This document shows positions 1 to 64,000 of a stretch of 64,000 bases of DNA, piece by piece; within the stretch, counting starts at the first letter, position 1, and each line of letters begins with the position of its first letter. The notes under the pieces were generated by a model. That model did not search any database. It was not told the origin of the DNA and was given only the letters and a program-made list of their open reading frames with translations. The position numbers were made by a program, and so were the translations under genes. The DNA is from Pavona decussata. Taxonomy: Eukaryota. Location: the NCBI GenBank assembly GCA_977016875.1, contig CDRNST010000125.1, positions 248,001-312,000 on the forward strand, in the 5' to 3' direction.

Positions 1-484
1 CGAGTTAAAAATAAATACGTGCTTTCACTCGTTTTTCTTGACCCATGTAACACTGATTCAGTTGAACAAGATCTTAAACATAAAAATCAAATACTAAATA
101 ATACTAACGTCTGGTTGAGATAATGGAAAAAAGAAACTCAAATATTAAATGGCAAAATTAATAAGCCTCAATGTTGAATTCTTCTACCAGTTAACTAAGA
201 AATATCCGTTGAAATTTCAAAATAGTGTATTTTGTGACATTAATTTGTTCCATTTTTACTGTCAACAGGACCACAAAGGACAGAACAGATTTTGCCACCA
301 AGCTTCACACAACCCTAAAATTCCGAAAAAACCTTTGATTTTCAGAAAAAACATTTAGTTTCAATTTTTCATGATTTTAGATTTCTTCTGCCTTTAAGCT
401 GTGAAAGCCAAGATTTGAGAACCAAAAAAAGGTATTCTTGCGAAAGAAAGCCGAAAATTCTAAAATAATTACCGAAACTGGACT

Positions 485-701
485 CTGGGCCAGTTTGTTC
501 AAATCCCGATTAAGCTAATCCTGGGTTAACGTGAACTTTGCACCGGAGTTTAAACACCAATCACTAAAGATTCTTCCAGAAGGTTTTTACCGCTATTAAA
601 GTTTTACTTAAGCTTTTCTTTTGGGAGCGAGATGAAAACCTCGGTTAATTTTTAAATCAGGAATCATAAGTGTTAATCGGCTTTCGAACAACCGGGATCT
701 G
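485..701. mobile_element. MITE
   Basis: CCAGTTTGTTCAAA...CCGATTAA / TTAATCGG...TTCGAACAACCGG; related ends at 29526-29674. Confidence 0.55.
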
Positions 702-1610
702 GAGAATAATTGCATAGTGAAAAATAAACTGAAACTTACAGCTTTAGTATATAGAGCCCGAAAAATTGTGTGAAATAACTCAAAAATCTGTTCTCGATAC
801 CACTGTAACGAAGTCTGAATATATAGAGTGTTTCTTTCCTCATGCTTCAATTTAACATAAGATTTTTCTGATATTTTTGCAGGTTACAAAAGCGTGACAT
901 ACATTTGAATTAGGTGCCTCTTGCCGTAAGTGTAAACTTGTACGGTGTAATAAATTGGTTCAAAGTTCACACTTGCTCGTGTAGCGTCGATCGTTAAAGT
1001 CGCAATTTTTTTTTATCAAAATGCCAAACGTTTTTCTTTCTTAGCCTGAAGAATACTAAAAGAAAGTTGTCTGTCGGCTGAAACTGTTGTTTTGCTCGCT
1101 TTGCTTTCGGTGGTAGATAAATGCCTTCCTGACATGTTTTTAAACATTAACAAAAAATTTACAGCTGTACGTGGAACATATTTTTTTAGAAAAAGTAGAT
1201 TACAACAAAAATACAATTAAAAAAAAATGGTGGCAAATTCATTCAATCTTTTGTGGTCCGTAACTCCAATTTGGTGCTAAAGATGTGCCAGACGTTTTCT
1301 ATGGTTTAGTCCGCATTATTCCAACCAGACGCTTGTTTTACCATACAAACTACAGCATGTAAAGGGAACACAAGGAATAACAAAAGCATCCTCTATAAGG
1401 TTTTGTTTTCAAAAAGTTAGAAGATTTTCTACCTAAGAACTCTTATTTTAGTTCAATCATATCATGCCAGTTTTTGACGCCACATTGCAACAATTCAATC
1501 GATTCCATGGGGATGTTCTTTAAACCATTATATGTCCCCTTGGCAACAGCAAGAACGAAGGTGGAACTGCTAAGTGTAGATGCATAATTTTAATTTTTAT
1601 TTCCGCTGCG

Positions 1611-2065
1611 AATTGACCAAAACAGAGAGACATCCAAAACTAAAGCATTTATTTAGAAAGTAAAGCTTCAAGTTTCTTTCTAATTCAGTCGAAAAAAGTA
1701 GGCCGTCAACAAAGTTTCCATTTCACAGATCAAACAATATGATGTTTGAACATTTTGGTAGACAACCACGCAGGCAATTTCATGTTGAATTGATCAAAAC
1801 GGAAAGATAATCCAAAACTGAAGAATTTATTTTGAAATTTAAGATGTCCAGTATTAGTCGTAAGGCTATCAACAAAGTTTTCATTCACAGACCGAATAAT
1901 ATAGAATTTTGAGATGTTTGTAGATAGTCAGACAATTTCATAGACGGAGAGAGATCCAAAACTGAGGCCCATTTCCTTTCTAACCAGTTAAAAGATTAAG
2001 CTCATCAACAACGTCTCCAAATGATAAATAATTTTCAAGACTTTTGCAAACAGTCAGGCAATATA
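1611..2065. repeat. Three degenerate tandem units (~120-180 bp)
   Basis: Recurring ATCCAAAACT...TCAACAA...CAGRCAAT. Confidence 0.6.
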
Positions 2066-5000
2066 TTGACATACGAAAATAAACATTTCTTTTGGATGTT
2101 TTCAACTCGATCAAATCATCCGTTGAAGTTAAGAAAGAAAATGCATTTGCTAGTCTTATCTCTAGATATCTTTTTACCGTGTTGTACTTAGCCTAGAACT
2201 TGGGTATAAGATTTCAGAATTTTTCAAAAAGAAAAGAGAAGCAATTGTTTCTTTAGATTTTGATCGAGCTGTCGTTTTATCCAGCGTTATTTTATACAAC
2301 TCGCAGTTCCACCTTGGCAACACAATATTACTAAAACATAACTGAACCGACTTCTAGAAAACGTAACACTGAGCGATTGCTGATGTCGAAATTTTCCAGA
2401 TGCCCACAATATTGCTTAAAAAAAAGAGATTAACTAAGTTTTCAAGTTGTATCTACGCATAAAACAGATTAAAATCGCGAAAAATGCCAGTATGGACCAA
2501 TCGCTCAGAGTTGACGCTGAAAATGCGTTAACCGATCTGCAAAGTAATACCTTTAAAAGGGAGTGGCTGGTATATTTTAGAAAGATTGAAAGTAATTTTT
2601 AGCTGTTTCGAAAGTTAAAATTAAGAGAAAATTAAGCGATCGACCGTATATTCGAGTGTCAGCATTTTATTCCTAAACTAAAGTATCTCGTAATTTCCTC
2701 GAACCTTTCCTCTCACAAAATGGTTAAACTCTCCTAAAATAAAAAAGCGATATTTTGGTGAATAAATCATCTATTGAATGTTGCTGACTTCACTGTGATT
2801 ACAATATGTTGTGTCCTATACCGCCACCATCTTTCAAAGGCATTTTATTTATACAAAAATAAAATCTTATCTTTTTCCGGTTGCTTCAGTTCAGTGCTTT
2901 TTCCTCTTTTCTGATACTTTTGCTCCTCCTGTTCAGTCTTCTTTCTAGCGAAAATGTCCTTTCTGAAAATTAAACAAACAAAACACATGAGTTTGTGTTC
3001 AACAAATACTCCCACACAAAGCCAACACGTGTGCTGTGTCTTTACTTTGACACTTAAATATTAAGTTTATCGTCGTCATCGTACGTCGTCGTCATCATTA
3101 TCACCATCCGGAGGGATTTCCGCTTGGAACTTAGTGTTTTTAAGCTCAGCAGAGCACAAAGTAAACATTCATTTGGCAAAGTAACGGAAAACAAACAGCA
3201 TAACAGGAAAGTAATACTCAGTAACTTTCGTTTGAGTAGCCGCCGTTAAGACTTTAGGATTTCATCCGCAGACTTAAAACTTGGAACCACCTTGGGCAAG
3301 ATTTCGGCAGAGCCCACACGTAATTATACATGCAACAGTGTCATTCTAACCCTCTTCCAAAAACAGCGACCGTAAATAGAGTTTAAGTTGCAAAATGTAT
3401 GCATAAATTTATGTTGAGGCTGTGTGGAATCTTGCACAAGGTGGTTCTATAAGTTTCCCCACCTTGTACAGCCGTTACAAACAGCACTACACACCGACAG
3501 TTGGTTAAGCGAGACTACAAATTTGAACATTTTATGTGAACTGACAATGAAATTGTACCCGATTTTCAAGAGAACAAATTTATTTACACGAACAACTATA
3601 CTGTCGTATATTTATGAGTTTTTCAAAGCGAGAGAATTATGAAAATACGAAATCGTTCAATGTTCTTTCAGCCTCATGCAAATCAGTTGACAAAGTTCTC
3701 AGCACGCGACCACTGCGAACAATTTGGAAAGTTCTCTCCCACCGAGAGAGGAACCTAAAATTCACTTTATTTATCGTTAACTCTTCCGAAGCTTTGATAT
3801 ACTTTTATTTCTTCTTTAATTTGTTTTAATCTAAACACGAGTAGAGCGAACAGTAAGTTAATCGATAAAACCAAACTCCAGGACGCCCAAAACGATTGAC
3901 ATCGGAATTTTACGTACTGAAACATTTAACGGAATTCGAAACTTACCATTTCCGTCTCAGTGAAGCGAATATTCCTTTCTTCAAAGTCATTGATGCTCCT
4001 CGCGTATCAGTAAAGCTTTAACGACAGAGGTCATCTTCAAACGTCCTTACTCGCTGAGTAGTTGCTCGATTTGACGCGAATTCTTCACTTTGTCATGAAT
4101 ATGGATTAGAAGCTGGAACCAATCACTAGCCGATAATAAAGGCATATTTGGAGCGGAATTTATTGCTATGCTTCAACGACTTCACATTTTTCATATTGTT
4201 GTTCAAATTCAAGCCTGTGGGATTTTTAGCGTGAGAAGAACTGTATGAACCATTTTCCGCCCATCCAAATCGTGTTTCTATTAAAGCCTTAAAATCTCTT
4301 TTCATATTTGTTTTATAAAATAAATATTCATGTAATGTTTAAAACACGAGTAGCAGTGTGTTATCGGGATTTAAAACCACGAGGCGCAGCCAATAAGACA
4401 CGTGCTGCGAGTTTTTTGAACGGCTTCCAAAAACTTCCTGGAAAAGCGTGTGTCAAGAGAGTTCACAACAATGATGCTTTTGTGAACGTTGGAAATTAGC
4501 ATAGGAGAAAATCATTAACCACGGCATACTAATAAGGAGGAGGTTTTATCGGTTTTTAAAACCACTGCACGTGATTTTTTATCGACCATTTGATGGGTCA
4601 ATAGGCTTATGAATTATTATTGCATTTTTGAAATACTCTTGTACAATCTGATGAAAAAAAAATCGTTCCGCTTTCTGAATCAGCAGTACTTCATGATCAG
4701 AGAATACTTTACCTCTGTATGCTTCAAGAATATTGCCTTAAAAAACTAAATTGGAATTGAAACATTAAAACCCGTGTACCTTAAGTTAGATAAATATGCT
4801 TTAATCTTTATATTGTCGTGGTTGAAATTAAAGGATAACAATGCCTGCGCAGTCGTATGCTAGCTGGCACAAAAATTTAAGTTAGATCAGGAGGAAAGTA
4901 GAGTAAGACCAAAGTTTGTGATCACTAATGAATATCATCTCATACTAATACCTTTGAAACGGGACATCTTGCAGTTACCTGCGTTTGAATGGACAAAATG

Positions 5001-6923
5001 TTCAAATTATTCTTTTTCTCTGGGAGAAAAATTGAATTTGCTTGATTAAGTTTTTATGAAGTAGGAAAAGATTTAAGATAGAGATAAAAGAGGTACGGGT
5101 ACATACACCAACAAGACGCCTATGGGCGTTTACGCGGGATGCGTTGGTGTACGTTTAGCACAAAGTGCAGTTGGAAACGTATCCTCCAGTCACGATTGAG
5201 CTAATGGTCTATAGTGTTCATTTTAAAAACATTTGTTCAAAATAATAAAAAAAAAATGTTCTTAACTGGCTCTCAGCCTGGGTAACGTTCTGAGTATGTT
5301 CTTAGAATTAAGCTAAACGTAGCCTCAACGTTCGATCAAATCTCTCTAATCTTGTTGTCTTTATTGTTATTGCACCCACTTATGATGACGACGATGAGAA
5401 GAGAAAAACATATATTAACAAATACCAAGAATTTTATTACCGTGCCATGTAAGTCTAACATACATCAAGAGTACGCTGAGTGATCATGAATTCGACACAC
5501 AAGTCTAAAAATAAATTCTTATAAACCCCTATCTACAATTAACTTAGAATTTTTTCTGTGGCAGTCTAGTAGATAAATTAGATTTACTACTGTATGTATG
5601 TCTACAAATAATTGTCATTTATTATATATTAATAACTAATACATAATAACTATGGCAATTCTATTTCAAACAAAAAGAGATTTAAAAGTACTTTGATTTA
5701 CGCTAATAGCTAGGTTCTATTCTCTCACTATTCATCAATCAAGTTGCTTAAGTCTACAGGTGTACTGTAAACTACTTTTAAGCAGCAAATGTTAAAAATT
5801 TCTGCCCTTTCTCAAGAGAAAAATAATTTTAGTCTCTTTGGAGAGATTCCAAAATCATCAGGAGTGAAAAGGTCAGAATAATAACAAACTTATTTCAGAC
5901 AACTTCAAATGAACCCACTTTCTGAAATCTTTTCTTGGAATGTCCATGCTCTCACTTTGTGAACTTTTATCGCAGGACTACATGTATGCCACCTGTTTCT
6001 TAATTGAAATTTTAATTTATTTAAGGCTTACAGACAAACTGACGCCTTTGTGTCTCCAAACAAAGTTTAAAAACGCATTCTGGTTTATTCTCCCTTTGAG
6101 AAAATCACTTGATATCTTCCTCGATCTTCAATAATGTGATGATTAAGCAATGAATCATGCACGGGAAAACAGACTAGTTTGCTAAGTTAAAATTTAATCA
6201 AAGTTCCGACTTAAGAATGTAAAAATCCCCATGACAAAGACTCCTTTAGCGTGGAATAATGTAACTTAACTATATTGTTGCTACGTGAAGTTCCTAATCG
6301 TCATATCTTGGAAACCCTAACTTCCACAGAGAAGTTGTTTGGATCACCTTTTTTGAGTCACAACCATAATTAAAATTATTTGGCAAGTCACATGATTGGT
6401 AAAGAAAAAGACCAACAGTACATCAGTAAAACTCAAACAACATACTCCCAAGAAAATTGAAAACAATACACATAGTGTAAGATCGGTAAGGTGCAAAACG
6501 TCATGATTGTTTTTTTGAAATTTGAATTTTTATAGAAGTTGTGATGCCAGAAGCACATTTATGTATCAATTTTCTTTATGATCAGTAGCAATACTATTAT
6601 TTATAACAACAGTAAATGCTTTACTAACATTGGGTTATAAAGAAGGCCTGAATACAATGTATCTCTCATGAAAAAAAAAAAACACAAAATTCATAACTCT
6701 ACCCCTTTTTTCTCCAAGTTTTAGGGATTTTCTCTCTGACGTGTGGTTGGAGACTGACACTAGTTAGTCATGTGTGTAATTACGATTTTTTTTAATCTAT
6801 CTGTTCACCCTAAAACATTAAAACGCTGCAAAACAGAGTATCGGTTCAAAAAAAAAATATCATCCCCAAAAAATCTCCTAGCAACAACTATAGTTAAGTT
6901 AGTCCCTTGACATCATGGCGACT

Positions 6924-7145
6924 CTAATCTTGCCATGGTGTCCAGATTCCCTCTAAAAGAGCTTTAGCAAATGCTTTAGGATCAGTTGGGCCATACAGCG
7001 AGGGCACTACCCCCTTCATGTAGTATTGCACTCTTTCTTGCATGGACTTTACCACATCTGGAAGCTGCTCACTGAGGTTGTTGTGCTCTGTTGGGTCAGC
7101 GGTAATATTGTACAAGGCCACCTTCAAAGGGTCTCTGATGATGTT
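6924..7145 (-). CDS. ARSB: Arylsulfatase exon 7 (terminal)
   Basis: [15 protein letters not shown]...GIWTPWQD*; acceptor CTAG at 7146 (acceptor position less certain). Confidence 0.85.
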   Translation of the reverse strand, partial: NIIRDPLKVALYNITADPTEHNNLSEQLPDVVKSMQERVQYYMKGVVPSLYGPTDPKAFAKALLEGIWTPWQD

Positions 7146-10100
7146 CTAGTGAATAGAATTAGGGTGTGTTCAATTGGACAACTGTACTGTAAAAAGCTCT
7201 TACTATTATTTAGCACCCTCCCCCCCTCTATTTACCCTTCCCCACGGGTGCTCTAATAAGCCCTCTATTCAGTGGCAGTTGGTTTTTGTAATAAGCCCCA
7301 CCCCCACCCTCCCCCCCCCCCCCACCTCTGATAAGCCACTTTTGGGACATGAGAATTTGTGCTTAGTCCCTCCTATTTCCTATTACGAAATCCACTTTAT
7401 GCGGCCCACTGCAGTTGGTTTGTGTTTTTTATGAATTATAAATATACACTCAAATACATTGGGTTTGTCTTTTCCATGTTTAAAATATTCACTCAGAGTC
7501 TGAATTTGACATTTGCATGTTTTTCATGAAGAGTGAATGATGTTTACTGAAAACAGAATTTTCGGGTGGTACATGTCTCTGTCAATTGCGTTTTTCCATA
7601 ATATTCTGGCATAGTCATAGTCTCTAGTGGGGAGGAACATTTTAACTGATGATGCAAAAGCATTGAAATAGAGCTGTGTTCTGGGGGAATAACATCCCTT
7701 TTAGCCCATAAATACTATACAACTTTTGTACAGCATTTAGTTGCATTGGATGTACATGTACCTCTGGACAACTATAAAGGCCTGTGAAGACATTGACAGA
7801 TTAAAAATGTCTTGCCATTAAAGGTTGGACTCAATGTACAGATGTGTACATTAATAACAGTTCAACCTCCAATGTACAAACTGTAGTACCCTACCTTGTG
7901 TAGTCTCATGTCTGGCTTGCCACCCAGCTCAGGAGGTTTGTACCAAGAGGCATTGTCCACACTCATTAGAAGCTTCATGTCACCTTGTCTAAAAGCAATT
8001 CCTTCATACTTGGTAATGGCAGATAAGTCGTGTTTTTCATCAGGATTCAAGTCAATATTGAGAAGTATCTCTTTCCTGGGTGATGGCTCACCATTGGAAA
8101 TGGTGTCCCACACATTCATACCATCCAGTGGTGTTGGTTCGTAATCGAGAGTACCACCTTGATAAAATAGAAAACAAAATCTCGACATTACTGCACCTTT
8201 TAATAACATGCAGTCACCCTTAAGTTCAAATTATTTATTTACCAACCATTATGTTTTTCACCACTGCCAATAAGAGCTGTTGACCTTTTAAAGGCTGATT
8301 TAGATGGTACGACTTTGCTGGTTTATCTAAAACCCAGAATCCGGAATCCGGAACAAAACAAAAATTAAAATTCGTCAGCATGAAAATTTCAACGAAGGTT
8401 AAAGTCACTTGGGAAACAGTTTTTATAGCTTTTGAATAATTATAATATCTGTCAAGAGCCCAGTGAAATTTTCAAAAGTTTACCCTAGATTTCAATTGCT
8501 GAGGCAGGTGAGTCACTGGTTTGGAATAAAGGTTCCCAATCTTCAAACGTACTCTTAAATACCCCCACACCTCTTCCTACTCTTCACGTTTCCTCCTGCC
8601 ATAGCAGCTCGCTAGAGAGACAATGAAAGGTAACTAGAGGAAAGAGTCAGTGTTGCGTTTATCACTCATCAACTCTTTGCAAGACTCACTGTCTGCATAA
8701 TAATAATAAAAAAAAGGCTTGAAACAAGTCAGTATTGGGGGTGGCTTAGATTTCATCTAAAAAACAGCTTCAAATTGCACCGACCCTGGATAGATAGCGG
8801 GCAAAGTTATTTATTCATTTATTAACACATCTGTTCGTCCGTCCGTCCGTCCGTCCGTCCATCCGTTCATTCATTCGTTTGTTCCTTCGCTCACTTACTC
8901 ACTCGCTCTTGGTTCTGTCATGCCTGCTGGCATACATTCGTATGTTCAGTCATGTATGCATGTATCCATTTATGCACCTTTTTAAAAAAGAGCGTCGAGC
9001 TGCTGGTGCAAAGGAAACGCTTTATGTTGATGGCCTTTTTTGAAATACAGTAAGAACTTCAGGAGCCTGTGAACGATTTCCCATAATTTAGTAATCACAA
9101 TAGCAGGATGTAGATAACAAATTATTTTATATCCTCTAATTCCCGATACCTCGGAAGCCACCCTTATGCCCCAAAAATTTGTTGAGCTGTAATATATGTT
9201 AGTCACAATGTTATGACATGTGTAAAGATGTATTTCCATCGTGAATGCATTAACTTGCCTACTGTGCCTGTCAAAATACTACCAATTGAACACATCTCTT
9301 GCCCCTAGCTCTTCCGAAAGAACGAAAATCCCCTACTCACAAGCCAATCAGCATACGGCAAGTCACACAGAAAAAGAAAAATAGAAAGAAAAGAAAGTCT
9401 TTCCTGTTTTACGGATTCCGTGTATTTGATTTTATTAACATAGATAGGTGTCGTTCTGGTGTGTTTTAAAGTTTTATGCTTTAAAGGAATTGCCTCAGAA
9501 TACTAACACCATAGGCTTAATTGCAGCAACTGAAATCTTAGGCAAACTTTTGAAAATTTCACTAGGCTCCTGACTGATATTATAATTTTTCAAGAGCTAT
9601 AAAAACTGTTTCCCAAGTGACTTTAACCTTCGTTGAAATTTTCATGATGACGAATGTTCATTTTTGTTTTTTTATTCCGGATCCCGGATTCCGGATTCTG
9701 GATTCCATGTTTTAGGTAAACCCCAACTTTGCTGTATGTATTAACATGTTGACATTATACATGTACATGCACAAGGTGTAGGAAATGTTGAATGACAGGT
9801 TAGAGTACTGTACGATTTTATGCATCATGCAAGCGCTAGCAGTGCATGCAGCTACAGAACTCACATGCAACAGTCGTATAAGCAAAAGTTTTATCCATCT
9901 ATAATAAAGAACCAGCCTTTACATTTAACGAAATCGTTTGGCTCAAAATTTGGGTTCAAAAGGTCATGCCCAATCGCTGTGATGGGCGTATTTCAATCTT
10001 CTTTCTCGGTTTCTGTATTTTGGTAGTCAGTCAGTGGTCAAGCTGTAATACTATAATATTACTATATAATTGTATTCATCTCTGACTGCTAATGATGGCC

Positions 10101-13100
10101 CGTAAAATACCACTGGACAAACTACCAAATTTAACATCTTGGAAGATTCTTGAAATTTGGTAAGCTGCAAAGTAAAACATCTTGTGAGTTATCATCACTA
10201 GATTAGTACATACCTGCAAGGTTAACCAATGTTGGAAACCAGTCTGTAACATGCATTAAGCCTTCACATTTGACACCTTTCCTACCAAGCATATTTCCAT
10301 GGACAAAACTAACCCCTCTCACCCCTCCCTCCCATAAAGTAGTCTTCTCCCCACGGAGCGGCCAGTTGTATCCACCATAATCATGCCATCCTCCATTATC
10401 TGTTGAGAAAACGACAAGAGTGTCCTCCCACAACCTACGCAAGAAAGAAGAAAAGAGAAAACTGAGTGTAAATTATTAATCAAGTCTGTGCTTTTTTGAT
10501 TAGGTCTTATGATTACAATGAAGAGAACATCCCACATCAGAAATGATGCTTGAAAGGTGTACTACTGAATGAACAGTCCATTATTCCTGGCTAGAATTAA
10601 AGTGAGCTGTTGTAATTTCAGAAGTTTGCATCACAAATGATCTTCACTTGCTGAACATGACAAACCTAAATTAAGCTCCAAAGAAGACCTTTGGCAGGTC
10701 AAGCATTGCCAGATATTGTCCAATCTTGTACCCAGAGTCCTCTGGCTCTTTGAGCAGTAGTTGGTCTCTAGGAAAGACTCTGGAGGATTCGAAAAAAAAA
10801 AAAATTTTTTGATTGGCTGCTCCGTGATGGCTTTCATTGTCTTACTGCAGAAATTCTGCGGTAATAAAATTCCAGCTCTCCAGAGTCTCTCCTGGCGCCC
10901 AACCGCTGGCCAAAGAGCCTGAGGACTCTGGATACGAGATTGGATATTGTCTGGCAAGACCCTACCTCACCACAAAATTGTCTAAATTTGCTGTGCGTGC
11001 ACACGTCACTAGCTGATACATGAGGATATTATTTATTTACTAGTTGGTTGATATCTATCAAGCTAACATGAACAGGTTTAATAACAGCAGCATGGTGATA
11101 ATAAAAGCACAATTAAGTTAGCCAACAGTAGATCTTCTTAGATTGCATGGGACATCAAGATGTGGCTATATACTGTACATGTAGTTACAAAAATATTGGA
11201 TCCTTATAATTAACAGTTATAATTAATTATTATTATAATTTAATGTTAACCAAAGCCTCAGGTCTGGCATTCAGGGAAGCTGGTCAGGAACAATTGGACT
11301 TGTTTCCTCCAACAGTGGGTGGTAATCAACCTACATGTACCAACAGTTGATCAAGTAATGGTAATTCTGACTGTGCAGGACCAGAAAATATCCATGTACT
11401 CCCCCCACGGAAGGTTTTCCTTGTTAAATTGCATCCCCCCTCCCCAAGTAAATTCCAGTTTAGATTCATACTTTGCTTCTAAAATATTGCACCCCCTCCC
11501 CCTAGGAATTTCCAATGACGTTCCATGGGGTGGGTATGGATTTTTTTATGGCACTGCACATCGGATATGCTTAAATCAAAATCAATGTCCATACCCAGCA
11601 TCCTTCATGGCCTCTGTGATATTGCCGACTGCCTCATCCATGATATCCACCATACCAGCATAACTCCTACGATCTTTATCCTCAATAAAACTGTATTTGT
11701 CTGTGTACTGTGCAGGAGCTTGGAGTGGTTCGTGAACATTTTGAAATGCCATGTACAGAAACAAAGGAGTAGAAGCATCGTGTGACTTGATCACTTCCTT
11801 AGCTCGCTATAATAATTATTGATCAGAAATATGACAGCTGGTGTTAAAGACAATAAGGCCTTGTGATTTACATGACTATTAGTAATTATTAATATATAGA
11901 TCACAAGGCCTTAGGGTACAATGACAACTTAGTAGTGAGTGACAGTACTGGGGACCTACATGTACTGACAGTACAATTGTATTGGTGAATGCAGAATAAT
12001 GAGATACATTTTACATGTATCTATAGCACTCATGATCAGAAGCAAATTAAAGTGAAGGGGTTGATCATTCTTGGAAAATGTTGAAAGTGGGATGTCAGAG
12101 TCCTAAAAGGTTAAACAACCAGGATCTCCTATTTTCATGTTACAATTTACCCTTACACAGGGGCAGAAAATATCATTCAATTTGATAATGATTTAATAAC
12201 ACAGTACTTGAGCTGGTGACCGAGCCGAGGGTGAGGACTCAATAATTGAATTGTACAAATAATGTACAAAGTAACATGTAATGCATTTCAAAAACATCTG
12301 GAGAGCATAATTCTTCACTTTGCGCGGACATGGTGTCCATGTAAAAAAATGTCTCATTAGCCTGGCGTTCGCATTTGCGATAAATAGTATTCACATGACA
12401 GACAATATGCAAAGTCATTTCTCGTCTTAATACATGTAATTATTTATAAGTTCTGCTGTGCAAATTTCTCTCAATCATTTAAACGTTAAAAATATCAATA
12501 CCATTTGAGATTCCTCCATAATTAGTGTATTGCAAAATGTTTCATGCCAATGAATTGGTTAAGGAGACGGTAATTTAAAAAGATCCACTACAGTAGGAGA
12601 CTTGTAAGTCGCCCAAATGGCCTGAGCTTTAAGCATGAAGCAACTATAGGACTATTAATTACCCTTCCCCCACCCTCTCCGATGGGATGCTAGTCTATCG
12701 AAGTGTTACTACTAGCAGCATGTCGCCAGTAACCAATATTATATACAACTGAGTGAAGAGAGACAATGTGGTGCAAAGAATTGAAAAGAAACCTCCTCAA
12801 TGGCCTTACAGATTGAAATATTAAGAAACTGTCCTGCCATTAAATGTGACTAGTAAGATTTTGTGAGATGCATTTATTTAATTTAAATAGGGTTAAATGT
12901 AATTTAACTTAGTTAACGACTTGGAGCAAGTTTGCTCCGTGGTGGCGTGGCGTAGCGAGGCGTTAGCGTTTATTGGCGTATAGTTTGAGCACGGGTAGCA
13001 CATTAGCGTTTGGGCATTTGTTACATTATTGTTTGGGGCCTGGTTCAGGTCTGCAGGCAGTTGCGTGGCCAGCGGTATTCTCTTGCAGTTTAGGCGTGCT

Positions 13101-16100
13101 CCTTTGCACGTGCTCGGAAATTTACTCTACTCAGCGTTTTTCGTGGCGTGGCTAGTTTATCGCGTTTTGTTGGGCTTTTCTTCCGTTTTTCTTCGAGGTT
13201 TTTTCTCTAAAAGCGTTGCCTTAGTGGTCAGCCTTCGATTTATTCTCAACAAGGGCGGTTTGACTGTCAGTGCTCGTTTTTTGGTGAGTGTTCGGACGCG
13301 TTTTGTCGCTCGCATCGTGTTGGCGTGTGTTGTTGTTCATTCATTGCTCGGCTCGCATGGCTCATCCGCGCTCAACTTACAACAGTTTGTCGGCGGGTGT
13401 AATCTCGTCTACATGCACTTCTTCAACTTCTTCTTCTGCTGCTAGTGTGGTAGTTTCGGCGGCTTCGGCGGGAACGTCCTCGTCGTTCTCCAATGACATC
13501 GCTTCCGCTATCGCCCAAGCGTTCAGTAACTCCCTTCCAACCATCATCGCGGCGATCCGGGATAACGCAGCTCCTGTATCGAGCGTTCCTTCAGTTGGCA
13601 CGTCCAACGTTTGTTCAACTCCTGCTACGGCATTCTCGTCCCCAGAGCCGCCTGGTCCTCTTAGCCGCTGGAGGCTGGGCACGAGGACCAAGTGGCTCTA
13701 GGGACACAGATTTGCGGAAGTCCTAGATTCTAGGACTTCCGGTGGTCATGTATGAAGTCTTGAAATGTCATTAAATTTAGTGAGAATAACATGGCGGCTG
13801 CTAGAGGCGATAAGTTTATTGAGATACTGGCGAATGTTCTGCGTCTCCTTATTTTGGAATCGATTTCTCTTCGTGAGCAGCTTCCAGGAACGCAATTAGA
13901 ATTATTGTCGAAAAAAGGAGGGATGTGTCAGGTGTCTCTGCCTTCGACAAATCCTTGATATTCCAGCTTTTGCCCTTTGTTTTGACCCAAGGCTTGAGGT
14001 CAGTGACTACATCATTTTGGTCGCATCGCCGTTGAATATGCTGAAACGGGATCAGATATCAAACTTGACAGCATGAAACTACCATCTGCAATGATTCTTT
14101 GAGGCGAATCGCTAGACTTCTCTATATCCCAAATGGAAGGAATATTAAGTGTTTAAGTTTATAAAAAAATAGGCAGGTTTTGGACAGTGGTGATCGAGAC
14201 TAGGGAAAAGATCAAAGCAGCTGTAGTTGATGAGGCTCATCTCATTGCAGAATGGTAACAAGTTTTATTATTCTTCTTTTCACAATAAACATATAGATTC
14301 TCTAGAACTATATACTTTGTGATCAGCCTAAATCACACTATACAAACCTGTGAGGGTTAATCTTGTACAATGTTATGCAAATCATTAATGGGAAAATGAC
14401 TACAGTATGTTCGCATTTTTAGGATGGACCTGGCGTTTCGAGGGCTCAATTTATAATAAAGATGAACCATCTGATGGATCATTCAATAATTTGTTTCTTT
14501 GTTTATTACACCTATTTTAAAATCACTGGTGATCCTTGCAATCTGATTGGCTTACAACAGTGTGATTTATTCACGAATCACACTATTTTTTGTCTCCAAA
14601 TCGCATCCCTTTAGCCCATGAAAATAAAATAAAATAAAATAAAATAATAATAACCACTTAAAAAATGGGTTTCTTGAAGCAAATCAATAAATATTAACAT
14701 TGACAAAAAGAAAAGTGATATCAAAATGGGTGTAATAAATTACTAAATATTGAACTTTGCACTCCACTCAGTTCTATTAACAATTATACTTTTAATAATT
14801 TCAATACATGAATGTCATTAGAAGGATAATCTGTGCCCATACTGTTATACACAGATGACTGATTATCAGGCAAACTAGTAACGCTCCATCTCTAGAATGT
14901 ATGCCTGCAAATTAACTACCATACAGATTCATCGAGTTGGATTATCCATCTCTGTTATAAATTCACCCATTTTGACTTCAGCACACTTATTATATTACAC
15001 ATTGACATTTGTGTGTTTAATCGTGTTATGTGTCTGTAGCCTTCAAGAGACTTATTTTGAGTTCATTGGGTTCAATGAGTGTTCCAAATATTAGATAAAT
15101 TGAAAAGTTGTTCTAAAAAAGACAAAATGTTGAATGCAATTTCTATTATGACATAAAATACAATGAATTTTCATATTTTTAGTGACACTCTTTTTATGTC
15201 TCAAAGAATTCTAGCAGTATTAGATTTGAAGGGATGACAGTGCACATGTAAATTATTTGTGTTGCCCTCTTCCACTTTCAAGTAGGTAATTTCCCAAATT
15301 CCGCCACCAGCCCCTCCCCCCCCCCCAAAAAAAAACAAAACAATCAAAACATGGATGTTGCAAAACTTAATAATATTCATGGGGAAATAATTATTTTTAG
15401 ACCTGTTCCTAGGTATGCTAAGTGTCATGTTTCCAAATGTACCTATAGTTGAACTGACAGTACCAGCAACAGAGAAAACAAGAGATATAATTTCAAATTC
15501 CGTAGAGATGGTGGATCCTATCATCATATCATTGAAGTGATCAAACAGAAAGAACATATTTTACACTGCTGCTGGATACCAACATAAATGAAATAGAGGC
15601 CTTCTTGCTGCCTTACATCGCAAAGCTAAAGGACTGTAAAGGAGCTGAGAAGAGATGCCCCTTACTGTGTTTCATTCCAAGTTAGAAATTAGTGAGGAAT
15701 GCTCCAGCCATTTGTGATCGTCACTTGGGCGAGAAGCAGTTTGCACCGATACTATGAGGCTCGGGAAATTTAGCCATTCAATTGCGTGGAACTACGAGCT
15801 CTTTCACTTTTGTCTCGATCTCAGCCAACGAAAGCTCCTGCGAAGATAGACTCTTTTTCTTTAAAGAATGCAATTCGTAAATGTTTTTTATCTTGTGAAA
15901 ACAAGGTTGACAGTTTTTTTTAGGAAAATTATCATCGAGCGAAACTTCCCTTCCCGAATAAATACTCTAAAGACTTTTGCCAACTCCACACCGTGTTTCC
16001 TTCACGAAACTATTGACAGAGTGGTTTCTAATTAAAACCCGTTTGATTATAACACCTACAGATGTTTAAAAAATTTGCCAACGGCTTTTTCGGAGAATCT

Positions 16101-19100
16101 TTAGCGATTTTTTGGCACCCGCCATCGTTCTGCATTTCTTTTTTACGCCTCTTTTATTTTTCGCGCCAGGCCGCCAGTCGCCCATCCCTTACTCTGCCGC
16201 TAACATTTTCACTTCCGTTTTAGATTTCTTTTGTCAGAAACTAGCCAATCAAATCCTGTGTCCCCAGAGCCTCCTTTCCCTCGTGCGAAGGCCCCGCCGG
16301 CTAAGAGGGACAGGAGGCTCTGGGGACGAGAATGCTGCTACGGTCGTTGCAGGCTCGATGGCTGCCGCTTCAGGTACGTGGACGTTGCCGGCATTTGTAT
16401 CTACCTTCCCGTCCGTGTCAGCCACCACCGGCTCTAACTCGGCTCGGCCTGTGCTGTCTTTTGCTTCACCGTTGACGGCCACTCATGTTGCCAGCTCGTC
16501 TTCCAGTCTCGGCAGTTTGCTTTTCCCACCGTCTGTGGACAAAGCATTTGTGGTTGGACCAGGACACGCCCCAATTCCCGCTAAACTTGTGGCGAAGATT
16601 ACGAGCGGTCAGTTCGTAGATTTAGCGGACTTGTTGTCAGCAAATCTGCGGACGGCAGAGCACGAGCCGCAAACCTTTTTGGACGGCAAGTTTGTGGTCT
16701 CTAAAAAGCGCCGGGCGGTTGAAGTACAGGACATATTGACCTGGACCGAGGCCTTCACTATTTTTCAGATGGTGATGTGTGCGACCCATCCCCATCGTTG
16801 GCCAGACCTCACTAAATATAAATTGCTCATCATACAAACGGCTCGGCAATCAACGAGTAAAGCGTGGATGGAGTATGATCTTGCTTTTCGCAAGGATGCT
16901 GCAGCAACTGGGGCATCTGACTGGTCGAAGATGAATTTGGATTTGTATAATTTTCACTTGCGGTCGCCAGCACCCATCGCCAACCCCCAGTCTTCTACTT
17001 CCCCACCCGTTACCGTGTCAGGAAGCCGGGGCTACAACTCCCAACCCCCTTACTGCATCTCGTGGAACAACGGGCAATGCCGCTGGCCTTTCGGGGAATG
17101 CCGTTATCGCCACATTTGCAGTTCATGTAACAGCGACCACCCCAGGGTTAGCTGCCCCTTTCACCCCCCAGGGGTCGGTCGCTCACGTTCCCCTTCCCCT
17201 GCCAAGGGGGGGCGGTACTGAGAGGATTACAAGTCCTCCTGCTTCTGGTGTACATAGTGTAAATAACCTTGTTCCTGTTGCTCCAGACCAGCACCGTGGC
17301 TTTTGTGGCTCAGTGGCTGTGCCTTCTTCGGATTCAACTGGTTTATCCGGAAGTTTGGTTCCTGTTCATTCGTTTTCTCCATTAGTTCCAGTACATTTGG
17401 TGTCCCCGTTGCAGTTATCCCAGTTTCAGGCAGAGTTGTGTGACTATCCAGATCAGACGGCAGCAGACTATGTTCTTACCGGTCTCCGTGAGGGCTTCCA
17501 CATTGGCTTTGAGACCTCATCAGTCACCCTGCGGTCAGCCTCTTCTAACATGCGATCTGCCCTTGTCCACCCATCCGTCATAGATGCTTACCTTGAGACA
17601 GAGGTTTCACATGGAAGAGTTGCAGGCCCATTTACATCGCCTCCTTTTCCTGACTTGCACATCAGTCGTTTTGGAGTCATCCCGAAAAGCAACCAGCCGG
17701 GTAAATGGCGTCTCATCTTGGATCTCTCTTCACCAGAGGGCCACAGCGTTAATGACGGCATTCCAAAACCCCCCTTTTCAGTTCAGTATGTCACGGTTGA
17801 CTCCTTTATAGAAGGCATTATGGCTAGGGGCCGAGGAACTCTTATGGCCAAGTTCGATGTGGCAAGCGCCTATCGCAATGTGGCTATTCATCCCCAGGAT
17901 CGTCCGCTCTTAGGAATGGTTTGGCGTGGCAAATACTACGTTGACATGGCTCTCCCATTTGGTCTGCGTTCAGCACCCTACATCTTCACTGCTATTGCAG
18001 ACCTGGTTCAGTGGATGCTGACTCAAAACTATGGAGTTGACTTCCTTCGCCATTACTTGGATGATTTTTTGACCTTAGGTCCTCCGGCTTCCCCAGTCTG
18101 TTACAACAACTTACAGGCGTGTATCCAGTTGTGCTCTAAGATAGGCCTCCCCCTTCACCCTGAGAAGCTGGAGGGTCCCTCTACTTGCCTCTCCATCCTT
18201 GGTATTGAGCTCGACTCCACCACAATGCAGGCCCGTCTCCCAGCGGAGAAAAGAGAGAGGATCATTGCCCTGCTGGGTACTTGGTCGGGTAAGCGGTTCT
18301 GTAAGCGGCGGGAGCTGGAGTCCCTTATTGGCCACCTCCACCATGCATGTAAGATAGCTCCTCAGGGAAGGACATTTCTCCGACGCATGATTAACTTACT
18401 GTGTACTTTCAGGCGCGATGACCATCCCATTAGACTGAACCAGGAGTTTCATCGGGACTTGACATGGTGGCAGGAACTGTTCCAAAGCTGGGAGGGTCTC
18501 AGTTTCTTCCTTATGCCTTCGTGGGCCCCCCTTCCAGATTTCCAAGTGTCATCAGATGCTGCAGGCTCTCTGGGCTATGGAGCTATCTTTAACAACCAGT
18601 GGTTCTTTGGTGCGTGGTCAGCTTCACAGCAGCCCCTCTCAATTGCATACAAGGAGCTGTTCCCCATTGTTGTGGCGGCGTACTCGTGGGGACCCTGGTG
18701 GGCGTCACGGCGGGTCGAGTTTTTATGCGACAACGAGTCTGTGGTGGCTGTTCTGTCTTCTGGTACCTCCAGAGACCCTGACTTAATGGTTTTGTTGCGT
18801 TACTTAGCATTGTTGGCAGTGCGCCATTCATTTTCCTTTACTGCATCTTCAATTCGTGGTAAATCTAACCCAGTTGCGGATGCTCTTTCCCGTTTCCAGT
18901 TTCAGCGATTCAGGCACCTGGCCCCACAAGCCGAGCAGTCTCCGATGACAGTCCCCCCTGCTCTACTGGAGGCGTTGCACGTCATGTGACGGAGAGATGC
19001 CAATTTTTCCTTTACCAGGGTCTGGCCCCGTCTACACGTCGGGTATACTTGTCCGTCCAGCGTCGCTACTTCGATTTCTGCCGTCAGGATGGCCAGCTGA

Positions 19101-22100
19101 GTCCAGATAGTGCTCTTTTGCCAGCTGATGAACAATCGCTCATGCGTTTTGCTTCTTTTTTGGCTGACAGCCTACACCACTCGTCCATTAAAGTGTACCT
19201 CAGTGCAGTGCGGTCCCTTCACATTGACAATGGCTTACCTGATCCCCTGATTAACTGTCTGCAGCTACAGCGGCTGTTAAGGGGCATTAAGCGTGTGCAA
19301 GGTTCATCTACCACTAAGCGCCTTCCCATCACTATTGACCTCTTAAAGGTCATCCAGCGATCCTTGGACCTGAATTCCCGGGACCATGTCATGCTCTGGG
19401 CGGCGTGTTGCCTCGGTTTTTTCGGTTTCCTACGAGCTGGTGAGTTTACCACAAATTCTTCATTTGACCCTAGTATCCATTTGACAGTTGGCGATGTGCA
19501 AGCGGATTCCTTGGTGGACCCAACATGTTTTAAAGTTCATATCAAGTGCTCGAAGACAGACCCCTTTCGCGTAGGCTGTGACATTTATGTGGGTCGGGGC
19601 AACAGCCTTGTCTGCCCAGTGCTGGCCCTTGGTAATTTTTTGGCTCTGCGTGGCCCATCTCCAGGGCCCCTGTTCTGCTATGCGGATGGCCGTCCGTTAA
19701 CTCGGCAGCAGCTGTCATCCACGGTGCAGGCTATTTTACACTCTGCTGGTTATTCAGGCTCTTACTCAGGCCACAGCTTCCGGATTGGTGCAGCTACCAC
19801 AGCTGCTGCACGGGGAATCCCTGATCACCTTATTAAGACTTTAGGCCGATGGTCTAGTGATGCCTATCAACTCTATATCCGCACACCAGTTGGCTCTCTT
19901 ACCCAGGTCTCCAGTGAGTTGGCATAGCAGGTGGGGCTTGTGCGTCTCTTCACTTGGGGTTGGGTGCCTCAGGTCTGGTCCCTTGGGGGGCTGTGTCTCC
20001 TTGGCCACGAGCCCCCAATTGCTCCGGGCTGTCCCAACCCGGAGGTCCTTCGGCATGGCGGGCGGGGCTCGTGGCTGGGTTGTGGGTAGGGCAGGCTTAT
20101 GGGGTGTTCTACCTACCTGGGTTTGGGTTGGCGGTACCAGCCCCTGGCTCCTGGGCACCCAACCTCCATTTGCGACATAGGCGTTAAATAGGGTTAAATG
20201 TAATTTAACTTAGTTAACAACTTGGAGCAAGTTTGCTCCGTGGTGACGTGGCGTAGCGAGGCGTTAGCGTTTATTGGCGTATAGTTTGAGCACGGGTAGC
20301 ACATTAGCGTTTGGGCATTTGTTGTTACATTATTGTTTGGGGCCTGGTTCAGGTCTGCAGGCAGTTGCGTGGCCAGCGGTATTCTCTTGCAGTTTAGGCG
20401 TGCTCCTTTGCACGTGCTCGGAAATTTACTCTACTCAGCGTTTTTCGTGGCGTGGCTAGTTTATCGCGTTTTGTTGGGCTTTTCTTTCCCTCCCTTCCCT
20501 CCCAGTAGTGTTACCTTGTTATTGTTGGGGGTTGGTTAGGGTTAGGGTTAGTTCGTTGTCTTATGTACTTATTATTTTTCCACTGAGCTTTTTGTCTCAG
20601 TGTGACGGGTGCTAGGGTTGGGGCTGGGTTGTGGGCGGGGCTCGTGGCTGGGTTGTGGGTAGGGCAGGCTTATGGGGTGTTCTACCTACCTGGGTTTGGG
20701 TTGGCGGTACCAGCCCCTGGCTCCTGGGCACCCAACCTCCATTTGCGACATAGGCGTTAATTTTAACTTACCACAGTGAGCATTCCCTTACTTATCTGAC
20801 TATACTTCTCTTATTGCCCAAATACTCATTTATAATGCTTTTAAAAATTTATAGAAACCACGATGAAGGACAGTAAAGTACATGATTGTATTAACATCAC
20901 CTCTGCATATGGAAATGTTGCATATTTTCCATCCAGGTCTCTCACTGGCTCCTTGTTGTCTCTAAAGTCTAATATATCCAGTATTTTGTGCGAGTAGTGG
21001 TCTTCTGCTCCATTATAATAACCATAGAAAGTATCAAAACCACGATAGGTTGGAGTGTATTCCCACTTGTTATAGCCCAGGTGCCATTTACCAATCATAT
21101 GAGTTGCATAACCTTCAAGAAAATAATAATTTTAAAATAATTTAATTATTAACAATTATTAATAATTTAATAATCATTAGATAATTACAATCATGATCAG
21201 AATAATCAATATTCATTATTTTACGGAATTTTATGACTATAATTTTATTATAATATGATGTTATATGGCTAAGGCTAGTGGCTAATATAACGCATGCTCT
21301 GATTGGCTAAGAGTGAGATCAGAGCAGGGCTTAACGCACCCCTAATGCCCATGGGCTGATTACGAATTATGCAAATTAGAGTAAGGCTTGAATTGAAATG
21401 CTATTTTTTTAGCTTAAAGTGCCTATGAAGCGAAAATTGTTTTTAGGTAGTTATAAAATTTCAAACACTCGATTACAAAGTTTGAGATTGCTGGGGTAAA
21501 AATTTCCGATTTTGAGAGCGCTCAAAGCTGGGCTATTTTGGCCTCAAAAATGTTTTTTGAATCGCGCGGCCAAAATGCCGCGAGACAATACCCGCTGACG
21601 TCATGTTGGTGCCAAGAATTACAATTCATCATGGCGGAAGAGAAGAAAGAATATCTCTTTATCGTTGCTGCTTGATGTGTCAGAGAAGCTGCTCATTTCA
21701 GAATCGCTACACATGCTTTTCCCTTTCTACAATCCTCTTTGGCGGCAAGAACAGAGTGAGAGTAAACAAACTTTTGGCACCAAAGTGACCCAGTCCTCTG
21801 ACCATTTTTGAGAGCAAAATAGCCAAACTTTAAAAGTTCGTAAAATCCAGAATTCTTACCCCAGCACTCTAAGACTTCAGAATCATATTAATATTTCAAA
21901 GTGCGAATTTTATAACTACACAAAAACTATTTTCGCTTCTTAGGCACTTTAAAAGGAAAGCCATATAATAATAAACAACTTAATAACCTTGACTGTTCAG
22001 TCATTACGGGAAAATCTCAAAACTTGGCCTAGCAGTATTTAATTTATTAATTATTGATTACGCTACTCTGTACTGGATGTCTAGGGTCTATCATTAAGAA

Positions 22101-25100
22101 CCATTTTCATTTTGACAATGGTATTAAATAAGAATTTCTTGAAAACCTCTGGAAGATAAAACATAACCTGGCAGCGACATAGTTTTTAGCTGTTGAAGGA
22201 GCCAGAGGAGCAGAAACACAGTGAAAAAGCGGTTGGATAGGAAGGTTAGTAGAGCTGAATTTGGATTGGATTGGATATTAACTTTAAACAAAGTTTATTA
22301 AAAAACGTGGTAAGTTTATCAGAGTCAATGTACTGACAGCATAAAATCAACTAAATTTATCCTAGGTATCCAACATACTAATTTACAAGAAGTAAAAATT
22401 TACTTTAAAGTAAAAAATCGACCATCAGTCTGGAAAAAAACTATTTTAATTTACAGTTTGTACACAATGTAAGAATACAATAATTATTTTAATATTTATT
22501 AGTCACTGCAAGAGGGTGCAAGAGTAAGAAAATGATCTTTTTTTTTTCTCAATTAAAGTAGAAAATCTAAGATTATATTTTGTATGATTTTATTTAACAT
22601 ACCCGGTACTCACCTGATTCCTTGAGTTTCTGCGGTAAAGTAGTGAAATTCAATGGCAATCCGTAAGCACTTGCAGGAAGTAGTACCAGATGTTGCAGAC
22701 CTGCATTGTTCACAAGGAGAAAACATAATTAAAAAATTAACCTTTCAGGTCTCAAAATATAATCATATTAATTATAATAATTATTATTGATTTGTTGAAC
22801 TAAGACATATTAAGAACTGTATAAATTAAAGTGGTTTGAAACTTACATTCAGTGAAAATGCTTTTATTAACACTTTGTTTTTCACCATCATTACAAAATA
22901 AGCTGTAATTATAGCTTTTCAAAAATTAACAAAAATTATTATATGATTGGCTAATTACTTAAGGCTAGTGCCTGAAATAATGCATGCTCTGATTGGCTAA
23001 GTCGTAAGAGCAGGGCATATGCACCCATAATGCCCACAGGCCGATTATGGATTATGCAAATTAGGGATAGGCTTAAATTGAAATGCTTTAAAATGTTTTC
23101 TTAAAAAGAAAGCCATATAATAAACAACTTAATAGCCTTGACCGGTTGGTCGTTATGGGAAAATCTCAAACCTCAGCCTAGCCTTATTGCCTTTGCTGTC
23201 GCTTGGTCACTACGGCAAGGCCTAGGTTTGAGATTTTCCAGCAACAACCTCCTTCTCGGTTTTAATTAAGCAGTTAAAACTGACCTACAAACTCCTCTCC
23301 CACATTTACCAATCATTAATGTCTATCAATGAAAAAAAAAAAGGTCTGGACAGACGTCTGTCAGTATATAGAAACAGTGTTTGAATCAGAACTTGAAATT
23401 GGAAAATTCCCATCCCTGTGTGACAATTTGGCCTCCCAAAAGTGTAGTCTACTGTTGTCTAGATAGTGGTTATAATTGAATGCTCTTGTAAAGCAACTGT
23501 GCCTCAGTTTGCTTACGCCACAGCTATATGTACAACGATTTGAATTAGTGCCCATCATACATATACCCCTGACTCCCACTGCATCAAATGGGAAAGGGGT
23601 GAACACTAATTAATTATTTTCAGAGGGGTTTATATTAGGAATTTGGCAATATGTTGAATGTGAGCTGCATTATATTGCATGGGTTTGCCTGGCATTCAGT
23701 TGTGCATCCATTGAATGCACAAATTTCAAATTTTGGAGGGGCTTATACCAGTGGTTACATCATCTTGTCTAAGTGCAGTAAATATCATATTGCTAACAAC
23801 TATATGTACTTAGAGGACGACACAAAAATATGGTATGACTTTGCTGACCATCTGCTATATGACTTAATGTTATGTAATGGAACTTGTCTAGGATGATGAT
23901 GACGTTTTGACTGAGTGAAACCAAGAGATCTGGGGTAGGTGACCAACACAAAAAATACAAGAAAAGAAAGAAAAAGAAAAATAATGGGTATTGCTAGAAG
24001 GAGTACATCATGCATGTGATGACCATTTAATGAATATAGATACTAGGTCAAACCAGTAGTCACTTGATTGGCTGTTGGAAATCTTATGACTATCAGCCAC
24101 ATAACTTAAAGGTTAGGTCATAGACATATGACCATTATACAATATTTAGAAATGGCCAGATCTCACATTCACCTGTCACAGAGGGTGGTCTAGATTTTTA
24201 TTTATTTTTTTAATAGCCAGTTAATACCTATTTATATCCACCAAAATAAAGGGTAGTTTACTTTAGAAAACTCTTGAAATTTAGTTGAAACTAAAAACAG
24301 AGAGTGCTTGGACTGGTTACATTGTTTCAGTTCTGCTAGCCTGCAGAACAGGCTTTTTTTTTTCAGCCTTTTGGGCAAGAAGTTAATTTATGCAGCTCCA
24401 GAACCTATTTTCACTTCAACTCTCAATCCAAGCTGGCCTCGCATTTTTGGTGCACCTGCTAACATCTTGTGTACTGGTTCATTAATGTTTTCTCTCGGGG
24501 AAGTGCATGTGAAGATATCATTAGGCATTTATAGTTCAAAACAATAAAATATATTCTGTCCCTCCATATTGCTAATTTTAAAGAATAAAAAATATATTGC
24601 TTTTCTTTGGGCTTTAGAGAAAACAAACTTTTAATAGTCTCGTGAGGGTAGCATGAAAAAATAGGTAATCTTATCCAAGCGCTATTGATGTCCTCTTGTG
24701 TTTATGTGTGCGTCTTATAAGTTTTTGTTTTACGTAGTTAGTTTGTTGTATAAACAGTAAAAGTAAGTTGAACAAACTTATTGAAATACAAAACTTGCAA
24801 ATTTAAGCCAACCATCATTTACATGTAATAAATGTACTTTTGTAAGCCAAAGTGAAAATCTGGGCCCCAATGTTTTAAACTCGATGCAGTTATTGCCGAT
24901 CAAGTTTTTTTTATTTATGGTAGTTACATTTCGACAAGGCCGCGCGCTTTTCAGAGATGCCTATCCCGATAGTCAATGTAGTTCCACCCCCTGTCGTTTT
25001 CTGAGAATCCTTTCGCCCCTTTTTTTCCCATTATTAAACCGTTAATCTAGCTTTAAACTCACCAGTGTGGATTGGGTACATTCCTGTCATCAGCGCACTT

Positions 25101-25348
25101 CTTGTCGGCGTGCAAATCGGAAGAACGTAGTAGTTGTCAAGAATGACCCCATCAGAAGCAAGCTTATCAATGTTCGGCGTTTGGATTTTTGAGCCGTGAA
25201 ATCCAACATCAGCCCAACCAAGGTCGTCCGCCAGTATAAACAAAATGTGCGGAGGTTTGCTAGCTCCATTGGCCCAAGCGACAGAGAAATACACTGCAAA
25301 TAAACTACACAGAAGAGACACTGCGCAAAGCACGTTCGAGCGCGCCAT
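6924..25348 (-). CDS. ARSB: Arylsulfatase B-like sulfatase (ARSB/ARSI/ARSJ group), 7 exons, 500 aa
   Basis: Exons 25063-25348, 22614-22700, 20901-21112, 11595-11806, 10214-10434, 7895-8157, 6924-7145 have GT-AG ends and matching phases, summing to 1503 nt. Signal peptide, [13 protein letters not shown], formylglycine motif [48 protein letters not shown]. Exact orthology (B vs I/J) is not resolved. Confidence 0.92.
7895..8157 (-). CDS. ARSB: Arylsulfatase exon 6
   Basis: [26 protein letters not shown]. Confidence 0.9.
8320..9724. mobile_element. Non-autonomous long-TIR element (MULE-like)
   Basis: About 180-200-bp inverted arms (8320-8500 vs 9525-9724); flanks GACTTTGCT/AACTTTGCT (8/9 match). 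Confidence 0.75.
10214..10434 (-). CDS. ARSB: Arylsulfatase exon 5
   Basis: FSTDNGG...LWEGGVRG...HVTDWFPTL. Confidence 0.92.
10721..10942. mobile_element. 222-bp MITE with 9-bp TSD (AcademH-like termini)
   Basis: CAATCTTGTACCCAGAGTCCTC...GAGGACTCTGGATACGAGATTG; TSD GATATTGTC on both sides. Confidence 0.85.
11371..11560. mobile_element. MITE
   Basis: TGTGCAGGACCAGAAAATATCCAT...ATGGATTTTTTTATGGCACTGCACA. Confidence 0.5.
11595..11806 (-). CDS. ARSB: Arylsulfatase exon 4
   Basis: [18 protein letters not shown]...MDEAVGNIT; AG/GT ends. Confidence 0.92.
12883..13182 (+). repeat. Ngaro repeat A1
   Basis: Matches 20184-20486 with 2 substitutions and one 3-bp indel. Confidence 0.95.
13791..14255 (+). 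pseudogene. Decayed RecQ-like DEAH helicase fragment
   Basis: Frameshifted segments [14 protein letters not shown] (motif I), [16 protein letters not shown] (Ia), [13 protein letters not shown] (II; DEAH at 14229-14240). Confidence 0.75.
14503..14738. repeat. Small inverted-repeat element inside the AcademH-like insertion
   Basis: TTATTACACCTATTTT ... AAAATGGGTGTAATAA (15/16 inverted match). Confidence 0.55.
17313..18989 (+). CDS. Reverse transcriptase / RNase H of the Ngaro element
   Basis: [31 protein letters not shown]; RNase H SDA, ELF, DN, ADALSR; start codon uncertain. Confidence 0.95.
   Translation: MAVPSSDSTGLSGSLVPVHSFSPLVPVHLVSPLQLSQFQAELCDYPDQTAADYVLTGLREGFHIGFETSSVTLRSASSNMRSALVHPSVIDAYLETEVSHGRVAGPFTSPPFPDLHISRFGVIPKSNQPGKWRLILDLSSPEGHSVNDGIPKPPFSVQYVTVDSFIEGIMARGRGTLMAKFDVASAYRNVAIHPQDRPLLGMVWRGKYYVDMALPFGLRSAPYIFTAIADLVQWMLTQNYGVDFLRHYLDDFLTLGPPASPVCYNNLQACIQLCSKIGLPLHPEKLEGPSTCLSILGIELDSTTMQARLPAEKRERIIALLGTWSGKRFCKRRELESLIGHLHHACKIAPQGRTFLRRMINLLCTFRRDDHPIRLNQEFHRDLTWWQELFQSWEGLSFFLMPSWAPLPDFQVSSDAAGSLGYGAIFNNQWFFGAWSASQQPLSIAYKELFPIVVAAYSWGPWWASRRVEFLCDNESVVAVLSSGTSRDPDLMVLLRYLALLAVRHSFSFTASSIRGKSNPVADALSRFQFQRFRHLAPQAEQSPMTVPPALLEALHVM
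18986..19927 (+). CDS. Tyrosine recombinase of the Ngaro element
   Basis: [34 protein letters not shown] catalytic signature; start codon uncertain. Confidence 0.95.
   Translation: MTERCQFFLYQGLAPSTRRVYLSVQRRYFDFCRQDGQLSPDSALLPADEQSLMRFASFLADSLHHSSIKVYLSAVRSLHIDNGLPDPLINCLQLQRLLRGIKRVQGSSTTKRLPITIDLLKVIQRSLDLNSRDHVMLWAACCLGFFGFLRAGEFTTNSSFDPSIHLTVGDVQADSLVDPTCFKVHIKCSKTDPFRVGCDIYVGRGNSLVCPVLALGNFLALRGPSPGPLFCYADGRPLTRQQLSSTVQAILHSAGYSGSYSGHSFRIGAATTAAARGIPDHLIKTLGRWSSDAYQLYIRTPVGSLTQVSSELA
20060..20187 (+). repeat. Ngaro repeat B1
   Basis: 128 bp identical to 20633-20760. Confidence 0.95.
20184..20486 (+). repeat. Ngaro repeat A2
   Basis: Direct copy of A1. Confidence 0.95.
20633..20760 (+). 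repeat. Ngaro repeat B2
   Basis: 128 bp identical to B1. Confidence 0.95.
20901..21112 (-). CDS. ARSB: Arylsulfatase exon 3
   Basis: [27 protein letters not shown]; AG/GT ends. Confidence 0.92.
21418..21948. mobile_element. MITE with TTAA TSD and AG...CT termini (Kolobok-like)
   Basis: TTAA|AGTGCCTATGAAGCGAAAA...TTTTCGCTTCTTAGGCACT|TTAA. Confidence 0.8.
22614..22700 (-). CDS. ARSB: Arylsulfatase exon 2
   Basis: Not in the ORF track. CAG acceptor, [35 protein letters not shown] donor; phase 1/1. Confidence 0.9.
22960..23270. repeat. Interspersed repeat; paralogous copy at ~21270-21417 + 21953-22035
   Basis: Shared GCATGCTCTGATTGGCTAAG...ATTATGCAAATTAG...AAAGCCATATAATA...AAACAACTTAATA...GGGAAAATCTCAAA. 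Confidence 0.75.
25063..25348 (-). CDS. ARSB: Arylsulfatase exon 1 (signal peptide, CTPTR active site)
   Basis: ORF 25034..25348; donor CACTG|GTGAG. Confidence 0.93.
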
Positions 25349-25682
25349 GTTAATGTTGAAACTGACAAGTGATCGGTGAGAAGTCTGGGTACCAGTGATC
25401 CCAGGGTTTTAGGATGGTCACGCGATCTTTTGGGAGTCACGCTCAATCACGCAATCGTTCTGTTTCGTCGTTTTCTTTTCAATCTAGCCAACAAAAACAG
25501 TTTTACCCGATACAACAAAAAAAAAAAACACACAACTCACTCACCAATCCGCAATGGTTGATAATCTAAAATGGTTTGAAACAAAATGGGCTAGCGATCT
25601 AAGGCGTTGGATTTGAGTACAAGTCTATTATTGGCGGGGGTCGACTCCCACTCTTGATCTTGACATGTCGCTTTTTCCTTAA

Positions 25683-25725
25683 AAAACAAACAAACAAACA
25701 ACAACAACAACAACAACAACAACAA
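25683..25725. repeat. (AAAC)n/(AAC)n microsatellite
   Basis: Direct reading. Confidence 0.85.
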
Positions 25726-26000
25726 AGTAATTTTGTTATCTTACCCTCAGTTGAACTGCAGAATCCAGAGCGGTTCACATGTGCGAACGGGTTATATCGG
25801 TGCTTCTTTTTAAACTAATTTTTATATATTTTTTTCCCTTCACCGTATATATTTTTATTCCTTTAGAAGACCGCCACCGTATGCGACAACAAATTTCAAA
25901 GCTTCTGGTAAGAGCCCCCGCTTCATTCTTACCAAATTAGGAAAACGGTTGCTGTGAGGTAAAGCAAAGCCGATGTGATGGCACAAACGCTCATAGCTGG

Positions 26001-26394
26001 AATAGACCCTTCTCCAAAATGGTGGCAACACATTTTAACGAGTTAAGATTGAACTGAATGAAAAACTGATACCAGCACTGGAAAGAGCACCTTTACTTTA
26101 GTAACCGTGCAAAGTTTCGGCCTGTTAGGTGTTATGTCAGCTTGGGAAATGTAAGATGAAATTTGACAAATTTACAGACGCTTGTATGACTGGGGGTATA
26201 CGTCATATCCCCAGTCATACAAACGTCTCTAACTTATTTATTTTTCAACTTACACTTTCTGAGCTGATATTACACCTGATATGCTGAAACTTTGAAGGAT
26301 TACTAAAGTAAAAGTGCTCTTTCTAGTGCTGGTATACGTTTTAAATTTTAACTTTTTTTGAATTTTCGTCTGCCATTTTGGAGAAGGCTCTATT
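26001..26394. mobile_element. Foldback MITE
   Basis: AATAGACCCTTCTCCAAAATGG...CCATTTTGGAGAAGGCTCTATT; arms largely complementary. Confidence 0.75.
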
Positions 26395-26512
26395 GAAGAG
26401 GGGTGATGAAAGGGCAGACAGGAGAGGGGTGGGAGAGAGAAATCATCCCAGTGAAGAGATTTTTCCTTTAAAACGGGCACAAAAGTCTGGCAGAAACTAG
26501 AATTCAAAAGCT

Positions 26513-26518
26513 TTTATT
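26513..26518 (-). terminator. Candidate poly(A) signal AATAAA of the giant gene
   Basis: AATAAA on the minus strand about 1.2 kb past the stop codon; other candidates exist. Confidence 0.35.
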
Positions 26519-26862
26519 GTTATGTCTTACAGCACATCAATATTAAAACATTAAGCTTTACATCTGCGATAATATGTGTAAAACTTGCACATGGCTTTTT
26601 GATTGTACTTTTAAATTTCTATTAGCTAATTTAAGCTACAATCAGACAATAATTAGACGCCCATGAGTCTTAATCAGTAGATGCCTGGATTTTGCAAATA
26701 CAGGCATCTACTGGTGGGCAAAAAACAGCAATCACACATTTTTGATAACAGGCCATTCTCGTGGAACTATTGCCTTGTTTTTAACTAAGTCTTAAGAACA
26801 AAACCTTTTCAGGTCAAAATGAACCTAAACAACAGGTAGAAAAAAAATCAGGAGAGGAAACC

Positions 26863-27109
26863 TTGGGTGCTTACCATTTAATTAGAAAACCCGAGGAAAA
26901 TCAAATGGCACGTATCATTCCATTTGGAATACTTCTGACATTATGGGCTTCTGGTCAAAGTGATGCCTTTTTATTACTCCTTTTGGGATTTACAGCTGAT
27001 GTTCATACATTTTGCATGTTATCCATCTTCTGTTATAAAAAGCTAAATCATTCCGTACTTATGCCGAAAATTTCCATCCGGGTGGCTTGCGTAACTGATA
27101 AGCACCCAA
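26863..27109. mobile_element. MITE
   Basis: TTGGGTGCTTA...TAAGCACCCAA. Confidence 0.5.
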
Positions 27110-27487
27110 AAAGTTCCACATCTGTCTCGTCTTGAAACAGAGGCTAAGCCGCGGATAATTCGAAGCGTACCTATACTTCACTGGTGACAATAAAATCTGG
27201 CCTCTTCAAAGAATTTTAATGTAAATTTTAAAACTGAGCTAACAACGCTGAATTTGTTAAACGTTAAAAAATAACTCTATCCTAGGAACAGAAGTTCCTT
27301 TCAAGCAAGAATTATCGGGATAAAAACGAAAATGCTTGGCTTAACGGCAAGCAGCCTTCTCCGCCTGCCTCGTGCGGTGGAAATCTCGGTGGATGTGTGT
27401 CATTGCTTCCTTCGCGCTTGAAAGAAAAGAGGTTCTGTTCTTAGTCCACCATTAATAGTACTACTTTGCTTGTTATCAATCGATTAA

Positions 27488-27695
27488 CCCTTTAAGCCCT
27501 GGCTAACAGTGATCAGCAGCAAATTTCTCCTTGTAATATCAATGCTTATTCAACCCCTGAGGTCACGAGAGTTAAGATTATTGTCACCCAAGGTGAATTG
27601 TCTTGATATGTTGATAACTTCTCTTGAGTACTTTTATGAGAAAAGTATGGAGACAAGATAGGAGAATTTTTTCTTACATATTAGGGGTTAAAGGG
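27488..27695. mobile_element. piggyBac-like MITE in the putative 3' UTR of the giant gene
   Basis: TTAA|CCCTTTAAGCCCT...AGGGGTTAAAGGG|TTAA. Confidence 0.75.
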
Positions 27696-27719
27696 TTAAG
27701 AGTTAAATCTTCAGGTCCG

Positions 27720-27864
27720 TTACTCGTCTTTTTCCGTCTCCGGTATGGCGGTATCCTCGGTGGTGGTGTTCTTAGTGATGGAAGCGCTTGGTTTGGAGGA
27801 AGAGAAGGTTCTCTCTCCTTCACTGTCTGTTGACTCGGGTGTGTCGCCGCTGTCAGCAAGATTT
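27720..27864 (-). CDS. Giant protein terminal exon
   Basis: TAG acceptor; NLADSGDTPES...ETEKDE*. Confidence 0.72.
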
Positions 27865-30800
27865 CTATAATGGGTAAAATGGGAAAAGTTAATAGACTGC
27901 CTTAAAATAAGTTTCAGTAAATGGGCCCACTATAGGAAACAGTTTGATAAAAAAAGAGAGATAATATCGAAATACTTTCAAAGAGGTTCCTCTGAGGTTC
28001 CTCTCAAAAGCTCTATTTCACCGGAACTTTACAACCCAACTGTAACTATAACTATAACTAAAAATATATAGCGCATTATCCATAAAAGGTTCTAATGCAC
28101 TTGACAGTGTACCTGCATTGGTTTTTAGCGCTCAGGGAACACTGTTGTGTTGTTTGTTCTTTTGACCTCTCGACCAACCATGCAAGACGTTACTAACGGT
28201 GCAGGTCTCCCCACAATGTTTATTGAATTCATTTTCTGCATGACCGTGTAATAACACGGGTCCGCAAGTTAAACGGTATGTTAAATTGGCCAGCAGACGC
28301 CCTTTCCGACTTTTGCTTCAAAAGCTAAATTCTTAAGGACGGTAGATCCTAATATAGACATATTTTTTCGCGGTTTACAGCTATGCGGGAAAAGCTGCAG
28401 ATCTTGGCAAGGGCTGTTGAAATTCAAAACTGAGAAAATTGAGGCCACCTCAGATTCCTTAGTGGATTCCAACATCCCTTGCTAAGATCTCCTTTTTTGG
28501 GGTAGTCATAAAACGCGCAAAATTTGTATTTGTAGGCCATAGTCCTTGAGAAGTCAGAGTTTCTTGAACCATCTCGAGATGCGCAGAACTTATGCTAGTA
28601 AAAAAGGAGGCAACGTCGTGAATTGATCGATCGAACCTCGCACTTCATGATCACTTTAAAGTATTACACTGTCTTGTGCGACGCAACAAATAGCACCGAG
28701 GAAATTACTGCTCAGTAGTTCCTTATTCAGTTGGATCGTCAGACGTTAGTCTGTAAAGTTAACACAGCAAACTACGCCTCAATCCGCCTCTCTCATTTGA
28801 ATGGCAACACATTGGACTCAAAAGTTAAAACTGCGTTTGTTCGGGATAGAAGGAAAAACAAACAGACAAACAAAAACAACCACGCGTGAAGGAAGTTCTT
28901 GTAGGGTAGCTTTCCTTCGATTAGTCACGCCTAAGCATTTTATCCAAAGATTACAAAGGTACTAAGACTACATTTTTTAATTGCATTTTGCACACCAAAC
29001 ATTTCGGGGGTCACCGACCGCATTTGAACCAAGAAAATAAGGAGAACAATCTGCTTACTTGCGTACCGGATAAGCTTTATTTAATTAAATATTTTTGCTT
29101 TTGTTTGTTGGTTTGTTTGTATTTTCCATTACCAGATCTCAGATGATATTCCTTACCGGAATTTCTTCGCCTTGGTTCTCCGACTTAGTTTCTTTCCCTT
29201 TGCACCCAAGCCGCCCTCCACGGAGCTCGCACCTTTGGAATCCGCGGAATGAGTTGCAGAGGGGGAATCCAACAGGCTTTCGTGCATTGGGTTCACAAAG
29301 CCCTCTTTCGGTTTAAAGGCTGCAAAGGAGGTTTCCGCCTCGGGTTCGTCCTCACTGCCTGCTGGAGTATCGCCCTTTTGACAACTGAGGCGATAAGACT
29401 CTTTGGACCTCATCCTCATCAGACCTAAAAATAATACAATTATTTTTATAACTGAAAAACAAATTAAATAATAGCATGATGTCTTGCGACACAAACGACA
29501 GAGCAGATGCGTCAAGTTCTGGAGGTGCCAGGTTGTTCAAAGAGGGGATAACTCTATCGAATGGATGAATCACTATCCAACGAATAAAGTGTACTCCAAC
29601 CAATACATTTTATCCGCTGGATAGCGACTTATCTGCTGGATAAAGGTATCCGCTCTTTGAACAACTGGAGCCAGGAATCAGCTGTTAAGGAAGAGCTCGC
29701 GATAGCCTAAGAGGAGATATGTATCGGTTTAAAGGGAAAAAGATAGCAACGACTGTGTAATGTTCAGCTCATTGAGCTATTGTACGACACAGAACCGGTT
29801 TTAGAGTCCAACTATACGGACACCCGATTTCAGTAGCTCTTCAAGTGTTGCCTCTCATTCTCATGGCCATTACACGCCATTCTTTTGTCTCTGGACACAT
29901 TGACTGTAGCTTTGTGTACTACGTGTGCGTGTAGCAATGTGACTTTGAGTGCAAACGTGTGTAGGTCAGCTGAGTTATACTTTCACTAAAGGACATTAAC
30001 AACATATGTTATGACTATGTCGTGCATGATGGAGTAGTTTTTGTTTTGCGAGATCCTCCAGTTATACCCGCTGCAAGACTGGTCTGGAGGAAGGGATCAT
30101 ACAAAGAATAGCAGGTGGTAGCAGGATAACTACCCACACCGTAAAACCAATCAGTTACCCAGACCCGTACATATACTTCAGCCCTTTCAATGAGTTGGCG
30201 GATGGAATGACCAGCGCTTGCCACTACAACTAAGGCATTGGTACACCAAAGAAGAATGACGCTAACCCTCGGATAACGCGCAGTATGCAACATTAACCGC
30301 TCAAGGGAACCATTAGGTTCGGATGTCGCCGCTCTCTAGGGTCCTGATGTAAGAGAAGGTTAAGCGTGTGAGGGGCTAAGCATATCTGTGACGTAACTGA
30401 GAGGAGTGGTGAGGGGAGTAAAGTAGCTCGGACTCCTTTTCCCTGGGGGTAGGGAGCTTAAAACTGCAAGTCATAGTGTCATCGCCAAACGGTAGGCCCC
30501 ACCTCAGAGTTATAATCAGTTTGAACACAGGGTGTTACCATATCGTAAATCGGTGTCTATGTCATAAATTGTGTACAAGTTACCTGTTAATCTCCGCTTG
30601 GTGCTTGTCCTCTTTGGTCCACGATCACTATCTTCATCCAGCAGTTCATCGTCACTTGCATAGCGGCCCATCTGATGGATATCGGGGGTGCCCAACTGAG
30701 ATGACAGGACCCTGAATTAATCGGACAAAAATGGAACTGATATTACCAAATATTACATAGAAAAGACACTGTCTGATTGGTCAAAAGCTGTGTTTTCTAA

Positions 30801-30907
30801 GTGTACCACGTGACGTACATCAAAGGTGCAGACAACGATATACTAATATCCAATTTATAATATACTAAACATTGGGGATTTCAATTTGTCGGTATCCTGA
30901 TTGATTG

Positions 30908-30943
<36 letters not shown>

Positions 30944-33900
30944 TTGTTTATTTATTTATTTGTTTGATCCGTTTCTTTCCTATAGACTTAAGGAACGCAT
31001 GTAAAATAGGCAGCCTTTCAGCCTCCTGTCACTTAGAAGTTTTCATCTATAGTCATGTTTAATTTAGATAATTTGTCTCTGATACAATGTTCGAGTGTGA
31101 GTCCCTGTAAAGCTGCTTGGGGTAGCTACGTCCACTTTTACTACAATCAACGCAGTTTACTTTACCAGTGCGTGTACTGTAAACTCACATCTGTGTAGCT
31201 TTGGGAACGGGGCGCAGCGTCTTAAGAGCGCCCGAGTCCAATCCACCTGTACTCGGCTGAATCTTCTCTCGTTTTGTGCTCATGGAGCTGCAGTATGGAA
31301 GCTCGATCTCATGAGTTCTATCTTCAATCCTACGAATGGAAAACATAGGTGATCACTGGAGATCAACAACTAAATTTCCCTAACAATAATATATAATTCA
31401 TTAAATAACTAATAATAATTACTTTGAATTGGATGTCAAACGTAACCTCATGCTTACGTTGATTTCATCTCAGTACGCTGCGTGCAGTGATTCGACCACT
31501 TGGAAGTAAAATATTCCCTGTGCTGCACACATTTTCTCGCGCTATTCACTTGTCACGTGCACTGTCTTCTAGTTCTTATTGGTTAAGTCAGACGTTCGCG
31601 ACTCACGGACAACAATATGAAATAAAATGTTCCCTTTCTTTGCTTTTTGTTGCTTTTTGTCATGCGACTGCGAAAAATTCTTGTTTTAGTTTTCGATGTA
31701 TTGCCAATGTACATACAACGACACCAAGAAGCGTCAAAAGCAGAACACGTACTGGTCACCACGAGCCACAAATGTCTTAACCTTCCCTTATTACTACCGG
31801 GGTGGTTACATTGGTTTGGTCTCATTCATTTTTTACAACATAATAATCAATCACTTCATTTAAGTGCCAATGTATTTAGCGCAGAGCACTAACAGGGGAC
31901 ACTTTCCAGATTGAATTGGAATTTAGAAGTGTTGTTTTTTTGAGGAGAGGGGAAAACCGGAGAACCCGGAGAAAAACCTCTCGGAGCAAGGACGAGAACC
32001 AACAACAAACTCAACCCAAATATGACGCCGAGTCCGGGAATCAAATCCGAGCCACATTGGTGGGAGGCGAGTGCTCTCACCACTGCGCCTTCCCTGCTCC
32101 TCCAAATTGATAAAATACAGTTTCTTTCATGGCTAATAAACAGTGTAAATTACCTTTCAGTTTTAATCTTCTTCCTTCGAACCCACCATAGAAGAACAAC
32201 AATTGCCAAAATCATCAGCAAAGCACTACATGCGCCAATAACAATCCATTTCCAGGTCTCCCCTTCCTCGTTTCCCGCAATCACAATCTTCGCTGTGGTT
32301 TGATCACGTGATGCTAGGACAGCCCCACCGGAAGTCTTGTCAAGCTGGATCCAGATCACGCTCTCTGGCGCCTCTTTGTTGTTGTTCTCAACGTTGATGA
32401 TGAAAGATTCGTTCCACTTGCCATCAGCTAGAGAGATTTTCCCGGATGCTGGCCACAGCAAGCTTGTGCTGTGCAGTGACTCGTTTTGATATAGGGACCA
32501 CTGAACTGTGATATCACCTTGAGAGCCTTTCGCTCGCCGAACTGGAATTTCCAGTTTAGTGACGTGTCTTGTTCGGGCAACTTTCACCACACCCTCTTTG
32601 TCGTACACTTTATTGAAAAAAAAAAATTATTCGTGTTAAATAATCAACGGACAAATTAAGTGACTCCAAAGGTCTTTTTACACCTTCGTCTTTTGATGCA
32701 CAAGGCGTGATAATACGCGATTTCAGCGCGATATTGCTGTACGTTCTCTGAGAAACTCTGCAAGTTTGTATCAAATTTCAAACATGTTCGAAAACCTCTG
32801 CGATATATCGCAGCGACAAATCGCGTTAAAATCGTTGCTAGATTACACAGGCCATTTAAACTGAACTGCAACTTGAGTGCGACAAAAGTTGCACAAAAAT
32901 CTCAAGTACAGTGTAACGGGTCTTTGCTTTAATTTCAGTGTTTAAATTATCTAAGGACGCAACACAAATAAAATGACTAAATGTCCGTTGAAATCTTTTA
33001 AGTACACGGAACATTAGCTAGGGGACTGGTGCTGCCACTGGAGCAACTATTTTGAGTTTCAAAAAGTGGTTTCGATGTACACGTTTTGGTAGAGAAAACG
33101 CACTTGTCTGGTAAATTACGGCCGCAAAACATGGGATACAGCGAGGTACAGGGATATCCGAGAAACAACCAAAATGTTTGTCAGGGACTCACTGGGCGAT
33201 TTGCTGCCCACTTTGGGGCGTTAGCCGGTATATACCTGCGTACGTGCCTTGCGTGTTGTGTTGTGTGCGTGTAAATCATATCTTACTAACCAAGTACGAG
33301 GTTAGTACTGTAAGTTAAGGACCGAGTTTTTCCCCCGTTGATTTATGGCCGTAAATCAAAGGGGGAAAAAGGATCCGTAACTCACAGTACGGACCGAGAA
33401 AACGAGGTTAGAAAGATATTTGTTCTATCTCTGAGATTAATCGGGCGTGCGGGAAAGGACACTTTCAAATTTAGCGGGCCGTATAGTGAAATACGGCCCG
33501 CAAAATTGACCAATTACATCGCGCGTACTGACTATGACATAAGCTGATGCGTTTCCGACCTTTCAAGTTAAATTATTTACATGTAAATCTGCCTCCCTAG
33601 TTCTTTAACTGTACCTTTGGTCTGTACCTTTAATTTCATGTATTTAAGTGCTATTTTATGTCAGTCTATTTTTTTAAAGCAAAGGTAACAATTAAGTGTT
33701 GTGTGTAAATGTAATACACTTACCTGAGTTGTTTTTGTCGAACAAGACCAGACCATGCTGAGCGTAGAATGACCAGAGGAAGGCAAACTGAGTCAGATGA
33801 CACACCTTGACTGTCAACAACTTGATTGACCGGTTCACGTGACTCCAGGGCTCCGCACAGGTGAGAGAGGCGTCGAACCTTAGCAAAGCAAATATGATAA

Positions 33901-36900
33901 ATGAAGTTGCTGTACACAAGCTTAAGCTACATTGTTTTACATAGCAAAATAATCACATAATGCTGAACGCTTGAACAGACAAAACCGTCAATTATCCAAA
34001 TGTCGCTCTTTGGCCTCCTATAAGCATAGGAAGAAAGCCTAAATGGGAGTGGTCTAATTCATCAATTAACAGATTCGGTCAGCATGTTCCATGCCTGTAC
34101 GTTGGTGGAAAGAGAGTCAGATTAGATTCTATACACGTGTGAAAGAATGGCAAGGAAAAAAGTAGAGAGGGCTTCTTGGGGATGCTGGCATCTCTTCTCG
34201 GCGATACCAAATTTCCGCACCATAAAAGCGAGGACTTAAACGTTTGTCAAAATTTTCAGCGGCTTTCTTTCAATGATTTCCCATGCGTGCTTGTAAAATG
34301 AGTGATGAGGTAAGGTTTCCAACTTAACTGTGAAGAAAAGCGGCGGGAAACAGTGTTGATACCGAATCTCACAAGAGACAGTTTATTGCTGGTATCTTCT
34401 TTAAAAGCAAGAATTAAAAACTTCAACAACAAAGTTATATTTCGCCTTACACGGGAAAACCTCAGGTTTTCACCCACAGATTTTAGTCAGAACCAAATTG
34501 ATCAAGACATGCATCTTATACTCGATGACCATGACAAATCATTGAGGTTGTGAGAATACAGAACACGGTCATTAAACGCACCGTGACATGGTTAATTAGT
34601 GTGCATTCGATTGACCTTATTCCGGAATAGGAATACATAAAACGATGACAAGTAATCCATCATAAAAAGTTTTAGGAGTAACTGGAGTACGAGAGGACTC
34701 CTAATTAAATTATCATGTATTAGCGAAAAAAGTTTGACTTACCAAATTACTTAAAAAGACAAATTTAATAGCTGTCCCGTTTTATCTTATTCCGGAATAA
34801 GGCCAATCGAACGGAACGCACGTCTTTCATTCTGGTTGAATCCAGATTTCTCATGGACACTAGACTGAAAGACTATTATGTTCAACGACGTCGTAACATT
34901 CTTAACATTCTCAGATTATATGAACTACAACACAAGAAATCTTACCATGTTTCGTTTTCCGGATCCCACAGATACAACACAGGATCTATGTCTTCCTTTT
35001 GGACCTCATTGTTGACGTACTTGTCGTTGGCCTTCACCAGTTTATCGACGTCGTAGAACATAGAAATGGTGATAGGCTTTGCAAACTTGTAGCCTTCCTT
35101 GACCGTGTTGTTCGCTGGATCCAGCGCCTTAATTACAAAACTGTAGTTCCCAAGCATGAATTGCTGCCGGGGGAAAGTAAAAGTATTCTGTGTAAAGCCG
35201 CGAAATGGACGAAATTTATCAGTCAAGTGAAAAGGGAAAGGGCGATGAGAAACAACAAGCAGGTGAAGTTTTAAAACAAGAATGATAGAGTTAACAAATC
35301 GAATGTGGTTTGGCGTTGTCTGTACTCTTATCGACAACGATATTCGTCATCACAGTGGTCAAAATTTGTTGTGGACTCACTCGGCGCACAACATTTTGAC
35401 TACTGTGATGACGAATATGGTTGTCGATAAGAGTGCAGACAGCGGTAAACCACATTCGATTTGTTTTTACCACAATATCAACGTCAAAAAATTTTTTACA
35501 ATAACGCTCAAAATTTGCACGCGCTGATTGACGCGAGCAGCGTGATCTAGACTCTTATCGACAACGGAAAATCAGCCAATCAGATTGCGAGATTAGAAAA
35601 AATTGTGGTAAAAAGGATATTAAGCGTCAATCATACAATGTTAGACCGTCAGTCAGCCAGTCAAATAGTCAGTCATCTGCGACAGTCATGCAAGACAGTC
35701 ATTTAACGAGTCAGGAAGCCAGACAGCCTGTCCGTCTTTCAGGTAGGGAGTCAGATAGTCAGCGGTTGAGAAGACAGGCTGCTAAATCAGACAGTCGATC
35801 CACAGGCAATCAGTCAGGAGTCAGTCAGTCGCCATATCATTCATTTAGTCCGTTAGTAACTTAGGAATCAAAATAGTCAGTCAGCCACTCAGTGAATTCA
35901 ATAAATAAGTGAATCAGTGAATCACTTATTTAGACAGTCAATAAAGTAGGATAACCTATCGGTTAGTAAACCATAGAAAACAGTTCTATGTGTCCTTCTA
36001 GATTTGTGAACCAAGAAACTCTTAAAATAAAATAGTAGGGCACAAACCTTAGGCTTAGTGTCTTTTGGGTTGCTAACAGGACCCTCCTCAGTCCTGTTCT
36101 TCTTCAGTGCATCATTGTCCAGACTGTACGAGCGCAGCTTTACTTCGCCTTTAACTGCTCCCTCAGGCACAGTTAGTGTCCCGTATGTCTGCCCCACTCC
36201 TCCATCCTTGCGCGACCCGTTTTCATTCACGTTCACAGTATCGAAGAAAAACGAGGCAGACGACTTATTGTCAAAGACGTATTCCGACTTTCCAACCACG
36301 ATACCATTTGAAGACAGTCTGTTGGATAGTAAACCAGCACCATTTGTTGCTCTTACGGTAGCAAAGTACTTCTTCCCTTTTCCGAGAGCGTTGTCTTTAA
36401 ACTTAGCAAGCCATATCGTTGTGTTAGTGACCTCTTCAAACTCCTTGACATCGGTCAAGCCAGGCGCAGTTCCCCAGGCAACCTCGTATGACGTCACATC
36501 ACTTTCTGGGTCACTTGCGGCGAAGTATGCAAATATTATGTCAACGAAGACCTATGAAGGGAACAATACACATTAATAAACTGCCATTTTTCTGAGAGAA
36601 CCTTGCGATTCGAAGCATGCATTGTGTTATTAAGAGCCATGTCTTTGTTTCTTGTAGGGTGGATTGTAGATTCGGTACATAATATGTAGCTAGAGATAAT
36701 TTAAAGGGGTGAGCTTCATTCAATTACAAAGGAAGTATAAGCACCAAGATAAAGGGAAAAGCCGGGTTTTTATTACTTAAATGGAAACAAGCGCTAAATG
36801 TTCATTACCTGGAAGTCCATATCAGGTCCCATAATTCCGTCTCTGACGTATTCCATCACAGGTGGTGTGGTGTCTATGCTAACGCCATCACTGTATGTCG

Positions 36901-39900
36901 CTGAACATCTGCAGGCTCCATTACAGGCGACCACTGTAACAAAATAAGAATCACCATGCTGCAAATTAAGTCCATAGTGACTTCCGTTTGGCCTCACTCC
37001 AGTGCTTTCGCATACCCGGATGTCATCTTTCATTGGCTGAGTCCCCACACACCAGAAATACTCGACGATGTCACTTTCGTTATCCAAGAAGTCAATCCAC
37101 CTGGCGTGAATCTCGCGAGTATTGTTGGTAAAGTCGATATCGGTGTCTTCAAAACTTCGAGTGGAGCATTGACTGTTTTCGCCAAAGGTCGAGTTCTCGG
37201 AGCAGTTCGTATTTGGATCACTGCCAATTCCATCGTACACGACCCCAACTTCTGGAGCCGTCGAGTCGATAACGAAAGACTCCGAGAGAGAGCTGGTTGA
37301 TTGACCAGCTCGTGTTGTTTCAAGCAGCTCCACGGTGTAGAGGTTTTCAGAGCCAGGGACAAAGAGGGATCCATTCATCAGGTTGATGTTCAACCCATTG
37401 GTTTCGCTATTCACCATCGTTGTAGAGGGACAGGAAACAGAATCACAAATACTTGATGTAAAACTGAACGGATCGTCGCTCTGAAGCGGTGAACACGTCA
37501 TTCCTTTGCATGTGGAGCACATTTCTGCAAATCCACCAAATGACTTCCGTCCTTCTTCGCAAGGGATACATTTTACGATACCCAAGCCATTAATCTGAGA
37601 AACTCTCACGCGGTAATGGTTAATTGGGCAATATGTTGCCGTATAGACTCGTCCTGTACCTAACGCCTCTCCTTGTCCAGGCCATGTAAGAACGCCGGGA
37701 GTGCCAATCAAAATTGTATTATGTACGAAGGACACTGAAGCTCGAGGAATTCCATCATCCACCCTCAACCCATTCTCGCGCGAGATAGCTCGTCCGAGGT
37801 TCACGCATCGACCAGCCTCATACTTTGAATATATTCCCTGGAAACCAATCAACTGCACCCCGTCTCGTCCCCCTATCGTCTGCATGCCTAGTGCAGTAAT
37901 GAAACCTCCATCGCGGGCGTTAACATCCAGATCTCCACTCAAGTATTCCTCTGGTGTAACAGCAACAAAATTACACACCTCATGGTAGGATTTTGTTGTG
38001 GTGTTAAGTTGAAGAACTTTTGCCAACCTGGAAGCTTTAGACACCACAACAAGGGCTTCAGTTTCTGTAAGACGAATAGACAGCGGGCCAGTGACGTTCC
38101 GGTGTTTATCAAAGCAGATGGTCTTTTGGAGGGTGGTCGTTTCGATGGAGTAAACAGAGATGCACGAATTCTTCTTTTCCCCTTCTGCTATTGCCAGGAG
38201 GTGCTTGTTTAAAGACACTGAATGCCCAAAGTTACGGTCCTTCTTTTCTTCTCCAAGTGCTTTCATAAACGACCACGCTCCTCTATTTTCCTTGAAAATA
38301 CCCACGACACTAGCGTTCGTAGTCAAATTGGTTCCAGTAACAGCAATAACGTTGCCATGAATTGCAATGTCCTGGCTTATGTTGTCTGCCCATAAATTAT
38401 CGGCAGGACAATCAGCTGCTGAAACAGTCTTGCAATTGCTTAAAACTACGGTCTTCGTCAATTGTAGATTTTCACGGTCATCCATGCTGCTCTCATAAAG
38501 ATGTGCTTTATTACTCGATAAGAAGACCGACCGGTTACCATGTGCTATCACTTTTATTGGCATCGCAGTTGAGCCAGCAATGTCATCTGACATGGTGATG
38601 TGGCTTGCACTTCTGTTTTCACGGGGAAGGGCGAATGCTTTATCGGCAGATCCAATGGCAAAATAGCCATTCGGCAGATGAGCCACAGAAGCACCAAACT
38701 GTTTGGACGGTAAAGTGGCTTTGAAGTGTGTGTCGGTGAACGCAACTTGCGGGTCAACCGGGCACTTGGCACAGCACGGTCCCTCGGGATCAGCAAATCC
38801 TGGGAGGACTTTCATTATGCTCGAGTCTTCAGTTGTGTTGCTTTCGTTTTTGTCCGATGTCACTCTTTGGACAATGATCTTGAACTCCTTCGTTGGACTG
38901 AAAAGGTTGTGGTCCAGACGGAAAGCTGTTCTGTTGCTGGTATCATTTGAACCGCTTCTTATGACCAGCTGCAACTCTTTTGGAAAAGATATGTACTTCA
39001 CATCCTCGTCTAATGCACTTCGGTTAACTTCAGGTAATGTCAAGTTTGGCAGCCATCGTAAATGCTCTTGTTCAGCACCAACATCTCGGATGTGTAAACC
39101 CCTTTTCGGAGGAGCACTGGGTTCGATTCTCAGACCATCGCTGGCAGCCTCAGTGTAAATATCACCTTCGTTCCAGACCCTCACAACTCCCCGGTAACGC
39201 TCCCATGGTTCCAAGGACACACTTCGGATTGTCACATTTCGTTGCCAAGACAACACGTCCATAAACTCATGTACGAAAGGTTCGCTACTCCATGATTTCT
39301 CCGTGACAAGGTGTGGTAGAGACAAGTTTGAAGAAGGTTGTGTGACAGCTACCTGAATACGCAAGCGCGAGATGTCTTTAATAAAGTTTCCCATGATCTC
39401 CCACTGAAGCGACAAACTTTGCATCAAGGCTTGCCAGTCAATATCCGTCAGATTGCCTGCGTCCAGACTTGGAATATCGATAACCTCCACAAGCTTTGGT
39501 GCGATGGAGATGACCTTGCATTGTTCAGACACCAAACGAGTTTTCATACCGACTCCATTCACAGCGTAGACAGTAGCGTAAAGCACCGTGCCTGATGCGA
39601 GTCTTTTGACTATGGCTGTGCCTTTTGGCTTTACTCCAACTGACTTTAACGCTAACACATCACATTGTCCCTTAGATGTTCCAACGCACCAGTCATACCG
39701 CTCCAGTGTGCTCTCTGCATCTTCAAATTCATCCCAGGTGGAAGTCAACAGTTCCTCGGAGCAACTAAATCGAACATGAGAGCTTGCTTGTATTTCATTG
39801 TAGGCAAGCATATCGCTACCACGAGGAAGGGAACTGTTTGAATTTCCTTCAGTGGTAGGCGGAACTTGCGTCGTATTGACCAAAACGTTGTCTGCATCTT

Positions 39901-42900
39901 TAAGTGTCGGAGGCGTAGAATCGATCGAAACTCGGTTAGATGTCGTCTCCGATGATAAACCAATGTGATTGGTTCCTTTTACGACAGCATAATATGACTC
40001 TCCGTGGACAAGCTGTAAACCACGCACAGTTAAGCTTGTGTTCAAGCCGACGTTAATGAAAGTAGTGATGGTGCAATTTTCAGGTATGGTACTAACACAG
40101 ACTTGGTATTGTGAGATACCAGTTTCGGAATCAATAAACGAAGGCCAACTGCGGAAAAAAGAGGATAGAGTTAGTACGTAATCAGTAGATAAGCATGTGG
40201 TCGAAACAGCCAGCGTCCATTAAGTGACTAAGTGACGAGGAGTGTTACACCTCTCTCTTCACCGCTGAAAACAAGCTTGGTTAGCTCTGCAACTTTAATG
40301 AATTTTTCTATAGGACTAATTTACTTAGAGTAGTACCCTTCACCTCCAAAGGATTTTACTCTATCGAAAGTCCCCCCCCCCCTGTACTCACTCACTCCCA
40401 CAACAAAAATGTTGTTACACTTCCTCTAACAGTTATCTGATGTCTGTTACACAACTAGGTTGCATGGAAAGACACAAGTACCTCGTTTCAGGTAGTGCGA
40501 CAAAGACCTGAAGTCGAATTCACGGAGTTCGCCAGGATAAGGTGTGTATTAAGAATTTATTGGATTATAAAACCTGTTGAACTAATACTAACGGTTCGTC
40601 TAAACAGCCAATTAACGTATTATGAACACCAACCCGTGACTCGAACGACTGACCTTTCAATCGCTGGAAGAAATATTTTACTGTATCACGATATCCGTTT
40701 GTTTAAGGAGCGAGACTATTTAATATTGGCAATCAAACAAACAAATTTGGCAAAACTGGGCCGTTAAATGTGAAGGAAGTAATGGCAAAATGGTATTCAC
40801 CTCCTACAACGAAATAACAGCTTTTACCTGACAGTAAACTTGGTCAAATCTGATTGGTACTTAGCAATCTCGGGTCCAGCACCCAGCCGTGCTTCGCTTG
40901 CCGTGGGAGGGGTAAAATCGACAGTGAATCCATCAGAGGAAGCCTGGATCTGAAGTCCAGCAAAGTTGACTGCTCTGACGATGAAAAAGTACTGAACACC
41001 GCTTTCAAGGTCTAATCCTATGAAAATGACAAAGAGAACAAAATCATTACTTACGTTCTTTACTATGTATTCTACGACATAGCATTTTGACCAATTAACG
41101 TATACGTAATAAATAGACAAATATAATGAACTGCGAAAGGAAAGTTCCTTGGAGATGCGTGATACTTGAAAATGTTATCGGTTAGGATTGATATAAAAAT
41201 AAATATCAAAAAGTGTCAAAAACGGTTTTGAAAAAAACACAGACGTTTCGGGTATATAACCCTTCTTCAGTGTGGAGAAAACCGCATCGAATAGACAAAT
41301 ATGTCGACCAAATAATATATTAAATAGAGATGGCTGATTTTACGGTTCGGAAATTATATTGATGATGTTCTTCATGGTATTACACAGAATACCCTGAAGA
41401 AGAAATTTCCGTACTTTTTTTAAATATTTGAATCAATATATTTCCCGAACCGTGAATTCAGCTTTGGTTTTTTTTATATATTCTATGTTCGATAATAGGC
41501 CATTTTCGAGTTGCTGTGAACCTCACTATGAAAGCGAGGCTAAGTGCAAAACTTTTCATATGAAAATTAGTTTTGTTTGCATACGAATGAAAACTAATTT
41601 TCATAACAAAAACTTTGCACTTAGCCTCGCTTTCAAAATGAGGTTCAAAGCAACTCAGAAATGTTCTAATTGCTACAGGATCCGGTGCTTTTATTTTATT
41701 GCGCTGGTCGGCGTATTGCACTCTTTGCAGTTGCTTTGGCCTCACGCTTCAAAATGTTACAAACTTCCTCAGGTTATGCAACCACAAAACGGTAGTTGTT
41801 TGTTTGTAAACGTTTTGAAATTAAACAGAGACTGTACTTGAACAAAGTTTACAACGTTTATTGTCGCGATGGCTTATTAGTTATTAGAAAAAAATATATC
41901 AAATCTAACCTGTAATGGTAATGTTAGTTGCTTTCCCAACCCCAGTGAAGGTTTGAGGGCACGAAGATAAGTTTTTAGCATCGCATAAAGCTACTTCGTA
42001 AGACTCGATACCAGACTCCAAGTCCTCAAAGCCAAACCAGCGTGCGCTGACATCATCCTCGCCGTTCAGATAATCCACATCTGAAACGACTCCGTCGATT
42101 ACAGAGCCAGATATCGGTGGTGTATCGTCAACTGTCATGCCATCTGATGTAAGAGACGTTGTCACCCCAGCGCTGTTTGTTGCATTTACGGTGATGAAGT
42201 AGCGCTGACCGTTTTTAAGCGGCTCAGTGAGAATCTTGTGAACGGACGTACTGACTGGAGTTAGTGACGATTGTGCAACAAGGTCGCAGGAACCTGGTGA
42301 TGAGCCTGCGCACCACATGACCTCCACAACGTCACTTTCCAGATCTTCAAAGGCGCTCCAGTGAGCTGATGTATGGGTTGTACTTCGCTGAATGTCAACA
42401 TCCTGGTCTTGCTTAGCACCGTCAAGAATTTCACCTCCGTTAACAGGCCCTTAAAGAAACAATACCATTGAGTGAAACAAAACTACAAAAGTACAACATG
42501 GAGGCCTCGAAGAATGTAAATGATTTCTAGATTATCAGTTAACACTCAGCCAACAAGGGAAACAAAATTTTGGTTAGAGCGAAATCCTCACAAACAAAGA
42601 AAGACCCTGTATCTATCTATACGACACTAAAATGGTCTTCTTCTCTTCTTTGCATTTACGGCTATATCTTTAGTTATCAAACGGTAGCAGAACGATGCAA
42701 AATCATATTCCATTGCCAGCTGACAGTTTCATTTGAATTCATTAGTTCTAGGAATTTCTGAGTGCATGAAGAAAACGTTCTTTAGCTGACAAATTCCCTT
42801 ATTGTTTGCATAACAATTGTCAACTAGGCTGTGATCATCTCCACAGAATGTATAGTTATGGATGGACGAGAAAAACAGGGATAGTATTTAAACAAAAAGA

Positions 42901-45900
42901 CCGCGTACCATTTTGTCTTATTATGCCAACCAATTGCAAAACTGGATTTACTTATTTTGAATTTGTATGATGACTGATAATTAGAAGCAGTTCACAGTAC
43001 CTGTCTTGTCAACAGTTACTCCACTTGAGGACTGGACGTCACTCATCAGGCCAGCCATATTCTCTGCTTTGATAGAGACAAAGTACGTTTCGCCCTGTGT
43101 AAGGTGCAAATCTTCAAAAGTGTAACTCGTAGAGTTTGCGACATCTGTAAAGTTTAAAAAGTTACATGTGCCAGACTCCGTGCCAAGGCAAAGATAGTAT
43201 TTTTTGACACCGCTTTCGAGGTCCACGAACCTGCTCCACTCTACAGAGATCTTCGAGTGAGTAAACAACTGGGACTGTCCTTCTGAAGGCGGATTTTCAA
43301 CGTGGATGACCTCGCCCATAATTGGTGGTGTCGAGTCAACAACGAAACCGTCAGACACCATCTCGCTGGATCGTCCGACGACGTTCGTGGAGCGAACTCG
43401 TGTTACATACTTGACTCCCTCTTTGAACTCCAGGTCAGCTTTGCAAATCATTGTGCGGTTGCCTACATCCAGGTTACTCACTAGGCAGTCGTTATTAATG
43501 TTGACGGCGGAGCAGACAGATATCTCGGTTTTTGATACACCGCTTTCAGAGTCCACTGTTTTCCAACTAGCACAGTAAGCGTCTTTAGAGGTTATGTAGT
43601 CTTCGTCAACACGAAGTGAACCATGAAGCTGGAAGTCCAGGACCTGTATAGGATACAAATAGCCAGTTTAAAGTAAGGCTATACACCTTTATCTTACTAG
43701 CGGACGTATGTCATGGCTACTTTTATACAAGTTTCAACTTTCTACATCCTAGCACTAGGACGGGTATTTTTCCTCTCTCTTCTGGAATGAGAATGGACCG
43801 AATGTTTATGATTAGAATGACTGGAATGTAAAAGAATAAAACAAAGGTAATATTCTAAAAGAGGAGTGAAAACTTGTTCATTCCGGATCGGTCCGTTTGT
43901 TCTGACTGGAACGAACAAAACTGTTGTCAAAAAACGCGTGAAAAAGTCGTTCCAAGTATTTTCATTCTAGAATGGTTTCTAAAAAGCTTCCCTGCACGTC
44001 CTCAGAGCACTCGATTCTTCCTGTGGCTTACCAGTAGAGACGAAGGGTCTAAGAAGCGAGATTGGTGCATGTTCATTAGGTTTTATAAAAAGTACTCCAA
44101 TAAATATTGTGCTTCTAATCAAGAAACGATAAATAAAAACTAATAATCGGAAGGTATTAGGTTTGACGCATGATAGGAGCACTCAAATTTCCTTTTTTCC
44201 GAGTATGCCTGTGTCATTCGCTGAATAATCATCAATCTCAAACGATAAATAGTTTCTTTAGACGTAGACGGATTAGAATATATTTTGCCATAACGTTGTT
44301 TGAGCTAAGTTATTGAAGCAGCAAACGATTTTGTCAGTTCATTCTAGGGCAGCCAAACGTAAAGTATTCCCTACCTCTGAGATAACAGGAGCGGTGCTAT
44401 CTACTTTCACTCCATTAGAAGACTCCCTGGTAACTCCGCCTGCACCGTTGTAGGCACTAACAGTCACAAACACGACCATCCCTGTAGCTAAAGCTGGACT
44501 AATCTGCCGTTCTACAAGATTAGTGACGTCACCTAGATCAGTTTCGGGGATGATGTCGCAGGTCCCCTTAGCGGTACCAGCACACCACCTGTACCTGACA
44601 ATGCCTGATTCCTCATCCTCGAAACCGTCCCAGCTGGCATAAATATAGGTGCCATCTGGTTGGTAATCAATGTCTTCAAGTTTCCGTCCGTCTGTATCTA
44701 TCACTGATCCACTTACTGGAGGAGTACTGTCCACTTTAATGCCATTAGAAGACGCAATAGCGCTATAGCCAGCTTCATTTGTTGCTCTCACGGTGACAAA
44801 GTATTTCTCGTCATGGTTCAAAGTTAAGCCCGAAATCGTGCCTTTCAATGCGATTCCCTGATTAACAAAGTCATTCACATCGCATTTCTCTTGTTCTGTT
44901 CCCACGCACATTTCGTACACAGTGATTCGTCCATTGGTGTCTGTAAATGGCGACCAGTTGGCCGAGATTTCACTGGACGAACTCTGTATATCAAGGTCAC
45001 TTAGCTCACTTAGACCATCGTACACAGTTCCGGCGGTCGGTGAAGTATCATCAAGTGTAAATGAATTAGATATAGCCTCCCTATACAGCCCAACGTTGTT
45101 ATGTGCACGAACAACAAGAACATAGGAGACTCCCGGTTTTATGTCAAGAGCTGAATTATCGATTGATTTCTTGAGTCCAATGTTGACGAACGGCGTGATA
45201 CATTCCCTCGTAGAGCTTGCGTAACATACAGCCCATTCAAAGTGACTCAATCCGCTCTCTTGGTCAATAAACCCACTCCAATCTGCTTGAACCGATTCGT
45301 CTTTTTTAAGATATTTAAGCTCCGGTGTGTTTCCCACTATAACAGTACCTGGAATGGGTGCGGTACTATCAATAAGAAGTGGTTTGGAAGTGCTTGTGGA
45401 AACCATTTCTACCCCATTTGTTATCTTTAACGTTACAATCACCTTACTGCCTGACGGAAGAGGCTTTGAAAGGGAATGCTCCACCGATGTTGCGCTAGGA
45501 TCTACAACAGACCAGGAGACGAAGTCACAAAATTTGGGCCTGCTACCAGCGCACCACTCTATAGAAGAAACTCCACTTTCGGCATCAGAGAGCTTCCTCC
45601 AGGAAAATGCCAGCCGCCGAGGATTTGCTTGCTTAAGAAAGTTACACAAACCATTTCCAGGGTAACTACACCACCGGTCAGACCCAAAGGCGGCATCAGA
45701 TCTGACGGCGAAAGCGTCTGTTTGATCAGCATCGGACGGGGTGTCCCAAACGGATCTTCGATCGCGTCCGCTTTCTGACGGCGGTGGAGACTGAGATGCG
45801 GCATTTGCTCCACTAGTCTCTACTTCATATAGAACATCCCCAATTAGAGCTGGAGTGGTGTCAACAGTTACACCATCGGAATAAGCTGATTCTTTTAATC

Positions 45901-48900
45901 CAGCAGCATTGATTGCTTCTATTGTGAAGAAATACCGCTGGCCTTCCTGGAGGGGTGTTTGATGGTGAACACTTGTCTGCAGGCCAGCAAACGTCATTTC
46001 CTGTACGTCACAAGACCCTGCAAGGGGAATTTTACACATTTGTAAATGAAAACAACTGCTAAGAAACTGTTGTTATCGCGTAAATTATAATTAATAAATA
46101 AAAGACCATCGCAGTTGAGCAAAAAAAGTCTAAAAAACAACATTGTACGGGATTGAAACCCATAATGTCTGCAACACCGATGCAATGCTTTACCTGCAAA
46201 CTTAACAATTCAATTGCAAGAAAATAATATTCTGAGGTCATTATTTACCTGTAGAAGCTGAAGAGATGGAAGTGAAATATACGAATACATATTTCTGGAA
46301 CTGCGGATGGAAGAATTAATGAATGACAAAATATCGCAGATAAGGCGCACCGTACGCAGTTGCGAAATGAAAGCCTAAAAAAGATTCATTCCAGAACATA
46401 GTTTAGTCACTTCCAACTCTTCACCCTCTACGGCATTGTGAAAGTATCTAAGCGGTCATGGATTCGAATCCCGTTCTTGCCTGAATATATATGTTTTAGG
46501 CTCTCTTTTCACAACTGAATGAATGAACGACACTTCAATTATTCAACTTATCTTAAAAGCACTCGATAAGTAAGGTGGCAATCAAATAAAAGCTGACAAC
46601 TAATAATTGTTTAAAAAACCGCTTCAAAAAAGCAGACAAAATACATAAGACAAAAGAAAGTCAGTAGCAGCGTTATGCAATTATGCACCGGATAATGATA
46701 ATGATGATAATACTGAATACTTAAATAGAAAACAAACTCCTCCCTCTTAGGTGGTTTTCGGGGAGGTCCTTATTATGACTTCACCTTTGTACCATAAAAA
46801 AGAAAGAAAAACATCACTTACCCTGAGCTTTACCAATACACCACTGATATTCCACGACTCCGCTCTCTGCGTCTTCAAAGCCACTCCAGTGAGCCGATAG
46901 CACTTCTGTATCACTCTGATAGTCGACATCGATAAACTCCTCACTTTCGGGAGAAGTGAGGTTCCCATCCGCTACGTCACCTGCCATTGGTGGAGTCCAG
47001 TCCACCACTACTTGTCGTGACGTCAGAGTGGTCTCCAAACCAAGCATGTTGACACCAGTCACGGTCACGTAAAATGTCAGTCCTTCACGGAGTGTGAAAT
47101 TCTTTAGGTCCAAGTCCAGAGAACGACTAAGGCTGTCAACTCTTTGGACGGCGAGAAGATCGTCTTGGAACGGAAAGCTTCCGACACCAACAAGGAAGTG
47201 ATTCATACCACTTTCGGCATCGTCCATTGACCACGTAACTACAGGAGCAGATGTGGAGGTTAGGTACAACGTTTCTTTTCCAGTTGCAGGAGCGATGTGG
47301 ACTGCTTTTCCGACTGGGGGAGTACGATCGACGACAACACCATCAGAAGATGAACTGACATTTTCGCCTCTGTTGTTTTGAGCTCTCACTGTAACGTAAT
47401 ATTTCTTTCCATATTCGAGTGTCAGATTATGAAAACGATTAGACGATGTTCCTAAATGGTGTACCTCAACGAATGGCCATTTACATAAGTCTTGTCCTGA
47501 TGGATTGGGCGGCTGATCCCTGATGCACCAATAATATCGCGAGATACCAAAGATCGGATCTTTAAAACCATTCCAATGTGCCCATATTGCTTTGTTGTCG
47601 AGTTGGAAGTCAATATCTTTTTGAGATGTCACCGGGCCATCGCTAACCACACCAGCAGTAAACTTTCCAAGTAGGATGAATAATCCGGGGGAGCAATCTG
47701 TTCTATAAAGTCCAGCGCCATTTGTAGCTCGTACACAAACAAAGTAAGTTTCGTTTCCAATGAGAGTTTGGTTTTCTATTACAACTCCACCCACTGAATC
47801 GTCGGCTACAACCTCACTGTAGAAATCGTCGCCATTTTGTTTGAGCACCTGAGGATCAGCTCCCACAGCCCAACTGGTTCGCTTAATGCCACTTTCGGGG
47901 TCTGTGAACCCTGTCCAGGCCACCACGAAGATGGAACCGGGCACCTCGTTCTTGTTTCTGTCATAGTTCGGTGGGAAAACATGTTGAGCAGACACATACC
48001 CAGGTGTTGGCACTGTACGGTCGATAACAACCCCATTTGAAGACGTCGTACTTGATAAACCAGCATTATTTACAGCAAACAGTCTCAAATAGTATGTCTT
48101 TCCTAATTTCAAGGGAACATTAGAAACCAATATGCTGGTCGTCAACAGCGAAACATTGGTGAAGTTTTTGATGTCGTTGTTATCTGGTGTAGTGCCTAAT
48201 CCCCAGGTCACTGACTTTAATCCACTCTGGTCATCCCGAACTGTCCATTCAGCTTTCAGAGAATCGTTTTTGGGATCATATGATAGCTTCAGATTATTTA
48301 CAACAGGTGGTGTGCTGTCGATGACAACACCATTTGTCCAGTTCACTGTTTTGAGCCCAACAGAGTTGAGAGCCTCAATACCAACTGTGTAACTTTGCCC
48401 TTCTTCGTAGTTTGCCAAAATACGACCTCCGCCTGTAATGATTGCCGATCCTGAAGAGTTCACGAGGGTCTTTAAAGCGTAGAAAGGAATAACGTAGTCA
48501 TTTGTACGCATGTTTTTCACTGAAAAACGATACCCAACAATAGGAGATTCGCCATCAAAACACACCCAAGAAATAGTTCGTTTGCTGGAGCTTGGAGCGT
48601 ATTTAACATCATGCAGATAATCACCTTTTCCATCCCAGACGGGCGAACATATTGGAGGGGTAGTGTCAACAATAAATCCATCAGACTGAACTGTGGTCTC
48701 CAAGCTTACACCGTTCACCCCTGTAACATTGACATAGTAACCTTCTCCACTAGTTAATTCTTTTGTGAGCTGTAATGTTACCGTGGTGACACTGCTTTTG
48801 AAAGCAAAGGATCCATAAACATCAACCAGAGAGCTTGAAGCACGTCTTCCCCAAACTTTTACTCTATACTGCTGCACAGCACTTTCTGCATCAACGAATT

Positions 48901-51900
48901 TGAACTTGACAGTCACGTTTCTGGTAGAACTTTGGTAGTCGCCATCCTGTACATAAACTACATTTGGTGGTGTATTGTCGAAAACAACACCATCTGAAAA
49001 AGCCACTGATTTTAGGCCAACTTTGTTAGTGCATCGCACGGTTGCAAAATAGCGAAACCCCAGCCGAAGATTACGTCCGATTGTAAAGGAAGTGTGATCA
49101 ACTGGCACCGTCGTAAAATTCATAACGTCTGTTTCACCAGGCTGCAGACCAAAAGCAATCTCAACGGAAGCAAGAGATGTGTCTGGATCAGTACAACGCC
49201 ACGCTGCGGACAGGGAACCTCCTAACGTGGAGCTGAGGTCTTGGTTGAGATCACTGCCATCACGAACTGGAATCACAAACACTGGAGGGGTAAAATCAAC
49301 CAGGACACCGTTAGAAGAAACCGTAACGCTAGGCATGCCAAGAACATTATAGGCAATTACAGTTGCATAATAGCGCTTCCCGCTGGTCAGTTCTGAGATC
49401 TTAAGCCTTGAACTCGCGGCGGTGTTTACGAGCCCAACGTCTGTCAATTCTTGAGCATCTTGACCACCAGGAGAAGTTCCAAATGCCAGCTGATAGGAAA
49501 CAATTTTCGTCTCTTGCTCAGTAAAGTTGACCCACGAAGCCCGAAGAACTGAACTTTCGATCTGAACGTCAAGTTTTTCGCCTGGTCTTCCGTCTGTTAC
49601 CGAGCCTGAACGCGGAGGTGTTGAATCAACCAACACGCCATTGGACTGGAAGAATGCAAAATTTCCAGCCCTATCAACCAACTTGACGCAAGCGTAATAT
49701 GTTTGACCTGAGGTCAAGTTTAACCCAGATAAGACGTGATATTCCGTATTGGATGCAACAATTTCTTCTTTTTTGACATCACAGCCGGTCGACTTTGGCT
49801 TGCTGGATAAACCAAGGTAAACAGTTTCGATTCCTGAGAAATCCCTAAATCCGTACCAATGTGCCCGATAGAGAGTAGAGTAACTTTGGTATTTAGCATC
49901 TGTCAAGCCCCATCCATCCAAAACGATTCCGTTCTTAGGAGCTTCTGAGTCAGAAAGTAAGGGTGTAGAAGATTTGATGGTAAAAAGGCCCGCTTTGTTG
50001 ATCGCCCATATTGTGATGAAATAACGTCGATTGTTTTCCAAGGGTGTTGTTTGGGATGCTGTCCAGTTAGCGCGCAACGAAGACACTGGCTGGCTTAACG
50101 AAACAATGCGAAACTTCAAGACGTCATCAGCACCGGCGTAACTCCCCACACCAATTTTGTAGGACGCAACCTTAGAAAGATCATCTTCAATTTCGAAGTA
50201 TGCTTTGAAAGTTGTAACGGGGGCGTTAACATGTTCTTGTGTCTCACCCAAATGTCCATGTTGGACATACGTTATAACAGGTGGGGTGCTGTCCACAATG
50301 AACGTATTTGACAGACCACGGCCAATAACTCCCGCTCGATCTTTTGCCTCGATAACTACTGAATAAACTCCATCTTTCAAGTCAATATTCCGACCAGTAG
50401 ATCGCACTTTCCCGGCCATCTTGTATGGTGCCATGAGATTGTCAGTCATAAGAGAGGTCACAGAAATTCCAAAGCCAGCTACGCCACTGTGAATGTCATA
50501 GAAGCTGTCGTTATTACATTGTGTGTTATTAAGTGGCCCAGAGACTCTCTTCTCATCCGCCAAACACCAATTCCACCGCGCCCACACTGACTTAGTTATC
50601 CACTGATACAACACTGGAGGGCCCGTTAATCCTGTCACAACTTTTCCAGGGTGAGGAGGTACAAAGTCCACAATAGCACCATTGCTACTTCCAAAAGTAC
50701 ACATTCCAACTCCATTACATCCCATTACAGACACAAAGTAGCGCTGACCACTGCTTAACAACAGACCTGACATTGTTGCGCTCGTTTGGGAGCCCACGCT
50801 CTTGAATCCTTGAATATCTGCCATGCCAGGTTTAGTTCCAAGAGCAACTCGGTATTCCACCAACCCGCTTTCCGCGTCAGCAAAGGCCTGCTCCCAGTGT
50901 GCGCTAAAAGTAAACCTTTCGCTAGTAAAGTTCTTGTCTTTTCCTTCTACGCCGTCCTTAATGTACTGAACAGCAACCGTCGGAGGGGTTGTGTCAATCA
51001 GGATGCCATCAGAGGTGATAGTTCTCTTCAGGTTGGCCCCATTTATCACCTTGACTGTTACGTGGTATCTAACTCTTGGTTGAATGTTTATGTCAGTAAA
51101 ACTAACGAAGACCATTCCATCCTCGCTAACGTTGTGTGTTAAAAATGACAGCATTTCAAAGGGCCTCACATCGTCACCACCAGGATACGTCCCCACACCA
51201 ACAAGCGGTACATCAATGCCACTTTCCTGGTCTGCGCATTTCCATTTGGCTTGAATATTGCTCAAGTCTCTCACAAAGTCTACATCAGTTACGTCTGTTT
51301 CATCCGTGACATCAATAACCTTTCCCTCACACGTCGGCGGTGTACTATCTGGTATAAATCCATTTGTCTCAATCAGTGTTTGAAGCCCTGCTGCGTTAGT
51401 CCCGAGAAGGACAAGCTTGTACGGAAAGCCATTCTGAAGAGAGAGACCACCCATAAGGGGTGTCTGCTGGCTGAGGGGTATTCTGACAAACGGTGTGACA
51501 TCTTCGCCGGTGGCATCTTTCACAATCTTCCACTCATAATTCACAATTGGGCTCTCAGGATCACTAAAGCGAGAGAACTTTCCACGGACACGCCTTACCG
51601 ATGGAAGATAATCTACATCCCATTCTCCAGCACCGTCTTGAAAATGCCCGGGAAGAGGTGGTGTTGTGTCAATCAAGACACCATCGCTACACATTACCGC
51701 TTTAAATCCCAATGAGTCCATCGCATACAGTCGAGTGAAGTACTTGTGGCCATGTTTTAAATCAAGGCCAGAGGTCTGGATAGAAAACGAATCCCCAAGA
51801 GGTGTCATTGGGACAACGTCTGCTTCCCTTTCATCAAGGGTACATTTGGAAGTCGAGGATACACCCCATTTTACGGCCACAATGTCCTGTGGATCGCTTC

Positions 51901-54900
51901 TGAAGTCAAAATTCATTCCTAGAGAGTATGTATCCCATTGGTAATCAACATCTTTTGTTTCGGTTACACCATCGTAGACATAGCGAATCTGCGGCCCTTT
52001 ACGCCTGGCAACAAACTTAGGACAGTTCACCATAGGACTGTCCATTCCGCCGTCATTTGTAGCTAGTACGCTGACGTACACATCTCTATTATGCATGATT
52101 GGAAGTTCGTTGACTACAAGACTTAAAGATGGTCCAACCCAGGTAGAAAAATCATCACCAGAGCCCTGAATAGATCCGATTCTGACATGATAGCTGTTGA
52201 TTTTGGTATCTTCGTGAAACCCATGCCATTGGATAAAATACTTCGTGTCAGCAGCTTGTCGTGCTGTGCATGATCCGGCAGTTGGAGGCGTTCTGTCAAC
52301 ATTCTGTTGACAGGTAGTAAACAGTGTCCTATCGATCGTTTTGGCGGACCACCACCACTCTGCAAGCGTCTTTTTTGAACACCACCTGATCCTTATACTG
52401 CAACCAAACAGCTTGCACTTGATTCGAATGCATAGACGGAATCGATACCATAACCAAACTCGAATACGAAGTGGTGTCATTCGAACCTTAAGCTCGATAC
52501 AAGCTTTCAGTGGCCACTTGTTTATCTTGATTCGTAGCTCTGGTACAAAGTAAGTCTCCAGAAGTCTTGCTTCGATGGTTATCCCAGCTTCAACGATAAA
52601 AATTGAGAGCGAGGCACCAGCATAGACAGAGACCCACGCCCCTGGAATGAGACCCAGTCTAAAAGTCTTGTCTCGCATACACACCTGCCCTTGATAATCC
52701 ACACTGTAGTAACCACCAGCCCCTGCAAAGAGCCTCACTGGTATACCAAACACTATTATAACTTGCGAGTACTCAGGAAAGAATCTCTGATACCCCCTTC
52801 TTACATTCCCTCGGAACAAAGTCATGCAAGATCCTGGGTCTGAGACTTCTCTTCGCATCCGGTTTTTTCTATGCTCTTTTTCAAGTTGATCGGAGTACAC
52901 GTCGGATTCTAAGAGCAGTTGATAGGTACTTCGCTTGCGAGTAGACCCACAAAGCATATCGCCAAATGGAAACAACCTTCGTGGTCGCAAAACATAATCA
53001 TTCATCACTGAGAAAAACAAGCAGTTTTCTTCGATTCCAAAAGTCGTATTCAGAATTGGTAATCTCATATAAAAGTATCTGTCTTCGAAATCACCACCCA
53101 TCAGCTCTATATTTTCCTTCTCCGCGTACGTTCCACTCGAGAAAGCAACTGCTATCACCTCACTGTCCACACTGGTGACCGATTCTAAGCCAGACGGAGT
53201 TCGGACTACTCTTTCTAAAGTGTTTTCTCCCGTTTGATCACCAATCAAGGCATGAAACTCAAGTTTGCATTGAAAACCAGCAATCATTGCGCACTTTGAA
53301 ATGCAGGCAAACTCGCCACCAAACTGCCTCACAATAGTCATGCCTTGGGCATTCATTCCAATGTGGATGACTCTGTCAGGCGCTAACCCAGAAGATGCAA
53401 GATCTCCATTGACAGACACCTTATAACCATATGCCTTGCCACCTTTCCCGTCTGTTACCCACAGAACATTGGTTAGCTCATCATATGAAACGGACGTTGC
53501 AGTGCCTTCAACAGAAGCGGTCTTTGAGATCCCCACCCAAGATGGTGTGGCTACTGAGAAAGTGCCAGTTACTCCAGATTTTCTAACTGAGTGAATTTTG
53601 TTCGATTCACTGTCACTAATCCAAATAAAATCACGAGCCACAGCAACACCTCCTATTTTCACTGAAAATGGACTTCCTTGACTTCCAAGTTGAATGATCT
53701 TCCTAACACCATTCGCAAAGTTAGTAACCACTAGTAGCGATGCTTTACCTTTGTTGCTTGAAACACCATGCATGCCAAGAATCACTTCGCCAGAAGAAAG
53801 CTTTGAGATTCCTTCTACCTTGTAATCATCAAAAAGACCCGGTATCAGCCAGCGCCCGCTCTTTTTCATGGAAGAGAGATCATCCAGATGTGGGAACTTC
53901 CACGTGAAAATGGTCTTCCGATAAAGTGACGATGATCGCCTAATAGATCTTAGACAAACGTCTTCAGAGCAGTAAGGTATTTCCTGCCACGGCTTGTAAT
54001 CCCTCAAGTCGAGACCTCGCTGACGCAGCTGAAGCTTGTTTAGAAAGTCAGTGACTTTGTCCAAAAACCCGTTAACTTTGTTAACGGCTTCTGTGAACTT
54101 AGAAACATACTTGTCCAGATATGGCTTCACCACGTCACTGAGCTCTCCAGTCTCCGAAAGGAGGTCGACAATCGGGTTGGAAAATGATTTAGTCACGTCT
54201 GTTAACTTGTCAGCATATTGCGAAGCACTCTGTGTAATGGTGTCCAAAGCCTGTAGGACGTGGTTGATGTTTTTTGTCTTCTGCCATAAATCATAAGATA
54301 ATTTGAGTTTGGAACGCACGTCTTCAAGAGCTTGAACATGTTCTAGGACGGCATCATCGTAAACATTTCGCATTGCTTTAAACGTATTTTCAAGCAAACC
54401 TTCCAATTTTTCTTTGACTTCTTTCGCCTTTTGTATGTAATCAACAATTCTCTCGATGCGCTCTTTCACATCCCTTATCGACCTTTTTTGAACTCCACCT
54501 CCTGAACTTTGTGCATTCCCATCCGGTGCCCGGCCAGTGATCTTTTGGAATACCGCCTTCACTCTTTGAACATCGTCTTTGAGGGAAAAATTTCGAACTT
54601 GTTCAATAAGTAGCTTGACAATGTCAACAACGGCTGTGATATTGTCTACCCCTTGCTCACATGTCTGAAGCATGTCTGAATAACCACTCGCTTCCTCGAA
54701 CGTATCCTTGAGGACATCAGCTTTTTCTTTGATGGTTTTTCCTTGATCGATAAACGCTTTAGAAATGCACGTTCCGCCCTTGATGCATTTCTGTATCTTG
54801 AAGTTCTTCCAAGTATCCGGTACCATGTCATAAAGGACTTTGACCTCCTTCTTGAAGTCCTTGTACTGATTAACGACATATTTTCCAACCAATAGTGCTT

Positions 54901-57900
54901 TGCGGACGCATGGAGTTGTGCTTTCAAGGAATATTTCCTTGATTTGCTGACAATCGGGTAACTTTCCAGCCGTCTCGAGTATAGGCGAAAAATTGTTTGT
55001 GAAAGGCTTTAGCTCTCTTAAAACTGTCATCACCTCACGCACCATCGATTTGATATCTCGCAATTCTGCCTGTATCTCGATGATAGGATCTTTAATTCTT
55101 CTAAACTTCGAGACCGCTTTCCCAATAAATTTATCTGCTTCTTTGTTGAAAAAGTTGTTGACTTCTTCCACAACGTTGTAGCCTCCAAATTTGTGGAGTG
55201 TTTCAGATGCAATCGTTTTAAACTCGTTACAGACATCTCGTACGCGTTGATCAAAGTCAATCCCGAACTGCTTTCTTAAATCCAGCTTCTGAATTTCACT
55301 TCTGTAATTTCCAGCTCTGTTCGAAAAATTGATGACATCATCTGCTGCTTTCCTTGCTTTGTTCGCGTAAACAGGAAGATTTTGTAGATGCTTCAGGACA
55401 TCATTGATGCGAGTTGCTATATCTCGAACAGTTTTGAGAAATCCTTTTTTAGTGTTTAGAATTGATAGAAAATCGGATATGATTTGGGCGACGCGAGATA
55501 TCTTGCCAACTCGAGCCGCTAGATTTTCCTCGTACCATGTTTCGACTTTCGTGACAGCAGACTGCAATTCCGCTCCGACTGTTTTAATCCTCGATGCCAC
55601 AGGCCCAATAAAAGACGCCAGTTCGACGAGAGCTTCACGAGCTTTCTCTTGAACGTTGTCGATAACATCCGCAGAAAAATCCGCGGCTTTGTTACAAACT
55701 CCATCTACCTTCGACGCGGTTCCGTTAGCAAAGTCCACGATGTCGTCTGCCAGATCCTGGATATGTTTCAGTTTACCAGTAAGTTCTTGTAGAGCGTCAG
55801 ATGCGAACCCTTTTGTTGCCGCTGAAAAGTTGCGTTCAACTTCGTCTATTAAATTGTCTACAAGAATTGTGAAGTTAAGTAGTTCCGTGAGTGCATTTTG
55901 CGCTGTATTCTCGACCACTTGAAGAACCTGGATCCATTCCTTCTCAACGTTTTCTCCAAACTCTTTAAATTCCTGAGAGGAGTTCAAAGCCAGTTTATAT
56001 ACGCCGCAAATCCGCTCTACGTTCTGCCGAGCAAACTGCTCCACTGCGGGTCCAAGTTCTTGAAAGAAATCTGTAATATCACTGATGGCTGTCACGTTTA
56101 CAAATTGAGAGTCAAGGAAATTAATAAGATTCCCTAAGAATTCTTGGAGGATTTCAGCCGGATTTGTAGAATTTGTGTTGTGACTGCTGCCCAAGAGTCC
56201 CTTGAACAAGTCCCTCAGGTCCAAGCTGTTACCAGGCAGTATTTCTTGGAAGAACTTTTCGAGGTCAAAATTCGGGAGTCTAAATTGCTTGAGAAAGTCG
56301 CCTACCTTTCTAAAAATGGAGAGGAAGTGCTGGAAGTTGGGAGATTTTAGATCCAAATTAAACTTCAAGCTGATTCTCCAGTTGAAACGAAGACCGAAGT
56401 TAAAGCCACTTCCTTGAAAAGGTGGAAAACGCGAGTTCATGTCTGGTAGCTGCAATCTGGGAAGTCGGATTCCTTCCAGAAAATCCAGCAGCGAAGACAT
56501 GTCCAAGAAACGGTTTGCAAACCGCAGAAGTTTCAAGGTGACTAGTTGAAAAGATTCCAGTGAAAACGAGAAGTGGATTGTGAACTTGAACGGAAGCTGC
56601 AAACGAAATCCACCAGGCATGGTAGCACCTAACGAGTTGAAGTAATCTTTGATCTTGTCGAGGTGGAGATCTGTGGACACAGAACGAAGAATTTCCAGAA
56701 GGTTCTTGATGTTGAAGTTTCCAGGAAGATCGTGGGGTAAGAACTTGGTTATGCTGGCAACAACATTGAGTATTTTGTCCAGGGCTCCAATCACTTTTTT
56801 AAAGATATCATCCACAACGGTCAGCCTTCCAAGAGTCTGCTGGATTTTCTTGATCCTGTCAATGAGCCATTTCCAATTCTTCACTCGGTTCAGCACATCT
56901 TTGGCAAACTTGATAACCTTGCCAATTAGGTTGATCGGCCGAAGAGGCTGGACAAGGTTCTGGACAAACTCAACAAGTTTGTTGACAAAGTCTACAAATT
57001 TGTCAATGTATAACGGTAGGTAGCCAGCTAGCTTGTTCTTAAATCTGTTAATTTGTTCGGCAATTACGCTTGTGATACTATCGAACTGTTTCAGCAAATC
57101 ATCTCCGGCGTCTGCAATAGCGTGAATGAGATCTTTGGGAAAGTCATTCTTAAAACTAGCCGACGCTTTAAAAGCCGCTTTACCTCTAACGACATCAAAA
57201 TTAAACTTGAGAATGTGAGCTCGAACGTGAGCATAGTTGTCTAGATTCACCTGAAACTTCCCACCAAAGATGCCAATTCTTAGCTTGACTTGGTTCACGT
57301 ACTGTATCACTGATTCTGCACCGACCCATTTACCACCGTACGTTTTTACCCAACGCTTGGAAGGACCAAGAGCAAACTCTCTTGGACGAAGGAACGGAAA
57401 TAGCGCACGCTTGCGACGATGAATTACGCTACGTTTCTTTCGAAGATAAACTGCTTTGGGGTGGTCACCATGGTTTTCTAGAAACTCGTTTATTGATGAA
57501 TCCAAAGTCTCGCTTTCTGGAGCGTCCCATAACGCATGCTCCAGACCTTTGACCACCGAATTACTTAGATGCTGGTGACGCTCTACGAAGATGTTAACGA
57601 CTGCAGCTTTTACATCACTTTGTTCATCCGCGTAAAGAGCGCGCATCAGGTATTGGTTGGTTTGCTCTGGGGGAAGCTTGCGCATGGCTGAAATCACCGC
57701 TGATCGGATACCAGAATTATCGTGATCAATGTGTTCCACGATAACTGGAAGTCCGGAATGGTGCCCAAGATTTCCGAACGCCCAGATGTGGTCCCGTAAC
57801 TGCATCTCGTGATCTTCGCTATCAGGATGGTAAAGAGTTGACTTGTTTCTGTATCTGCTGTGAACCATCTCCGCAACAGTGTCACAAAGCGTTTCATTAT

Positions 57901-60900
57901 AACCAGCTTTCTTCGCTCTTTCGGCAAGACCAGCTAAGACCAGCATAGCAGTAGCTGTCACTTCATCGCCTTTTTCCTCTTTCGTCATCAGCTCTGCAAG
58001 GGCATCAAAAAGCTCTGAGTGAAGTGGTCCTTCCGGTAGGTAGAAAATACCAACCAACAAATCTTCATATTCTTCCTTGCTTAGGGGTCTTGGGTACTCT
58101 CCCTTCACGGCTCCCGCTAAGGCTTTCTGAGCTTCGTACTTGCCGTGTCCGGCAAGGACAGCGACATACACTGCCCACGACGTCAAGTTTTGGTGACTGC
58201 GGTCCTGAACCAGTCTTGCGATTGTACGAAAGATTCCTTGATCATCTCGAACCATGCGGTGCAACTCATTGGAACAATCACCAATGTCGCGTTCCTTCAT
58301 ACTCTTGTCAGTAAAACAACGTAGTACCTCATAAAGAGGCCTCGTCGTCTCCTTCTTCTCTCCACCCAACTTCGACCACTGTATCTTCTCGGTGTCTGTG
58401 AATGGGAGACTGTCACTTATGAGTGATTGCTCTGTTTTTAGATGTTCTTCTTCCACAGTGGAGCGCTTGGAACGTCTTTGCCCACGGTCTGAACAGGATC
58501 GTAACGTTAATCTACTGTAGCCACTGGTGGACATCTCGATATCTTGCTCTTCATTTTGAAAGCCTTTAAAATTGTCCGCTCTCGGATGACCATTGGCAGG
58601 CCTAAAGAATGCTTTTGTTGAGCGCTGAACTTGTTCGACTTTTCCATCTTTTAAATAAACGTTAGCGCTGTGCTCAGACTGTACCTTGTGTCTAGCTTTC
58701 GCAGGCGTTCCATCTGCAAATTGTTGGTAGTCATGGTTTGTCCACGTCCGATGGAGATGAGCGTGTGTATCGTTAGCGGAGAGGACATTGTATTTTGTTC
58801 GAAAGACGCCAGAGTCATCGTGTTCTTCGACTTCATAGGTGTTGGATCTATGGATGTCCTTCAAGTTAAGCTGAAATGACCCCGCGATGCCTGCCACCAG
58901 ATAACAAACAAAATGAATTGGCTATTATGATGCTTTGCTCAAACCAGCACACGCTTTCCTCGTAAATCGTCAATTGACAAAATTTCCCTGGTACGTTTTC
59001 GCGGGCTTAGTTGATTTGGTGTTAAAAAAGGAAAAGAAAATCCAAAGGAAGTTTTCCAAAGTGCTCCCGTGAAGGAAGTTTTAGCTTTGGCTTCAATTTT
59101 ATGCACGCAAAACTGGAAATTTACAAGCTAAGTTGTTTTCGTTCTTCATTGCTCTCACTGCTAGATAACTTTTAACGGAAGCCATGGTCAACCTTAGCTA
59201 TTAGTCGTTGGTTGTCTAATGAAGGAAACTGGTATACCTACATAAAATACATCATAGTTCAGAATTTATCGTGACGTTATGCGCTGGTCCATTCAAAACT
59301 TCGGCATACCCCCTCCCCCTCCTGAGCATTTAAAGTTTTTAAAATTGGCTTGTTCAAACTCCTTGCCAGTGAAAAGGCTCCCAAGTGACGCATAGGGCGA
59401 AGACAAAAATTGGCACGATTAACGAGCCGAGCTCGGTGTGGGGTGAAAAAGAAAGGGAGGGAGCCTGTGGACATTCCTTTGATGCCCCTGTTCCGTCTCC
59501 TGGTAATCAACCTGTGAGTAATAAGTCAACAAGGTACTTATATGCCAATCATTCCGCTCGATTGAGTCGTAATGTCAGTAATTTTTGTCGATAATATCAT
59601 TCATTGGCGAAATACAGCGAGGACGAATCATTTTGATCATGACGATGATGATGCTGATAATCATAATCATTATCATCATTATCATCGTCATCATCATCAT
59701 CATGATCATCATCATCATTGTTATGTTATTCGGAACTGTCTCAAACTCGTCAAGCTTGGCGCTTGGGACACTCGTATTCAGCACTTTATATTAGCCGTTG
59801 GAACCGTAAATTTCTTTTAGTATCCGAGGAAGCAACCTGAAGATAAAACTCTCGCTGAAACCAGTCAGTAAAAATTCTAAAAACAGCTTGCTTTTTAGCT
59901 ACAGACTGTAGGCATACCTTCCGCTCATTTTGTAAGCCTAGGGATAAGAGGAAAAAAGGATTCGCTCGAATTTCGCCCCTCCAAACCGACTGCAAGCAAG
60001 AAGCTCCAGCTTCATCGAAAAACTATGCAAATGTACACTGTGACACTCAAATAATTCAATGTGCTCTTTGCAAAGCTATCAACAATCACGTATCTAAGCA
60101 ATTACATCATGATACCAGAACCTGGTATCGTTGAATGGCGGCATCAAAAGAAGGTTGAAAGCCTCCCTCACTTTCTTGCTCTTCGTGCCGGTTTCTGATA
60201 CTCTCTCCGCCTTATACCCCACTAGGGAGTCTGTTCATAGGCTATAAAACTCCCAGTCCTCTGGACCAAGAACCTCTTCAAATACCCTACCTTCCAGTGC
60301 CCAAATTTCAGAACCCCCCCCCCCCCCCAAAAAAAAAAAATACTTTCGGCTTCACTCAATAGCTTTCCATGCTTGTAGGCAGAGATATATTAAACAAACA
60401 TTCAACAATCCTTTGAAGAGCCTTTTGCGTGAGTAATTCACTCACGAAGGCAAAATTATGTCATTTAAAACTCCTAAATAGCCATAAACTAGGAAACAAA
60501 AACGCGAGAAGTCCCCCTAGACTATAAATCTGATTCAAATGTCCACCCTTCCCCTGAAGAAAATATCAAACTCCCCCCCTCGGGGGAAGGGGGGGGGGCA
60601 TGCACCTAGTCCAATGCCCGGGGTAAGACCGATGAATGTTCGGGGTTTCACTTGATCGGCGCATTGAATAAACCGAAGTGGTCAATAACACTCTATCTCG
60701 AGACTTTGCCTAATAAGACTTCCATCGGAAAAATCGAAGCTGAGCTGAAAAGACAGTTTGAAATTTCTACAATAACAATGTTGCTTTTACCCTTTTTGAA
60801 AGCAGCGATTTCCGGTGATTCCGAAGTCTTTGGAAATAGCACGTCTGTTACGGCACCATGCTCTTCCTGCCGGAAGTAAAAAGGCTTCGACAGCTTCTCT

Positions 60901-61040
60901 TCAAACTCTTCATTGACAGGATGATTAGAAAGAACGCGCCCATAATGCACACGTCTTAAGCGGGGTTCTCTGACGTCAAGCTTGATAAGACGCACAGGCT
61001 CCAAACCACCGTAGTCACGTGACGTGGGAGTGATGTCAAC
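27720..61040 (-). CDS. Giant predicted type-I membrane protein (>6,895 aa): lipid-transfer (vitellogenin-N-like) module, helical region, FN3-like repeats, propellers, Calx-beta-like domain, TM; 5' end not identified
   Basis: 15 exons with GT-AG ends and consistent phases: 60791-61040, 46822-58890, 44375-46017, 43001-43643, 41910-42449, 40828-41017, 36809-40148, 36048-36551, 34946-35163, 33724-33878, 32154-32607, 31189-31329, 30584-30711, 29157-29424, 27720-27864. Total 20,688 nt ending in TAA. Domain names come from motif recognition by eye. Confidence 0.85.
29157..29424 (-). CDS. Giant protein cytoplasmic-tail exon
   Basis: Frame of ORF 29153..29515; phase 1/2. Confidence 0.72.
29526..29674. 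mobile_element. MITE
   Basis: GTTGTTCAAAGAG..GGATA / TATCC..CTCTTTGAACAAC inverted ends. Confidence 0.6.
30584..30711 (-). CDS. Giant protein cytoplasmic-tail exon
   Basis: Open in phase 2/1 with CAG acceptor and GTAAC donor. Confidence 0.7.
30901..30962. repeat. (ATTT)n microsatellite
   Basis: Direct reading. Confidence 0.85.
31189..31329 (-). CDS. Giant protein cytoplasmic-tail exon
   Basis: Open in phase 2/2 with TAG acceptor and GTGAG donor. Confidence 0.72.
31869..32099 (-). mobile_element. tRNA-derived SINE
   Basis: A-box-like GGCGCAGTGG and degenerate B-box GATTTGATTCC, followed by GGTTTTTCTCCGGGTTCTCCGGTTTTCC core. Confidence 0.7.
32154..32607 (-). CDS. Giant protein exon: Calx-beta-like domain and transmembrane helix
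   Basis: IPVRRAKGSQGDITVQW...SGKISLADG...IWIQL; TM WIVIGACSALLMILAIVVLLWWV followed by RRKK. Confidence 0.88.
33724..33878 (-). CDS. Giant protein exon with CHLTQFA motif
   Basis: FDASLTCAEPWS...KVCHLTQFAF; phases 2/1 fit both neighbours. Confidence 0.85.
34601..34821. mobile_element. MITE
   Basis: TTCGATTGACCTTATTCCGGAATA...TATTCCGGAATAAGGCCAATCGAA. Confidence 0.55.
34946..35163 (-). CDS. Giant protein exon
   Basis: QFMLGNYSF...PVLYLWDPENETW; AG/GT ends. Confidence 0.85.
35293..35465. repeat. Long hairpin (about 80-bp arms) repeat element
   Basis: AACAAATCGAATGTGGTTT...AAACCACATTCGATTTGTT. Confidence 0.75.
36048..36551 (-). CDS. Giant protein exon (last FN3-like repeat, start of ZU5-like region)
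   Basis: SYEVAWGTAPG...GTLTVPEGAV. Confidence 0.88.
36809..40148 (-). CDS. Giant protein exon (FN3-like repeats, FG-GAP-like propeller, Cys-rich segment)
   Basis: 1083-aa ORF extended to the acceptor at 40149; FGASVA, FGHSVSL, ILIGTPG, CIPCEEGRKS. Confidence 0.9.
40828..41017 (-). CDS. Giant protein exon
   Basis: LDLESGVQYFFIVRAVNFAGL...DFTPP. Confidence 0.88.
41222..41285 (-). ncRNA. Minimal type I hammerhead ribozyme motif (Penelope-associated type)
   Basis: Minus strand GCGGUUUU-CUC-CACA CUGAAGA AGGGU-UAUAU-ACCC GAAAC GUC UGUG-UUUUUUUC-AAAACCGU. Confidence 0.7.
41494..41671. mobile_element. Foldback MITE
   Basis: Near-palindrome around GAAAGCGAGGCTAAGTGCAAA / TTTGCACTTAGCCTCGCTTTC. Confidence 0.75.
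41910..42449 (-). CDS. Giant protein exon (FN3-like repeats)
   Basis: Frame of ORF 41905..42327 extended to the AG at 42450. Confidence 0.88.
43001..43643 (-). CDS. Giant protein exon (FN3-like repeats)
   Basis: 225-aa ORF; AG/GT ends. Confidence 0.9.
44375..46017 (-). CDS. Giant protein exon (FN3-like repeats)
   Basis: 566-aa ORF with DxTPP/ESG/WCxGT repeats; AG/GT ends. Confidence 0.9.
46822..58890 (-). CDS. Giant protein 12,069-nt exon
   Basis: 4027-aa ORF; acceptor GGCAG|GCATC, donor CAGG|GTAAGT. Confidence 0.93.
59636..59718. repeat. (ATC/GAT)n low-complexity microsatellite
   Basis: Direct reading. Confidence 0.85.
60791..61040 (-). CDS. Giant protein exon (N-terminal beta region, vitellogenin-N-like)
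   Basis: VDITP...LSKPFYFRQEEHGAVTDVLFP...EIAAFKKG, continuing in phase into IAGSFQLN of the next exon. Confidence 0.82.
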
Positions 61041-64000
61041 CTGAGGGAAAAACATACAGGTTTTGTCAAAACTTTATTTAACAACGGTTCTATTTTTTTT
61101 ATGGCACTCTTGAATACAAATATAACGGAATAAAAGTCTGACTTGGGAGATGTAGCAACGTTGTGCATCATTCGCCGTGTCAAAGAGATAACTTTTAAAT
61201 GGTATTCAAGATAACAAGTACTTCATAAAATTAAAATGCCTACACAAAACAACTTCGCCGTAAGAAAGCGAGACAGACTGACAGACACAGGACCCTTCGG
61301 TTGTTTTTCCGAGTCGAGCAAAACAGGATTTGATTATCACCTCTTCTCGGGCGCCACCATTTTGGATTTTTTGTCACACAAAAGAACTTCCGTTTCCTGA
61401 CAATAGCAGCAAACGTATGACGTCATAAAATCCAAAACGGCGGCGCGCTGGAAGTTTAAAACCGAAAATTGGCAATAATCATATCTAATTTTAGTACAGC
61501 GCAATGCTATTTCCACTTTTCAAAATAATATATTTAGAATTTTAAGACAGCATTTCCAACAATTTAACGTCAATTTCTTGTCAAATTGGAGGTTTCCTTT
61601 GACAACAGTTATTTACATTCAAACCAAACTAAGAAACTTCATACTATATTATACAAGACACAAGATTTGAAGTTAATGATAGAAGGAAAGTAAAGTACGC
61701 TACTTCAAGTTATTAATAAAATGGGTGAATGGATGGCTGGACATGAATACCGAGTTGTGTAACTCTTATTTATAGAGGGTCACTGACAATTTCTGCACAG
61801 AAAAGACATGAAAACATTCAGGGAAGCATTTGCACTCAATGTACGATATGCTCAAATATGGCCCAGACATGATGATTGAATAATACAGCTTGACACTTGC
61901 GGTCTTTGCCAGAAATAACACGGCGAGTCTAAAAGTATTGTGCGGGTGTATAGCGTTCTTTCATTAAAAAAAAAGTGACTGGTTGGTTGGTTGGTTGGTT
62001 TAAATAGTTGGTTTCGAGTCAATTTTATTAACCGCTTTTTGAACCGAACTACAATATATGTGGGCTTTATAAAACGCACTCAGGGTTGAATTATTTCATA
62101 AAATTTACAATGCCTAGATACGACATGGAAGATTTCAGTTGTCTTTACTTTACATTTCAAGATGTGAAGGCAATTTAATGCGGTTGGTGATTTAATCCTA
62201 GCTTGCCAGTTAGTTTTGTTGCAACCAAATTATAAAAAGCAAACAAATAAAAGTACTTTGAATTGATATCGCGAGAAATTTATTAAGGTCGGCGTAAATC
62301 GATAATCATGAATTAAACTTTTTCTGAAATATAATTCCGTTTTCGAACACCGTATTGAACAGTAATGCTTCGGCAACGAGCTTTCAATTGAGCAAATCGC
62401 TAAGGACTTAAACTTTGCACAATAAAGTCTGTATTCACTTTCTATTGTAAAACTAGGAATTTGTTCGAGTTATACAACCGCAAATTTGCATCCTCTTTCC
62501 TGATATTGGCAGCCGTTTTTAAGTAAAAATATCCCGGTCATATCGTCTGCCCTTTTTACCTTTTTGCGTGGGTTGAGAAATATCATGGAAAGAAATGCGG
62601 CTACGATTTAAAATTCTGCGCTTTGTTATTCCGTCTCTCGACGTCTTCCCCAGTAAAAATTGTAAATCGAATTTGAGCATTAAATTTTGCGCTATGTGAA
62701 AGTAATTATCATCATAATCATAACCAATATATCTTTACTTTCAAATACCCATGTTTTATAAGTCCCCTTTTAAAAAATTTGCAACAATATCCTTAGCCGA
62801 ATTTTGAGAAATGTTGCAGCAGCAAAGTAAAAACTTCAAAAGCGCTTCTTTTATCCCTCAACTCTCGAAAGCGACCAGGACTGAAAACTAGACCAAGTTC
62901 CTATTTTTCATTTTGAAGAAAACGCTGCAAAAATAGACCATTGACGAAGATAACTGCCCAGCTGTGGATTTCATTTAAATGGTCAAACGTTCGAATATTA
63001 TTCACATACTCAGCAGTTGAATAGGATTATAAAAAGCGCTTCAGGTAATGAATATTCTTTCGTTTTCACCTTAATGGTCACAGGATCAGTTTAACATCAA
63101 ATTCAAAAGCTAGAAATACCGTGCACAGCACAATAGACAGCACCACAAGAAAGAGTACATCAATTATCCCTATCATTAAGCATGTAGCTGATAGCATCAC
63201 TGGCGTGGATTGAACACTCCACATGCTTCAACAAGCTCTGTCCCAGATTAGGTTGGCTTAGGTAGTTAGCTTTTCTAGGAAACTGCGCGCAAGCAGAATT
63301 ACAAAGCAAGCGAGGAAGGATTTCCCAGACCATGGCAGGTAGATACAAACACAAAACGTCGCGGATTTTCCTAGGTACGCCACACTCAAAACCTTCCTTT
63401 GAGTTGTTTCAAAATAATAACGGCGATTACCAAAGTTTCAGTGCTTGAAATGACGTTCCGTCCGTTGTAGTGAATGCAGGCATTGTAATTTCAAACAAGC
63501 TGAAGTGGGACTGAAGCTACTTTTGTCGGAACGGTAAAAGCCCCGTTAATTTTATTTTTTTAATTTTTCCTTTCCATATATTATCGTTTCAGGAAGGGAT
63601 AGTCAACGGAAAGTGTCTCATTAAAAAATATATATATAAATAAATAAGAAGGTCCAATCTGCGTAATGCGTTTTTCATCAGTAAACTCCATGCTACGATT
63701 CAAAGAGATACAACATAGACAGACGGGCTGAAGGAACGCCAAGATACAAAACAAACTTTCTGTCGTTCAACGTTCCGTCTGAGACGGAGGTCTTCATCAA
63801 GCTTTGCTCCATGGGTGTTGGAGACCCCACGTCGACGATGGGTGAAAACATTCCAAGCTAGAATTGTCTAGGTAATCAGATACCCGAGAACCCGGTTCTG
63901 TGATTACAAATCAGGACGCTTTGTTCCTACGTCGCCAGTTTGTCAGTTTTGAACACCGTGGGTTAAATGTGCCTTACCGCGCGGTCGGACAAGCACGTCA

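Follow-up and report, generated by a model that had tools for sequence, protein, structure and literature searches.

The window analysed here, a 64,000-nucleotide stretch of a contig of the coral Pavona decussata, carries on its minus strand a single expressed gene whose product is a type-I membrane protein of ~6,900 aa. Full-length analyses used as reference the natural Montipora orthologue P0012 (6,916 aa). Alignment to P0012 and local splice-site inspection placed 15 coding exons in the window, summing to ~6,900 aa, with per-exon identities of 63-84% and with all junctions canonical and in phase. This agrees with the initial annotation, which had proposed more than 6,895 aa in 15 exons. In coding order and in window coordinates, the exons are:

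60791..61040, minus strand: exon 2, strands of the beta-barrel of a large-lipid-transfer (LLT) module, including PFYFRQ; 70% identity to P0012 residues 68-151 (tblastn), recovered in the genome search too; acceptor CCCTCAG/ and donor G/GTAAAA by splice-site inspection
46822..58890, minus strand: giant exon of 12,069 nt, an uninterrupted open frame; 75% identity to P0012 residues 151-4175
46017-44375, minus strand: E3, stalk (E3 to E6 from alignment and splice sites)
43643-43001, minus strand: E4, stalk
42449-41910, minus strand: E5, stalk
41017-40828, minus strand: E6, stalk
40148-36807, minus strand: E7, stalk; from the E7/E8 junction onward, taken from spliced contigs
36549-36048, minus strand: E8, stalk
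34944..35163, minus strand: E9, membrane-proximal domain running into a GPS-like motif; 82% identity to P0012
33724..33876, minus strand: E10, with the GPS-like motif C-H-L/T-Q-F-A at 33802-33782
32153..32607, minus strand: E11, Calx-beta-like domain, TM helix and RRKK; both flanking junctions in spliced contigs
27720..31328, minus strand: span of the cytoplasmic tail exons E12 to E15
31328-31189, minus strand: E12, tail
30711 to ~30586, minus strand: E13, tail
~29430-29160, minus strand: E14, tail; borders approximate, weakly similar to the P0012 tail and co-linear with it
~27900-27720, minus strand: E15, tail; borders approximate, weakly similar to the P0012 tail and co-linear with it

Exons from E7 through the TM helix and the tail are joined in spliced contigs from four runs in four studies, with GT..AG introns, so that the FN3-like stalk and the one TM helix are linked as the initial annotation had it. 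The junctions 36048/35163 and 34944/33876 were present in contigs of four runs and the junction 32153/31328 was also covered; a loose contig end falls at 30710. NCBI models of 6,840-6,916 aa (Nematostella, Montipora) are co-linear with the Pavona decussata locus, and orthologues of the giant exon form ~60 single open frames, each of ~4,030 aa. It is very improbable that the locus instead holds more than one gene, or has been mispredicted, with a secreted LLT protein (LLTP) preceding a separate FN3 membrane protein. RNA support for the junctions starts at E7, those from the giant exon through E3 to E7 rest on alignment and splice sites, and the first exon sits outside the window, all of which would fit such a split. 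However, one open frame of 4,035 codons (58921-46817, minus strand) extends from the LLT module, most of which it covers, through the helical region and over 17 repeats, a single 2,596-nt contig covers E7 to the tail, junctions are canonical and in phase throughout, and full-length models are known from two sponges and from three further anthozoans.

The signal-peptide exon is absent from the window, where neither similarity nor signal-peptide-like open frames revealed an exon 1; the genome search placed it past the window's end. There, upstream of the shared exon 2, lie six putative alternative first exons in tandem at ~4 kb spacing, each with its own ATG, signal-peptide-like start and GT donor. 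Clustered variable first exons are a known arrangement of the protocadherin and UGT1A loci, which the coral cluster resembles in this layout. The coral first exons differ from these in giving only 63-67 residues, with a mature part nearly identical among the six copies and mainly the signal peptide varying. Judging from these sequences, the choice of first exon would likely decide which promoter or signal peptide is used, and not diversify the protein. For the gene of P0016, neither exon 1 nor exon 2 was found within its 10 kb upstream.

The giant exon encodes the remaining LLT module, the helical region, a propeller, a long-strand sheet, 16 full FN3-like repeats and the first half of the 17th. 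The features preceding the repeats are:

57443..58351, minus strand: LLT alpha-helical solenoid, HEAT-like (Pfam HEAT_2, 29 bits; model residues 310-625, pLDDT ~90), co-linear with MTP and lipovitellin
57407..57442, minus strand: double dibasic site of proprotein-convertase type, RKKRSVIHRRKR, at the end of the LLT helical domain
57149..57382, minus strand: four long beta-strands, placed where LLTPs have their C-sheet (model strands 633-710, pLDDT 55-67; the MTP alignment extends to model residue 731)
54002..57148, minus strand: amphipathic alpha-helix, ~1,000 aa, by hydrophobic moment against shuffles
53042..53893, minus strand: five-bladed beta-propeller (model m02c29c7fb400 residues 38-321, pLDDT ~90)
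52945-52850, minus strand: low-confidence linker with more dibasic sites, preceding the long-strand sheet
52307..52825, minus strand: Cys-containing sheet with strands of 22-25 residues (model strands 394-566)

By homology through the orthologues and by predicted fold, the N-terminus is a true LLT module of the vitellogenin/MTP/apoB kind. Pfam Vitellogenin_N (PF01347) matched orthologues at 29-45 bits against a cut-off of 24, with 33 of 52 family members matched at E <= 1e-3 (best 5.7e-16). The window's own N-terminal exons, searched singly against Pfam, gave HEAT_2 only and no Vitellogenin_N, as three exons share the module between them. The vitellogenin/MTP/apolipophorin-like N-terminus of the initial annotation is thus borne out through the orthologues and the predicted fold, but not by the pieces in the window. 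Its motifs are present as described, with PFYFRQ in exon 2, FKKG/IAGSFQ across the exon junction, and AFGNLG and IRSAVISAMR of the HEAT-like helices both inside the HEAT_2 match.

PDB sequence searches, one with the N-terminus and another with a 56-sequence profile, returned designed HEAT repeats only and no LLTP, and a comparison of folds was therefore needed. For an AlphaFold model of P0012 residues 22-1000, the 11 best Foldseek matches were all LLTPs, namely MTP, lipovitellin, bee vitellogenin and apoB-100 (E 1e-22 to 6e-7; 1e-22 for MTP 6i7s, 5.6e-18 for 1lsh and 1e-16 for 9enr). VIA alignments were co-linear over ~530 residues, with Z 16.5 over 539 residues to 6i7s and Z 15.4 over 533 to 1lsh; the apoB barrel gave Z 15.0 at an rmsd of 7.9. 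TM-scores of the model to solved LLTPs are low (0.20-0.27) and its pLDDT is only 64.6 overall and 60-84 in the barrel, and the helical domain taken alone is fitted equally well by any HEAT or ARM repeat protein. Directly after the helices come only the four long strands, with invariant G and F columns among orthologues. Neither the LLTP open-sheet families DUF1943 and DUF1081 nor vWD had a Pfam match in orthologues or window parts.

The dibasic site is kept in anthozoan orthologues as RKxR..RxKR and is missing from sponge relatives. The ~1,000 aa of probable amphipathic helices previously noted after the N-terminal module stand out clearly, with a mean helical hydrophobic moment of 0.383 against 0.227 in shuffles (z = 11.4) and 48% of windows above 0.4; the region also has a sub-threshold Pfam match to Apolipoprotein A1/A4/E. 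The propeller resembles glutaminyl cyclase 3mbr (VIA Z 18.3, rmsd 2.5 over 210 residues) as well as NHL and olfactomedin propellers. For the propeller-plus-sheet model, the top Foldseek match was MTP 6i7s (E 4.6e-7), no better than generic propeller matches, and an atlas fold search matched the propeller and nothing else. Pfam over 42 orthologues gave only few NHL traces in this region, and language-model atlas scores for it and for an insert in the stalk were only 0.75-0.77.

The stalk comprises:

36294..52309, minus strand: array of ~30 FN3-like repeats of ~108 aa each, with motifs D.TPP and W..F.D.ESG, from the giant exon through E8
37265..39124, minus strand: ~620-aa insert in the array, a language-model lead (score 0.77)

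A self-built repeat HMM found 32 segments (E 1e-14 to 1e-37), far above chance, which merge into ~30 units once intron-split pieces are joined. Pfam fn3 matched three exons at 51, 42 and 28 bits (cut-off 25), with the units diverging from canonical fn3; both the many DxTPP/WxxFxDxESG repeats and the FN3 assignment proposed earlier are thereby upheld. The insert may hold FG-GAP-like and Cys-rich ephrin-receptor-like parts. It had no Pfam or PDB sequence match, and the FG-GAP expectation of the initial annotation was not borne out, its only lead being the language-model score.

At the membrane, the features are:

32242-32180, minus strand: TM helix, from the E11 translation
32179-32168, minus strand: RRKK stop-transfer, from the E11 translation

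The single TM helix followed by RRKK is located at 32242-32168, as had been predicted, and the tail beyond it is ~235 aa long. Upstream, anthozoan orthologues retain VCHLTQFA, as does P0090, a distant relative; the GPS-like motif is without the first Cys of the usual CxC. The sole PDB profile match of E11 was weak, to the NCX1 Calx-beta domain 3us9 (E 0.6), and GPS, Calx-beta, ZU5 and FG-GAP had no Pfam match in the membrane-proximal parts or the stalk insert.

The best explanation of this architecture, which we put at about an even chance, is that an apolipoprotein-like tip sits on the FN3 stalk, is cut by a convertase and is possibly shed; lipid binding, convertase cleavage and shedding by the coral protein are all predicted. 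The tip would behave as an apolipoprotein, with the LLT module, long sheets and amphipathic helices holding a lipid patch or a small lipid particle. Lipid would probably be loaded in the ER, as for apoB and apolipophorin, and the stalk, ~100 nm if extended, would keep the load off the cell surface. As in apolipophorin II/I, the chain would be cleaved behind the helical domain by a convertase of the furin type, with the fragments remaining together on the lipid, and cleavage at the HL/T motif could release the entire ectodomain.

Both anthozoans (corals, soft corals and sea anemones) and homoscleromorph sponges have orthologues with ~30 repeats, all annotated as uncharacterised. The architecture and the repeat number (29-31) do not change between corals and sponges. 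The fixed number suggests that length is constrained and could also fit a giant adhesion, spacer or link protein that carries no lipid and re-uses the LLT module as a protein-binding head. Such a protein might be a ligand of LDL-receptor-type receptors, like the apoB and vitellogenin barrels, and bridge or space membranes or matrix like usherin and ADGRV1; we regard this as possible but rather unlikely. The GPS-like motif, Calx-beta-like domain and cytoplasmic tail are adhesion-receptor features, the canonical lipid-cavity sheets went undetected by Pfam, and the solved apoB barrel that matches our model (9bd8) is bound to the LDLR propeller. However, ~1,000 aa of amphipathic helix beside an LLT module are hard to account for without lipid or another hydrophobic surface.

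Vitellogenins and crustacean LLTPs (clotting protein, beta-glucan-binding lipoprotein) have been described to bind microbial lipids or glycans. It is improbable, if conceivable, that the coral protein serves at the cell surface as an LLTP of the pattern-recognition or clotting type, with a tip that binds such compounds and signals or is shed on contact. LLTP membership would fit this, as would the additional propeller, a kind of domain that often serves ligand binding, and the two paralogues together with the lineage-specific first-exon expansion suggest regulated, context-dependent expression. On the other hand, no sequence feature is specific to immunity, the alternative first exons alter mainly the signal peptide, and identity among scleractinian orthologues is high (60-75%), unlike the diversification of recognition receptors.

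The protein represents a genuine branch of the LLTP superfamily that is tethered to the membrane and has gone undescribed. As initially suspected, the family is without a name in the databases and in the literature as far as searchable, and the latter, with the Nematostella accessions included, held no description of a giant tethered LLTP design. A coral skeletal 'vitellogenin-like' protein was considered and rejected as the same protein, as it carries vWD and a kinase domain. The distant matches P0101, P0105 and P0106 (query residues 500-617) were without a Pfam family and uninformative. More speculatively, and with the odds against it, the branch may be ancient and date to the sponge-cnidarian ancestor, with a lipid-carrying head tethered ~100 nm out on a fixed-length stalk and releasable by regulated cleavage. 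If this holds, the head would be a contact-range device for lipid hand-over in animals without circulation; it would also suggest an origin of secreted lipoproteins from, or alongside, a cell-surface form, and the Pavona gene would additionally have gained a cluster of six alternative promoter/first-exon units. The family bears on the origin of lipoproteins and on lipid movement between cell layers in bloodless animals, and for corals on how lipid moves within an animal that is symbiotic and rich in lipid. With a clear orthologue (LOC5514171) in the laboratory model Nematostella, these questions are testable.

To our knowledge, all characterised LLTPs (vitellogenin, apoB, apolipophorin, MTP and the crustacean clotting and glucan-binding lipoproteins) are soluble, either secreted or ER-luminal, from which a membrane-anchored LLTP with design and repeat number kept from homoscleromorph sponges to reef corals departs. 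The coral protein is like apoB and apolipophorin II/I in its N-terminal beta-barrel and alpha-solenoid LLT module followed by long amphipathic regions. In apoLp-II/I, furin cleaves directly behind the helical domain, and the coral dibasic convertase-type site lies at a like position. However, apoB and apolipophorin, unlike the coral protein, are secreted and have no TM helix, FN3 array, propeller or GPS-like motif, while the coral protein lacks Pfam matches to DUF1081, DUF1943 and vWD. Amphipathic beta-sheet makes up most of the apoB belt; in the coral protein, the module is followed first by 1,000 aa of helix. In structure, the modelled N-terminus is matched best by MTP and vitellogenin/lipovitellin, but MTP is a soluble, ER-luminal protein of ~890 aa and vitellogenin is secreted, as a vWD-containing precursor of yolk. 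In both, the C and A sheets right after the helices form the lipid cavity; at this place the coral protein has only four strands, its next large sheet following ~1,500 residues downstream. Usherin and ADGRV1 have giant stalks of ~30-35 FN3 or Calx-beta units, a membrane anchor and a short cytoplasmic tail. Searches recovered no sequence homology of the coral protein to either, yet it shares with them the very long stalk, the anchor and the short tail, and with ADGRV1 a membrane-near, GPS-like HL/T motif. In contrast, their heads are laminin-type or other and contain no LLT module, and ADGRV1 has seven TM helices.

The giant minus-strand gene encodes a member of the superfamily of large-lipid-transfer proteins (LLTPs) with an architecture not described for that superfamily. 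In the 602-Mb genome (window G000:C125:248001-312000), a stop-to-stop scan gave a single 4,035-codon open frame (58921-46817), with a succession of shorter frames in line after it. The nearest named relative is that of the stony coral Montipora capricornis (75% identity). We aligned the Montipora orthologue P0012 (6,916 aa) to the window and then inspected each exon border; inspected junctions were GT..AG and in phase without exception. The resulting model has about 6,900 aa in 15 exons within the window, in agreement with the initial annotation (>6,895 aa in 15 exons). Full-length analyses used P0012, a natural orthologue, instead of a joined window protein.

Exons of the giant gene within the window (P0012 alignment and border inspection; the two tail exons by alignment)
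61040-60791, minus strand, exon 2
58890-46822, minus strand, giant exon
46017-44375, minus strand, E3
43643-43001, minus strand, E4
42449-41910, minus strand, E5
41017-40828, minus strand, E6
40148-36807, minus strand, E7
36549-36048, minus strand, E8
35163-34944, minus strand, E9
33876-33724, minus strand, E10
32607-32153, minus strand, E11
31328-31189, minus strand, E12
30711 to about 30586, minus strand, E13
about 29430-29160, minus strand, tail exon, approximate borders
about 27900-27720, minus strand, tail exon, approximate borders

Across 32153-40219, where the exon share is ~58%, 14 public runs guessed to be RNA contained 21–54% of sampled words, and DNA-like runs 97–98%. When contigs from four RNA-like runs of four studies were placed on 31150-37150, the joints 36807/36549, 36048/35163, 34944/33876 and 32153/31328 were present in all four runs, as was 33724/32607, shifted by one base (33725) in run X1 and in one of two contigs of run X4. 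A single 2,596-nt contig spanned all five joints and continued into the next tail exon. Because contigs cross their joints, the stalk, the GPS-like exon, the transmembrane (TM) exon and the tail belong to one spliced RNA, while the link between the large-lipid-transfer (LLT) part and the stalk requires no splicing, since both sit within the giant exon. The single transcript initially proposed is therefore borne out by spliced contigs from E7 through the tail; from the giant exon to E7, it is orthologue co-linearity that indicates continuous junctions. That the locus instead comprises separate genes is very improbable.

The two spliced forms at the E10/E11 junction (32607/33724-33725), from different runs, skip either 1,116 bases or, with an additional T, 1,117; ambiguous alignment, an allele or a minor alternative acceptor might account for the difference. 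RNA-like contigs were also stacked on short intronic stretches (31954-32154, 33361-33561, 34567-34767 and 35170-35772), where the summed depth was very high, reaching about 5,300, and many continued into dissimilar sequence. Transcription of dispersed repeats or transposon fragments at other genomic sites is the probable source of these stacks. In the E5/E6 intron, the pattern CUGAAGA ... GAAAC GUC, flanked by CACA/UGUG, is visible by eye (41222-41285, minus strand); the Rfam hammerhead search returned no match at gathering score in 27000-62000 and none at E <= 1 in 41100-41400. Elsewhere in the window, 16001-20000 reaches a GC content of 0.52 with strongly negative AT skew, against a GC of about 0.35–0.45 in the remainder.

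Exon 1 was not found inside the window, and a genome search gave six candidates upstream on the same strand, in tandem at about 4-kb spacing, each with its ATG and a signal-peptide-like start and ending at a GT donor.

Candidate first exons (genome search)
C125 313238-313426, minus strand, 189 nt
C125 317229-317417, minus strand, 189 nt
C125 321408-321596, minus strand, 189 nt
C125 325093-325281, minus strand, 189 nt
C125 328253-328441, minus strand, 189 nt
C125 333464-333664, minus strand, 201 nt, distal

The five proximal candidates are exactly 189 nt from ATG to GTAAG donor, and the distal one is of the type shared by Montipora and the paralogue on contig C197. All six finish ...Y-Q-x-H/Y-A-L, fitting the start of exon 2. 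Between neighbouring copies, coding sequence was 78–92% identical and flanks 66–91%, with coding more conserved in all pairs compared, by a narrow margin for e2/e3. Given that the copies vary chiefly in the signal peptide and in roughly 15 residues after it, their sequences suggest that they may be alternative promoter/first-exon units rather than a device for protein diversity.

The N-terminus had been read as vitellogenin/MTP-like. In exon-by-exon Pfam searches of the window pieces, HEAT_2 was the sole match there, and PDB sequence searches with the module returned designed HEAT repeats and no LLTP. In the orthologues, Vitellogenin_N scored 40.7 (Montipora), 44.6 (Nematostella), 44.9 (Dendronephthya) and 35.4 bits (P0016, profile positions 112-544) at a cut-off of 24, and 33 of 52 family members matched at E <= 1e-3. 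In an AlphaFold2 model, residues 22-1000 of P0012 (56 aligned sequences, mean pLDDT 64.6) form a beta-barrel (20-263, pLDDT 60–84), a solenoid of ~17 helices (310-625, pLDDT about 90) and four long strands (633-710) followed by low-confidence helices. LLTPs filled all 11 best Foldseek places, including MTP (1e-22), lipovitellin (5.6e-18), bee vitellogenin (1e-16) and apoB-100 (2.7e-11 to 5.6e-7), and VIA-align gave Z 16.5 to MTP (539 residues, model 12-731), 15.4 to lipovitellin (533 residues) and 15.0 to the apoB barrel (rmsd 7.9, 281 residues). For the helical part by itself, HEAT and ARM proteins score equally high in Z, which leaves the barrel and the co-linear arrangement of parts as the LLT-specific evidence; TM-scores to LLTPs were low (0.2–0.27) because relative domain placement in the model is poor. 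With both caveats, an LLT module at the N-terminus is supported.

The ~1,000 aa of probable amphipathic helices expected after this module were recovered: over residues 600-1640 of the giant open frame, the helical hydrophobic moment averages 0.383 versus 0.227 in shuffles (z = 11.4), and this region alone stands out within the protein. A double dibasic site, RKKRSVIHRRKR (57442-57407), closes the helical domain; it is kept in anthozoans and missing from sponge relatives. A second structure model (window residues 1640-2210, 42 sequences, pLDDT 72) showed a five-bladed propeller closest to glutaminyl cyclase (Z 18.3, rmsd 2.5), with NHL and olfactomedin propellers ranking after it, then a disordered linker with further dibasic sites and a sheet of 22–25-residue strands (52825-52307). 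MTP topped the Foldseek list for this model (4.6e-7). Given that propeller matches had similar E-values, the sheet as a displaced lipid-binding sheet is only a lead.

The FN3-like stalk was likewise upheld, with about 30 units of ~108 aa by repeat HMM from giant-exon residue 2205 through E8, fn3 by Pfam. A 620-aa insert within E7 had no match in Pfam or PDB; the FG-GAP similarity anticipated earlier is, like an ephrin-receptor-like one, a weak lead only. E10 carries a motif resembling GPS, the autoproteolysis motif of adhesion receptors:

33802-33782, minus strand, GPS-like motif C-H-L-T-Q-F-A, in E10

This motif is kept in anthozoans and one distant relative; Pfam GPS gives no match. E11 contains the predicted single TM helix and RRKK, after a stretch whose expected Calx-beta character is weak (sole match NCX1, E 0.6). 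The cytoplasmic tail is poorly conserved.

About 60 giant orthologous open frames came from anthozoan assemblies, with full-length models in Montipora, Oculina (where a single contig carries three copies), Nematostella (LOC5514171) and Dendronephthya. Homoscleromorph sponge relatives at 19–26% identity occur in Oscarella lobularis (7,772 aa) and Corticium candelabrum (7,930 aa), the latter with a C-terminal TM helix. A second copy in the coral genome (G000:C197:144484-184011, plus strand) has its own 4,039-codon open frame, 69% identity to the window gene across the N-terminal 620 aa, a single first exon and much longer introns 1 and 2 (about 17 kb and 20 kb). Every source annotates the orthologues and relatives as uncharacterised, and literature searches found no description of them, consistent with the initial failure to match a named family. 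The coral skeletal 'vitellogenin-like' protein was considered and rejected as a different protein.

From corals to sponges, all full-length models and sponge relatives have 27–31 repeats despite identity down to about 20% (P0012, P0175, P0164, P0168, the distant relative P0090 and others), which suggests selection on stalk length. This fixed number, together with membrane-proximal parts of adhesion type, would suit the main alternative, a lipid-free adhesion or spacer protein re-using its LLT head, which we consider possible but doubtful. A role in immune recognition is less likely still.

The initial observation of the giant gene is thus confirmed and its structural interpretation supported, and a cell-surface lipid function is plausible. 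Given the signal peptide and a TM helix with basic stop-transfer, the LLT head is predicted to be extracellular, where it would hold lipid on its stalk. Apolipoproteins hold lipid with an LLT module, long sheets and amphipathic regions. Since the giant protein combines an LLT module, long sheets and 1,000 aa of amphipathic helix as they do, we favour a tethered apolipoprotein-like lipid holder, at roughly even odds, cut at its dibasic site and possibly releasable at HL/T, a potential release point of the ectodomain. Apolipophorin II/I is cut at a dibasic site, and the conserved dibasic site of the giant protein, a putative cleavage site, would be cleaved in the same manner.
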